The notes beneath the pieces are model-generated. The model searched no databases. It saw nothing but the letters and a program-made list of their open reading frames with translations, and was not told where the DNA came from. A stretch of DNA of 64,000 nucleotides from an uncultured Nitrososphaerales archaeon (GTDB taxonomy: Archaea; Thermoproteota; Nitrososphaeria; Nitrososphaerales; Nitrososphaeraceae), in NCBI GenBank assembly GCA_963713605.1, contig CAVQMO010000010.1, forward strand, positions 992,001 to 1,056,000, read 5' to 3'. This document shows positions 1-64,000 of this stretch, in pieces. Each line of letters begins with the position of its first letter. The first letter of the stretch is position 1. Position numbers and translations under genes: made by a program.

Positions 1-155
1 CATAGAAAATACTATCCTAACAAATGAAATTTAGTCATCAAATACATATTTGCATACATCTATAAATCTCTGTTATTAAAATGTCTCCTTTCTAACATAT
101 CTATTCCATTCCTGCGTATAAAATTAGTATAATGCATGTTTAAGAGCAGTAATAT

Positions 156-1332
156 GTGCCCCATAGTATTATTTGGATACTAGATATGTCAACAAGAACA
201 CGAAAACCCGCGATGGGGAATCCATTACTAACTGTATCGGTCGTCTTAGTAGTAGCTGTAATGCTCCTTAACACAAGCATTACTCATACTGCATTTGCAC
301 AACAAAAATCCCTAAGACTAGGATACTTCCCGAACATAAATCATGCACAAGGGGTAATCGGAATAGGAGATGGAAGCTTTCAGAAAACGTTAGGAGATAA
401 TGTAACTTTAGATACAGTTGTATTCAATGCAGGACCCACAGCAATCGAATCTTTACTTGCAGGAAGACTTGATGCAACGTATATCGGGCCAAATCCCGCA
501 GTTAATGGATACGTAGTTTCTAATGGACAAGCAGATAGAGTAATTGCTGGTGCCACAAGTGGAGGTGCTTCTTTTGTAGTGAGAAATGATTCGGACATTA
601 ATTCTGCACAAGATTTAGGAGGTAAAAAATTTGCTTCTCCTCAACTCGGTAACACACAGGATATAGCGTTGAGAAAGTACTTGAGTGACAACGGATTTAA
701 CACAGTAGAGAATGGGGGAAACGTTACAGTCCTTCCAATAGCTAACGCAGATATACTCACCACATTTCTGAAAAAAGAGATAGATGGAGCGTGGGTTCCT
801 GAACCATGGGCAACACGATTAGTAAATGAAGCTGGTGGAAAAATACTTCTAGATGAACGAGACTTGTGGCCGCCAGAAGGTAAATTTGTTACAGCACATC
901 TAATTGTCAGCCCTGATTATCTAAAGCAAAATCCAGATGTGATCAAAAGGTTGTTGACAGCTCACGTGAATGAGACACAATGGATTAATGAACACAAAGA
1001 TGAGGTTCCAGAAGTTTTCAATACGGAACTTAAAAAGTCTCACAGGTCAGACCATACCAGAGGACACGCTCACCGAGGCACTCACAAGGCTGGAGTTTAC
1101 GAATGACCCAATTAAGCTATCACTCTTTCAATCAGCCAATGATGCATATGACCTAGGATTTCTAGCAAAAGGGAAGGATCGTCCTGATCTAACTGGAATA
1201 TACGATCTTACATTACTTGATCAGGTGTTAAGTGAGAAAGGATTGCCGACAATAGAAGTCACGGAAGGAGTTCAACCACTAGCCACTAGTAACGCTACAA
1301 ACCAGACTCAGGGATTGACAGATGTAGCGTAG
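156..1332 (+). CDS. ABC transporter substrate-binding protein, SsuA/NMT1 (sulfonate/nitrate) family; split by one frameshift in an A-run near 1032
   Basis: Signal peptide, LRLGYFPNINHAQG, ASPQLGNTQD and WVPEPW motifs; ORF 970..1332 continues the C-terminus (SLTGQTIP...AYDLGFL). Confidence 0.85.
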
Positions 1333-1528
1333 CAAAGAAATAGAAATGTGAGATGATATGGCAGGTTAAAATACCTCAAATTTTTTTATTCTTTTTTCTA
1401 TTCCTATAATTTGATCTTATATTTTTGACCTATTAATGTTACAGAAAACTGTCGTCTTAGATCCGTTTCAGTAAGAGAACGGATTACCAAGCAATCAAGA
1501 TGGTAATTCATACTTCGGGAACAGGCAT

Positions 1529-1711
1529 GTGTATAGGAAAAAATCCAATCACTCTTGTGCAGCGATACTCTATGTTTGTTCCATCAAGAATGGTGAGACG
1601 ATGAAACAAATAGACATAGCAAGGGTAGCAGGCATTAGTGATGCTGGCTTAAGAATCAGAATTAAAGATATTGTTCACAACAAGAATCAGGTGAGGGTAC
1701 ATTCAAAATAA
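1529..1711 (+). pseudogene. tfb: C-terminal fragment of transcription factor B (TFB/TFIIB cyclin repeat plus HTH)
   Basis: GKNPITL in one frame joins AAILYVCSIKNGETMKQIDIARVAGISDAGLRIR, the typical TFB C-terminal pattern; the N-terminus is absent. Confidence 0.7.
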
Positions 1712-2154
1712 TCGTAACTTCGCGAGCGCAATATGCTCTGAGAAAAATAATAATGCAACCTCATGCAACACTAAATACTAATATGCAGATTATGCATACT
1801 TTTGCGTGAAACAGCATGTTTGGATTTAATTATATTGCTGTTACTACATAGACAACACATAACAGAAATGGATATAGTACATTCATCAAAAATGTTAGGT
1901 TATTAGTGAACCTGAATATGAAATTAGTTGTCCCGTTTGTAGAATTGGTAGGATTAGTTCAACTAAGACTCTGCTGAATTGAACTGCAATGAGTCTGGAT
2001 AATCATGACAAGAATGCCCCATTTCAAATTGCACTATTTGCGACAAATAATTTTCAGAGAATGCGACCAAAATATTGAAACAACAACTAAATATGTTCAA
2101 TCAAAGAGCGTAGATACTAGTTAAATCAGTCAGTTGGCATCCAGGCTAAGTTAA

Positions 2155-2560
2155 CTAGTATCTATGTCTTTGATTTTTATGATTCTTGGGAGAAATAAGA
2201 TAAGTAAGAAAGAGCCTATTTAATAGTGGTATGTATACTCTAAATAATTGGAGAACATCTAGCCTAAAAAAACAGATCCTAGTATCATTATTTATCCTTT
2301 TGATTTGATCATATAATTTACTTGCATGCTTCCTTGTTACAGGAAAACCGGAAATGATCATCTTAAAAGAATCTTGCCTAAGTGTCTAATAATTCGGGCA
2401 AATTGAATGGGTTGCAATTTATCTTCTTTATCTGAAATCCATTAGACCGTAAGGGACCTATCAGCCATTCTATGTCATTAGTATCATCGTCATATCTGTC
2501 ATTAAGAATTAGGATTCTATTTATTCTTAGAATGGTACTTCTAGTCTTGTTGAATCATTT
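2155..2560 (-). pseudogene. Degenerate or atypical response-regulator receiver-like gene
   Basis: NRILILND...LRSNGFQI followed after a frameshift by KLYDQIKRINNDTRICFF, resembling ELYDKIKAIDYKVNVCFITA of the receiver at 16011; no phospho-Asp visible. Confidence 0.45.
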
Positions 2561-2792
2561 TGTTTCAATAGCTAATAATCTCTCTATAATGATATTTGTA
2601 TTCTCAAATATGTATAATTTGAAGACAATATGCAAAGTATACAAGTTTTAGAACGTGATCAGCATAAAGTGCTCTAATACCTTATCAATGAGTTCCTCAA
2701 AAGAGGAACGTAAAATACTATTTTTGTTAATGAAAATTTTACACATAATGTAATTCTCTGCATATTTATGAGATAATATATTCTATGTACCT

Positions 2793-2921
2793 ATGCATTA
2801 TATCACCTTGCCAGTACCGCAGACTAGACAAAAAGATCCTATACATTACTGTATTATATGTGGGAAAAGACTCGCAGACATATTTCAGTTTAATGGGGAA
2901 TTCTGTTGTGAATGTTGGTAG
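2793..2921 (+). CDS. 42-aa zinc-finger micro-protein (CxxC...CxxC), not in the ORF track
   Basis: Hand translation MHYITLPVPQTRQKDPIHYCIICGKRLADIFQFNGEFCCECW*. Confidence 0.55.
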   Translation: MHYITLPVPQTRQKDPIHYCIICGKRLADIFQFNGEFCCECW

Positions 2922-3172
2922 AGACCTCAGTTTAAAATTCTTTGATGCGTTAGTTAATAAGCGAAAAAAACTACTTCGACTTTTCTTTTTCCTTATATGA
3001 TAATAAAACGATTTTTCCTTTTATAATGGGTGTTGTCCTCAAGCCATTCTACAACCCCATGGCACTTTACGCATCTTAACCAAGTGATTATATGACTCTT
3101 TTTTTAATATTCTAGTAAGAGAGATCTGTAATTTGTCATTGATTAGTAATAATTCACTCCTGGTGAAGAAGA

Positions 3173-3398
3173 TTAGTCCGATTTACCGATGGATAGCGGA
3201 AGCGACTTGACTGCTTTATTAGATCCACAAGAGTGACAGTTTGCAGGCATTCCCATAGTCATAATAGTAGGAATCACAATAAGAAGCACACCAAAAACAA
3301 GACTCACATATAAGAAAATATTTCGGCGTTAGACTATCGGTCACTACTGCCTTCTTATAGGTAGTTTCCTGAGCTTCTCCAATGATTAAAGATGACAT
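3173..3398 (-). CDS. Small zinc-ribbon protein with one frameshift, not in the ORF track
   Basis: MSSLIIGEAQETTYKKAVVTDSLTPKYFLICESCFWCASY... then shifted ANCHSCGSNKAVKSLPLSIGKSD*. Confidence 0.55.
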
Positions 3399-4106
3399 CT
3401 ACGTTACTATGCAGCCAGAGGAATATAACCGAATTCAAATTTGTAGTATTAGCAAAGAATGTGTAATTTATGCGATTACTGTCGAACTTGCAGCCAAAAA
3501 ACAATTTAGTAGTGACTAAAGCAATAAAATTGGATTTTTAGCTTCTCTATTTATCATCTTATCTCAACTATAATATAGTTTATGGACGCTACTATCGCAG
3601 GAATTATCAGTCTGCAGTAATTATCATTAAGTAGCTGAAAAAGATTATCATTAATCAAAATAGTCTTGGGGGTATAACTTCTGTCCATACTTTTCTGCGA
3701 TGCTTTGGAGTCGTTTTAGTTCATCCGGCGTCATTTATGGAATAAGTAAAAGAGTATGGGCATAGGTACGAGAACAGTTCTCCTATTTTTAATCCTCCTT
3801 CTGATAAGAGGAAAATAGCCTTACTTACGATCGTTTAATTAGATGGACGGAAAGGAAGTATATGTAATACAGCTATAGTATCGGAGTATGTGAAAATTCT
3901 CTAAACCATTAATATCGATGAATTGAATTGTGTCAAGTCTAAATGTGGTGAGATATCCAAGTACTAGTAAAAGTGTACTTTCTTTATTCTACTCAAGCAT
4001 TATTGTTAATGGCTTTAATAGAAAATTATAATGAAAAGCGATCAACTTTCGACTCTGTAAATTGAACAATTCTTGATATATAATTTGTTCGCCGCATAAC
4101 TCTTGA

Positions 4107-5114
4107 ATGAGAATGGACAAATCAAAAAAGTATAGAAATCAAAATAGTCTCACAAACACGTTTGCGATATCAGTAATGATTACATTATTAATATTTGGTG
4201 CTTTAACAATCGATCCGTCATTAGTATTGGCGACTGGGGAAGTCGAAGATGAAGAAGAGAATCGGAATGTTGATGGTAGTATTAATAATGGCAATGGCCC
4301 CTTATCGTCATCACCATTACCAAGTCCAAAATCACAACAGAGTATGAACACTGATATTATGGATAGCAGTACAAGTGGCGTTGCTGATCTATCTACTCAA
4401 TCTTCTTTGCACGAACAACAGTTAGGATCACCAATGGAAAGAACTACAACAAATGCTGCCTGTGGACAAGTCGCAAGCGGAGTAGTAAATCTAACTGCAA
4501 ACCTTAATTGCAGCGGAGATGGCATCATTATTAGTGGTCCAAACACAGTAGTTAATATGAATGGGTTTTCAATCACAGGACCTGGAAAGGACAGCTCTAA
4601 AGTAGGGATAATGGTTTCTAACGTAGACAATGTAGTAGTGAATGGACCTGGTACGATTACCAACTTCCAAGCTGCTGTTCTTCTCAGTGGTTCAAATGGG
4701 TTCAGGTTGGATTCCACAATATTAGAAAATAATCAAATCGCAATGTCCATGACTGGAGTCGATAATGCTGAAGTACAGCAGAATATGATCAAAGATAATA
4801 ATATTGGCATAGCCTCACATTCAAACAGTGGTTCAAAAATATCATCAAATCTTATGAGTGATAATCAATTAGCAGGAATTACGTTTGTTAATACAAAGAG
4901 TTCCAGTATGGATATGAATAATATACACGGAAGCCAAGATGGAGTGTTCCTAGACGAACAGAGCTCTGGTAATACAATAAATGCTAACAATGTATTACAG
5001 AATGCAGTAGATATCAATAATGCCAACGGACTACCACTAAACATTAACTCTAACCAATATGCTGAAAATAACTGCGGTGTAAGTAATCCAAGCGGCCTCT
5101 GTTTCGGCAGATAA
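4107..5114 (+). CDS. Secreted right-handed parallel beta-helix (NosD-like) protein
   Basis: N-terminal TM/signal, low-complexity linker, Asn-rich beta-helix repeats (ILENNQIA, IKDNNIGI); paralogue of 14152..15183. Confidence 0.8.
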   Translation: MRMDKSKKYRNQNSLTNTFAISVMITLLIFGALTIDPSLVLATGEVEDEEENRNVDGSINNGNGPLSSSPLPSPKSQQSMNTDIMDSSTSGVADLSTQSSLHEQQLGSPMERTTTNAACGQVASGVVNLTANLNCSGDGIIISGPNTVVNMNGFSITGPGKDSSKVGIMVSNVDNVVVNGPGTITNFQAAVLLSGSNGFRLDSTILENNQIAMSMTGVDNAEVQQNMIKDNNIGIASHSNSGSKISSNLMSDNQLAGITFVNTKSSSMDMNNIHGSQDGVFLDEQSSGNTINANNVLQNAVDINNANGLPLNINSNQYAENNCGVSNPSGLCFGR

Positions 5115-5284
5115 AGCAGGAATAGTAATAATGCAGAATATAAGAATGAATCCCCCCAACAGCATTTTTACTGTATATATACCTCTTGTATTGCAATACA
5201 AGGAGTAATATGGCCAGCTGGTAAGATGACCTCATTTCCCAGTGACATAACTTATGAAAAAACATACTGGTAGAAAATGAATGA

Positions 5285-5332
5285 ATAATAATGTCAAATT
5301 TAAAGATCATAATAATGTCAAATCTAAAGATC
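5285..5332 (+). repeat. 24-bp tandem repeat x2
   Basis: ATAATAATGTCAAAT(T/C)TAAAGATC twice. Confidence 0.9.
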
Positions 5333-6463
5333 AAACAAAGAGAATTGCATATCTGTGCGTACAGAAGCAACCGCTGTTATCATGGCTCAGAATTTAGACT
5401 ACTTTGCTGACTTCGTTTTGTCCAACCGAATAACTACATAACTCATTTGCTTCGGTATTAATCATGATGCAATGCATAAATCTGATTTATGACAGTCAAA
5501 ATAATGGCCAGTGTAGGTGCCGGCCTTGGAATAGCCGATAGAGGCAGGTAAGTCACTAGTTCCAAGAGAAACAAAGTCCTGAGGGTGACGGGGTTTCACT
5601 AACAAAATAGACAGGGGCTCTATGGTCAATATTCATGAAAATAGAGAATTCATTCAGACTCTCATGCAACTATGAGCCTCCTGCTGACTGATCTTCCACA
5701 GATATGTCTTATAAGTCCATCCTAAGGGATTAAAGAGTAATTTGGAAGGATGCGTTATTGGATCCATGGGAACAAGAAGATCATAAAAAGAAAAGGGAAT
5801 TTACACATTCCGTCCGTTCCCTTAGGTTCGCGTTATGTCTCATTACTAATCATACCTATGATGTCAGCCGCATTCTCTGGTAGCACAATTGGCCGAAATA
5901 GTTCTATAACAGATAATAATGAGGCTACACATAGATAATTCGGAGTGACGGCCCAACAATAATGTATGGTGGGGCTATCACGGCATTAAGGTGAAAGATA
6001 TGGTGTGATAGCCCCAAATATTTTACCGATCATCTGTATCTCTAAATAGGAGATCATACTCTTTAAGCTCTGCAATAACGGTTTCTGAAGTTTTAGTGAT
6101 GACCAATCTCTCATGACACGCACATCATATAATATGGCCAGATGTAGCCTCTGAAATCAGGTTTTAGTGATATTGATCCATAGTATAGGTAAGAGAGGTC
6201 TTCATGATGATATGATGTGGTGCTGGCGGACGTCGGCATCTGTTACTCTTACCCGTCCCCTAACCTATCCTTGAAAATCAATAGCAGGCAGCAATTAAGA
6301 CACACATTTTGTTGGATGGTTTGGTAGTATGATGGCTTATTCAATGTGGTTAGCAATCATGATGACTGATTAGGTTGTTAGGAATAGGACGGATAGTTAA
6401 GAGGCTATAAACTCAAAACAAAACATTTAAAGTCTAAAACTCTTATTAAATTGGGTTCACATA

Positions 6464-7553
6464 TTGCAAAACAACATAATAGACAAAAATGATGAAATTC
6501 CGGTTCCACAGTCAGACCATCAAAAAGTATTAGATATCATATTTGGGAGATGGAGAAGCCAGATACTTTATACAGGAGTAGTACTGGGCGTTTTTGACTA
6601 TGTTAAATCTGACGTTAGAAACACTTCTGAAATAGCGAACGAATTATACCTTGATTATGAATTGACTTATCGACTATTGAGAGCGCTAGGTTCATTAGGT
6701 TTTTTGAAGGAGGAAGTCAACAGCGAAGATGGAGCAGCAGGTTCTCTTTAACTCCACAAGGCAAGTTACTTACCAAGGATCATGCACAATCTCTCAGAGG
6801 AATAACGTTACTTGAGGAAGGACCAGAACATTATGCTATCTGGAAACATCTGCCAGCGATGATAAAAGACGGTCAACAAGACGCGTTCCTGCGTGAGCAC
6901 GGCTATAAAATATTTGATTATGCAGAAATGCAGAAAGGAATTTAGATTATGCAAGAACGTTTAATCAAGCCATGGCAAGTTACTCTGCTGTTCAAACTAC
7001 TTGGGTGCTGGAAGCACTGGAGGCAAATAATTTTTCTGATGTGACTCATATTTGTGATGTTGGAGGAGGTACTGGACACCTCCTTTCAAATTTGCTTATG
7101 AAGTATCCCCACTTGAGGGGAACTGTTGTAGACTTAGAACCAGTAACTAGTAAAAAGGAAGCGCTATTAGCGCATAAATTAGGTGTAAGCGATCGTTGCT
7201 CCTATGTAAGTGGAGACATGTTTAAAGAAGTTCCCCCATCAGATGTATACATAATGAAGATGATAATACATGACTGGAACGATGATGAATGCGTGAAAAT
7301 TCTCACCAATATTCATAGGGCTTCCCCAAAGCATGCTAGATTATTCATTGCAGAGCTCTTGATCCCAGGTCCTGAAAAGCCACATTTTTCAAAACTATTT
7401 GATATACACATGATGTGTGTCTCATCAGGAAAAGAAAGAACTGCTGATGAGTATTCTATCTTGCTATACCGCTCTGGTTGGAAGTATAGCCAAATTTTGC
7501 ATCCCAGGTATGCGACTGGATTAGTACAAGTTATTGAAGCAAAAAAAGCCTAA
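6464..7553 (+). CDS. SAM-dependent O-methyltransferase (dimerisation HTH plus Methyltransf_2), two frameshifts
   Basis: YRLLRALGSLG HTH; DVGGGTG SAM motif; GDMF and IIHDWNDDEC; intervening frame reads FSLTPQGKLL...EEGPEHYAIWKHL. Confidence 0.85.
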
Positions 7554-7661
7554 TTAGACATGAGACATGTTGAAGGTGGGAGTACGTCATTATGATCCGT
7601 GCTAGAACAAACATTGTCAATATAGTTAGGCAGGTATTGGGCATGGGATAAAGAAACGTTT

Positions 7662-8129
7662 ATGTGTACACAAGGAGAGAATCATTTTCTATGCAGGACA
7701 AGCAAGGCACTGCGGGTTCATCAACAAAAACACAAGGCTTGGTACCTAGGGCTCTGGGGCGTTAGATATCAGGTCAATGATGTTCAGCGCTCGATTGCAT
7801 TCTACACGCAGACGCTTGGTTTCAATCTGGACCAGCAAAACCTGCCCGCTTTTGGTCAGGTTTCAATTGGCGACCTCAAACTGATCCTCAGCGGTCCCGG
7901 GGCTTCGGGTTCTCGGCCTATGCCCGATGGTCATCAGCAAGAGCCGGGCGGATGGAATCGCATAGTCCTTCTAGTGCAAGATTTGCCAGCACGCATTGCC
8001 CACCTCAAGAATCAAGGAGTGCACTTTAGAAATGAGATGCAAGTCGGTCCTGGTGGCAGACAGATTCAGGTGGAAGATCCTGATGGCAATCCGATTGAGT
8101 TGTTCGAGCCCATACGGGCTACTTTATAA
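7662..8129 (+). CDS. VOC/glyoxalase family protein; true start uncertain
   Basis: VRYQVNDVQRSIAFY...GPGGRQIQVEDPDGNPIELF. Confidence 0.85.
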   Translation: MCTQGENHFLCRTSKALRVHQQKHKAWYLGLWGVRYQVNDVQRSIAFYTQTLGFNLDQQNLPAFGQVSIGDLKLILSGPGASGSRPMPDGHQQEPGGWNRIVLLVQDLPARIAHLKNQGVHFRNEMQVGPGGRQIQVEDPDGNPIELFEPIRATL

Positions 8130-8474
8130 CGCTGTACTTTATATCTTACGTTCAAAGTTATCCATGACCCTAGTGGAACCAGAAAGCGGAACACTTCGTT
8201 TGTATTAACAACAAAGTTGGGAAAACGGAATTGAATACTGAAGAGAATATTGAAAGAGCGTCTGAACAGATTTAAGCAGTCAAGGTCTTATAATGTATCG
8301 CTTACGCTTTAAGATTTGCTACTCTGTTTCTAGATTGTAAGACCATCATGATAGTCCGGCTAAATGCATTTCATTATCTTAATAAATTCACGAACTCTCT
8401 GCACGTCAGTTTCACTTTAGCACAAATCGAATAAATAAAACTTCTAATTGACCACCATTCACCTACCTGTACTT

Positions 8475-9626
8475 TCACATTTTTAGATTTAGGGCATTTG
8501 GATGAACTTGAAATATTGCGGGCAGAATTCCAATAGGTTCACCATCTATAACGACCATAACATCTTTTTTTTCCTGCTCCACTGATTTCATAGAGAGCTT
8601 CTTTGCCCTAGTATACAACATGTTACCGTCATCAGTATACTCGTCACCATTATTTTTGTTACTATTGTCCTCTCCTCTCATTTTCACAAATTCGTCCAAC
8701 ATTTTCAGACTTCCTGAATTCTTCAGTACGACTACATCCAATAATCCATCTGAAATATGTGCCTTCGACGCGGCCATGAATCCTCCTCCGAGAAATCTAC
8801 CGTTAGCTATAACTGCCATTGTCATCGTTGTAATAAGCTTCTTACGTCCTTCATCGACAGAAAGCTCACAGACGTTACTGGAATATGTTGGAATCGTAGC
8901 AATCATGCTGGTAATTGTGGATAATATACGACTCTTTACTGTATCTCTAATCTTTTTTGATTTATCTATAATCTCTGCTCCTACTCCTATTTCAGCTGCA
9001 TTAAGAAAAATCCGAGGAGAATCCGAATCTGATACAATATTGCTGTCTATTATATCATTTTCCGAGATACGAGTGACTGCTGCGCTTATAACATCAATTT
9101 TTACTGGGTTACCATTGACAATCCTCTGACAACAATCTTCCAGTTGAGAAGGAAGATCTAATGGTTTGGCTAGAACATTCCTCGTTCCACATGGCACTAT
9201 AGCCATAAACGCATTAGGATTTACTGGTTCTAACACGTGTTGTATTTCTCCCTCGTGTACTTCAGATGTACCGTCATTTATGGATGCATTAGAATCATTG
9301 CCTACTCTTCCTCTTCTGCGTTCTTCGTTTACAGTAATGGAGAAAAATCCATTTGCAACCTCATTTATCAACCCATCCCCTCCAATAGCAACAATATTCT
9401 TAAACCCATTTTTCAAAAATCCTCTAGTCAAAATAATGCCATCTCCTGATTTCTTGGTAAATGCAACTTTTGGGCTCTCACCAAAAATATTTTTTATTTG
9501 GGCATATAGGTTGTCCCAGTTTTTTCCAGTCGTCCCACTACCTGAACTTGGATTGACCACCAAGACAGTTTCCCCATTATTCTCGCCACCGCTCTGATAA
9601 GAACCGTCCGCACTTTTGTCGAGCAT
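8475..9626 (-). CDS. Diacylglycerol kinase family (YegS/DAGK) lipid kinase
   Basis: VVNPSSG, IGGDGLINEVANG, PCGTRN, NGRFLGGG and DGE motifs. Confidence 0.9.
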   Translation of the reverse strand: MLDKSADGSYQSGGENNGETVLVVNPSSGSGTTGKNWDNLYAQIKNIFGESPKVAFTKKSGDGIILTRGFLKNGFKNIVAIGGDGLINEVANGFFSITVNEERRRGRVGNDSNASINDGTSEVHEGEIQHVLEPVNPNAFMAIVPCGTRNVLAKPLDLPSQLEDCCQRIVNGNPVKIDVISAAVTRISENDIIDSNIVSDSDSPRIFLNAAEIGVGAEIIDKSKKIRDTVKSRILSTITSMIATIPTYSSNVCELSVDEGRKKLITTMTMAVIANGRFLGGGFMAASKAHISDGLLDVVVLKNSGSLKMLDEFVKMRGEDNSNKNNGDEYTDDGNMLYTRAKKLSMKSVEQEKKDVMVVIDGEPIGILPAIFQVHPNALNLKM

Positions 9627-9954
9627 ATCAGATATAGAGTTTCGGTAGCGGGAGTTTATACTTATTGATAGGCGATAGCAAATAGAAAGAGCTATCTAGC
9701 AACAATTCCACATATGTAATATGCAAGTATTAAGCAAACACGATAAAGAGTAACTAGCAATTAAGCTGTATTAAGAGGGGGGGTCGTCTCTTAATTTCTA
9801 TTGACATTTAAAAGACCTTATTTAAGTTTTCAAAGTCCAACGGAACAGTATTGAATATTGATGCTAAAGAGTTACTATTATCGATGAACTAGATTGAGTC
9901 CGGCTATAATGGCATTTGATTCAATGAGTTTTAATTGATATATTTAACTTGCGA

Positions 9955-10428
9955 TTAATTCTTTACTGTTTCAGCCACTAGACCAGTTAAGAGATCTGTG
10001 TCAAATGGTTTTTGTATGTATTTTGATATGTAACTACCGTTTTCTAATTCTTTTACGAGTTCATCATCTACATTGTATGCTGAGATGAGAATTATTTTGG
10101 TTCCGCTGTATTCTTTTATCTTGCGAGCAACAGAATCACCCATCATGTCACCCAGTTTATAATCCAATAGTACCAGATGGATCTTATTACCCCGATTTGT
10201 TTCCTCTATGTACTTTTCAATGCACTCTTCGCCAGACTCTGTCAGTATTGTATTATATTTTGAATTAAATATTAGATCAAACGATAAAAGCACATCTGGT
10301 TCATCATCACATATCATTATCGTTTTCTTTTTTCTTTCAAAATTAGTTTGATCATCATAAGTCAAATTCGAATGTGTGACTACAAACTTTGGTACACTAT
10401 TATAAAGACTTTGACAACCAAAGTTCAT
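9955..10428 (-). CDS. Stand-alone response-regulator receiver protein; true start probably downstream of the ORF-track start
   Basis: IMICDDE, LVLLDYKLGDMMG, ILISA and KP motifs. Confidence 0.85.
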   Translation of the reverse strand: MNFGCQSLYNSVPKFVVTHSNLTYDDQTNFERKKKTIMICDDEPDVLLSFDLIFNSKYNTILTESGEECIEKYIEETNRGNKIHLVLLDYKLGDMMGDSVARKIKEYSGTKIILISAYNVDDELVKELENGSYISKYIQKPFDTDLLTGLVAETVKN

Positions 10429-10591
10429 GTTCTTATTATTAAAATACCAATTCCACGTCACCTTCACCAAGTTCCATATACAACTGTGTGCATCTTTATG
10501 ATTATACCAATGCTGGCGAGCCATACAAGTAAGGATTGCAAGAAAAAATCGAAAATAGATAAAAACGACCCTGCCTAAGCCGAAATAACAA

Positions 10592-10781
10592 CTGACATTG
10601 AGTCTGAATTGTAAAGAAGCTGGCGACCCAGTATGTACACATACCATGTATGGCGAAACTGAAGAAGAACTTCTGGCCAATGCTAAGAAATATGGAATGG
10701 AAGTGCCGGGTACAAATAAAAAACATGGAATGAAGTCGCAAAGAATGCAAAAACTTCCGGAAACTAGCTAAGACTACATAG
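10592..10781 (+). pseudogene. DUF1059-like small metal-binding protein, frameshifted at the C-terminus
   Basis: LSLNCKEAGDPVCTHTMYGETEEELLANAKKYGMEV. Confidence 0.6.
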
Positions 10782-10983
10782 GCGAGTGTTTAGAACTGAA
10801 AGAGCTAGAAAGCTCCGTTCACATTTTTTATTTAAAATGGTCATTTAGACTGCCTGATTGCTTAACTGATCCATTCGGTTAGGCCCTTCTATGTACATGC
10901 TTAACTTAATTTTTCAAAGATGCAATCATGGCTAGTAATGATTAATTGACCGATGTGATTGAATTCATGAAAGGTGTGACAAA

Positions 10984-12483
10984 ATGAGGTGCGAGAGCCC
11001 TGTCATGAATCAGATCCTTGATGCTTACAGACCAATGTGGTCGCTAAAACATGCCATTTCTCTAATGGGCTGGGACTTTGAGACTTATATGCCTAGGGAA
11101 GGCACAGAAGAAAGAGGAGTGGCCGATTCTCAACTTCATATGCTGCATAAGGATCTTCTGCTAAACAAAGATTTTGTTGGTCTTGTTGAGTCAGCGAAGA
11201 AACTGGAGAGGCTTAGCGACTTAGAGAAGGGAATTGTACGGGTACTCAACAGGGAAATAACCAAGCAGATTAATATACCCAAAGAGTTAACTGAAGCAGA
11301 ATCTCTGGAAAGAATAAGGGGAAACATAGCATGGAGGGAAGCGAGAGAAAAATCTGCTTTCAAGATGTATGAAACCCACTTGAAGAAAATGATAGAAATA
11401 AAGAAGCAAATCGCTGAGAAGATAGGTTATAAAAAGCATCCATATGATGCGCTTTTGGATACCTTCGAAGAAGAGCTTACAGTGGATGACTTGGATAGAG
11501 TATTCGGTGCATTGACTCCACGTATTCAGAAGATTCTGAAAAAACTCGTAGATTCAGGCAGCCCATTTTGCAAAGAGAGCAAACTTGGAAAATCAAAGTA
11601 TGATATCCAAAAAGTTGATGAGCTCAATCGTGATATTTTGACTCTCCTGCAATACGACATGAAACGTTTTAGAATGGATGTATCTACTCATCCTTTCACT
11701 GAGGCTGTGGGCCTCAACGACGTCAGAATAACTACCCGGTATGAAGGGACTGATTTCAAAAAGTCGATATCCAGTACTATTCATGAAGCTGGTCATGCCT
11801 TGTATAATCTGCAATGCGATCAGTCATTGTCTGTTACTCCTCTTGAAGGCGGATCTTCGCTCGCGCTCCATGAATCTCAGTCAAGGTTTTGGGAGAATAT
11901 TGTGGGCAGAGGCCTGCCTTTTGTTCAATTGATAGCTCCTTTGATTAGAAAGCAAGTAAGTTTCGCAAACCAAGCAACAGCTGACGAACTGTACCTATAT
12001 TTCAATAATGTCAAGGCTGATTACATACGAGTTGACGCCGACGAAGTTACTTACAATCTCCATATAGCAATAAGATATGAGATAGAGAAAAAAATATTTG
12101 GAGATGAGCTCGGCGTCTCTGAGATTCCTGAATTCTGGAACGATAGAATGGAGCAGTTGCTTGGAGTGAGACCAACTAAGGATTCACAGGGAGTGCTTCA
12201 AGATACACATTGGAGCAGTGGCCTTTTTGGCTATTTCCCAACTTACACTTTGGGAAACTTGATTTCAGCGATCATTGCTTCAAAGATGTGCAAAGATCTG
12301 GAGGGCTACGAGGAAGACATTAAGAAGGGTAATTTCGAGCCTATTAGGAAATGGTTAAGATTAAAAATACACCAGTATGGATCTGTTTATGCCCCCAAAG
12401 TACTTCTTAGTAATACCTTAAATGAAGGCTATAACCCGGATTACTTTGTTACCTACATAGAGACTAAATACCTTGGGTTCTAA
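10984..12483 (+). CDS. Carboxypeptidase M32 (Taq-type) metallopeptidase
   Basis: HPF, DVRITTRY, HEAGH, HESQS, IRVDADE and GYFPTYTLG motifs. Confidence 0.95.
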   Translation: MRCESPVMNQILDAYRPMWSLKHAISLMGWDFETYMPREGTEERGVADSQLHMLHKDLLLNKDFVGLVESAKKLERLSDLEKGIVRVLNREITKQINIPKELTEAESLERIRGNIAWREAREKSAFKMYETHLKKMIEIKKQIAEKIGYKKHPYDALLDTFEEELTVDDLDRVFGALTPRIQKILKKLVDSGSPFCKESKLGKSKYDIQKVDELNRDILTLLQYDMKRFRMDVSTHPFTEAVGLNDVRITTRYEGTDFKKSISSTIHEAGHALYNLQCDQSLSVTPLEGGSSLALHESQSRFWENIVGRGLPFVQLIAPLIRKQVSFANQATADELYLYFNNVKADYIRVDADEVTYNLHIAIRYEIEKKIFGDELGVSEIPEFWNDRMEQLLGVRPTKDSQGVLQDTHWSSGLFGYFPTYTLGNLISAIIASKMCKDLEGYEEDIKKGNFEPIRKWLRLKIHQYGSVYAPKVLLSNTLNEGYNPDYFVTYIETKYLGF

Positions 12484-13310
12484 AGCCTAGCCTATTTGAT
12501 TAAAATTATATTTTAACTCTTCTTATACTATTTTTTTATGATTTCTTTTGCAAGAAGTGGGTACTTCGCGGATAATCTTAAAGTCTAGACAATAGAATCC
12601 GATTACACGCAGGAATCTAATCTCATCCAGTCTATTCCTACTGTGGTAAGAATAGTCAGCTATGTTGATAATACTAAGTGATTTGACGCATTAATTTTAA
12701 TAAAATTTGTTAACAAAAAGTTATTCATCTAATATAATACGATTCTACATGCTAGAAGAAATAACCAAGGCTAAAACTAGCCCTCCTTTGAAAGGGAATA
12801 ACCTGAAGGTACTTAGGTTCAATGAGTAATCTAATCCCCTATCAGGATGTAGACACAGTCTGTCGAAAAATATAGCGTGTATGCTATTGAAGAAAGTAAT
12901 GTTAATGCCATTAAAAATGCAGTCAAATTTAGTTTGCGCTATTTCTTACTCATTTCTTAATGCAATTACAAATTTGGTTGCAAAGATTAAATGTATTCGA
13001 CGACAATTTCATGCGTTTAGAAGAGGGAGTTGCCAACAACCTAAGGTATTTGTGAAGATAAAATAGATAAATTCTTAAAGTCTCTGACGAGATCTAAAGC
13101 CAGCCAAAAAGATTGCCCAGATCTGTTATATGATAGATAGACAGAAGGTAAATTGTTTAAGTTTGTCCTATTAGGTCTTCAGCGAACCGATTGAACACGA
13201 ATTGGAATCAAAATAATGTTTCAGGTGTTGTAGGCGAAAGGACCGAAATGACAGATTTCATATTAAGGCATGACGTTAATATTTTGATTCAACAGCCAGA
13301 TTTAGATTGC

Positions 13311-14021
13311 TTATGCGAATATTTTCTTACGTGCAACCATCTCATTCTCAAGAAGATTACTCTGATATTGGATACTCCTTTGTAAATAATGATTATTCCG
13401 AAGATCATCGTCATTATACAGAGTAATACCATTGATTTCGGAAGAGTATTTTCTTGTTGTGAAATTTCTAGATGGATCATCGACGTCAACCAAATTGCAA
13501 TGAATCAAATGATATATTAGTTTGGCAGGTTTGTAAAATACCCTTTCTATGTACCTTTCCCTAATGAAATCTGGCTTTTCAAAATGCTTTTCAAATATTT
13601 TGATGCCATAAACATCTGGTGTATCCTTCATTTTATCATTGATAGGAGCACCAGTTTTGTATTCTTTAATCTTGGCAAGATTTTTAGAAAACTCATTTGC
13701 GTCTATAATCGCATACTCGTCTGAATCAATAACTAGAAGAAAATCTATCTCTTTGGTACCGGCAATTTCAAGATACTTGTTTCTCTTATCTATTTCAGTA
13801 AGGTTAGGGTAGCTATAATAAATTGCATTAGGAAATGATTCTACAACTTTTCTTGAATTATCAATACTGAGATCATGATCGTCATCAAAATGCTTGAACT
13901 TTCCATCGATTGCGATTATGAGATCGACATATGATTGTATGGAACTCAGACATCTCTGAAGTCCTTTCTCATCATCAAAGAATACAATTCCAGCAGCAGT
14001 TGTTACTATTTGGTTATTCAT
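13311..14021 (-). CDS. GT-A/GT2-like glycosyltransferase, copy 1
   Basis: GIVFFDDEKGLQRCLSSI...IAIDG...SIDNS, KRNKYL and DxD motif IDSDE. Confidence 0.65.
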   Translation of the reverse strand: MNNQIVTTAAGIVFFDDEKGLQRCLSSIQSYVDLIIAIDGKFKHFDDDHDLSIDNSRKVVESFPNAIYYSYPNLTEIDKRNKYLEIAGTKEIDFLLVIDSDEYAIIDANEFSKNLAKIKEYKTGAPINDKMKDTPDVYGIKIFEKHFEKPDFIRERYIERVFYKPAKLIYHLIHCNLVDVDDPSRNFTTRKYSSEINGITLYNDDDLRNNHYLQRSIQYQSNLLENEMVARKKIFA

Positions 14022-14151
14022 ACAGGTTAAAGAGATTTCTAGTATACTGACAAAAATACTGTTTAATCAATGTGTACATATTTTTGCTAGCTATTATTCT
14101 ACTTCCTTGAGGTAGAAAAAATTGTAAATGGGGTGCTGCTTGTTATTCTTA

Positions 14152-15183
14152 TTATCTTCCTATGCACAGACCACTAGGGTTACTTGCTTCACAGCTATTG
14201 TCAGTAAACTTGTTGGTGTTAATATTTGTAGGTAGGCCGTTTGCATTATTGAGGTCGACTATATTTTCCAATATGTTGTTGGCAGTTACTGTGTTATCAG
14301 CGCTTTGTCCATCAAGGAATACTCCGTTTTGACTTCCACGGATATTATTAATGTCTATGCTTGAACGCTTTGTGTTAACGAAAGTAATACCTGCCAAGAG
14401 GTTCGCACTCATAATATTCGAAGATATTTTTGAACCGCTACTTGAGTGAGATGCTACACCTATACTATTACCCTGTATGATGTTTTGTTTTACTTGTACT
14501 TTTTCAGCTCCTGTCATAAATGTACCTATCTGGTTGTTAGATAGTATGACAGAATTAATCGTAAATCCATTTGTTCCAGTAAGAAGTACTCCTGCTTGGA
14601 AGTTGCTGAGTGAACCAGGTCCATTTACTACTACATTATCAACATTTGGTACCATAATCCCAACTTTAGAGCTGTCCTGTCCAGGTCCTGTGATTGAGAA
14701 TCCATTCATGTTAATTACTGTGTTTGCACTACTAATAATGATACCATCTCCACTATTGCAGTTAAGATTTGCAGTTAGATTTACTACTCCGCTTACCACT
14801 TGTCCACATGCTGCACTTATAGGTACTGTTTGCAGCTGCTTGGTAAAGTCATCCCCATCACCACTAACACCAACAGCACCAGTTATTCCAACATTACCTA
14901 TTCCATCGCCTCTAACACCAATGCCACTTCCATCACTACTAATATCTCCACCTTCACTACTAGGCCTAATACCCACATTCTGTATTACCTGTTTTTGGTG
15001 GACTGATTCAATGTTGTTATTTTTATTGCTATTATCCTCATAATGGTTATTATTATCGCCATTGATATGCCTCGGATTTGTTGTATCAGCGGATAATGTA
15101 TGTATCACTGTTAAACTACCTCCCACTACTAATACCCCAATGATTACTATTATTATCGATCTCGTCGTTTTTCTTTGATCCAT
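14152..15183 (-). CDS. Secreted beta-helix (NosD-like) protein, paralogue of 4107..5114
   Basis: Shared AACGQV...SNPSGLC.GR domain; different N-terminal linker. Confidence 0.8.
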   Translation of the reverse strand: MDQRKTTRSIIIVIIGVLVVGGSLTVIHTLSADTTNPRHINGDNNNHYEDNSNKNNNIESVHQKQVIQNVGIRPSSEGGDISSDGSGIGVRGDGIGNVGITGAVGVSGDGDDFTKQLQTVPISAACGQVVSGVVNLTANLNCNSGDGIIISSANTVINMNGFSITGPGQDSSKVGIMVPNVDNVVVNGPGSLSNFQAGVLLTGTNGFTINSVILSNNQIGTFMTGAEKVQVKQNIIQGNSIGVASHSSSGSKISSNIMSANLLAGITFVNTKRSSIDINNIRGSQNGVFLDGQSADNTVTANNILENIVDLNNANGLPTNINTNKFTDNSCEASNPSGLCIGR

Positions 15184-16010
15184 TGTTAGGATCCTCTTCC
15201 TATGCTAGTTTCCTTCCCGCGTAGGGCAATTTTTGTAGGTAATGATGCTAATTCATACATCTTATTATAGATGCGTCGTAAACGTATTCTAATTTCTGCT
15301 CTACTTCTGAATTTCATGACAGAATCAAATAGAACATGTAGACTAGATATTTATGAGAACCTTCTATTATTACTAATAGCTATGTTACTATCTATTTAAT
15401 TAAAGTATCTAGTTATCACATTAAATAGAACTATGTGATCTTAGAAGCGATCATTCTACTAGAAAAAAAATAAAGTCGATATTTAAGAACTGCTTCAGCT
15501 TGTTTTGGTTGTCACGAAATATTCCATTCGAAAAATTGTACCCTTTATTTATCTGGTTGAACATCAACTCCTGTAATATTATTTGTCCGACAATAAATCT
15601 AGCATAACTCATGTACTTTATGGTGAAAAAAAGCGTAGCAGATACGCCATCCCAGTTTCTATCCCGACAAAATGGAGTAGATTTGTATGGTGATGCTAAC
15701 ACAACTGCACAAGTTATTGAAATTTATAGGAAAATGTAATCTGACTCTAACATAATTAAGTTTCTCATCGATATTACAAAGAGTTAATGAAGTTAACTAG
15801 AAGTACATAGTGCCTTCTGTCTAAATGATGTTTGCTTAACATCTTTCTTTTCTTAACTGCCTTATCGAAATCCATTACTGTGTAAATACATGACAATCAA
15901 TTATAAAAAAATGATAGTAGAGTCTGACGGGATGTAAAAAGAGTTAACTATAGAACAGTATTCTTTATTTATTTAGTTGTATATTAACTTCTGGATTACT
16001 GATATTTGCC

Positions 16011-16448
16011 TTGAATAATCCCTCAGCAGCGGACACAATAATTAGCGCTACTGTAAAATCTTCTTCGTCTATTGGTCCTCATAATAAAAGGATTCTTATA
16101 GTAGACGATGAAGAGGACATTGCATATTGCTTCAAGATAGCCCTGGAATGTGCCGGATTTATTGTGGATACATTTAATGATCCCATAAAATCATTATCTG
16201 CCTATAAAGCCGGAGCATACGACCTATTATTGCTTGATATAAAGATGCCGCGGATGGGTGGTTTTGAACTGTATGATAAGATTAAAGCGATTGACTATAA
16301 AGTCAACGTATGTTTTATTACTGCATATGAGGAATATTATGATGAAATCAAAAAGCGATTTCCGCACTCAGAGAAAACAGAATGGTTTATTAGAAAACCA
16401 ATAGGGATGGAAGCGTTAATTAGAACTGTGAAATCGCATCTAAAATAA
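16011..16448 (+). CDS. Stand-alone response-regulator receiver protein
   Basis: ILIVDDE, LLLLDIKMPRMGG, FITA, RKP. Confidence 0.9.
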   Translation: MNNPSAADTIISATVKSSSSIGPHNKRILIVDDEEDIAYCFKIALECAGFIVDTFNDPIKSLSAYKAGAYDLLLLDIKMPRMGGFELYDKIKAIDYKVNVCFITAYEEYYDEIKKRFPHSEKTEWFIRKPIGMEALIRTVKSHLK

Positions 16449-16559
16449 AACTGATTTATCGCTGAAGTACTCTATTGTACAACTATCTAGAACAGCAACA
16501 ACAATTGCAACAGGAGATACAGGGGAAGCTAAACCTGCTGTCATGCATGCTAGGGGTTC

Positions 16560-16920
16560 AGACATCATTATATTAATTTTTTCAAGAGAAGGCTCTTTGC
16601 CAATTGGGTTCTTAATTATGTGTCAACTTTAATTCCAGATAACATATTTAATAGTTCATCTGCTGCGTCAAGCCCTGAAACAAAAATAATCATTGTGCTC
16701 ATTTCAATTGATTTCATCTGATAAAATAGTTGAAGTCCATTAAGGTGTGGCATTCTAATATCTACTTATACCAGATCATTGTAGGAAGCATCGTACTGTG
16801 AAAAACGCTTTACGCCTCCGGCTCACTGAGTGTGTCTACCTTATAGCCTTCCACTTCTAAGAAGCTTTGGTAGGTCAAAAGAATATCTAAATCATCATCT
16901 ACCAAGAGGATTGTGCCAGA
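16560..16920 (-). pseudogene. Response-regulator receiver pseudogene
   Basis: Reverse strand reads TILLVDDDLDILLTYQSFLEVEGYKVDT...*VDIRMPHLNGLQLFYQMK...IIFVSGLD with stops and frameshifts. Confidence 0.75.
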
Positions 16921-17245
16921 TCAGACTTCCAAATTGGCCTTACCCTTCCTTTCAATTTATTTATTGATTAGGTGTCTTACAAAGTACAGTGGTCTTCGTT
17001 ATTTGATCTTGTCTTAATTGTGTGTAATTACTGGTTACGGAATAAACAGGATAAGTTCCCTTTAAATCGGCAACCGAGTGCTCGCTTACTAATTTTTTTC
17101 CTATAGGAAATTATAAAATGAAAAGGCCACTACTAGACCTTTGCATCATAATTGGAGATATAATAAGATAAATCCCCTTATATAGACGCTGTCGAAATAT
17201 ATTACTTAGGTTGACGCTTTCCAGTTCCCGTCATAGTGGTGGAAA

Positions 17246-18866
17246 ATGACTAGGGAGGGCACTGAAGTTTTCTATGGTGTTGATGCCGTTATGAATACAG
17301 TGTTACAATTTTTGTACCAAACTGATGGTAAAATCGATGCCTGCGTAGACTATACTCGCCCTTCATTGGCAATTGATATTGTGATATTGAAGAAAGCATT
17401 TCTCGATGCAAAAAAGCGAGGCGTCAAACTGAGATACGTTACTGAAATTACCAAGGACAACATCTTTTATTGCAAGCAGATGATGATGATGGTTGACGAG
17501 CTTCGACATTTAGATGGAATTAAAGGAAACTTTTACATTAGTGAAACAGGATATCTCGCTCCTGCTACTTTTCATGAAGCAGGAAAACCGGCAGCACAAA
17601 TCATCTATAGCAATGTCAAAGAAATCATCGAGCATCAAAAGTATGTCTTTGAAACCTTATGGAGTAAAACTATCCCTGCAGAGCAGCGAATACGAGAAAT
17701 TGAAGAAGGAACCGAAGCAGAATTTTATGAGGTAATCACTGACAACGAAAAAGCAAGTCAGATCCTTGTTGATATGACAAAATCTACAAGCAAAGAAGCC
17801 CTAATCTTCCTTCCTAATGATAAAGCTATGGTAAGGATCGATAGACTAGGTGTAGTCGATTACCTTGTAAAGGCATCACAGAATGGAGCGAATGTGAAGA
17901 TTATCTGTGAGCTTATCTAAGCAGAATGCAGAGATCCAGAAAAAAATATCAGATAACGCACCAGATATCAGAATACTCGATGGCAATAATTCTCCATATG
18001 GCATGTATATAATGGACCGTAAAAAGTTTCTTAGAGCAGAGCTCAAAAATCCAGGAGCTGAAATATTCTCAGACGCAATTGGTCTAGTAGTATACTCTAA
18101 TAGAAAAATAACTGTGGACTCCTTCGAGTCAGTTTTCGAATTACTTTGGAATGAACGTATGTTGGTTGAAGAATTAAAGAAAGCAGATAGAATGCAAAAA
18201 GAGTTTATAAGTATAGCAGCTCATGAGTTAAAAACGCCAATACAAGCAATACTTGGTATGAGCGGCCTATTGAAATATTATCCTGAAAGAACAGATCAGG
18301 TGATAGAAGTGATAAGCAGGAACGCTGTCAGATTGCAAAGGCTATCTGCTAACATATTAGATGCAACAAGAATTGAGAGTCAAACTTTTAGACTAGAGAG
18401 GGAACGATTCAACATCTGTGATCTGATACCTACTATTATAGAGGACTACAAAGAGAAGATTAAAGACAGTACTTATGATAATGTTGAATTAATTTATGAT
18501 GTTAATCTTAAAAATAATAATCCCATCATTGTAGAAGTGGAGAGGGAAAGAATAATCCAAGTCATTTCTAATCTCTTAAGTAATTCGATGCAGTTTACAA
18601 GGGAAGGTTATATATCTCTTAATGTAGTTGTTAATAATAATAGTAATGAGGTCATCGTTACTGTAAAGGATACTGGTACGGGAATCAACCCTGAAATCTT
18701 ACCAAGACTATTTTCAAAGTTTGTTACGAAATCACAAAAGGGAACAGGTTTAGGACTTTTTATTTCCAAGAGCATCATCGAAGCTCATGGTGGAAGAATT
18801 TGGGCTGAGAATAATGCTAAGGGTAAAGGTGCAACATTTTCATTTAGTTTGCCATTGTCTGAATGA
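17246..18866 (+). CDS. Sensor histidine kinase (duplicated thaumarchaeal N-terminal domain, HisKA, HATPase); frameshift near 17910
   Basis: AAHELKTP H-box, NLLSNS N-box, DTGTG and GTGLGL G-boxes. Confidence 0.9.
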
Positions 18867-19596
18867 TGTGAATACTAGTATCTGCCGTATATATTATGTC
18901 AACCCCTTCTTATATTATCTAATAAGACCAACGGGTGGCTAGCTGAATTCCTAATTACTGTCAGTGTGATTGCAGTAGAGGATTTAATATCAAGAGCGGA
19001 GGAGGCAGTAATGGTCTCTACATTTAATGCTCCTGACGTTCTCTTTGAGGAGATAGAAAGAGAATCAGAAAAGACTTGTTTTTACAAACGGTTGTTCCTA
19101 GACTACAACCTCAAGTCCTTATTTGATGGTCATGCTAACTTGGTCACTAGACTTTCATCAGTAGATTGGTCTCTACCCGAATGAAATTTAGTATAGGAGC
19201 CATTATATTTTTACAATTGAAAATAACATGTGTTGACTGTGGCTCGCAGTCAGCACGAGTGTTATTGAGCAAAAATCGTCGACAGAATGTCCATCATGTC
19301 TCCTAAGCGAGTGTTGCTGCTGGTCTGTTATCCACCAAGGACGTCTTTGATGATAGCAACTTTTATTTGAAACTATACTACTCCTTCAATCGTTTGTATA
19401 ACTCATCTCCACAAACCTTAAAGGTCCTGACCTGAAACCTTTTTCATTCCAATGTCTATCTGTCTCTCCTGCCTCTTGTAAGTCTCATAACAATCAGTAG
19501 GAAAAATCAGTATGAAATTCCGTTATTGCAATGTACACATTTACTTTAATAGTGTATGTTGTGTAGTATAGGTAAGGAATAAAGGTGTAGGGTATA

Positions 19597-19938
19597 ATGA
19601 ATGAAATTTCTAGCAATAGGTATTTCCTGTTGTATACTCTAAAGTGGATGAGTATATACATAGCCATAGGATTCATTGCAGCCTTATTATTGCCATTCCC
19701 TGCATCTCTGATTGGAGCGATCGGAGGATTTATGCTAGTTAACTTCTTGAGGACACGCTCAATGTTGAAAAAGATGGGGATTAGTATGAGAGGACTATTT
19801 GGTTCGCTACGGTCGTCAGATATGGGTCCTTCCATGCATGGATATAGTCCATTAAAATACTATTGTATGAGTTGTGGTAATGAGCACAAAGAAATCGCAT
19901 GCCCTAAATGTGGCTCAAAAATGAAGAGAGTGGAATAA
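19597..19938 (+). CDS. Small membrane protein with C-terminal zinc ribbon
   Basis: Two hydrophobic segments, then YYCMSCG...ACPKCGS. Confidence 0.7.
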   Translation: MNEISSNRYFLLYTLKWMSIYIAIGFIAALLLPFPASLIGAIGGFMLVNFLRTRSMLKKMGISMRGLFGSLRSSDMGPSMHGYSPLKYYCMSCGNEHKEIACPKCGSKMKRVE

Positions 19939-20731
19939 AATAACACAATACCGATGATGGATGGCCGGAAGAAATCGATTAGCACCTAAATTGCATTTGT
20001 ACATTCTGTTGTCTTGCCTCACTTTTTTATGTAAGATTTGAAAGCCAGAAGATGCAGGGTAAAAGTTTCCTATAATGATAATAGCTGAATCACTAGAGAA
20101 TTGGAAGGATACTTAGCAGAATAAATGGCTTTAACGTAGAATCTGTAATTGATTGAACCTGGTCAGTCGATAACGGGTGTTAGCCCTGGGATCACTACGA
20201 TTCGTCGGCGTGACAGACTGCCTTCCCTTCTGGAAACTGTTACTATATGGAAGTGCTATCTATCATGCCTCATTTGTTTAATATATCGATACAGTCTTGA
20301 AGGCTAATCCTTTGTAATAAGTCGTCAAATTCGTATCCTTGTTCAGAAAATATCTCCAATATGCGCGCTTGTATCATTTCACGGACTAAAGACTCTATCT
20401 TTGAAAAGAAATCAAGAATGACTCCTCTGGACGGTGTCAGCTTTTTAATAAAAGATAATTCCAGAAGTTCTCTACGTTTTCTGTTCTTCATTTGTGAACA
20501 CGAAGCCATTGAGATTTAGTAATCAAAAGATGCCTCATTGCAGGTAACTCCCGTAATTTACCTCTCATTAGATTTTATATTTGTGGAATCGCATTGTTAA
20601 TCCTTTGCTCTGCTAGCTCTCACATTTATGAAGTCTCGATACGAGGTGACTATTTTAGATTTGCATTCTCCATGAAACTGATATGTTCTAGACTGATGCC
20701 ACTTCTACTATTACTACACATGAAATCGCTA

Positions 20732-20917
20732 TCAAGTAGTGGTTAGCTTCTCTTGACTATCCACAAAATCTCTAGCTTCCTGAGTTAAGTCTTTGATGAT
20801 AGGAGTACCAACATCTACAGCCTTCTCGAACCCGATAATAATTCCAGAAGAGAAAGTCTCCCATCCGAGGCCTATTATGGCTAAGATAACTACTACTAAT
20901 AAAACAAATCCAAACAA
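20732..20917 (-). CDS. Small membrane protein
   Basis: Hydrophobic N-terminus, GLGWETFSSG; plausible composition. Confidence 0.5.
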   Translation of the reverse strand: MFGFVLLVVVILAIIGLGWETFSSGIIIGFEKAVDVGTPIIKDLTQEARDFVDSQEKLTTT

Positions 20918-21228
20918 GCCTATCCTGTATGTATTTCAGTAAAGTTAGTCATAAAGATTTATATCATCTCTATTATAGAAAAATGCACTGTAAAATTAGT
21001 TATTTCTCTTCTATGAAAATAATCACGCTGCTCAGATTCATTCTCGTTTAGCCGATCATCTATTTCATTATACGTATTTCTCTCATTCGTGAAATGTAAT
21101 CTTATTATTCACAAAATTGACTTGAGACAAGTCTCTATTTAAAGGGATGTTTTGAGGGGTACTTGAGGACTTTCCTCAACTGTATGTAACTTGAATTGTA
21201 AACTCATTACCCCCTTGGAGAAATCTGT

Positions 21229-21465
21229 TTAAAAGAAGGAAAAAGAAAGGCTTAAGTGTACTTCCATCCTTCTAAAGTAGGAGTTCATCTCTATCTCTAG
21301 CCAATCATTTAGCCCTTTACTCAAACTTTTAGTAAAACAAACTTTATGTGTATACCATTTTATTTGACTTGTACTGACAAATTGTATGTAGTTGCCTTTA
21401 TCCAAAAAAATAGGATTGCCGCAGCCTGCACAATTTCTTGTCGGATAGACTTCTTTTTCAGGCAT
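21229..21465 (-). CDS. Small putative Zn-binding protein (CxxC...HxxC)
   Basis: NCAGCG and THKVC; its ATG overlaps the stop of the upstream fragment (TAATG). Confidence 0.5.
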   Translation of the reverse strand: MPEKEVYPTRNCAGCGNPIFLDKGNYIQFVSTSQIKWYTHKVCFTKSLSKGLNDWLEIEMNSYFRRMEVHLSLSFSFF

Positions 21466-21599
21466 TAATTTCGATCTTCCAGTTTATCCTTAATTTGCTT
21501 TTCTTCAATCGTTTCGCTATAGGCATCATAAGTTAATACCATCTTACATTTGACACAAAATTTCTGGTCCGGTCTATTGGGTTCGTTACAATTAGGGCA
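21465..21599 (-). pseudogene. Zinc-ribbon tail recalled from thaumarchaeal tyrosine integrases (remnant)
   Basis: CPNCNEPNRPDQKFCVKCKMVLTYDAYSETIEEKQ*; catalytic domain missing; assignment from memory of the family. Confidence 0.55.
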
Positions 21600-21957
21600 T
21601 TAATATGTCTGTAGATATGCAATTAGCCATCCCTTAATAATCGACCGCCGACATTATTTCTAATCAGAGTGCAAATTAAATATGCATTTTTGTTATTGCG
21701 TTGCGGATGTTGGTCTAACTATTCCTTAACATAAAGGAGTGAACCGATCAGCGGTAGGTGTCTCATTCCTGTTTTACCTTTTCCCAAGACTTCTGCGTAT
21801 TGTTTGTTACCTACTTGTTTAAACACTATATCACGAATGAAATAACTTAGTATTTCATGGTTGGCAAATCCTCTAGTTTAAGTTCATTAACACTCAAGCA
21901 AGAGTTTCTAAGCTTTTAGATATGAATAATTATTCCTAGGCTGTCCGCTGCAGCACC

Positions 21958-22299
21958 TCAAAGTGCTGATTCCCCCGTCTTATTTGTTCTTATATCTAAT
22001 GCAATAGGAACATCTAAAACAAATATCTTTCCGACAATATCATTAGTACGTAGCTTGTCTGCAATCTTGTGAATAAGGCCATCAACTTGATCATCCCTAA
22101 CGATAACTTCGATCTTTGTTCTTGGATTATATTCAGGAGTATACCTCATTGTGCCCAAACCTACTGCTACTTCTTCTGATTTTATACTTCCTCTGCCGTG
22201 GATCCTGTAATGACTCATCCCTCCAACTTGCGACTCCTTAAGCATATCATTTACATCCTTCAGCGCTTGATCTGGCACAAATATTTGAATCTCCTTCAT
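21958..22299 (-). CDS. P-II family nitrogen regulatory protein (divergent)
   Basis: VGGMSHYRIHGRG, PRTKIEVIV, GKIFVLDV, IRTNKTGESAL. Confidence 0.85.
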   Translation of the reverse strand: MKEIQIFVPDQALKDVNDMLKESQVGGMSHYRIHGRGSIKSEEVAVGLGTMRYTPEYNPRTKIEVIVRDDQVDGLIHKIADKLRTNDIVGKIFVLDVPIALDIRTNKTGESAL

Positions 22300-22440
22300 G
22301 GCATTTTCGACTTTAAATTAAACGGTAGCATGATATTTAATAAATACTTAATGTTAATGTAAGCCCATCGATAAATCACCTAATTAGTCTAATGACTTTG
22401 ATTTGGATTGAACAATCGCAAGATAAAGTTTTTCCTTCCA

Positions 22441-22812
22441 TTATATGAAACCACAAATAACAAATAACATCCAACACAAAATACACCGCTCGACGGTGAT
22501 CCTTTCTTCGTCGAATGACAAATTAGAAACCAAATATGAAAAGTAGGACCAATATTTGTTTATTAGTGAGATTAACTTTTCTAATTCTAAAATGGGAATC
22601 ATTTCATATTCTATTATCGTGAAATCATGTAAGAATAATTCATAACTAAAGTCTACAATTTTGTAACTATTGCAATACCTCCGAATAAGATTGTAAAGAT
22701 CACTCTTCATTATTTTGCTAATTTCTGACTTTAGAAGATCGTTATTTGACGAATCAGATGTCATTTTTATCGGCCAACCATGACGAAGCTTTCTTAAGCC
22801 TATCAAAGGCAT
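22441..22812 (-). CDS. Hypothetical protein
   Basis: 123-aa ORF with no recognisable motif. Confidence 0.35.
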   Translation of the reverse strand: MPLIGLRKLRHGWPIKMTSDSSNNDLLKSEISKIMKSDLYNLIRRYCNSYKIVDFSYELFLHDFTIIEYEMIPILELEKLISLINKYWSYFSYLVSNLSFDEERITVERCILCWMLFVICGFI

Positions 22813-23819
22813 TTTTTAGCTCTCCCTTTAAAGGATCAAATGCTTAATTGTGAAGATGTGAATTTTCATAAGTCAAAACGTTGTTTATGGTCTTGCTATC
22901 AAGTCTATCAAATTATGGCAACACATAATCACAAAGAGTATTGTTCAAAGATATCCATTTGCCGTCGGTATCATCGTCACTATTCCTATCATTCCTTGAA
23001 TCTGCAAATAGATATTTTATAACATCTATTGACATTCTAACACCAATATTTCTCTGACGTCTTACATCATTTATGAATTTAAAGTACACTTCAATTTGCT
23101 CTTTATATTTCTCATAACTACCGCTAAATGATAGTCGCTTATCTCTTAGTTAGTAACTACTACGCTGATGAAAGCATAAGTAGCTTTAGAGATAATACAT
23201 ACTTACTTCTAAATAATCCCTCTAACACTTTAAGTGGTACTAGACGACCCTCAAAAAATACTGGCTGGCTAGGTAAGAGAACAATGAATAGATATCCACG
23301 AATATCATTATGTATCCACGAATAAAAAGATACGGTAGCATTGATTGCGCAACTGTATTCATCTTCGTCGCATGCTCATCTCTTTGAGCGTCATTTGCAA
23401 CATGATGAGGCCGCAACGCGAAATGAGCTGAAATCAGCGCCTTAGTCATGTCGTTAATGCAACCCTGGGTTGTAGCCATGGTGTCTAGGTATCATCATTA
23501 TTTCTCTGCAGTGTTGGATGCATTCCCTACTAGATAATATCTTCTTAACTTGTTTATGAAGAAAACATTTTAATTGGCTTGCGGTAGACGGGCTTAACGG
23601 TCTATGTTTTTTTACCAAACAGTTACTAGTTCAAGAGTAACAAAGTTTCATCCAATCATCAGCCTATCAATCTATCCAGCTCTATATACTTAAAACCATT
23701 ATTAAACAACAGCAATTGTAGGTAAGATAGCTTTAGAGCGACTCTGGCATGCTATACCATCCTTTCCTACTGTAAATGAAGTCTGGATAACTCTAGCAAA
23801 ACTTGAGTGAACCCATGAT

Positions 23820-23960
23820 TTATAACATATATACAACATCTGAAAAATAAGTTGGATAGGCGAATAACAAGGGGTCATTGAGTTCGTTTGAAGTTAGTCC
23901 TAATATAATAGCCATTGAGAATATGTTAATAATCTCATCGGCATGAGGCCCAAAATATGT
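23820..23960 (-). pseudogene. C-terminal dimerisation fragment of a pyridine nucleotide-disulfide oxidoreductase (glutathione reductase-like)
   Basis: GPHADEIINIFSMAI.LGLT...FAYPT..SDV.YML; the rest of the gene is absent. Confidence 0.7.
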
Positions 23961-24764
23961 ACAGTGCCGGTTTCCGTTATCTGGTATTTCATTTGAATTA
24001 GGTTCAGTATTAGGTTCAGGTATAGTGAAAACTTTGTGATCCAAGTGTATTTAAATCACCATATTTCATAGAACCCGTTTGAATAGGATCACTAAAGTTG
24101 TTGTCATTACCTCTGTCCTTGTTGATTATCTCCAGTGTGGCAGTTTTACCTCATTTCGGCACGGATTTATTGGCACAGACTCCTAAGCCAAGTATTAACG
24201 AAAAGGTTAGCCTCCCTTTGAACGTAGCCGATTCCATTTATAGCGCTAATATAACCAAGTTCTTAGGTTCAAAAAATATATCATTAACTCCTTACCGAAT
24301 GACAGAGGAACATTCCTCTGCCAAAACTGCAAGGACTAGAGATAGAACTGCTGAAGACTGAAACACCATAGTAGCTCAAATAGCCAGTTGCACCGCACAA
24401 GATAGATCTTATTCAGGAACAGATCGAGAAAGATGGAGAACCGTAGACAATGGGATGATTCGAACGGCTAGCAATGGGAAAATTAGTTCGACGAACTATC
24501 ACAATCTTATTTTGATGCGTTTAGAAGAGCCTTTTGAGGTATATGGAAGCTTGAAGCAATGTCGACCGATAAGTGGCCAGACTAGTTATTGTAGATATTT
24601 CAAAAAAGGTGGATTGCCATCTGTTTTGTCTTCATACGTCCCATTAATTCAAGTCACTTAATTCAAACCGATGTTTCAGGAACGGGTCATATCCCAGATG
24701 AACTTATAGAATAGTTGGGAGATGAATAATCTTATAATATATGAAGTGGAGAGGTGAATAACAG

Positions 24765-26113
24765 TTGAATGTTAAGGAAATATTCGTGTTATCTGTAAGT
24801 GCTATTAAGGATAGGAAGGTTCGATCTGCTCTGACAATATTGATGGTTCTGGTCGGAAGCAGTTTACTTGTTGCTGTAAGCGCGTTTGGAGTCGGTTTCT
24901 CCGACTTCTTCAATAAACAGTTCAGCAATCTAGCACCTAACATTCTATTCGTTTCGAGTGTACAACAAGAGACAGATAACACAGGTGTTGGTAGCGTTGC
25001 AGCTCCTCCTTCAGCAAAGATAACACTTAATGCGGCTGTGGAGTCAAGAATTCGATCTCTTCCTTATGTAGATCAGGTCCTTCCTTCCTACCAAAGTGAT
25101 GTGTCAATTCAATCTGGGAGTGAATCCAAATCATTCTCCCTACTTTCGATGGATCCTAGTCAGTCTGCGAGTCGTCGCCCCTACTCTTGAACTGACAGAA
25201 GGATCCACATTTCCCTCTTCAGTCTGATCCAACTGCAATTCTTGTAGCCGAAGACATAGCTTTTCCACCTGGTGAAGCAACTCCCTTTATTAACTTGGGA
25301 CAGAGCGTCAGGCTCACTTATTCATTCGTTGAACCTGAGACAGGGGAAACTAAAGAAGAGTCAAAAGCTTCGTTGTACGAGGTATAATTGAATCTACAGG
25401 TAATCCTACTGTTGATAATGCTGTTGTTATAGGCTTACAATCGGGTAATACATTGCTTGAACGAGCTGGAAAATATGATTCGCTTTTCGTGGCTGCTGAT
25501 TCAACTGATAGTGTTGATTTGGTCGAGGAAGAAATACGAGCTATTTATGGTAACGACATTGGGATAACTACAGTTCAGGCAATACTTGAAACCGTTGAAG
25601 AGTTTACTGGAGGAATCAATTCATTCCTCTCCAGTATTGCTATCGTCTCACTCGTGGTAGGAGTTGTAGGCATAATCACTACTCTATATACATCAGTAGT
25701 AGAGAGAATAAGGGAAATTGGAACGTTGAAAGCAATTGGTGCAAAGAACATCACAATCCTTGGCCTTTTTCTAATGGAAGCTGTGTTGATAGGTATTATC
25801 GGAGCAACCCTGGGTTTGGGTGCTGGGATTGGAATGGGCTACATGCTTGTAAGTTCAAGCCCGGGGGGTGGGGAAGGTAGTGGAAATGAGAATGATACTG
25901 ATAGCACAGCAGTTACAGATGGCAATGAGCCGCAAACTATATACTCAAGAAACCCAGGAAACTCAACAAACTGAAACTTTTACTCCAGTATTCCTTGCAG
26001 AGGATATGTTTAGAGTTTGGATTATTTCAGTGGGATTAAGCATGATTGCCGGGTTCTATCCTGCGTGGAAAGCGTCGCGTTATCTCCCTGTTGACGCTTT
26101 ACGATCTCTATAG
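24765..26113 (+). CDS. ABC transporter permease, MacB/FtsX family; several frameshifts
   Basis: RKVRSALTIL N-terminus, SVVERIREIGTLKAIGA, YPAWKASRYLPVDALR. Confidence 0.85.
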
Positions 26114-26535
26114 ATGATAATTGAATTTGATTTGTTCATTGAATAGTGGTAGTCAGCACTGAAAGGGATGGCAGCACACAAATTATTGGGGAATCTAAAA
26201 TAGACATATGGATAACGAATCCATCTCTTCAGTATCTTCAACAGCGTCGGTAGGAGTGTTAGAAAATTATCCCTCTTTTCTTTCCTTAGATTTCTAAATT
26301 AGGCTCAAGACGCTAAAGGTTGTGCATTGATATCATAACATAGGTAAAATACGTTGAGGCAAATAATACTTACCGAGTTGAATCTTGACATAAAGAACTT
26401 GATGTCAGTTTCGATTGGTATGCTTATGGGCTTATTACTCCAACCATGCATTGTTACAAGAATAATAATACCAGATAAATTCATTATCAAGAGATTATGA
26501 TAGTCTATCGTTCCTAATTATTAGGATCCCGCTAC

Positions 26536-26636
26536 AGAATCAATATTACTTTGGACCCTTGGGTCCATTTTAAAGTGGGTTCAAAAGACTTAGTATCTTC
26601 AAAGAAGATCAACCAACAGTAGCACAAACTATAATA
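26536..26636 (+). repeat. att-like dispersed repeat, copy 1 (left arm A, core, right arm X)
   Basis: AGAATCAATATTACTTTGGA-CCCTTGGGTCCA-TTTTAAAGTGGGTTCAAAAGA...; left part shared with 52402, right part with 28032. Confidence 0.8.
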
Positions 26637-26651
26637 TGAAGCTCAATCTAT

Positions 26652-26890
26652 TCAATAAGAATATTTAAAGTTTATGATAATTAATCGTCTGAAGAATGCA
26701 TCTGTCATATCGTCGGATTCTGGTATCTTGTTACACGATAGGATCAACTTCGCACAATTTCTGAACTTGAACGATGTCTTATACTTGATTTCCGCAGGGT
26801 ATTGATCGTTGCCAGTTAATTTCTTCAATTTTCCAGTATTTCCCTGCATTAATCCTATTAACCTTTTTGATGATGCAAATATTTACGTTC
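26652..26890 (-). pseudogene. P4/D5-family primase-helicase (SF3) fragment
   Basis: KLKKLTGND..AEIKYK..F...AKLILSCNKIP..DD.TDAFFRRLIIINF. Confidence 0.8.
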
Positions 26891-27079
26891 TTGGCAACAA
26901 TACACATAGGAGTCGATAATGATATGCTTTACACCGAATTCGTCAGCTGGTGATTTCTGCAATTCTATAAGTTGCTTTTCGGTAGCAGAACCGATCTTTG
27001 TTGGCGAGATTTATATCGTAACAAAACCAATTTTGAAGAAGCTTTTTAAAGAATAAATTATTAGAGGAGGTGAAATAAT

Positions 27080-27673
27080 ATGAGAAAAATAATCGTCTTA
27101 TCAATGATTACATTAGATGGAGTAATGCAAGCACCTGGTGCACCTGAGGAAGATACATCAGGCGGTTTCAAATATGGCGGTTGGGTTGCACCTTATTTTG
27201 ACGAAGTTTATGGTAACGTCATGAAAAAACAGATGAAACCTGCAGATCTTCTTTTGGGCAGAAAAACATTTGAGATTTTTGCCCACTACTGGCCAGAGCA
27301 TGAAAATGGATGGCCAGGTATCAATGATGTCACAAAATATGTCATGTCCAAGACCATGAAAAAATCAGATTGGAAATACTCAGTTTTCTTCAAAAGCTTG
27401 GCAGATATCGAAAAGCTCAAAAATTCAAAAGGTTCTGACATTCAAGTTCACGGCAGTGGTGAGCTCATTCAACTGCTACTTAAGAATGATTTAGTGGACG
27501 AACTCTGGCTCAAAATTTACCCGTTGACTCTTGGTAGAGGAAAAAAGTTGTTTGACAATAGCACGATTCCGGCAGCATTTACATTAATAGAGAGTTCTGT
27601 TACACCAAGTGGAGTTATTATTGCCAATTACAAGCGAGCTGGAAAAGTCAAGACAGGTATTGTTGGATCTTAA
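27080..27673 (+). CDS. Dihydrofolate reductase-like (RibD C-terminal) family protein
   Basis: ITLDGVMQAPG.PEED..GGF.YGGW, LLLGRKTF, VHGSGELIQ, LVDEL; SD GGAGGTGA upstream. Confidence 0.9.
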   Translation: MRKIIVLSMITLDGVMQAPGAPEEDTSGGFKYGGWVAPYFDEVYGNVMKKQMKPADLLLGRKTFEIFAHYWPEHENGWPGINDVTKYVMSKTMKKSDWKYSVFFKSLADIEKLKNSKGSDIQVHGSGELIQLLLKNDLVDELWLKIYPLTLGRGKKLFDNSTIPAAFTLIESSVTPSGVIIANYKRAGKVKTGIVGS

Positions 27674-27996
27674 GGAGAAATAAAATGAGAAAAAATAATT
27701 GTTTCATCAGGGGGATGGAGGTCTCCCACTCTTCCCCTCACTCCAACCATTCAGCCAACCATTATAAGACTCCAACCATTATATGATGTCGTCACCTTGT
27801 CTAGGTTATTTCACCTTCTCAATTGCAGAACATAAATGGTTGAATCACAACCTTGGTCAAATATAATGACTTATGCCGAGTTCCAATCATTCGCATTTCA
27901 ATGGCAAATTTCGTATGTATGTCCTTGCGTGACTCTTCTTCAGACGACTGGCGTATAATACAAACACGGATGTCCTTTATGAGGATACTTATGATT

Positions 27997-28118
27997 TGAG
28001 CCCAAACTTTAAGAGAAAAATGGTTCACACACCCTTGGGCCCACTTTAAAGTGGGTTCAAAAAGATAACATAGCATTAACTTTACAGAAAGTCAGCCAAC
28101 AATAGCATTAACTATATT
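27997..28118 (+). repeat. att-like dispersed repeat, copy 2 (left arm B, core, right arm X)
   Basis: TGAGCCCA..AAAATGGTTCACACA-CCCTTGGGCCCA-CTTTAAAGTGGGTTCAAAAGA; contains the palindrome CCCACTTTAAAGTGGG. Confidence 0.8.
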
Positions 28119-28311
28119 ACGATCCAGTAATGCAAGACTGTGGCATTAGTCAATCAGGATTACAACAGGAAGAATCGTGACGTTTTGGATGCTTCAATAA
28201 CAATCATTGCAGTATTTTTGTTTGCTATGTCAGTGAATCTACTTTAGATCATCACACAGCTGTTACCGATGTGTACGCTCAACCCTAAGTAGAGACAGTG
28301 AAGTATAGAAA

Positions 28312-28347
28312 TCTCGTAGAATTTCTAAAACACTTTAAAGTCTTGCC
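28312..28347 (-). promoter_or_regulatory. Orphan near-copy of the ferritin promoter region
   Basis: 32/36 identical to 37861..37896, including TTTAAA (TATA-like). Confidence 0.55.
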
Positions 28348-28582
28348 AAACCTCCTTGCGCCTCAAAAGGGAGTCAGACATGCTCCTGGCTGATCCAAAA
28401 GTCATGAACGCTGCTGTGTAACATCTGTGAGCAATATGAGACAAGGTTAAAGAATTCTTCAGTCCAATATTCATGTCAAATGGTTCACACCACTCGCAGG
28501 GGAAAAGGAAGGTAATAGTATAATAGGCGCTACCAAACGGAGGACAATCTTGGAGAATATAATTATTCACGTATTTGCTATT

Positions 28583-28986
28583 CTATGTTTTAGAAAATAG
28601 AGGTGAAAAATCTGCGTATAACCTTACCGAAGTTAGTAACCCTTCCTCATTTCTATCTAAATATCCTACTGCATTTACAGTGATTTCATTTCCATCATGT
28701 AAGGTGAAATGGTTTAGTATCTCCGGTGAAAAAGATGAATCAATACCATAGATATTTAATAATTCATGGCCATTCCCGTTAAACGATTTCCAAAGTGAAG
28801 TAAGATGTTTATAATTTGATCTTTTCCATTCACTGGTGGATTATTATTTATTTGCAATGTACAATCATCAAATAAATAGCTTGTATAAGATTTAACAATG
28901 GTATTCAAGTATCCTAGATACCACTGAAAGGCTTGTTCCGAAAGTTGATTTATTCTGAGTTTATCGCTTCTTGTTCTTGTCTCCAT
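28583..28986 (-). pseudogene. SnoaL/NTF2-like protein, frameshifted
   Basis: DDCTLQINNNPPVNGKDQI, then HELLNIYG...EITVNAVGYLDRNEEGLLTSVRLYADFSPLF in another frame. Confidence 0.65.
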
Positions 28987-29406
28987 CTAGAAATCAAAAT
29001 TTAATGAAATACTATGATATTTAACTTTTGATTTGTTGTATAATAAACAGATAAGACTTGTGACTTCACTATTCAGTCTTCGCCCTTAAATTGTTTTGTC
29101 ATTTCTAACTTTGGTGCCGTGATCCTATCAATGCCATAATTTTAAGTGAAGTAGGTTCTGTTACTATGGTATAGAACCTTGCTGTTGCTGCGAGGTTGTT
29201 CCTGCTGTTGTTGCCCTTCTGGTTTCATGTTAGCAGATTATTAGTTAGTAGCTAGCATAATGAGCGTTGGCAAAAAAAGGTTTCCCTTAGTCGTCACTTA
29301 CTATAAAACTTACCAAGATTCGGTTCTTACGCCGCCCTAACCTCCATTTGGATTTATTCAAACTTAAAAGAGGCGCGATACATGGATCATTGGAGGACCT
29401 GAAAAT

Positions 29407-29853
29407 ATGACGTCTCCTTTCGTCTATGGGCCTAAACACTTGACCTTTGTGGTAATCCCATTCCTAGCTGTAATGTTAATTTACGATTCGACTCTTGATT
29501 TTGTATTTGAATCCTCAACAGCTTTTCATTTCTCTCTTAAGAAAAGGAGTACTAATAAGGACGTTAGTCAGCCCCATCGTGACAAGTACGAAATCTCTAA
29601 AGATATTCTTCTAATGGTTTCGAATGCTAAGTCAGCGAGTCGTCATAGTACTAAAACAAGCATTGGAAGTGATACCGGCATGTCACACGGACTGACGTAA
29701 CTTGTACGTTAGATTATTGGTCGACCAAGATTTATTGCGGGTATCGCAAGATTCCGGACCCTATCGACATTACGAAATCACAGAAAAAGGTCTCCACTTC
29801 TTGCAGATATTCGCTGAAGTGGAGGACGATTTAAGGCATTCCGACCATCAATA
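29407..29853 (+). CDS. Winged-HTH protein (archaeal HTH_45-like); frameshift near 29698; start uncertain
   Basis: HRDKYEISKDIL...TKTSI, continued by LLVDQDLL...YEITEKGLHFLQIF. Confidence 0.6.
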
Positions 29854-30210
29854 GATGAATATGTTTAATTACAATCATCTAAAAACTCTATCAAAGTAAT
29901 AAACCGGGTCAACAGATAACCATAAAAAAATTATTAGATTTATTTCCAGGTTGTTGATACCTCAGAGATCTTGTTACTGATTTGGTTCGCCCTCTTCCAT
30001 TCTTAAACTGTCCATTTGAGATACCAAAATGGAGATCTATCTTTTTCCAATTCTTGAGGAAGATGAGTCGCTAGCAGGAATTTGGACCTCAAAACGGAAC
30101 CATAGGTGACTAAATGATTCTACGAAGTTATAGACAGGGACAAGGACACCAATAATCAACAGCACTGGGTCTAACAACATACTTATTAGTAACGGTGGCT
30201 GACATTCTTC

Positions 30211-31129
30211 ATGACGACAAATATAGTGCGGTATTCTTTAGTAGCCTCCGCTTCTATCCTCTTTTATACTCTTTTCTCGGACCTTGCATACTCGCAGGCT
30301 TCAGACTATGAGCTGCAAGAAATCAAGCCCGGCGTATATGTGGTATCTGCAGGCGGATCCAACTCTATGTTTTTGGTGACTCAGGAGGGAGTTGTTGTGG
30401 TCGACGCGCCGCCAGCGATAGGTGACAAGATATTTAGCAGTGTCGAATGTCACAGATAGGCCTATCACTCACCTGATATACAGTCACGCCCACAAAGACC
30501 ACATAGGTGCTGCCAACCTATTTGAAAACGTCACAATAATCGCTCATAACGAAACCGCCAAAATTCTGAATGAAAGAAACGACACGAATAGACCGGTGCC
30601 GGACATGAATTTCTCTAAGGAGATGAACTTACCAATAGGCGACCAAGTTATCCAGCTCCTCTACCCTGGCCCATACCACCAACAGGGTAATATCTTTGTA
30701 TATCTCCCTGAACACAAAGTTCTGATGGCAGTAGACAATGTTGTGCCCGGCGGCCTCCTATGGAAACACCTTGGCGTTACTCCCGACGTGCCCGCATTAA
30801 TCAAATCGATTGACCAGGCTCTGGCTTTGGACTTTGACGTTTTTGTGGGGGGACACGGCCAGCCTGGTACAAAGCAAGATATCTTAGTACAGCAAGAGTA
30901 CGTAAACGACCTGCGCGAAAACGCCATGGCAGCCCTAAATGAAGTCAATCGCACAGAGGTCATTCAAGGCATAAATGGTAGCAACGCGATAACCGAGGCA
31001 TACTTTAACGCCCTTACAAAATCGTGCGCCGATAAGATAGATGCAGAATGGCAAGGTAAGCTGGAAGGCGTAGGTGTGTGGACAGATGAGCACTGTGAAA
31101 GGATGATAATTAGCGAACGAGTTGATTAA
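30211..31129 (+). CDS. Secreted MBL-fold metallo-hydrolase; frameshift near 30430
   Basis: Signal peptide, VVVDAP, YSHAHKDHIG (HxHxDH), VGGHG. Confidence 0.85.
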
Positions 31130-31635
31130 CTTCCTCTTCTTTTCAGCTCCTCCATTGGCTACATTTCGCAATTTACCAAATGTTAGAGTCCTACTAGCTA
31201 CCATAAAATTCATCACCTGAAACCACTTGAGGACGCTTAACCGTGCTAGGTGTATGGATGATCCTAATCCGCCTTACAAAGGAGCGGAAAAGGGAGTGCG
31301 AAGATTCATGAAGATAACGACTTTAATGTTCCTATCGCGGAGAAGATAATGGTCGGGTAATTAGGAAACATAGAGCATCCAATAGCGCAAGAGCTATTAG
31401 ATATGCAGAAGAAATGACAGTCAGTTGTTCTAGAAATTAATCCAAAGTGTTACTCAACTTGGGATTACAGTACCACATAGGCATTCTTGATCGTTTCATT
31501 TTGGTGTTTTAGTTAACACGGGCGGTAAGCGGTAGCTACTGGATGCATTATTTCAACGTACCGGGCGAACTTCGGGATTCAAAGTACCCGGTGGCGCTTG
31601 ATAGTTTCCAGATCATTCGTTTTGCTTGATGACTG

Positions 31636-32395
31636 CTATCGAGAATCTCGTATGTACTGGTCGTGCCGCCGAAACCACAGCCCCGTTTCATTCCGCCCGT
31701 TCGGTGCACGGTCGAGCCACTGGTACATTCCCCAGAGCGCGTCGAGGCCGCGCGCGTAAGTGGAGTAGGTATGGTAGACGACGCCGTCGGAGAGTGCGAA
31801 CGCGCTCATTCCCGGCGCCTCGCGGGTGTAGGTGGGGACGTCGGTGCCGGTCATGGTCGCGAAATCGCCTACGCCAGCCGAGTCGGGTGTCGTGCCGAGC
31901 GTGCTGTAGTTGTAGTCGATGCTGCCGGAGCGCTGCCTGCTCCTCAGTGAACGAGGTGTTGAAGTCGTAATTGAAATCGCTATTCAGCGACGAGGCCCAT
32001 GTGAACGTCCAGCCCATGCGACGCTTGTAGCCCTGGAGCGCAGCGATTGGGGCGCGTGAGACCGCGATCATCGCGACGTCGTGGTGCTCAAGGTGCACGG
32101 CAAAGCCGTTAAAGCCGTCCGCATTCGCAGAGCATGCCGGGCAGCCGCCTGTGTTATCGGGACCAAACATGAAGTGATAGATGAGGAGCTGTGAGCGTCC
32201 TCTGAACAGATCGGCAAGAGACGCCATGCCATCATCGGTCTCGAAACGGTACTCCTTGTCAATTCGAACCCACGGCAGCCTCTGCCGCCACTGCGCCAGT
32301 TCGTCGCTACGCCGCGTCAGCGCCTTCTCGGCCTTGAGCAGCTCCAGCCGGGCCGCAAGCCACTCTTCACGTGTTCCGATCTTGTGGTCAGTCAT
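31636..32395 (-). CDS. DUF899 family (thioredoxin-like) protein, high GC; frameshift near 31930
   Basis: REEWLAARLELLKAEK, LFRGRSQLLIYHFMFGP, CPACS, YHTYSTYARG, LDRAP.GRNE. Confidence 0.9.
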
Positions 32396-32467
32396 TGTTT
32401 TTTGTTGTCACTTCTAGTATTTTATCATTATCTTAATATCGTCTACAGATAAGTTATTCCTATGATC

Positions 32468-33135
32468 ATGAAGGAAATTAGAAATATAACTCCTACAGAA
32501 TTTGAAGACTCCGTAACATATATGTTTCAACTTTTCCTTTAGAAAATGCTAAGCATTTAGACATATACATCAATCATATCTACGACATGCTCAGAAACGA
32601 TAGCAGATATCATCTATATGCTCCCGTAGAAGATAGCTCTATGATGGGTATCTCTTTGTTATATATTTTTGAATATTTAAAAATGGCGTTACTTGATTAT
32701 ATGGCAGTTGTCCCAAATTTTCAGCGGCGTGGTATAGGTAAAAAGCTATTTGAATTCACAAATAACGAACTTAATCGCTTTATTTCAAATAATATAGGAA
32801 TGTTGTTAGAAGTACCGAAAGTAAATGTATCTAATCCTGATGAATGGCTAAGAAGGAAGAGAAGAATCCAATTTTATTCCAGGTTAGGAGTAAAAGTATT
32901 GAAAGGCGTTAACTATTTACTTCCAATACAAACAGATGGAGATGTAGAAGAGATGTATCTGATGATCAAACTTTCAAAGAATATAGCTTGGTTATCAAAA
33001 AAGAGTATAGCTGATTTCATTAATTCTGTATATACAGATCTTTATGACTATAGAAAGCCTGATTTGCTTAGCAAAACCATCGCTAACTTGCCTGATGTCA
33101 TTGACATTGAGGAACTGAAAGTGCAGGATTCATGA
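32468..33135 (+). CDS. GNAT family N-acetyltransferase; 5' part frameshifted
   Basis: LLDYMAVVPNFQRRGIGKKL (motif A), RRIQFYSRLG. Confidence 0.8.
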
Positions 33136-33809
33136 AAGGAACACTACATAGAATACTGTTCTTGAGAGGTCCAATAGCCTAGTACTGTCATATACTATTG
33201 TTCAATATTTTTAAACATCATATTTAGTACTATAACATCTGAATCTCTATGTTACTAAGGATATATCATTGCATATTCGATATTGCATTCTTTTTTTAAA
33301 AGCTAACTGGAATTCATGTCGTAGTTTCAGAAAAAATAGAAAGACAATGCTAGCATTTTGTTTACTCTGAGTAACGTGGAATCTAGTTCGAATTTATGAG
33401 GACTTCTAGTTTGCTGTTCTTGTTGCATCAGCTGCGCGATGCAAGACTTATTCCACCCACGATCAATGCCATTATTATTGCATATTTTTCTCATATAATA
33501 GTTAGACCAGAGATGCTCCATATCCGCCTCTGATCAACGTTGATGACGTATTGCAAGCTAGCGTAAATATATCTTTATAGAAGATACTTCTAATATATAC
33601 TATGTGAGATTGTGAGGCAGTAATTATGAATAACAATTCCCAGCTTTGGTCTGGCACTAAGATTTATGGCCCAATATTGACATTTTTCAACGTATATGGA
33701 AATAGTTTATCTATATAGAAAGATCAAATGATCTGGAAAAAGATATTAAACTAGTCTATTAATTTTGTTCAGCCTGAATACATAAAAGGCGCATAATTGA
33801 AATGCAGTT

Positions 33810-34193
33810 ATGGGTTCTACTCTCTGCGTTAGATGCGGCGCAATTCTTATCCCCCATTCGCTTTGTAATATATGTCACGATATATTATATTTTACATGCT
33901 CATCATGTTCCATGAACACTGATGAAAGAATTCATGTTTATTGCCGGGATGGTGATACCATTAATAATAATGATAAAGATATAAATCTAAAAATTACATA
34001 CAAATTGATTGAAAAACCAAAATCGTCTCAGTTAAACCAAAAACAAAAACAACAACTTACTGATGAATTAAAATCTAGTTCAATTGATTTATCTGCATCG
34101 TATTGGAATAATATATTTGACTATTTTAAAATGGTTAATCGTTATTGGACCGCAATATTCTATATTGGTATCAATAAATCTTCTATAATATAG
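33810..34193 (+). CDS. Cys-rich zinc-binding hypothetical protein
   Basis: CVRC, CNIC, CSSC, HVYC. Confidence 0.6.
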   Translation: MGSTLCVRCGAILIPHSLCNICHDILYFTCSSCSMNTDERIHVYCRDGDTINNNDKDINLKITYKLIEKPKSSQLNQKQKQQLTDELKSSSIDLSASYWNNIFDYFKMVNRYWTAIFYIGINKSSII

Positions 34194-34679
34194 CGAAGCG
34201 GATTCTATATGCAGATACTATGGAATGATCTTCACGTCTGTTGATGCCAAAACATTAAGTCCAATCTAAAAAAGTCGAATATGTCGTCATGACTAGTTGC
34301 TTCCTTATCCAGAATACAATTGCCATTCTCGACCACTGACCGTAATGCAGTGATTAACTAAGATATTCTGCAATTGATATGGGATGGAATACCCATCCAG
34401 AGTGGTAGCTGAAGTATCAAAGTCGGATACGCAAGTTGGGATTGCAACTGTCAAAATAATACATATGATGACCAATCCTACTACCGTTGTGGCTATTAAG
34501 CATCCATTCTGAGATGCAAACCCCAGAGACATATCCTGACTTCGGAAGCCATCCGCATTCTTTTTGTACCAACTAACCTGCGTAACTCTTATATGATACT
34601 TCATTGATTAATTTTTCAAAACTGGGCTAGCAATTTGCATATCACACTTAAATGCAAATGATAATTGTATGGATAACTT

Positions 34680-35426
34680 ATGCCAAGTCCACTTGAATAT
34701 GAAGACTATCACCCAGAGACCGGACAACTAGAGAAAGTAATATTCGAAAGAATCTGTCCAAGATCATCCGACATAGTGAAGCATCAGTCTGGCATATTGG
34801 ACTACCCAGGACTAACGGTCGTGGCTCTTATAGGAGAAGATAATTTTTTAGACCATTTAAGTAATCTACAAAACATTAATTTTGGATTCACAAGAGTGGA
34901 TAAGTTGCATTGCACTCTGTTAGGGCTTCTAGACGGAAATAAACAAGTAAATGCAAACTCAGAATTTAAGAAAGTCGTTTATGATTCAGTAAAAAAATAT
35001 ATCGATCAGCAAAGATTTGGAGCTCTTCGACTTGAATTTGATTGTATTAGGCCTGGTACATGGCGCCTCGGTAAGAATAAGAAACTAGTAAATAATTGTA
35101 GTAATGGAATTGTTATTGCAACTGGTAATATTGCAGCAGCTGTCAATAAGAAATTTTGTGAGATTGGCCGCTCTTTATCTAAATATCTTAGAAATGAGTT
35201 AGATTACATATTTGAGCCAGACTTTACCAGAAAGTTTCCAACCCTGTGGTGTACTTTAGGATATTTTGATTGTGCAGACTTTGACATTTCAGATGAGTTG
35301 TTAAACCTGTTTAATGCCGTAAAAAAATTGAATATTACTTTAAACATTGACCAACTTAGTATGTTTGAGTTTTACTCGAGGACACTAGAAAGGAGTACCC
35401 GATACAGAATTCCACTTACACTATAA
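34680..35426 (+). CDS. 2H-phosphoesterase-like protein; second motif degenerate
   Basis: LHCTL plus a second motif LWCTLGY about 110 aa later. Confidence 0.5.
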   Translation: MPSPLEYEDYHPETGQLEKVIFERICPRSSDIVKHQSGILDYPGLTVVALIGEDNFLDHLSNLQNINFGFTRVDKLHCTLLGLLDGNKQVNANSEFKKVVYDSVKKYIDQQRFGALRLEFDCIRPGTWRLGKNKKLVNNCSNGIVIATGNIAAAVNKKFCEIGRSLSKYLRNELDYIFEPDFTRKFPTLWCTLGYFDCADFDISDELLNLFNAVKKLNITLNIDQLSMFEFYSRTLERSTRYRIPLTL

Positions 35427-35774
35427 CATCATTTAGGTTTCAAGTCTTCAAAACTGATCACACATTATACCATAACTGAGTCATCCGTAGCTATTGCTAC
35501 TATTAACTACTCCATAAACGTGGGAAGTATACTGTGTAGAGGCCAGAGTTAAAGCGATAACCAATGCTGAAGACGAACACAATATCAAAAGTAATGCTGG
35601 TTTTCCCTTGTAAGAGAAATTGATCATTGGTTAGTTCGACTAAATGAATTTTTATAAAGGTAAGTAAATTAGAGTTTACGATATAGCAAAACAGAACTGG
35701 TTAGGTTTTTCTATACGATTACTTTCTTGATAGCTGAGAATAGTACAGAGACAAGATATCATTTTGCGTTAGTC

Positions 35775-35840
35775 TGAGCCCAATTTCTAGGTCGAAAATG
35801 GTTTACACACCCTTGGGGCCACCATAAAATAGGTTCAGAA
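35775..35840 (+). repeat. att-like dispersed repeat, copy 3 (left arm B, core, diverged right arm)
   Basis: TGAGCCCAATTTCTAGGTCGAAAATGGTTTACACA-CCCTTGGGGCCA-CCATAAAATAGGTTCAG. Confidence 0.75.
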
Positions 35841-37178
35841 CGTTTAAAAGCTCTCTTTGTGATTGAGGCTTATGTGTTTAGGGGTGAGGTATTTCAACCG
35901 ACTTTTTGCCCGGTAACTCATATCGTATATTCGTCGAGGGTCTGAAATCTCCGGTCGCATAGTTTTGCTCTTCAAAAATACATTAACTATCTAAAGATCA
36001 GCAAAACAAATGAATTGTTAATTCAAATCCCAAGATTGCGCAGGATCAAATCATTGATTACCTCATCCATTTAGAAAATCCTCCTCATTCATTAAGATAC
36101 GCCACCGGGTACCCTAGACAGCAATCTGCTAGCGAGTATGGAGCTCCACGACAAATACCAGGATAGTTAGTGTTCTGTGGAAATATAATAATCACTAATT
36201 TGATAGATAGACTATCTATAGTTAATAGCCAAATAATATTGTTGTTATCTAATACGTGGTACCATAGGAATGACATCTATAATCAATAAGGAACCAGCCT
36301 CGCATAATAGACCTAGCAATCTACCCAGCATTCTAATCTATATTATTCCTATCGACCCAACAATAAGTCATATTTTAGTAAATCTTATTTTGGATTCTAT
36401 TATTTTTATAAATAATTTTATGAAGATATCATCAGTTTGATACCGTTACCTGCAATATTCAACCAACTGAACAGAATGTTAGTATGCTTTGACTATTGAA
36501 ATTTCGATTACTTGTCTAAAACACTTCGAATGACATAACTAGATTGTTCCCCAAGGATTATCGATGATCATACGCCATGTACCGTCAGACTGTTGACGTA
36601 GGACATCAGCGAGCGGTCCCAGTAAGACTAACAGGATTACCATCAGTTCCTGTTCCATTGAAGGACCATCCACTAATCACTAGAGCAAGATTACTTGTCT
36701 GAATTATTCTCATTACTTTTAATTCTAACTTGCCTTTCATGTCGATAAATCCTTAGTCTTTGGCGTACGCCTTGTTGATCTTTGACAATTTGTCCTGGTT
36801 GAAAAGCAAAACATGCCTCGATAACTGCAGAGTTAAAGAATGGGTGATACAAAGGATGAGATATGACAAGTATCTAAATAAGGTAATAGGAAAAGTCTAC
36901 AAATCAAAAATGAAACCCGGCGGATTGTAATCAGATATCATGTACGGATTGTTCATTCAAAAGAGTTAAATCCGTATTAATGAGTTCAGGAAAGAAGGGT
37001 AATAAGATTATCCTTAGCTTATCTAAAGGATCATTTCCTTAGTGTATGAGTTCCTTAATACTTTAAAAAACAGTATTTTTTATCGTAACCTATGCCTATC
37101 AGGAACATCGATAATGGTTCAATACCAATACTACATATTCTGTAATCGGTAATGAACCCCTTTACATACGGGAATCTA

Positions 37179-37236
37179 ATCTTGTTGAACACAATTCTTC
37201 GATAATCATCTTGTTGAACACAATTCTTCAATAATC
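37179..37236 (+). repeat. 29-bp tandem repeat x2 downstream of ferritin
   Basis: ATCTTGTTGAACACAATTCTTC(G/A)ATAATC twice. Confidence 0.9.
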
Positions 37237-37291
37237 ACCTTATCTACCTCCAAAGCTGTATTTGTGATAACAACTCTCTCAAAAAGTAAGT

Positions 37292-37843
37292 TCAACTCGA
37301 GCTCTGCTTCTTAGCCGATACCTGAGATCTAATTGAAGCCAGGGATTGATCAATTTGATATACCGCCAATTTCTCTCTGCCAAATATCTCAAACTTTTGA
37401 AGGATCGTTTGAAATAGGATCTCTTCTTCAACTTGTTCGCTTACAAACCATTGTAAGAACAGGTATGTAGCACGGTCTTTTTCTTTTTCAGCAATTTCTA
37501 CTAAGCCGTTGATGAGCATAGTAACAGTCTGTTCACTCTGCAAAGCGGATTGAAAAGTAGATTCTAGTGAATCGAATTTACCTTGCGGTCTTTCTATTGG
37601 TGGAATTATAGCTTCGGCTTCAGCATTATTAAGATAGTGGACGAACTTTAACATGTGTGTATTTTCCTCAATTGCTTGTTCAAAAAAGAATGTTGCACTT
37701 CCATCATATCCAGTTCTTTCACACCATGATCCCATCGCAACATATGCATTGATAGCTGATGCTTCATAAGCAATTTGATCATTGATCGCTTTTTCCATTT
37801 GTGATGTGATTCTCATTCCAACAACCTTAGTATTTTTTGGCAT
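37292..37843 (-). CDS. ftnA: Non-haem ferritin
   Basis: QIAYE..A..Y, EENTHM, EQTVT..IN.L and FLQWFVSEQVEEE ferroxidase motifs. Confidence 0.92.
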   Translation of the reverse strand: MPKNTKVVGMRITSQMEKAINDQIAYEASAINAYVAMGSWCERTGYDGSATFFFEQAIEENTHMLKFVHYLNNAEAEAIIPPIERPQGKFDSLESTFQSALQSEQTVTMLINGLVEIAEKEKDRATYLFLQWFVSEQVEEEILFQTILQKFEIFGREKLAVYQIDQSLASIRSQVSAKKQSSS

Positions 37844-37965
37844 GTATATTTTTTTTGGTTTCTCGTAAATTTTTTAAGACACTTTAAAGTCTTGCCGGTG
37901 TAGAATAATTAAGCAATCTAACCAAGTTCCATCTCTTGACTTCATAGGGATATCAATGGTGTTTA

Positions 37966-38190
37966 TTAACCGTCGCCAATGGTTCCATTAGTTCCTATTC
38001 TCAATACCTGGCCAAAGGTTCCGCCGTTGTCAGTGCTAAATCTTACTACTGGTTCCGAGCTTGTAGAATTAGTTTCGCACCAACCTACGATTACGTTATC
38101 GTCAGTAGCTTCCACATCAAAGTCAGTTGAATTGGACCAGTTGAGTTACTGAGATTAATCTTGTCTGCATAAGTTTGTCCACCGTCTCCT
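37966..38190 (-). pseudogene. C-terminal fragment of an Asp-box (BNR/sialidase-like) protein
   Basis: DGGQTYADKINLSNS...STDNGGTFG. Confidence 0.65.
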
Positions 38191-38291
38191 GATTCAGGTA
38201 TGTGGTTGTCACTGCAGTCCTGGCATTAGCAAAAAGAAATAGGTAGAAGCTAAGGTTCTATCCTTATTTTCTTGATTTGCCCCCTATACAA

Positions 38292-38831
38292 CTATTGTCC
38301 CATCGACATCATTCCTTCCATTCCTTCCATTCCTTCCATTCCTTCCATTCCTTTCATCATCTCCCCACCCATCATTGGGAAGCAAATCGCCATGTTCATC
38401 ATCTGTTGCAGGTGAGCTTCTGACATATTCCCCATCCCGCCATCTAATCCGCCGCTCGCCATCATCATCTGTTGTTGCATCATATTCATCGCCATTTGCT
38501 CAGTTGCATTATCACCATTTCCGTTCTCAGTGGCATTACTACCACCACCCAACATGCCTGAAAATGCACCAAGTAGATGTGCACATCATTGGCATTACCA
38601 TTACACCCATGTTAAACTGCATCATTGACATATTGCCGTTATCATCTCCCATCATCATATCTCCCATTGTCATCCCATCTTCGGTTTCATTATCACCATT
38701 ACCGTTCATCATGCTCATTAAATCCGACAGTGATGACCGTTTACTACTGATACATAGGGTGAGAAAAAAGACCCCACTAGCGCGGTAGCAATCAATGCGG
38801 TATACAAAAGACTTGCACTAAGTTTATTCAT
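38292..38831 (-). CDS. Secreted methionine-rich low-complexity protein with frameshifts
   Basis: MNKLSASLLYTALIATALVG signal, then MSMMNG..MTMGDMMM..MVMPMMC..CFPMMGGEMMKG(MEG)x4. Confidence 0.7.
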
Positions 38832-38913
38832 TATTTGTAGATTGAGTAGGTCCTACTTAAGGAATAGCTATGGTTTTTGAACCTTTAAAGATGCCAACTA
38901 TTGGAAGATCGCT

Positions 38914-39021
38914 AAATTAATCACTACATTAAGGACTGCAATAGAAAAAGGAGATGGGCCTTTGGATAAGGAAGCAACTAGTCATGACGACATTTTCGTC
39001 TTCACCATGTTTTGGTATTAG
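38914..39021 (+). pseudogene. Terminase-large-subunit-like C-terminal remnant 1
   Basis: KLITTLRTAIEKGDGPLDKEATSHDDIFVFTMFWY*; homologous to 50190 and 50971. Confidence 0.55.
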
Positions 39022-39657
39022 TGAAAATGGTATATATCAAGAACACATTGAATGTTCGAGACGAAATCTATGAATAATATGAGTAACGAGTGTCTTTAAA
39101 TAAATTGGATTAATCAAACCTGTGATTCATGAAGGTCGGATCCTCACCAGGATTATCAGTCAAACAGCTGACTGGGTCAGGTTCAAGAATCGGTCTAACT
39201 TTGATTATCACGTTGATGGTAATGTCGTCTCCTATGTTGATCTTCTATCGGCCAAAAGTAATAATGTTAATACTAGTAGCCAACATCATGGTTTCTCATT
39301 AGAAGGCACCTCTCTTTCTCTAAGATATTCTGGGGAAGGAGAGAGACCTATTGAAACACAAAAGAAAAGGCAATCATCAATCCTCTATGAAATTATAGAT
39401 GAAGGTCGGCGTTATCTGCAGCCATTCGCGCAAACGCATTATCTCATGCGATGTAAAATCTAGAATTCCAATCCCAGGCTGTGGCTTTTCGTGTAATTAA
39501 CTTCATCTCGGATTCAAAGCAGCAACATAAGCATTAATTCAATTTCAATCAATGCGTTTTGATTCTGGCGAAATTGGTAGATAGATGGGTTTACCATTTG
39601 TGAACTTGACCTTTCCTTTAACTCTTATATCTCAGATTCATTAAGTTAAGTCAATTC

Positions 39658-40140
39658 ATGTCACCTCAGGAGAATATAAGAATTGTTAAACGTGTTATTG
39701 ATGCTTTTAACACAGGAGATACAAGTAAGGTTCACGAGTTCATAAGTCCAGAATATGTTAATAGAGAGTCCCAAAAACATAAAGATTCGCACAGATCCCA
39801 ACTTAGAGGACCTGAAGAACTAATGGATACTATCAAGAATTTACGCAACGCGTTTCCTGATCTCCATTATGAAGAACACGAAATTGTTTCTCAAGGAAAT
39901 AAGACAGTGTTTATAGGTAATGTAACAGGGACACATACAGGCAATTTTTTCTTTGTTCCTCCAACAAAGAATAAGATCTCTTATGAAGCTGTACACATAT
40001 TTACAATTGGCAATGATGGAAAAATAACAGAGCATAGAGCGATAAGAGATGATCTCAAGTTTATGGGGCAATTAGGGTTGGTTAAAGCTGCATCCTCTGA
40101 GCACGAGAGCTTTTTCAAGTTATGGAAAGGATTAGAGTGA
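39658..40140 (+). CDS. SnoaL-like ester cyclase
   Basis: AFPDLHYE, TGTHTGNF..VPPT..I, RDDL..MGQLG. Confidence 0.88.
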   Translation: MSPQENIRIVKRVIDAFNTGDTSKVHEFISPEYVNRESQKHKDSHRSQLRGPEELMDTIKNLRNAFPDLHYEEHEIVSQGNKTVFIGNVTGTHTGNFFFVPPTKNKISYEAVHIFTIGNDGKITEHRAIRDDLKFMGQLGLVKAASSEHESFFKLWKGLE

Positions 40141-40753
40141 TAATGATGGCCAAAGAACTGAATCTCTTATCCATTAAAAGATAAAACCATAATGTTATGT
40201 CTTCGAATGTATCTTCATCTAAAACTTCAACTGAGAGACCTTCCCTGATATACTAAAGTTTTCTTGATCTTCGGTAATTTTCGAACGATAATAAGAAAAC
40301 TGATTGATCAACAAGCGAATGTATTAGGTGAAACTGTGGACAATGTGTAAGATCCAGGATCAGGACTCTTATGTCAGCGCCACAACACTTTAGGGCAGAT
40401 ATTTATTTACCTGGGATTTATCACTATTTTCAATTGTAATGCCTTTTGAAGTAACGATAATGAAGTGTTCTGTATTATACTTTTCCTTGTACTGCTTGGC
40501 TTTTTCTATATCTTTTGATGGTACGTCTTTCCCTGTTTTCATATCCCAAGGAATCGGAGTGCCTGCAAGCCTATTTATTTTCAGACGGAAAAGCTAGAAT
40601 CCACTTTCTGGCGAATTCTATGCGTTCTTTTGAAGATGCTTAGTAACAAGCCATTTTTAGTATATTAATATTCAAAAATATGGAATTCATAATCAGAATT
40701 ACTATTAGGCACTCACTGATATGGCTTAACAGTCAGATCTAGAGATGTATTGC

Positions 40754-41464
40754 TTATGCGAATATTTTCTTACGTGCAACCATCTCATTCTCAAGAAGAT
40801 TACTCTGATATTGGATACTCCTTTGTAAATAATGATTATTCCGAAGATCATCGTCATTATACAGAGTAATACCATTGATTTCGGAAGAGTATTTTCTTGT
40901 TGTGAAATTTCTAGATGGATCATCGACGTCAACCAAATTGCAATGAATCAAATGATATATTAGTTTGGCAGGTTTGTAAAATACCCTTTCTATGTACCTT
41001 TCCCTAATGAAATCTGGCTTTTCAAAATGCTTTTCAAATATTTTGATGCCATAAACATCTGGTGTATCCTTCATTTTATCATTGATAGGAGCACCAGTTT
41101 TGTATTCTTTAATCTTGGCAAGATTTTTAGAAAACTCATTTGCGTCTATAATCGCATACTCGTCTGAATCAATAACTAGAAGAAAATCTATCTCTTTGGT
41201 ACCGGCAATTTCAAGATACTTGTTTCTCTTATCTATTTCAGTAAGGTTAGGGTAGCTATAATAAATTGCATTAGGAAATGATTCTACAACTTTTCTTGAA
41301 TTATCAATACTGAGATCATGATCGTCATCAAAATGCTTGAACTTTCCATCGATTGCGATTATGAGATCGACATATGATTGTATGGAACTCAGACATCTCT
41401 GAAGTCCTTTCTCATCATCAAAGAATACAATTCCAGCAGCAGTTGTTACTATTTGGTTATTCAT
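40754..41464 (-). CDS. GT-A/GT2-like glycosyltransferase, copy 2 (identical to 13311..14021)
   Basis: Same 236-aa protein; no nucleotide difference found by eye. Confidence 0.65.
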   Translation of the reverse strand: MNNQIVTTAAGIVFFDDEKGLQRCLSSIQSYVDLIIAIDGKFKHFDDDHDLSIDNSRKVVESFPNAIYYSYPNLTEIDKRNKYLEIAGTKEIDFLLVIDSDEYAIIDANEFSKNLAKIKEYKTGAPINDKMKDTPDVYGIKIFEKHFEKPDFIRERYIERVFYKPAKLIYHLIHCNLVDVDDPSRNFTTRKYSSEINGITLYNDDDLRNNHYLQRSIQYQSNLLENEMVARKKIFA

Positions 41465-42057
41465 ATCGGTTATTCATTATGACCACAAATATTCCTTCTG
41501 AAGATGAAGTTACTCGATATCCAGTATTATCAGGTGGAGCTATTGATTAACATTAGCCTCTACCCTTGCACGACCTATTAATTTATGGTCCTTCGGTCAC
41601 GCATGATTCTGAACAACATTTGAACGCTTGTCATTATGTACTAGAGAACAACACTATTGAGGACATTTTATAACAGCAATCTCCAAATCTTGCAAAATAC
41701 ATTTCTTTAATGTTCGTATAGATTTATCTTTACTCATCTTAGCTAATACTTTGAACAGAATAGATGAGTTTCCGCTTAATTATAACTTAATGCAGCTTGA
41801 TGTACATCACTGGTGATATTTGGATTATATTCCATCTAAGTTCAGAAGATTTACTTCCAGGGCAGCCCTTTCATAAACTACTTCGCCTAATATTATGAAT
41901 TGAAGAAAGGAAGTTCTACTTAGTTCCAATGGCAGCGTAATGTTGTGGCCATACAAAGGACCCTGATGGCTTCAACGTAAAAAGAAAAAAAAGTTGTGAG
42001 CCCGATTATTACTTGCTACATTTTCATTTTGGCAATGATGTTGCAGTAATAATAGCT

Positions 42058-42219
42058 TTACATGTTACCTAACTGCACAATTTCGACATCGATCCCCTCA
42101 CCTAAATCTTGCAGTGCTTTCATGACCTGGTATTCGACATCCTGTGCTGAGACTGGAGTCTTAGAAGAAAACTTTGCTACAACAAAATACGTATGACTTT
42201 GGCTGCTATGCTTACTCAT
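42058..42219 (-). CDS. 53-aa hypothetical micro-protein
   Basis: MSKHSSQSHTYFVVAKFSSKTPVSAQDVEYQVMKALQDLGEGIDVEIVQLGNM*. Confidence 0.45.
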   Translation of the reverse strand: MSKHSSQSHTYFVVAKFSSKTPVSAQDVEYQVMKALQDLGEGIDVEIVQLGNM

Positions 42220-42567
42220 TATTTTAGCTTTTCCCAACTTCCTTTAATACGAATATGGCAGATATTACAATACCTTTTCTTCCTTAATATTATAGATGAT
42301 CATTATACCATCGTTGATTGCATAATTAGTACAATACCGAAACTATGCAAAATTAGCTAAAAGCGAGGCTCCCAGAATTGCAAGCCCTAAAATAATAGTT
42401 ATAAATTATCGAAGAACAAGTTACTAGGTATCAATATATTATTAACTAATAATCTTGTAATAGATATTCCAAGAATGGTATTTCTCAAGGGTAAAGTTAT
42501 TACTTATTCGCCTACTCATATACTTTGAATAAAAGGAGTAACTGTAGGTTGTTGTTGTTGTACCTTC

Positions 42568-43026
42568 CTAGCTATTTTTGAAGAAGGAACTGCTGGCAGC
42601 AATCATCTCATCACTATATTTCTTTTTAGAAAGCTGATCGAGGATCTCCCTGATTTCCTTGTTGTCTATGAGCAAGTTCATAACTTTAACAAGTTCTTCC
42701 TGTACAAGAGGAGTTGAATTCATTTCCAAAGAGTCAATTGCCTTAAGCTTCCATTGACAACTTACACCTTGTCCTATTAATGTCTGCGCCTTGTAGACAA
42801 CCTTTCCAAATGAAGTTACGCTATAAGTTCCGTTCTTTCTCTTTATTAGTCCTGCATCTAGCATACTAAACATTCTAGAATAATACTGTCGTTTAGTTAA
42901 TCCTAACCTCGTCAAGACGTTATGAGGATCCAGATCTTGATGAGCTATCGTCTCAAACAAGATCAATGCTTTGTCGTCGGAAAGTGCTTTTAGGGATTTT
43001 TCCACAGTTACTGATCGTTCCATCAC
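42568..43026 (-). CDS. Winged-HTH putative transcription regulator (ArsR-like)
   Basis: LKALSDDKALILF, LGLTKRQYYSR, GLIKRKNGTYSVTSFG, WKLKAIDSL. Confidence 0.75.
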   Translation of the reverse strand: MMERSVTVEKSLKALSDDKALILFETIAHQDLDPHNVLTRLGLTKRQYYSRMFSMLDAGLIKRKNGTYSVTSFGKVVYKAQTLIGQGVSCQWKLKAIDSLEMNSTPLVQEELVKVMNLLIDNKEIREILDQLSKKKYSDEMIAASSSFFKNS

Positions 43027-43197
43027 ATTTACATTTATGTTGAAAAAGGGAGTTAATATTTACTAGAGACTGTATCTTAGTTTTTACCAGAATAAGCTAA
43101 ATGCGTTCTTTTTACTAAAAAAGTATTTAGATTTGAATACTTTACATATTGAGGTCACATTTTCCAAATAAGAAGAATTAGGCTTTATAGTCTTTGC

Positions 43198-43379
43198 GTA
43201 TGGGGAGGCGCAGATTGACTCAGCATATTAATGTCCCATAGTTTGGCGCTAGCCGTCAGGTTTCTGATTACGTGCAGATGGCGGTCAGGGGAAGATGAAC
43301 GAAGCTAAGAAATGACTCAATATCCCAGACCTTAGTTTCTCACAAACTGTGCTCATGGTAAGCCCCCATACTTAGTCGA
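43198..43379 (+). ncRNA. Candidate structured RNA or 5' leader
   Basis: Several helices whose non-Watson-Crick pairs are G-U on the + strand; TTTATA at 43184. Confidence 0.45.
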
Positions 43380-43392
43380 AATACAAAAATTC

Positions 43393-43686
43393 ATGGGTAT
43401 CATATCGGATAGGACAAAAAGTTCAGGAGCCAACAGAGTACTTCATGTGGATCAGTTGGATGTTCTTCTAGACGGAGCTCTCAGCTTAGCAACCAATTTT
43501 GAGTATGACATTTTCAAAGAGGTCTTACAAAAGGAAGGTAAATCGTACGACCACGACAGAAGCATCCAGCAAGACGGTTTCCTCAAAACAGCAAATTCAT
43601 TTACCCGAGCGGGTAATATATCTACACAGCAAGCTCAGCAAATAATTCAGAGGCTCCCATATCCTGTGCAGGCCATAAAGGCATAA
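43393..43686 (+). CDS. Hypothetical protein
   Basis: 97-aa ATG ORF directly after the structured segment. Confidence 0.45.
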   Translation: MGIISDRTKSSGANRVLHVDQLDVLLDGALSLATNFEYDIFKEVLQKEGKSYDHDRSIQQDGFLKTANSFTRAGNISTQQAQQIIQRLPYPVQAIKA

Positions 43687-45159
43687 TTGGGATGTGCATA
43701 GAATCCTAGCTAACCATTTAAAGATGTGATCAAAACTTTTAGGTAGTTATCATGAAGCTTAACTGGTTAACTAAACTAAGTTGGCGAATACATTGAAGAA
43801 TTGCCGTCTACCGCAGGATGTAAGTTAGTATTTCATGTTTCTACCTTGACATAATGGCTAATGAATTCAGAATACTCTTTATGAAGATATTACCCCAGAT
43901 TTTACCCTGCATTTTTCCCCGAAACATGTTATTCTTGCTATTTTTTACCTTGTAGCCCGACCTTTACCCTGAAATAATTATATATTAAGATTTGTTGTCG
44001 AAGCCGATGAGAAAATGACGAAAATGGTAAATATCACAGGATTTTGTATTATCAACAATGGTATTGCCCTTCTTGCATATTACAATTCTTAAGTTTAAGT
44101 TTTACAATTGCAAATGATGATCAACCCAATCAAATTCCAACTAATCAACTGTCAGTCATTTCGCGGAGGGTTGAATAAATGCGCTATAGAAATCATTTGT
44201 TTTGTATGTGTAAACGACCACAAGTGAAGGAAAAGAAGGAAGGAATCGGGAATCTAAGAAATGACTAACTTTATTGTAATTGTAAAAATAAAGATAGACC
44301 CTCAGCAGTATATTGATTCCAGGTATGACGAGTACAAGAAATCAGTCGAGTCAAATCTACTACTGAAGCAAACCTGAGTCCACCCAACGAAACAGAGATT
44401 AAACTATTCGTGAGAAAACTAGTAGTAGATAGATTTTCTCTTGATAATGAAATCAAGAATGTCTATGTGGCAGAAGTATCTCAAGAAGAAGAATCCAATA
44501 AGAAATGACTACGACACCAGAAAGACAACAACAGGAGAAGAGGCTGGTCTTGTCAAGTAAATTATCCAAGTGATAAGTGTGAATATGAGAATACAAATAA
44601 GCAGGAGGGAACGAGGTACTCCTAAGGTAACGTCAAAGAAGTGACCGAATGGCCGAGTATTTCTATTGGAAAATGGCCCTTGTTTACAGTCTCAAGTTTC
44701 GTCACCTCTGATAAATCGGAGATTAGCAGACATTTCTTATTCTACAAGGTTTTGAAACTATATGGTTCATTGGCTTTGAACCTGAATTAGATTTCGAAGC
44801 AGACAATGAGAGTGAAGTATTTATCACGATGGAAGTCGGCCAAGATGGATGCGAACCACTTGAGCCAGATAAGACAGCATAGTGAAAAAGATTTCAAAAA
44901 CAGACAACTCAAAATAGTTGATCAATAAAAAATGTTCGCTAGTTAAAGGCCAAGAATATATTTTTAGACAGTTCCGTAATCTCATTGGCCAAGGATAATG
45001 GGTTGCATCGTGTCATTTTGTCTACACTGGTGAATGAACATTGAGCGGCAAACCTCGTTGGGCTTGTGCTATTTGTGGAATGTATTCTAGAAGAATATAC
45101 ATTGTTAAGCGTCATGTTGCCAATGCGCATAATGGTTTATCAATACATTGTCTCATTCG

Positions 45160-45410
45160 TTGATTATTTAGCTGGTCTGTCAATGATGGAATTATTGAGT
45201 GCGCTAGGAACGCTGGAAATGATGGAATAGCCAGGAGTCAAGGTAATGACTTAGTACATGGAAATGAAGGCAATGACATTGTTCAGGGTAATGAAGGTAG
45301 TAATCAGATATTTGGCGACAGTGGTGTAAACACACTAACTGGTGGCCCTGGGAGAGATACCATCCTTTGTGAGCCAAACGGAGGTACAATCACTGATTTT
45401 CTGATGTGAG
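45160..45410 (+). pseudogene. Hemolysin-type (RTX) Ca-binding repeat fragment
   Basis: GNAGND..SQGNDLVHGNEGNDIVQGNEGSNQIFGDSGVNTLTGGPGRDTILC. Confidence 0.7.
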
Positions 45411-45909
45411 ATCTGGAAACTGTATACTAGCGTCAGCATCCCCAGCATCATCAAATACAGAAGATATGACCAGTCACCAAACCAAAACTTCATCATCACT
45501 CAAAGAACATCATCACTAAAAGAACATGATTCTAAACATAACAATCTGAGTTCTAGTCACTACTCTTGAATTGCGAATTATGAAGCTCCACTGGATCTGA
45601 CATAGTCAAATGTTTGTTAGTGAATTCCACTTGCTGTGAGCATTTTTTGCTTCAGTTCCTATCAGTAGTATATCTCAGAGCAGCAACAGTTGCAACCAGA
45701 AATTCAGAATCAAGCAGAACTGGTTGTCTCGCTTAGTTCTTGAAGGTAGGTAAGATATACAATGAATCAACTAAAAACTGCAGCATTTCTATTCCAATGA
45801 TGAGAAAATATGATATGTGATACATTATGAATGAGCCAGGTACAATTTCGAGCGCAATCAGTGTAGGAAATAGACGTTAGAAAAAGTTTTAAGAATAGTT
45901 GTTGTATGA

Positions 45910-46392
45910 TTGCACACAATGACTTCTGTCAAACATATACCTGATGGATACCATGCAATAACACCTTACCTTGTTGTGCAGGGTGCTGAAAAACTAATTG
46001 ATTTCGTGAAGCAGGCGTTTGATGCAAAAGAAATAGAACGCATGTCAATGCCTGATGGAAAGATAGGACATGCTGAAGTTAGAATTGATGACTCAATCGT
46101 TATGATGGGTGATGCTAGAGAAGAAACGTGGAAAGCAATGCCTTCTTCAGTATATCTATATGTTACCGATTGTGACACAGTTTACAAGCGCGCTCTCGAA
46201 GCTGGAGCTATATCTTTGATGGAACCAAGAGACCAATTCTATGGGGATCGAACCGGCGGTATAAAGGATCCCGTTGGAAATCACTGGTTTATTGCAACAC
46301 ATAAAGAAGATTTATCGAAGGATGAACTTGATAAGCGTGTAAAAGAATACGTCAAACAACAGCAGCAACAACAACTACAACAGAAGCAATAA
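45910..46392 (+). CDS. VOC family (PhnB-like) protein with a poly-Q tail
   Basis: IPDGYHAITPYL, GHAEVRI, DQFYGDRTGGIKDPVGNHW. Confidence 0.9.
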   Translation: MHTMTSVKHIPDGYHAITPYLVVQGAEKLIDFVKQAFDAKEIERMSMPDGKIGHAEVRIDDSIVMMGDAREETWKAMPSSVYLYVTDCDTVYKRALEAGAISLMEPRDQFYGDRTGGIKDPVGNHWFIATHKEDLSKDELDKRVKEYVKQQQQQQLQQKQ

Positions 46393-47145
46393 CTCCATCT
46401 TTATGCGATCGCCTATCGTGAAATAAGAATATTTGACTTGTATGTAATCGGTCTGCATTAGACTATCATCGATGGTTAATTAGAAAACCAATAGAGAACC
46501 ACTCTATCTATCAATTATGGATTAATGTTATAATTTGAAGTATAAGGAATTAAAAAAATAACTTTCTCATTAACTACACAAAGTTACAAATGCCCCAAAA
46601 CTAATCCCTTCAATTGGCGGCTTCACCTTCCACTTTATAACACCTATGTAATCTCCACCTGATAATTAGTACGTATTTATTTGAAATATCTAGATATCAC
46701 ATTAAGTATAATTATGTGATAGAAGACGGACACAAAGCCTATTTGAAATATTGAAACTTGATGATGAGTATGAGAAATCACATTTGACCGTAACAATATT
46801 ATGAGTTCATACTATTCATTATTGTGATTTCAGTTTTATTTGAACAACTTAGAAATCCTATCGAATGGATTACTGATTCGATTATGCTCATCGATGAAAT
46901 TTATCTTCAAGTTTGAACTTCTAAATAATGGAACTCGTTTCAAGAGCCGGTAACGGCACGAATACCCTTGAGTCAGCCCATCCAAAATGAACCTATCCTA
47001 ACCTAGGGATGTTTAGATATAAAAATATCCGAAATGGATAAAATTCAATTTCATCCTTCCTTAGTTTGAAACAAAATAGGATGGTTATGAACCATTCTAT
47101 ATATATCACATTCAAATAATGAACCTATCCCGAAGTGCGGCAAAC

Positions 47146-47331
47146 CAACAGCAGGTAGCATGGCATAGAGACTGGGCACCAGATCTGAGTAGTGAGGAAT
47201 ATGGGGAAATAGCTAGAATTCTGTAAATATAACACCCTACAATCGTTAGGGATGTCGCTTACTTAGGACAGCAGGCAAAGGAGTAAATTGGCAGATACAC
47301 AGAGGAACAACTACAGGCAGAATATCATGAT
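47146..47331 (+). pseudogene. HTH protein relic with three in-frame stops
   Basis: QQQVAWHR...EIARIL*I*HPTIVRDVAYLGQQAKE*IGRYTEEQL; related to 48740..49068. Confidence 0.6.
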
Positions 47332-47466
47332 CTTAATGGTGGTATTACGGAATAATATGGATGAATCAAAAGACTACTTTCTGCTTTATTAAGAGGTGGT
47401 AACTATTCTAACAATTTTATACACAACACTATTAGGAGTATATAGGGATGAGTTAGTGAATATATT

Positions 47467-47823
47467 ATGAAAAATAAGAAAGTCAATAACGACAGCAATG
47501 AAAAGAAAGAAGACGCCAAACTGAAGAAGGAGATTGACTTGGTTAATCCTAATGAAATTGAGTCAATTAGTAATCTATGGCAACAATATTCTCCTATGAC
47601 CTGGAGTGAAACATATAATCAATATATTAAATACACAAGAAGAATGACTGAAATATATAATGAATACGCTAAAAGTTCACAGAGGATGACAGAACTGTAC
47701 ACGGAACTAGCTGCAAATGCAGAGAAGATGACTGAATTGTATAAGGAATCTGCCAATAGGTACAGAAAAAATGACCAAATATTGGTTAGACTTCCTTTGG
47801 ATGAAGCCATTGTCAAAAAATAA
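47467..47823 (+). CDS. Helical-repeat hypothetical protein
   Basis: Three 14-aa repeats MTE(I/L)YxExA; probable 3' frameshift. Confidence 0.55.
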   Translation: MKNKKVNNDSNEKKEDAKLKKEIDLVNPNEIESISNLWQQYSPMTWSETYNQYIKYTRRMTEIYNEYAKSSQRMTELYTELAANAEKMTELYKESANRYRKNDQILVRLPLDEAIVKK

Positions 47824-48059
47824 AGAAGGAAAACAAGAAGAACAATAGGCACTTCAGAGAATGAATTGATGGTATCGACGGTCTTGATGCACCATTAGAA
47901 TATGAAAAAGACAAAAGGAATCTATTGCCTTCATATCGAAAGGTCGTAAATAGGCTCTGGAAATAAGCATTTCGGAGTAGAATGGATGAGCACCGAATTC
48001 TAGCGTACATGATACCATTAGTAGTAAAGTGTATTAAAGAAGCAACCAATTCACTTCTG

Positions 48060-48558
48060 TGTTTTCTAGAAAGGCATTTAATATGTCTGTGAATGTTGTG
48101 GATAGTGATACATCAATCCATGTCCTGCTTCTTCAATCTGTACAAGCCAAGCTCCTGGGATCTTCTGCGCAAGAATCAAGGATTTAGCTACTGGTACAGC
48201 AACATCTTCAGTTCCCGTTACTCAGTGATCAAATACAATAACCTTGTGATTTGATGACAGTTCTTGGGGCACAGATGATGGCCAAATATCCATAACATTA
48301 TTACTACCACTAATGAGTAAAATAGGATTATCGTTACCAAACATCATATATGCAATGTCAATATCATCTAGACTAACTTTTTGTAATGCGAAACCTTGTA
48401 TATCCACCGAATTCGTTTATCAGAATTCACTTGGTCTGGATCTAAATATATTGACTATACACAAATTTATTGGTGCCATCGTTACTAATTAATGAAGCGA
48501 TAATAATTATGGTTGCAGCAGGAATTAGATGAGCCTTCCCAAGCTGCTGTTTGACATA
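48060..48558 (-). pseudogene. Alpha/beta hydrolase pseudogene with an internal deletion
   Basis: DIDIAY..FG...PILLISG...VIVFDH joined directly to TGTEDVAVP...KIPGAWLVQIEEAGHGLMY; nucleophile region missing. Confidence 0.75.
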
Positions 48559-48739
48559 AACCCTAATACGATGCGGACTATTAAGGAACAGACCTGAGAC
48601 CAGGAGATATTTCAGCCCAACATTAAGGTCAAAAATGGTTCATTTGTATGCGGCAGTCAGGTAGTTAAACGTATATGTTGAAAGGTGTAATATTTGCTCT
48701 AGTGGAATACTGAAGGTTTGATTAAGAATGCTAAACAGA

Positions 48740-49068
48740 CGATGCAATGGCAACAGACAACCAGAAGTAGAGTGTTGAAACTTTCAAGTGAGGGCAGGAG
48801 CCTATCAGGAAAGTGTTGCAACCATCAACTCAGATAAAACAGGAAGCTAATCATTGATGAAAGGCTACCATTGGAATATCAGAAATGCCTGATCGGCGTA
48901 GAGGCCATACTATGCAAAACATGGGACATTGCAAATAACTTAGAATCTACAGAAAGGAACAGACTACAAGCTGTCTCGGTAGGAATGCTGGCTTATAGAA
49001 TAAACATAGAGCAGCTAAATCTACTGAAGGGATTACCATTCTATTCTGATTGGCAACACGAACTTTAA
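48740..49068 (+). pseudogene. HTH family relic, second copy
   Basis: RSRVLKLSSEG...IDERLPLEYQKCLIGVEAILCKTWDIA. Confidence 0.55.
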
Positions 49069-49324
49069 TCGAGAGAAAATCACGCTCAAATATCCAGTTT
49101 GCCGTTCAACTATACTATAGGCCACAGAAGAATCCCTTATTCGACTATGAACAGATGTTATATATTCCCTGATGATTTATGTTCCCTGATGCTTTATTCA
49201 GACGCCTTCAGATTGTCGCTACAGTTTTGGCGCTAAGTAGCAGCTTGCTTAACTTCGTCAAGTGATAAAGATAATCAATGGAGATAAGCCTCGTTACACC
49301 AAGTATATAATATTGGCTATAACT

Positions 49325-49534
49325 ATGATTGACGAGCGAAGGTTGCTATATCTGGTAGTTGCGATGGCAGTATTCGCAGCAGCTTTTGCTGTAATGGTGG
49401 GCTTAGTCGCTGCTGAAATAGGGCCAACCTCTTCAGATACAACGGGAACGGAATGTTTGTTCGCAACAAATCTTTGCAATGTAATCTCTGCAGCAGATTC
49501 AAACGATAGTACGTTTTATTCCGATTTATCATAA
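49325..49534 (+). CDS. Small membrane-anchored hypothetical protein
   Basis: MIDERRLLYLVVAMAVFAAAFAVMVGLV TM segment, two Cys. Confidence 0.45.
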   Translation: MIDERRLLYLVVAMAVFAAAFAVMVGLVAAEIGPTSSDTTGTECLFATNLCNVISAADSNDSTFYSDLS

Positions 49535-49678
49535 TTGAAGCTAGGACCAGTTAATCGTGTCAGCTGTTATAACAGTAAATAAGGTCTATCTGTAAACCGA
49601 AAATGTATTGATGGCATATAGTAGTCGAATCAGCAGAGAACGAATCGAATCTGAAAAATGTAATAGTAGTAAACAAAC

Positions 49679-50133
49679 TTACACCTCGCCAACATCAAGG
49701 CGAAATTGAGATGGAGTACATTCATTTGAATGGTAGTCTGATGCGTTTAGGGTTAATGTACATCTCTCAACCCACTGAGATCGCCACTCAGGCGGTTCGA
49801 AAGGATCAGCAAAGTAATACGTCTCACGTGCAACCTTACCATCTCTGAACTCCATGATGCTTACTGCATTGACTGGATGCCCATCATAGGTAATAACTAT
49901 TTCAGATATCCAGAGATTTCCTTCTCCTCGTACCCGTAGGATCTTAAAACTAAGTTTAGCGGGGTAATGTGCCCTGAGTTCATATATGTTGTGTTTACCA
50001 GAGATTCGTTCACCAGACTGTGGAAATTCAACTATGACGTCGTCATGATAAATGTCATGTGATCTGTCTATATCACGAGCCACAGTGGCCTCCCAGTAAT
50101 GATCCAGGCAGCACGTATTTCTTGATTATCCAT
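49679..50133 (-). CDS. NTF2/SnoaL-like protein; 5' frameshift
   Basis: HDIYHDDVIVEFPQSGERI, VSIMEFRDGKVARETYYFADPFEPPEWR. Confidence 0.85.
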
Positions 50134-50189
50134 TATCTTTCCAAACCATATCAAAAGCCTAGATTATTAGTCTTCTCTTCGGTTTCAAA

Positions 50190-50285
50190 GCAGTAGAGAA
50201 TGGCGAAACAATGCTAGATAAGGATGCAACTAATCATGATGATTTGCTGGACGCATTCCGTTTGTCTGTGCAGTTCTGGCATTAG
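50190..50285 (+). pseudogene. Terminase-like C-terminal remnant 2
   Basis: AVENGETMLDKDATNHDDLLDAFRLSVQFWH*. Confidence 0.55.
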
Positions 50286-50559
50286 TATATGCGAGATTTG
50301 ATTCTACTCATAATAACCACCTTAATCTTACATGTTATACTAATATGTGGCGGCTGGTGAAAACCCATCACCAGACAACTGCCGCACAAAAGTGAGTAGA
50401 ATTGAAACATTCGTGTCCACCAGTAGCATCCGCCCAGAGTTGACCAGCGCGTATGTATTAGTCGAAATGTGGCTGGACCAGGATCGCTATATTCAATCAA
50501 ATGATGTCAGGGCGTAGAATCCTGCATCAGCAGCAGATGATGGACCATCACAGCGAGCA

Positions 50560-50930
50560 GCAACCCAAAGCCGAGATTCTAATATCACGTATGAATCTGA
50601 CTCGAAAGCAATATTATTCGCGCATCAAACCGCTTCCGCGAGGTAGGTTTGATTCGTAGGAAGGGAGCTGAGATTTGTTCTTACTTCACTTGGAAAGGTG
50701 GTCTATGAGACCCACAATACAATAGGACTTGCAATCCACAATCGATGGAAACTTCAAGCTATTGATTCACTGGATACATCTCTATCTGCAGAGGGAATGC
50801 CCACTGAAGAAAGACACAAACTTATCAACGCGTTACCTGGAGATCACGAGGTTATAAAAGATATTCTACTCTGCCAGAATCATGTCAAAAAGGAATATAT
50901 GTTAGCAGCCTATATTTATCTACACAGCTT
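50560..50930 (+). pseudogene. Winged-HTH regulator pseudogene, paralogue of 42568..43026
   Basis: ISRMNLTRKQYYSR...WKLQAIDSL spread across frames. Confidence 0.7.
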
Positions 50931-50970
50931 TATCATGAGGTTGTCTGGTAGGGAGCGTTTTTTTACCGAC

Positions 50971-51029
50971 TCTCATGACGACCTATTCAATGCAAATAGG
51001 ATGCGATGTCTCTTCATTTCTGGCATTAA
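50971..51029 (+). pseudogene. Terminase-like C-terminal remnant 3
   Basis: SHDDLFNA.R / MSLHFWH*. Confidence 0.45.
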
Positions 51030-51098
51030 TGATCGACACCACCACCATCATTACCACCAACAAACGTCTAAATATTTAACTCACGATCGAGATTCTGC

Positions 51099-51347
51099 AT
51101 GTCAAGTCCATCTGAGAGAGAAAGGAGACTAAGCAGTCTTGCCAGAAAACTGGGTCACGAACTAGACGAAGATTTTAGAAGGGCGGGGAACAGACTAAAG
51201 GACGTTTTGATTCGTGACTTTGATAAAGAAATGTCGCTAGCAGAGGTATTTGCTGACCGAAATGATCTCATCGAAGCGGCATACCATAGGACGTTGGCTT
51301 ATGCGATACACAATACTCTTAGGGATCTTGAAATGATGATCAAATAA
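51099..51347 (+). CDS. Hypothetical protein
   Basis: 82-aa charged helical ORF with ATG start. Confidence 0.45.
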   Translation: MSSPSERERRLSSLARKLGHELDEDFRRAGNRLKDVLIRDFDKEMSLAEVFADRNDLIEAAYHRTLAYAIHNTLRDLEMMIK

Positions 51348-52177
51348 ATTAGGAACCAGTATACATCTGCAGTTCTGAATTTAATCTGGTAGCAGATGCC
51401 AAGCGTGGTATTCTACTCTCGCTTCTTGGTTGCTATTCTTGTCATTGTCGCTTTGCTTTATGAACTCTGTAAAGTTTGTATAATCCATCATACTGTCACA
51501 GTAAATGCAAATCCATCTCATAGGTAAAGACTAATACTATTACGCACACATTGTTTATATAACATTATTCTATAGTTCCGAAACAATGTTTTATGTCAAG
51601 TCGGAGTGACAGAGAGACATGGCTACTCCATCACAAACCGGCTACTGGGTAAAATTCTGGTCTTATTTCGGAATTGACGAATTAGAGTTCCTTTCTGGAT
51701 CATCATCACATATTCTTGATTGTATATTTGTAATTTACATAATACTTAACTGATGTCTATCTCGGCTGACGAATCATTTAGAATAGATTATAATCTAACC
51801 ACGGGAATGCAGATAAAATTTTACAAGAGCAACAACATTGTTGCTAGACAGCAATCTGTTATCTAGCCAGTATCAATTAATGAATAAAAAATAATCTACT
51901 AATTTGATTCGCCTACGGTTCCATTCATTGCTAGATTGAGCAGTGGCCTAGCAACGTAGTACCGTTTTCGGTGCTAACTATTTATCGACGTCTCTTAGTC
52001 GGTAGTTGCGGCGACGACGGAGACAGCGGTGGGATAGGAGAATGTGACATAACCATGGAAGGTTCAGTAATCTCTGCACCCTAATTTTTCTTTTTCTGAT
52101 GGTTAATGCTATGGCTGAATCTGAAAATGTCTCACTTCTTATTCATATGAGATTATTTCAAGAGTTCATGAAGCACT

Positions 52178-52297
52178 CACAGTATAGGCCTGGATGATAA
52201 TTACTTCAATCCAGAAGAGAATTATGTACTACAAAGATATGTTAAGGCAATTGACAACCTGACCATCAATGAAGAAAATCGTTTACGTAAAGTATGA
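52178..52297 (+). pseudogene. Tyrosine integrase C-terminal remnant
   Basis: HSIGLDDNYFNPEENYVLQRYVKAIDNLTINEENRLRKV*: box-II His and catalytic Tyr spacing, plus a tail recalled from thaumarchaeal integrases. Confidence 0.65.
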
Positions 52298-52401
52298 GTT
52301 GTTCGAATTAGTTTTCATAACTTCTAAATCATCGTTTTTCATAGTAGCATAGAAAAAACTTAAGCCAGTAACCCCTTTACTATTTGTTAGAATCCTCTTC
52401 T

Positions 52402-52450
52402 AGAATCAATATTACTTCGGACTCCCTTGGGCCCACCTACTACGTGGGCA
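52402..52450 (+). repeat. att-like dispersed repeat, copy 4 (left arm A, core, right arm Y)
   Basis: AGAATCAATATTACTTCGGACT-CCCTTGGGCCCA-CCTACTACGTGGGC. Confidence 0.8.
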
Positions 52451-52852
52451 TCCTGAATGGCTAGAGGCAGACGAAATGATGGAACGTCAGGGCTTTTGCA
52501 TCATTGATTTTGGATTGAACTGACTGATTCAACAGGTAGGAATGGAACTATTGTAATCACAATCAAGGATGATTCTCTCGAGAATGCCGCAATACCATAA
52601 ATCGATAACCGCTAATCAAGTTAAATACTTTAATGAACATGTTTTGAATAAAGCTAGGAACATTACTTTGCATATTAGTTATTATTATCGTAATTATCGT
52701 CATTGTGCTCTACTCAAGTTTCTATTTCAACTCTTCTTTGTAGTGCCACTTAGCGCAGACTTTTCTAACGATATGCTGTACGCTAATAATGTTGTGGCAA
52801 CAATTGATATTAGTGAAATCTCGACAAAATAAAAAATGATAAAAGAGGGAAG

Positions 52853-52987
52853 TTAGTGTCCACAACCACAGCCGCTGTGATGATGTTCTTGATTTGCAGA
52901 ACATGATGGACACAAAGTTGTTGCTGCATTTTCTGCTACAAATGTTGTTCCACATGAACTACATGTTGCTTTTTGAAATTCTTGCAT
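52853..52987 (-). CDS. 44-aa metal-binding micro-protein (zinc ribbon plus His/Cys tail), not in the ORF track
   Basis: MQEFQKATCSSCGTTFVAENAATTLCPSCSANQEHHHSGCGCGH*, followed by a T-rich terminator-like tract. Confidence 0.75.
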   Translation of the reverse strand: MQEFQKATCSSCGTTFVAENAATTLCPSCSANQEHHHSGCGCGH

Positions 52988-53834
52988 TGTCGTAGGGCAT
53001 TTTCATTACAGTTATTAAAACCTTCGTAAATTATAGATTGCCTCATCCCCCCGGTGAAGTATTCGGAGATACATCAGGTTAGTTTGCAGGCCCCATGTGT
53101 CCTACGTGCATGATGAACCACATTACAGTCGGCTTAGATTGTTGAGGTAGTAGAAAGCTCTTCTTCGGCAGCTTTTCTGACATACAATCGTTGCATCTTC
53201 ACGAACCACGAGCGTATTTGTCCAATTTAACTCACATGATTTTCTAATCGTGTTTCGATAGAATCAATAACAGGCAGACTGCTACGTTTATTTGACTGCT
53301 ATCCAGCAGATAAATGGTCCAATAAGATTAACTCCTCTTATCGTACCATTCGAAATGACACACGATAAAATTACGATATCTCCTCAAATCGATAAAGACT
53401 AGGCTAACGACAATCGTAACAGATAGAGAGTTGTCACTAGTAATTGAAGAAAAAGAAGAGAAGGGTACAGATAATTTGGGTATGGCAATTTATTTCAATA
53501 GTGAATCAACAGTTCTATCCTGTGCCTATATCTTTGAGAATCTGTGAGCCCAATCCACCAGTCAGAATCCACAATTATGAATTAACTTACTGAATGAAAT
53601 ATATGTCCTCTCTTCTTCTCCCAGATGTCTGTAAATCTTTTTCTTGTCAAGTATCACAACATTTAGATCATGAAATGTTATAACTGCGCGCGCCGTCCGT
53701 AAAATTTCTTAGCCGAAATGATGAACAATTGAATTAACTACACTAGGAAGAGGGGTTAGCCAGAGTGTATGTGACCTGAGGGAGAATGAATCTATTACCA
53801 GAATCTAGAACAGGAAATATCTAACTTACGCAAA

Positions 53835-54350
53835 TTACTGAAATAGTTGTACCTGAAGGTCTCCGGCAACTTGCAATGTGAAATTATTAATTACTTCTAC
53901 ACCTCCCATTATTTCAGTGCCAAAGATATCAATCTTAAATGGCGCTTTAAGACCTGATTGAATACCTGATGGCGAGGTGAATCCGGAACCTACTCCCACT
54001 ACTTGGCCATTATGATCATATAATGTTGCTGACACTTGAACACTGTTGAAGGGGAATGTGTTGTTGTTAAAAACTTCTCCTGTTATTGTATAGATATTTC
54101 TATTTTCTGGAACGAAGGCGGAGACACCTAGTATGTCTAAATCTAGCATATCGGAACGGGATTGATTCTGCGCCAACGCTTCACTTTTCATAATTATTAG
54201 TGATATTAGAAATGATAGCACTATCAATTTCGTCAATACTATCACCTTACCCCCTGAGGGAAACATAACTGGGTAGGATATAACCATGAACAGTATAAGT
54301 ATCTTTAGATGCTTGTTCGATGTTTGTCCTCTTCTGTTCAGCTTGCTCAC
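53835..54350 (-). CDS. Secreted FxLYD-domain protein; true start probably internal
   Basis: ITGEVFNN...VQVSATLYDHNGQVVG...KAPFKI. Confidence 0.75.
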   Translation of the reverse strand: MSKLNRRGQTSNKHLKILILFMVISYPVMFPSGGKVIVLTKLIVLSFLISLIIMKSEALAQNQSRSDMLDLDILGVSAFVPENRNIYTITGEVFNNNTFPFNSVQVSATLYDHNGQVVGVGSGFTSPSGIQSGLKAPFKIDIFGTEIMGGVEVINNFTLQVAGDLQVQLFQ

Positions 54351-55378
54351 GTAATAGTCTTTGGTACTTCAATAAACCCCTAATACCATTAGAAAGCATC
54401 TAACTGGAGAATTATCATAGTCTGCATGCAATCTTTCAAAAGAGTCTAATCCAATTCTTCCGGGTCATAATTGTTGCAAGTATAACAGTAATCACCTGCT
54501 TTCCGTTTTTGTATGTGAAGCTGAAGACCATCATGGCCATATGAATATGTCATTGGACTATCATTAGCTCGGATCGAAGTATTTGACTTTTAAAACTGTG
54601 AATTTGAACTTGTACCAGGTATTCTGGCAATCAACCCTGCTGTTACAGTCATATATGACTTATGAAATAAATATGCCTATACATTTGGGTCATTTTTGTA
54701 TACGTTGAGCTGACATTAGCGATAGCTCATGGGAAGATTTGGAAGAAGAATTGAAAAAATGTTTAGCACAACAGTCCGACGAGAAAAAAGAGCCAGAAGA
54801 AGAAAGTCTAATGGCCTGGTATAAAAGCAAAAAGAGAGCGTCGGCCAACCCGAGAACGAGATAAATTCTGATGTCGTAAACGCTGATTTAGAAGGCAAGT
54901 AAGTCGCTATAATCTAATTTGTATTGCGTAGGAGTACCTGATGCTCTAGTGGTGAAAAGCAAGTGAAGAACCGGTATAGACCATTAGAGAAGCCACTACG
55001 AATGCAATGAGGGTAACTAATATTGAATTCCTAAAATGGAATATTAATGCCGTAGATATTTTTTTGTAGTCTAGGATCATTAAAATATTACACAATTCTT
55101 ACTGTTTACAATATATTATTGGTGTACTATAGGGAATGTCAAAAAGTATTTTAATTATACCTATGCGAGATAACAATCCCAGAAACTCATTCATCGATAG
55201 CTTGCATTTTCAAAGTCATCAAGATTTAAAGTGGAAGATCTTTAAACAAATGGGATGTAGCGTCAGTAGTCGAGTAAGAAGGATTCAGGAAGATCCTTGA
55301 AATTTTTTATGGAGCGAGATGCGTCATCTCGATCATTGGAAACAAAATATTTTATACTCGTTCGACTCTTTGTGTGCA

Positions 55379-56384
55379 TTACTGAGTTAGTATCTTTGAT
55401 ATTGCAGAAGCTAAAATAGGGCTAAGGTCTATTGCTTGAACAAACGAACCTGTTCCGGTAGCTTTCGGTATAGAATTTGTTGTAACTATCTTAGATACTC
55501 CGGCAGCTTTAATACGTTCAGAAGATTCTTTCGTTATTAATGCATGAGTGCACATCGCGATGATATCTCTACAACCATCTGACTTTAATGTTTCAGCTGC
55601 CTTAATTATTGTACTTCCAGTACTAATAATGTCGTCAATTAGGACAACATCTCGCTCTCTAATCCGATCCTTGTCATTTGACGTGGTGTAATCCATAAAT
55701 ACTTCTCCTGTTTTCCTATCCCTTATTTTCTTCATGCATATAATATTATTATTTAACTCAAGGGCAAATGACTTTGCTCTCTTAAGGCCTCCTTCATCTG
55801 GCGATACGGTAATAGAATCATCTTTACTCATTCTAAGTTTTGCTTTAGCATAATGGGCCAAGAGCGGTGCTGCGGAGATATTGATAGTATCAATCTTTCC
55901 CTTGAAATATGTTAACGCCCGCAGACTATGGATGTCAACTGTTACTAAGTGTCTAGTACCGAAATGTCTTATACAACTTTGCCATCAATTCTATTGTTAT
56001 CACTTCTCCATCGAGAAACGCTCTATCCTGGCGTGCATACGCCACATAGGGTACAACAACGATTATATCCTTTGCAAAATCATCAATACATTTCTTTAGT
56101 ATCATTAAAGTTTGGACTATGTGTCTATCAATCTGTGGTGGACAGTGAGACTGAATTATTATGCATGTCTTATCCTCTAGTTTCTCCTTAATTCGAATTT
56201 TGCTCTCACCGTCAGAAAATACCCTTATTTCAGGACATATCATGCTCAAACACATTGCTTTAGAGATATTGGTAGCTAGACCTGCAGAGGAGGGCCCTGC
56301 TACTACTACTGCTGATGACAGTAAAGATTTTGGGAGAGTGACATGCGATTCAGCACCTTTTCCTATTTCCATACTGCCCCCCAT
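55379..56384 (-). CDS. prs: Ribose-phosphate pyrophosphokinase; one frameshift near 55970
   Basis: FSDGESKIR, PYVAYARQD, SPDEGG, VLIDDIISTGST, VTTNSI. Confidence 0.92.
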
Positions 56385-57317
56385 TTGGGACGATATTTCT
56401 TTCCTAAGTCCTCCTTATGGAGCGGCTCCGAATATGTAATCAAACATAGTAAAAAGATGAAATTATCTATTTGAATGTTGCAAAGACGGAACTTTTTTCA
56501 TCTCTATTTGCTGTCATATCGACTTTTTTAACATTTGGCTGTACGGTTTGCCCTTTTTCGGATAGTGAAATTTGCCCATTAATTATTCAATTCCTCTTGA
56601 ACCTAACAGCTGCTCCTATGGTTCTTGCACTAACCCATTCCATTTTCACCTAGGGGATTTATCTGTGAACTCGCCCAATGCCTACAATGGCAGGTCTGAA
56701 GGAGCTAGTAGATAATTGCTTTTTGCTTAATTGTATTACTGTTTCGCCAGGCTTTAGACATTGATAATTGAAATTTTTCTATCACTTTTATAGGAGAACA
56801 TTAGGTTTTACTTGCGAATTATTCCATATATTCAACGAGAACCTCGAGTATAGAGCTATATTTGTGATAGATGCTTTAAGTTTAATAGGGGGTATCATCA
56901 GTTTTAGCAGATGCATAGTCAGAACGAACGACTAACTCAGCTCTAAGCCGTTTTACCAATTGCTCTGTAGAGATGAGTTTCTTGATAAAGCAGCCTATGC
57001 TCTCTAGTGGATGTACCTCTCTTGCTGCGTCCGAAGAAGGGTCTTGGGCTCACGAATTTTTGAACACTCCATCGGTAGTCAAACAAAAGAGGGTCTATCT
57101 GCCTTTGATGTAAAATAACCATAGGGAGAATTGCAAACCTTAAAGAAGTGGTAAGCGAAAAGCACACAAATTCGTCAGGAATTTGTAAAGCAGGAAGACT
57201 TGATTAGAGAAAAAGAAATAAAACAGTGGGTGAAGGCTATCCTTCTTCTACGCGTTTGTAGGTTTTAGTGCTGCTGCTGCCGCATTTGCAGCAGTGGTAG
57301 CGAGCTGCTGCCGAGAC

Positions 57318-57905
57318 CTATTTGTTACTCTGCTCAAATGCTCTGGCTGTATTTGAAGTAACTCTTGAAATCTCTTTGACGTTATCTGTAGCTTGTTGCC
57401 ACGATGTCTTGAGCAAGTCAAAGTTTGTAAAGATTGTGTTATTTACTACTCTCACAACAGTTACGCTATTGTTGGCAATATTGCTAATAGTTTGAGAATA
57501 GAATTCTTGGACATTTTGGGGGTTTATGCTGTAGTACTGTCGATAAGTATTTTGAATATTCTCAAAGTATGGAGCAACCGAAGCGTTGAATGCATGTATA
57601 ATGGCGTTCTGGGTATCAATATAATTGGTTGCAATTTCTCCTGTAGCAGCTAGAACCTGTTCCTGATAGTTGTAGATTGCTTGATTATAACGAGGGATTT
57701 GACTACGTGCTTCTTCTAATGACTTCTGTATATTATGCTTGGTTTCATCAAGCATTCTTTCGGTACTTTCTTGGAAGCGTTCGGCCTGTTGTTGTTGCTG
57801 ATGCTGAAATTGCGATGTTGTTGTTGTGTTTGTCCCTGTATTAATTGACGCAGATTTAGTTGAACCTGTAGATGAGTCTGTCTGATCTTTCTTTGTGGAA
57901 GACAT
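57318..57905 (-). CDS. Amphipathic helical Q/N-rich protein (possibly phasin-like)
   Basis: LDETKHNIQKSLEEARSQIPRYNQAI..YQEQ; function is inference. Confidence 0.6.
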   Translation of the reverse strand: MSSTKKDQTDSSTGSTKSASINTGTNTTTTSQFQHQQQQQAERFQESTERMLDETKHNIQKSLEEARSQIPRYNQAIYNYQEQVLAATGEIATNYIDTQNAIIHAFNASVAPYFENIQNTYRQYYSINPQNVQEFYSQTISNIANNSVTVVRVVNNTIFTNFDLLKTSWQQATDNVKEISRVTSNTARAFEQSNK

Positions 57906-58227
57906 AACTCTAATTCATCACCTTCCATATATAAACCATGGCATCATATACCATCCATAACCATCTGAAGACATTAGGGGGGGGTAAAATCTTTTCGTAC
58001 GCATAAAGCCCATACAACCTACGTTCCACAGCGGATAAACCAGTCGCCAATATACCTGAAGATATAGGAGTGTGATCTTACTTTTTTGCTGCTGGTGCCT
58101 TGAAATCACGCACAGAATGCCCTCGTGTAGCAGCTTAACTCGAACATAGTCATTTTATTACTGGACTTAATTGTGATATGGCTTGCAAACGTCTGAAGAG
58201 AAACTGGCGATGACTAGTAATTGGATC

Positions 58228-59475
58228 TCACTTCCACTCAAATCTAAAACTTTGACCTCTACTGATGTCCTTTTTTGCCCATCTTACTTGTGTTCGATCT
58301 GAGCTAAGTCCTCTGTTGATCATCCTCTTCTTGGTAACAATGATTGGCTGCATTTTGCACCTTTTCTTTGACTCTGCCTCTAGGTTTATTTCGTAAACCA
58401 CAGGATAGCTTATACCCTTGGGGTAATCAATTGTAACAACAAATTTGTTACAGTCGACTCCGAAATAGTTTTCGAAATACTTCTCTTTTTCTTTCACCTG
58501 ATACTCTAAAACGTAGAAACGACCTTTCTCTAGTTTTTCGATTGGTCTATTAAATACGGTAGTAAACTCTTTTTGGTATGGTTTATCCATTATTACGTTA
58601 GATATGGGAAGAATCACATTATCTTCATCAAAAACCTTGATTCCAAGATCAGACAAATTCATCTCCACATCAGTGGCTATCCCATGAACTACTTCGTATA
58701 TCGGATTTTCAGATGTGTTCTTAATTTCATAAAGTCTTCTATAATGCACTAATTGGCTCTTGGGACTCTTGATGGTTATGTGGACTTCCATATGTGGATA
58801 AATCGTTACTAAAGTGGGGTTTTTCGCATTTTTTTCTTGAATAGTCTTCTGCACTGACGACTTGATCGCAGGCGGCCCTCGGATTACCATACCCCTTATC
58901 AAATGCAGAATAAAGGGAGATTGTTTGACCATGCTTTATAGTATGTTTTTTTACTGGCCTAAGAATCTGCTTATAATAGTCCGATATTTCTCTTAAATCC
59001 TCTGAAATTCTTGAACTAAGTAGAATATGCCCGTCATCTCCAATGTCCATAATTCTTCGTGCCAATATGATGCCAGGGCCCCAGATGTTTTTGTTGTTGA
59101 GTACATCATCGACTACAAATGCGGCTCCACTATGTATCCCAATTCTAACTCGAATTATTTCAGCGGGTATCTTGGCCTTATTGTATTTGGAAAGCATTTT
59201 ATGAATTTCTATTGCAAGATTCAATGGCAATTCAGGGCCTTGTAAAAACCCTATCGCCATACCGTCACCAGTAGGCAAAACCAGCATAGTGTCCTTAGGA
59301 GTGAATCTGAAGCTCGTCAAATTCATTACGATGGAATTGAGGGTTTGAATCTTTTTGATCTGGAAGGATCAGAAAGGCCTACTATATCGACGAAAAAAAA
59401 GTGCGCATGAATTAAATTGAAGTCAGCTTTGGTGACATTCAAAGCCGAAATCAACGCATCTGACGGTATTCATTG
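58228..59475 (-). CDS. Class III nucleotide cyclase domain protein with a C-terminal beta-rich domain; frameshifted
   Basis: HFFFVDIVGLSD, PTGDG, RVRIGIHSG, NIWGPGII.ARR.MD, ILLS, IKHG. Confidence 0.8.
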
Positions 59476-59589
59476 TGAATACTGAAGCAGAATATGCCTT
59501 ATACCTTTTGGATGCTTTAATAGAAATATATCAAAAGAGATTCATCAGTCATTCTCCTATGGGGTTTTGGTACGAAATACTTTGGCAAA

Positions 59590-60945
59590 CAAGAACATGA
59601 AGACGCATCAGTTTTCACTTGATTCACCTATTCCAGAGTTTGGGGCGAAGAGGGCCTAACACCGCCCCCGTTCCAGTTCTAATATATAGGCACAGCCAGT
59701 TTCGGTATCGTGTATCTTATTTCTTGTGGGTTCTGAAAGTTCCTTCCACATATTTTCGTCTGATTCATCTAGAGTAAACAACCTGATATCTGGACATCCA
59801 TCTTCTAGCTGATTTGTCTACCGTAATACCGATTTGAGGGGAGGTTGTGAGGCTATGTGTATTTGAGAAATTTGTGTATTTGTTGCCAGTAGCCGTGCCT
59901 ACAAAATCAACATCAATAAATTTTACAGATTCTATTGGAGGTTTTGGTAACATTAATGACTTGGGTATTGAATCAGAGATTCCAAAACTAAATCCTACAT
60001 TGCTGCTTTCATTCGCAAATTGCATCTTGATATCCTGCACTTCCGCTATCTTCCCAGATGTCGAGGAGACTTGTTCTACGAGGAGGACATTCCAGGAAAT
60101 GCCTTGGCTATGATTGGAGTTAATAAAAAGTTACCTTCACTTTCATCTGTTTGAGAGGTAAGTGATACTTGAAGAGATGTTCTTGACTGGTGCCGGATAG
60201 GTTGGAATTTTAAGTGAATCATAGATCTCAGTTGCGGTAGTGTTCGCTGGACGAGACGCTTTGAATACTACCGGTTGGAGGTATGTGCTTTTTTGTCGTA
60301 TCTGCGCCTCTGTAGTCCCGATGAAGCCTGGAGGTAGAGCGTCTACATCTTTAATGCTCGAATTCCCTACTGTTGCACCATTTCCCACGAATGAATCAAA
60401 GGAAGTTGAATTTAGTGATGGTACGGTGACTATTGCAGTCCCTTCGAAAGGAACACTGATGTTTCTATTTTCAATTTGAACTACTGGATTCGGATTAGTA
60501 GGATGAACTGTCACACGGGTCTTCATTAGTATTGGGCGTACGATCCAAAGCCCACATTGTTCAATTGGAAGCTACCATCAGTGGGATCTGAATCAGCAAT
60601 ACTATTGTCGGCAACAAGCAGGGAATTCTTCAGTATGTATGGATTGGGAGTAAACATAAGCGTAGTGTTTCCAAGCTGCTCGGACGTTCCTACTTTAACT
60701 TTTTTTACCGTAACTGACCCAGTATCGGAAATGAGATTAATTTTCTGGTCTCCCTGTATTCCTTCGCCGAGTCTAGGAAAAGGAGGAAGAAAGGGCAGTA
60801 GTGGGTTTGCCGTAGTTTGATCATCGGAGGAACTGGGAGAAGCTGACGCATAACTATTCAAATCTAGAATATTTAAGCCACTGCAAAAGATTAGAATGAA
60901 TATTAGAGGCACTGTAGATAATCGCAGTACTGGATTTTTGATCAC
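59590..60945 (-). CDS. Secreted hypothetical protein broken into at least three ORFs
   Basis: Signal peptide at 60945; contiguous same-strand ORFs 60526..60945, 60143..60526 and 59765..60040. Confidence 0.55.
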
Positions 60946-61223
60946 GGTTTGTATGGAATTTGTGATTATTTATCATTACGTAATCCTTTTTCAAAAAAGT
61001 GCAAAAATTACAGCAGATTAGTTGTTAATGAGTGAATAGAGGTTACACATTGATTTCTAATACGAACGTTTAGAAAATGAACAGATCACTTACTAATCTG
61101 ACATTTACTTAAATAGGTTGTAAATCAGTTTAAGCTGGATGCAATGAAAAAGAGCGAAATGACATATAGTATAATTAAACTTGATTGAACAATCTTTAAT
61201 ATGCGTGAAGTGAGCTGGTTATT

Positions 61224-61562
61224 ATGAAAAAAATGGAACTATTTATTCCCGATCGTAGGTTGGATGATGTTATTGAAGTACTTAAAGATGCAAATATAGG
61301 CGGCATGAGCCAGTACAGAATAGAAGGAATGGGCAAAATTAAACCAGAAGACGTCTATGTAGGAAGAGGCACCATGACGTACAAGCCAAAATTTATTCCT
61401 CGAATAAAGGTAGAAGTAGTTGTCAGCGACGACAAGGTCGAAAGGCTGATCACCGCTTTTAGAAACAGGTTGGGCGATAACATAGGAGGCAAGTTATTTG
61501 TAGTTGATGTCCAAAAAGCGGTGGATCTTAGCACGGGGAAGATGAATGAAGATGCAATATGA
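61224..61562 (+). CDS. P-II family nitrogen regulatory protein (divergent)
   Basis: IGGMSQYRIEG.GK, PRIKVEVVV, GKLFVVDV, STGK.NEDAI. Confidence 0.85.
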   Translation: MKKMELFIPDRRLDDVIEVLKDANIGGMSQYRIEGMGKIKPEDVYVGRGTMTYKPKFIPRIKVEVVVSDDKVERLITAFRNRLGDNIGGKLFVVDVQKAVDLSTGKMNEDAI

Positions 61563-62341
61563 TCAATCAGAAATAAAGGCAGAAGATCTCTAGCCCAAGT
61601 AACGGGGCAGAAAATTCTTTTTCAAGTAAAACGAACATTCTAAAAAGAAAATCTCGTCTGTTGTTGCCCTAAAGGTCGATCTTTCGCTTCACCCATCAAA
61701 ATAAAATATCCGATCATCATTTATTTCACTGAAAATGTTATTTCCCGTTTAGCAGCTATGAGCGAATCCATTTCTAAATTAAGGAATTTGAGTTTTTCGA
61801 AGGCTGAGTTAAGTAGTCAAATTCGTGAGTTCATTAGCAGTAAGATTAGTTCAGATATTCAAAGGTACTCTGAGTCGAGTTCGATAACGTCACGTGTTCG
61901 TTATCCCAGTCATAAATGCGAAAAGGAAACAGATAGACAAATTTCTTGTCGCACTATGGTGTTATAGGGCCTGCTAGTCACTTAGCTAATAATACTCTTA
62001 CGTTTGGATGAGCGTTGTTGACGCTTCATTTCGAAGACGAATAGAGTAAAAAGATCTACCGCCTACTTTAGCTGTAATATTGTGTTTGAACGAGCTCAGG
62101 TGCGAAGAATCAGTATCATTTGAAAGATTCGATTCCCCATGTTCTTTGAAATTATACAAGACACGTAAAGTTATTCGTCAGGATGACAAAAAAACAGAAA
62201 TGTCATAGTTTTTACTCAAAATAATTGTTAAAGTTCATCTCTGTTCCCACAAAAATCGAAAATGAAATTGGCTGGTCTGTCTTTAAACATGATCATGTTA
62301 TCCTACAACTTATATTCTGGAGATGAAAATGGTTAGTTCAG

Positions 62342-63077
62342 ATGCCCAAAGGTTCTAAAAGAGGGGGTAGGGTTCGTGACAAGTGGAAGGATAAGCAATG
62401 GATTATGGTTAATGCACCTGCTGCTTTAGGTGGGAGTGTTATTAATTATGTGCCCGTCAGCGATATCAATAATGCTCGTGGGCGAGTGATTGAAAATACT
62501 ATGTATGATATTTTGAAACAAGACCCCATACAGCACCAGACTAAGGTATTTGTTCAGATAGTAAGTATCGTTAATGGTACTGCATCAACAATTTTCAAAG
62601 GGCATGAATATGCCAAAGAGTTTCTCAGAAGCCTAATGAGGAGAGGAAGTTCAATGGTAAGTTACGTAGCTGATTACAAGACCGTGGACGGATACGTATT
62701 CAGAGTTTCTCTAGTCGCATTTAGTCAGAGGAGAATAAATACAGAAAAGAAACACCAGATCAGAGTCCTTTGTCGTCAATTCTTGGAAGAGCGGCTGCCA
62801 AAACTTACTGTTGATGAATTCATAAAGGAAGTTCCATTGGGAAATTTAAACAACGATTTACTGGAGGCTGCGAAGAAATTGACCCCACTTAGGCATATAG
62901 GTATCAAGAAAACAAAATTGATATCGACTCCCGCGAATGTCGGATCATCGCCCACAGAGGAAGCTACAGTAGGATCATCGCCCACAGAGGAAGCTACAGT
63001 AGGATCATCGCCCACAGAGGAAGCTGACAGTAGGATCATCGCCCACAGAGGAAGCTACAGTAGGATCATCATCATGA
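62342..63077 (+). CDS. rps3ae: 30S ribosomal protein S3Ae (eS1); an extra base in the tail repeat shifts the apparent stop to 63103
   Basis: RVRDKWKDKQW, GRVIE.T.YD, FKGHEYAKEFLRSL.RRGSS, PLRH.GI.KTKL. Confidence 0.93.
62939..63068 (+). repeat. 30-bp coding tandem repeat x4 (VGSSPTEEAT)
   Basis: GTAGGATCATCGCCCACAGAGGAAGCTACA units; the third has an extra G. Confidence 0.95.
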
Positions 63078-63168
63078 AGATAAATAAAATTTGCGTATCA
63101 TGATAATGGCGAGACCAGACTTTTTTGTGATTCTAATATAACGATGTAATCTGCAGACTGCTTTATAA

Positions 63169-63630
63169 ATGCAAAAGGGAAAATTAAAGGCATTTGAGAT
63201 AGTTATTGCAGAAATCAGCTTTTTAGTTCACGCAACAGAAGATAAAGATCGAGTGCTCAATCTAGTATCATCTGTTCTAATTGCCGAGAAGGATGAATTT
63301 GAGTCCGAGAACCTAACAGGTCATTGGGGGAATCAAATCGAAATGATAAAGGGTAGGCTAGAGGGAAAACCAGCTAAGGACGTCGCAAACAATGTTCTCA
63401 CCAACTTCGATTCTTATGATCGAAAGAAAATGCTTTACTCATTGGACGATTACGTTGATGACAAAGGGACATTGTATCTCCGTCTTGATAAGCAGAAGAT
63501 CTGTGAGGGCAAAATTGAGCTATCAGACATTGATTCCATTAAGATAAAATTCAAGCCGAAGCTATTTTTTAGTAGGATTAAGCAAGATTACATTCGAGAA
63601 TATAGGAGGCTTTTAGTTTCGAACGATTAG
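63169..63630 (+). CDS. DUF54 / RNA-binding protein of the archaeal exosome-RNase P superoperon
   Basis: VHATED..RV, GHWGNQI, LYLRLDKQ. Confidence 0.88.
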   Translation: MQKGKLKAFEIVIAEISFLVHATEDKDRVLNLVSSVLIAEKDEFESENLTGHWGNQIEMIKGRLEGKPAKDVANNVLTNFDSYDRKKMLYSLDDYVDDKGTLYLRLDKQKICEGKIELSDIDSIKIKFKPKLFFSRIKQDYIREYRRLLVSND

Positions 63631-64000
63631 ATCTCCATGTACTAATTCGCGATCTTCAGTCAGTTTTAAGGTTCAAGGATCTGCTCGGGCTGAAGACGAT
63701 AGGCACTGAATTTAGCACAGGTATTGATAGTGAGGAGGTAAATGTCATACGCCTATTGAGGAAAAAGCCTCTAGCCTCTACTAAATTTCCTTTCTTGGTT
63801 GCTTCTGATAACTACCACGACTTAGCATCGAAAGAAGTGGATATTGTAGAGATAAATGATATTGATCAACAGTTTTATGAAATGCTAAGGCGTACTACTT
63901 CAAAAAAACTAGGCGTTGAAATTACTATTAGCAAGCTGCGTGCTACTGACGGTCAAAGGCTTGCAAGAAATATAGCTCTCATCAAATCAATTCACAGCTT
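63606..64000 (+). CDS. Probable RNase P subunit Rpp30, partial; start unclear
   Basis: Open frame DLHV...LGVEITISKLRATDGQRLARNI to the window end; expected position after DUF54. Confidence 0.6.

Follow-up and report, generated by a model that had tools for sequence, protein, structure and literature searches.

New elements in Prochlorococcus, the tycheposons, are described as entering at one tRNA and pushing older ones outward, and their islands, of up to 200 kb, are strewn with partial tRNAs and broken integrases (10.1101/2020.12.28.424599). The ICE and IME islands of Streptococcus are described as products of tandem accretion, with integrase-free, att-bounded CIMEs and with chimeric junctions between elements whose distantly related integrases have similar specificity (PMC5704250). 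In Dehalococcoides, the 100 kb downstream of a single RNA gene are reported to contain several tandem, ssrA-specific islands marked by direct repeats; they carry swappable cargo and one integration module with a serine recombinase, DsiB (PMC3146451). Thaumarchaeal cryptic integrated elements are reported to have a tyrosine integrase, a short att, and tRNA 3' targets, and one of them, NitAQ6f-E1, targets tRNA-Met(CAT) with a core nearly the same as the one studied here (PMC6563490). Table S2 of that report gives two tandem pairs at tRNAs; no site in it has more than two elements, and every element measures 2.6 kb or more. The stacking mechanism is already known from bacteria. We found no description of such a system in Nitrososphaeraceae in the literature searched.

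Here, we analyzed a 64,000-nucleotide stretch (the window) of C10, a 1.13-Mb contig of the Nitrososphaeraceae genome G000 that carries an array of such sites; other G numbers denote the genomes of relatives.

Results

The repeated core equals a tRNA(CAU) 3' end

The original prediction described a dispersed family of recombination sites sharing a 12-bp core. We found the four cores where it had placed them, at 26556, 28032, 35810, and 52424, all on the + strand, against 0.008 matches expected in the window under a dinucleotide model. It also proposed comparing the core with tRNA 3' ends and looking for an intact integrase near a site, and we found both. A tRNA(CAU) gene, likely tRNA-Ile2, lies 168 kb upstream at C10:850575-850649, and its 3' end is the core. 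Directly behind this gene lie arm X2 and then an intact 403-aa tyrosine integrase (PF00589; C10:850690-851901); the tRNA-proximal element would span C10:850637-881208. The repeats in the window are copies of the 12 bases at the 3' end of this tRNA gene, with interchangeable arms on either side. The window itself contains no RNA family (no Rfam match) and no tRNA gene.

The predicted arms were also confirmed. Arm A is present at 26536 and 52402, and arm B is present at 27997 and 35775, with a core-less copy at 48609-48642. The C-terminal fragment of an integrase (52178-52288) ends about 105 bp ahead of the arm A that belongs to copy 4. As claimed, copies 1 and 2 are followed by arm X, but of its ~80 bp only ~30 bp are site; the rest is the promoter of a hydrolase gene and the beginning of that gene. 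The inverted repeat said to follow the cores is weak after copy 3. We found 10 co-oriented sites in the window (Table 1), where the prediction had 5; those overlooked are at 28313-28354, 28464-28490, 37147-37180, 37862-37896, and 46923-46967. Most window sites lack the core. As a control, a search of the reversed genome with the arm profiles gave 0 matches at E ≤ 0.1, and richer profiles gave 98 real matches versus 1 control match.

Table 1. Sites, genes, and gene remnants of the window
Feature	Position	Strand	Evidence or remark
Left arm A (class II element end)	26516..26555	+	Same arm and upstream flank precede ferritin in G003
Core 1, tRNA(CAU) 3' end with one mismatch	26556..26567	+	
Right arm X1, truncated start of hydrolase cassette	26568..26655	+	
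Primase/helicase fragment, MGE replication remnant	26652..26849	-	DUF5906 E 7e-9; PHROG primase E 9e-18
RibD_C (DHFR-like) cargo gene	27080..27673	+	No att-bounded cassette in relatives
Left arm B and core 2	27997..28043	+	
Right arm X1 and 5' remnant of secreted alpha/beta-hydrolase cassette	28044..28314	+	84% aa to G077 hydrolase, residues 2-56
Left arm E with degenerate core	28313..28364	+	
Left arm B without core	28454..28490	+	
Cargo in one 7.3-kb segment: MBL-fold (+), DUF899 (-, 59% GC), GNAT (+)	30211..33135		
Left arm B and core 3	35775..35821	+	
Right arm X2-type and broken integrase lineage 1 N terminus	35822..36152	+	55% aa to intact gene at C10:850690
Left arm C without core	37147..37180	+	
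Ferritin gene fused to arm E	37292..37843	-	Fusion also in G003, G005, G008, G012
Left arm E without core	37862..37896	+	
Left arm D with partial core	46923..46973	+	
Left arm B without core	48609..48642	+	
Integrase lineage 1 C-terminal fragment, catalytic His and Tyr region	52178..52299	+	68% aa
Left arm A and core 4, last site of array	52382..52435	+	
Y-type right arm (that of integrase lineage 2, whose gene is missing here)	52436..52479	+	
Conserved backbone resuming, includes S3Ae	57210..64000		Syntenic with G003:C2 at 80-89%

The right arm predicts the gene behind it

Across relatives, 110 junctions between five left and six right arms included 21 of the 30 pairings. Six of the 110 junctions were the B-core-Y junctions that the prediction had suggested looking for. 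We found that the right arm predicts what lies behind it, which is one of five integrase lineages or a secreted hydrolase: X2 is linked to int1 (13/14), Y to int2 (14/17), W to int3 (9/10), V to int4 (4/5), Z to an int4-like gene (8/13), and X1 to the hydrolase (7/9). A right arm is the left end of an element, ahead of its own integrase lineage. Intact genes of the other lineages lie on G008:C33 (lineages 2 and 3), G010:C154 (lineage 4), and G007:C203 (lineage 5). The lineage 1 integrase lacks the His of the H-x-x-R motif, and lineage 2 had no match to solved structures. Viral contigs contained neither a related integrase nor the site, and we dropped the idea of a viral vehicle.

Two crossover positions, separated by 3 bp, are indicated both by the symmetry of the arms and by their identity to the tRNA. 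Mirror symmetry centers between ACC and CCC for E-X2 (0.56) and C-Y (0.44) and between CCC and TTG for A-Z (0.67), D-V (0.62), and B-W (0.50); the background is 0.35-0.47, so that the C-Y score is near it. Independently of symmetry, the tRNA bases before CCC are kept in arms C (10/16) and E (11/14) and mostly not in A, B, and D (2/45). For class I integrases (lineages 1 and 2; arms C/E with X/Y), the predicted crossover lies within the 6-bp sequence ACCCCC of the T-arm; for class II integrases (lineages 3 to 5; arms A/B/D with W/Z/V), it lies 3 bp further, in CCCTTG. Class-matched arms at both ends of a segment occurred in 21 of 32 cases, which is a trend only (Fisher p = 0.06), and we dropped such pairing as a rule.

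The window is the far end of a tandem array

The sites cluster behind the tRNA. A stretch of ~199 kb behind tRNA(CAU) holds 24 sites, 21 of them co-oriented, so that 24 of the 59 nonredundant sites found by a profile scan lie in 4.9% of the genome. The original prediction would have failed had such a scan shown a uniform distribution. The other 35 sites lie outside the array and many are core-less; some belong to other tRNAs, and the rest may reflect secondary insertion or rearrangement.

These outside sites, and the palindromic arms, are also what might be seen with a dispersed protein-binding site, a dif-like site, or a MITE end. We consider these very unlikely, as the core is a tRNA end and the sites are strongly clustered and strand-biased. 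Moreover, arm swapping takes place at one point, integrase genes can be predicted from the arms, homology breaks coincide with the cores, and the segments have no bounding terminal inverted repeats. The XerA model (NF040815) gave 28-46 bits versus a cutoff of 220, and there are many copies, not a single dif.

ORF coverage is 36% in the array versus 60-67% in its flanks. The tandem array has its anchor 168 kb from the window, which is its old, eroded far end. Among 29 tRNA loci of relatives, 20 have an integrase within 450 nt. Which arm adjoins the tRNA varies among congeners: it is X2 in G000 and G005 and Y-type in G003, G004, G007, and G008; in G010, which has two tRNA copies, arm W lies behind one and Z behind the other. 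Synteny with G003 begins only at window position 57210, before which that genome has other junctions in a different order. As in an additive tRNA island, the repeat equals a tRNA 3' end, its copies lie downstream of the tRNA and mostly share its orientation, an integrase sits beside the tRNA, broken integrases lie at inner junctions, and the content varies between relatives while the backbone is conserved. The closed genome G042 represents the simple state, with a single element of 7.8 kb separating the tRNA from one displaced core. The tRNA and S3Ae are not adjacent in the closed genomes of other genera, so the neighbor of the empty site is not fixed outside the genus. We rejected prs as a downstream anchor; it is a split paralogue, and the core copy of the gene is on C1.

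Most relatives are represented by fragmented assemblies. Sequencing runs containing 0.2 to 0.48 of the words of one 10-kb stretch were recorded as soil or rhizosphere; we did not use these records as evidence. The contamination estimate for G000 is 4.5%, and contigs C2, C12, and C13 share 11-22 kb at >99%, which could suggest an assembly or binning artifact. This is improbable in the extreme: the array sits on one contig with conserved flanks on either side, the core+X site is present in 8 of 13 congeners, and the G077 contig upstream of the tRNA matches its own genus at 80%.

The array is not an integron

The original prediction also proposed that the sites delivered the DHFR-like, MBL, DUF899, and GNAT genes in an integron-like manner. 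A new integron would have one resident integrase capturing cassettes via hairpin attC-like sites, and there are indeed many co-oriented sites behind an integrase, some one-gene units, and an arm (B) that terminates many unrelated sequences. However, the IntI model (TIGR02249) gave 30 bits versus a cutoff of 265 for lineage 1 and no match for the four other integrases. We found no attC boxes (R boxes) at any of the four window cores. Folding was no better than that of shuffles (z between +0.2 and -1.2), and we rejected a hairpin role for the junctions. The integrase adjoining the tRNA is replaced between congeners, and inner junctions have their own integrase genes; this is not a fixed platform with mostly one-gene, co-oriented cassettes.

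The named genes do not behave as cassettes either. MBL, DUF899, and GNAT belong to one shared 7.3-kb segment, on both strands. The DHFR-like gene has 95%-identical copies in two congeners with no arm within ~1.5 kb, and we rejected it as a cassette when we found an arm at 0 of 30 RibD_C loci examined (of 48 matches), both orthologues included. Taken together, these data leave an integron with hardly any probability. Archaeal integrons are reportedly the subject of a separate study (10.1101/2022.02.06.479319).

A hydrolase unit is shared end to end by two genera

The more unusual part of the system is an enzyme cassette that is small, lacks an integrase, and occurs in several genera. This 1.6-kb hydrolase unit (X1...C; 1.57 kb on C13) has different neighbors each time (B, C, A, or D on the left in 13 loci; X2, Y, Z, or other on the right in 7). 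In 4 of 30 loci, it has both ends, and homology ends exactly at the cores. Like a CIME, it has att at both ends without an integrase or transfer gene, and we detected no conjugation genes among its neighbors. The copies in G000:C13 and G077:C16, from two genera, are 86.6% identical in nucleotides end to end, versus 67% for S3Ae. Judging by this identity, the unit may have been transferred between genera. No tRNA-X1 junction occurred in 30 tRNA rows, so the unit was never caught freshly inserted. Nine of 16 hydrolase homologues in G000 lack a nearby arm.

An alternative with the same origin is that the small units are inert. The array would then be only a graveyard, new pairings would arise by deletion between cores, and the hydrolase unit would have moved merely as a passenger in larger DNA. 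The low ORF coverage, the loss of the core at most window sites, the missing tRNA-X1 junction, and the armless copies of hydrolase and ferritin genes in many genomes are consistent with this, and core-to-core deletion alone can create new pairings. In contrast, a graveyard does not readily explain that the hydrolase unit keeps both ends, that its neighbors vary on both sides, or that its cross-genus identity exceeds that of a core gene. We regard this alternative as a serious possibility, although not the probable one.

Discussion

We conclude that the array is most likely a tandem accretion of tRNA-targeting elements (an additive island, CIME type) and not an integron. The sites are copies of the tRNA(CAU) 3' end between two arm types, and very probably they are hybrid att junctions from serial insertion of integrative elements at the tRNA. 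This upholds the first reading of the swapped arms as tyrosine recombinase att-type junctions arising from repeated site-specific insertion.

According to this model, the attP of each element would be left arm, core, and right arm, with E-X2, C-Y, B-W, D-V, and A-Z as the predicted pairs. Integration at the tRNA would produce tRNA-core-new right arm plus new left arm-core-old right arm, hence the "shuffled arms," and each newcomer would push older elements outward. Older units would decay through deletion into integrase-free pieces. Some of these pieces, the hydrolase unit above all, are probably still mobile in the form of att-bounded cassettes; we predict that an integrase acting in trans excises them or that they leave jointly with a neighbor, CIME style.

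The array resembles the tycheposon islands as described (10.1101/2020.12.28.424599) in being tRNA seeded, in growing outward, and in its scattered broken integrases. It differs in being archaeal, in its 12-bp core (~40 nt there), and in having five integrase lineages on one tRNA and 24 junctions in one array. We also found no PICI-like packaging module; of the PICI-like replication and packaging genes sought, only a primase fragment and a PolB fragment were present. Integrase-free att-bounded units and chimeric junctions recall the CIMEs reported in Streptococcus (PMC5704250), but here there are one-gene units, far more junctions, and no conjugation genes among 54 proteins of 7 elements. The elements share a tyrosine integrase and a short att in a tRNA 3' end with the thaumarchaeal cryptic elements, and they have no virus or conjugation signature at Pfam/PHROG sensitivity; in contrast, Table S2 of PMC6563490 lists no arms, large arrays, or integrase-free units. 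With the Dehalococcoides islands as reported (PMC3146451), the array shares tandem, repeat-marked islands behind one RNA gene and swappable cargo, but it uses several tyrosine integrase lineages instead of the serine recombinase DsiB. The likeness to integrons, as their features are given in PMC4119200, is one of outcome only, an ordered array of accessory DNA growing at one end; there is no IntI, attC, or fixed integrase platform.

These results name a concrete route for accessory-gene gain in Nitrososphaeraceae. One array takes up about 5% of this genome, and its arms are found again at other tRNAs. The system offers integrases matched to their attP and attB, with the cut positions predicted, from which integration tools might be built for a group that has none. 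It also provides natural cases of distantly related integrases using one target in two registers and of single genes captured beside an att arm.

Stacking probably lets members of this family, which are presumably soil ammonia oxidizers, trade accessory genes. A more speculative proposal, which we consider rather unlikely, is a family-wide cassette exchange. Five integrase lineages would dock in two registers at one shared tRNA end, inner hybrid junctions would remain recombinogenic, and one-gene cassettes without an integrase (secreted hydrolase, ferritin) would be excised, reordered, and traded between genera. If true, this exchange would be a tRNA-based functional equivalent of the integron that works on double-stranded DNA, and it would be one of the main routes for building large accessory genomes in these archaea.

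Sites in the window and their cargo

We found all four plus-strand cores (copies of a 12-bp repeat) of the original prediction (chance expectation, 0.008), and arms A, B, and X were as it had described. Its list was incomplete, as arm-specific profiles gave 10 co-oriented sites in the window, 5 of them overlooked and most of these without a core. The reversed genome gave 0 matches to the first arm profiles, and a later profile search gave 1 match there versus 98 real ones. The dispersed site family is real.

We did not find the integron-like gene cassettes that had been proposed. The DHFR-like gene, a RibD_C gene, lies in a mosaic segment, and its orthologues (95%) in two relatives, G005 and G006, have no arms. 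The MBL, DUF899, and GNAT genes all lie in one 7.3-kb segment. An 82% copy of DUF899 in another relative, G080, adjoins a hydrolase fragment.

Features of the window, the source genome (G000), and one relative
Location	Feature	Details
Window 4451-5114; 14152-14818	NosD/beta-helix paralogues	Inverted to each other, 74% alike
Window 13306-13605; 40749-41048	Identical repeat, at least 300 bp	27.4 kb apart; 236-aa ORF at both copies, no Pfam match
Window 21480-21862 (-)	Older integrase remnant	Lineage 2
Window 26556; 28032; 35810; 52424 (+)	Cores 1 to 4	
Window 26556-28032	Mosaic segment	Truncated hydrolase start, primase fragment, RibD_C gene
Window 31600-32420	DUF899 gene	59% GC against 38% background; frameshift near gene end
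Window 35850-36152; 52178-52288	Broken integrases	Lineage 1
Window 53565-53687 (-)	Older integrase remnant	Lineage 1
Window 55379-56384	Split prs paralogue	Second copy, C1:397448
Window 62936-63070	S3Ae gene 3' end	30- to 31-bp tandem repeat leading to low-complexity tail
C10:850575-850649	tRNA gene	Core at 850637
C10:863721-863897	Odd junction	Arm E, inverted X2 arm, integrase C-terminal fragment in succession
C10:876985-879687 (L020)	RadA paralogue, within array	Beside 516-aa neighbour, guessed OB-fold-like
C1:341260; C1:408494; C1:551042; C10:640789; C10:1124989	Arm family/integrase stub	Behind other tRNA 3' ends
C1:6209; C1:345586	Displaced tRNA-Lys-type cores	B, W, or Y arms
G008:C33 (L079) 5100-9341	Cargo of 35-kb element, same tRNA	PatG-domain protein, subtilases, astacin, M43 peptidases

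The array is anchored at a tRNA gene

The window occupies C10:992001-1056000 of the source genome, which holds 14 exact cores. The suspicion that the core is a tRNA 3' end proved correct: one copy closes a tRNA gene, and behind it lie arm X2 and the intact integrase that had been sought near a site (403 aa; PF00589, 35.4 bits; cutoff, 27.1). ARAGORN called this tRNA as tRNA-Met(CAT). Because its acceptor stem starts like that of tRNA-Ile(GAT) and initiator features are absent, we take it, by tRNA identity rules, to be likely tRNA-Ile2; this is not certain because the genome's other CAT tRNA shares its anticodon arm with tRNA-Ile(GAT).

From this tRNA to the resumed backbone, we counted 24 sites, 21 on the plus strand and 3 within one inverted block. 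Thus, 24 of 59 nonredundant sites (63 found, minus 4 copies in >99% identical contig duplicates) fall within 4.9% of the genome. ORFs cover 36% of the array versus 60 to 67% on either side, although frameshifts may partly be assembly errors. Contigs C2, C12, and C13 share 11 to 22 kb at >99%, probably through redundant assembly of strain variants. A congener, G003, is syntenic with the window from 57210 onward; ahead of the matching point it has its own 6 to 7 co-oriented sites, with the common pieces reordered. The odd junction within C10 suggests inversion-type recombination at a palindromic arm.

Arm families W, Y, and V and integrase stubs also lie behind other tRNA 3' ends. Together with the displaced tRNA-Lys-type cores, these indicate that parallel arrays exist and that our site counts are underestimates.

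Right arms go with integrase lineages

We set arm classes by motifs drawn from the data and retained unclassified rows as "?". Among 110 nonredundant junctions, we saw 21 of 30 pairings of left and right arms. Where an open frame followed, the next gene was lineage 1 integrase for X2 (13/14), lineage 2 for Y (14/17), lineage 3 for W (9/10), lineage 4 for V (4/5), the lineage 4-like lineage 5 for Z (8/13), and the secreted alpha/beta-hydrolase for X1 (7/9). Lineages 3 to 5 are 44 to 48% identical to one another and lineage 1 is 29% identical to them, while lineage 2 gave a short match only. All five are remote tyrosine recombinases, with no IntI or XerA among them.

Arm E mirrors X, and C mirrors Y weakly, about the ACC/CCC boundary; A, B, and D mirror Z, W, and V about the CCC/TTG boundary. 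Independently of this symmetry, the tRNA bases ahead of CCC are kept in C (10/16) and E (11/14) but in only 2 of 45 A, B, or D arms. Because symmetry centers and base retention both differ by arm class, we infer that crossover would occur in two registers, 3 bp apart. Different classes were joined in 37 of 57 junctions (P = 0.03), and the two ends of a segment tended to match (21/32; P = 0.06), the rows being nonindependent in both comparisons. Judged from sequence, arms X2 and E have TATA-like words a little ahead of where the integrase and ferritin genes start, and so may supply promoters as well.

Small units recur in different settings

The X1-hydrolase-C unit (1.57 to 1.60 kb) carries no integrase. 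Its copies in G000:C13 and in a relative, G077:C16, are 86.6% identical end to end and have different neighbors; the backbone gene S3Ae is 67% identical between these genomes, and the G077 contig matches its own genus. Unit matches occur in 22 of 121 genomes, from 8 genera. We examined 30 of the 32 places: 13 have a left junction (arm B, C, A, or D), 7 end in arm C, and 4 retain both ends, while others have no arms or have A or D as their end. Another hydrolase unit, in inverted orientation, terminates in B (77% over 1.55 kb). In the source genome, 7 of 16 hydrolase homologues have an arm within 700 bp, and the window holds a 5' remnant only.

Ferritin is fused to arm E at 5 of 30 loci (the window, G003, G005, G008, and G012; partially in G013), with varying neighbors. 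At most other loci the ferritin gene has no such arm, so the fusion looks like a recent capture beside an element end. Pfam revealed no virus or conjugation genes among 54 proteins of 7 elements, and a search of viral contigs for a related integrase or site returned nothing.

Occurrence in relatives

Core plus arm X is present in 10 of 41 genomes, including 8 of 13 congeners. Genomes of the genus have as many as 14 exact cores each, and G132 has 12; controls gave close to zero. At least one occurs in 92 of 121 genomes, a tally that includes the tRNA itself and the unpublished G099; none of our claims depends on the latter. Among the best 30 tRNA matches of these 92 genomes, an integrase lies within 450 nt of the tRNA in 20 of the 29 loci having downstream sequence. 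The tRNA is followed by arm X2 in G000 and G005, by a Y-type arm in G003, G004, G007, and G008, and by W and Z in G010; these are successive occupants. In the closed genome G042 the arrangement is simple, with a single 7.8-kb element and a single displaced core, and G077 has a stack of four units within 31 kb.

Probable accretion at the tRNA

The array resembles integrons in outcome, but all three tests of integron membership placed it outside them. The accretion model for Prochlorococcus tRNA islands (10.1101/2020.12.28.424599), CIMEs (PMC5704250), Dehalococcoides ssrA islands (PMC3146451), and additive islands (PMC4119200) is the same as ours. Tandem integration is known in archaea (PMC8371274), and an element listed in PMC6563490 sits at tRNA-Met(CAT) and has almost the present core. 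Searches of open-access papers and preprint main texts turned up nothing that describes arrays, arms, or cassettes of this kind in Nitrososphaeraceae. We concluded that the mechanism is already known and that these archaeal arrays, arms, and cassettes are a variant for which no description was found in the family.

Site anatomy, clustering, arm-gene links, and polymorphism between genomes were observed directly, and the sites are very probably junctions of accretion. Integrase-free units would move in cis or in trans, and the chances that small units move on their own are about even. Circles would integrate at the tRNA, newcomers would displace older units, and the displaced units would decay.
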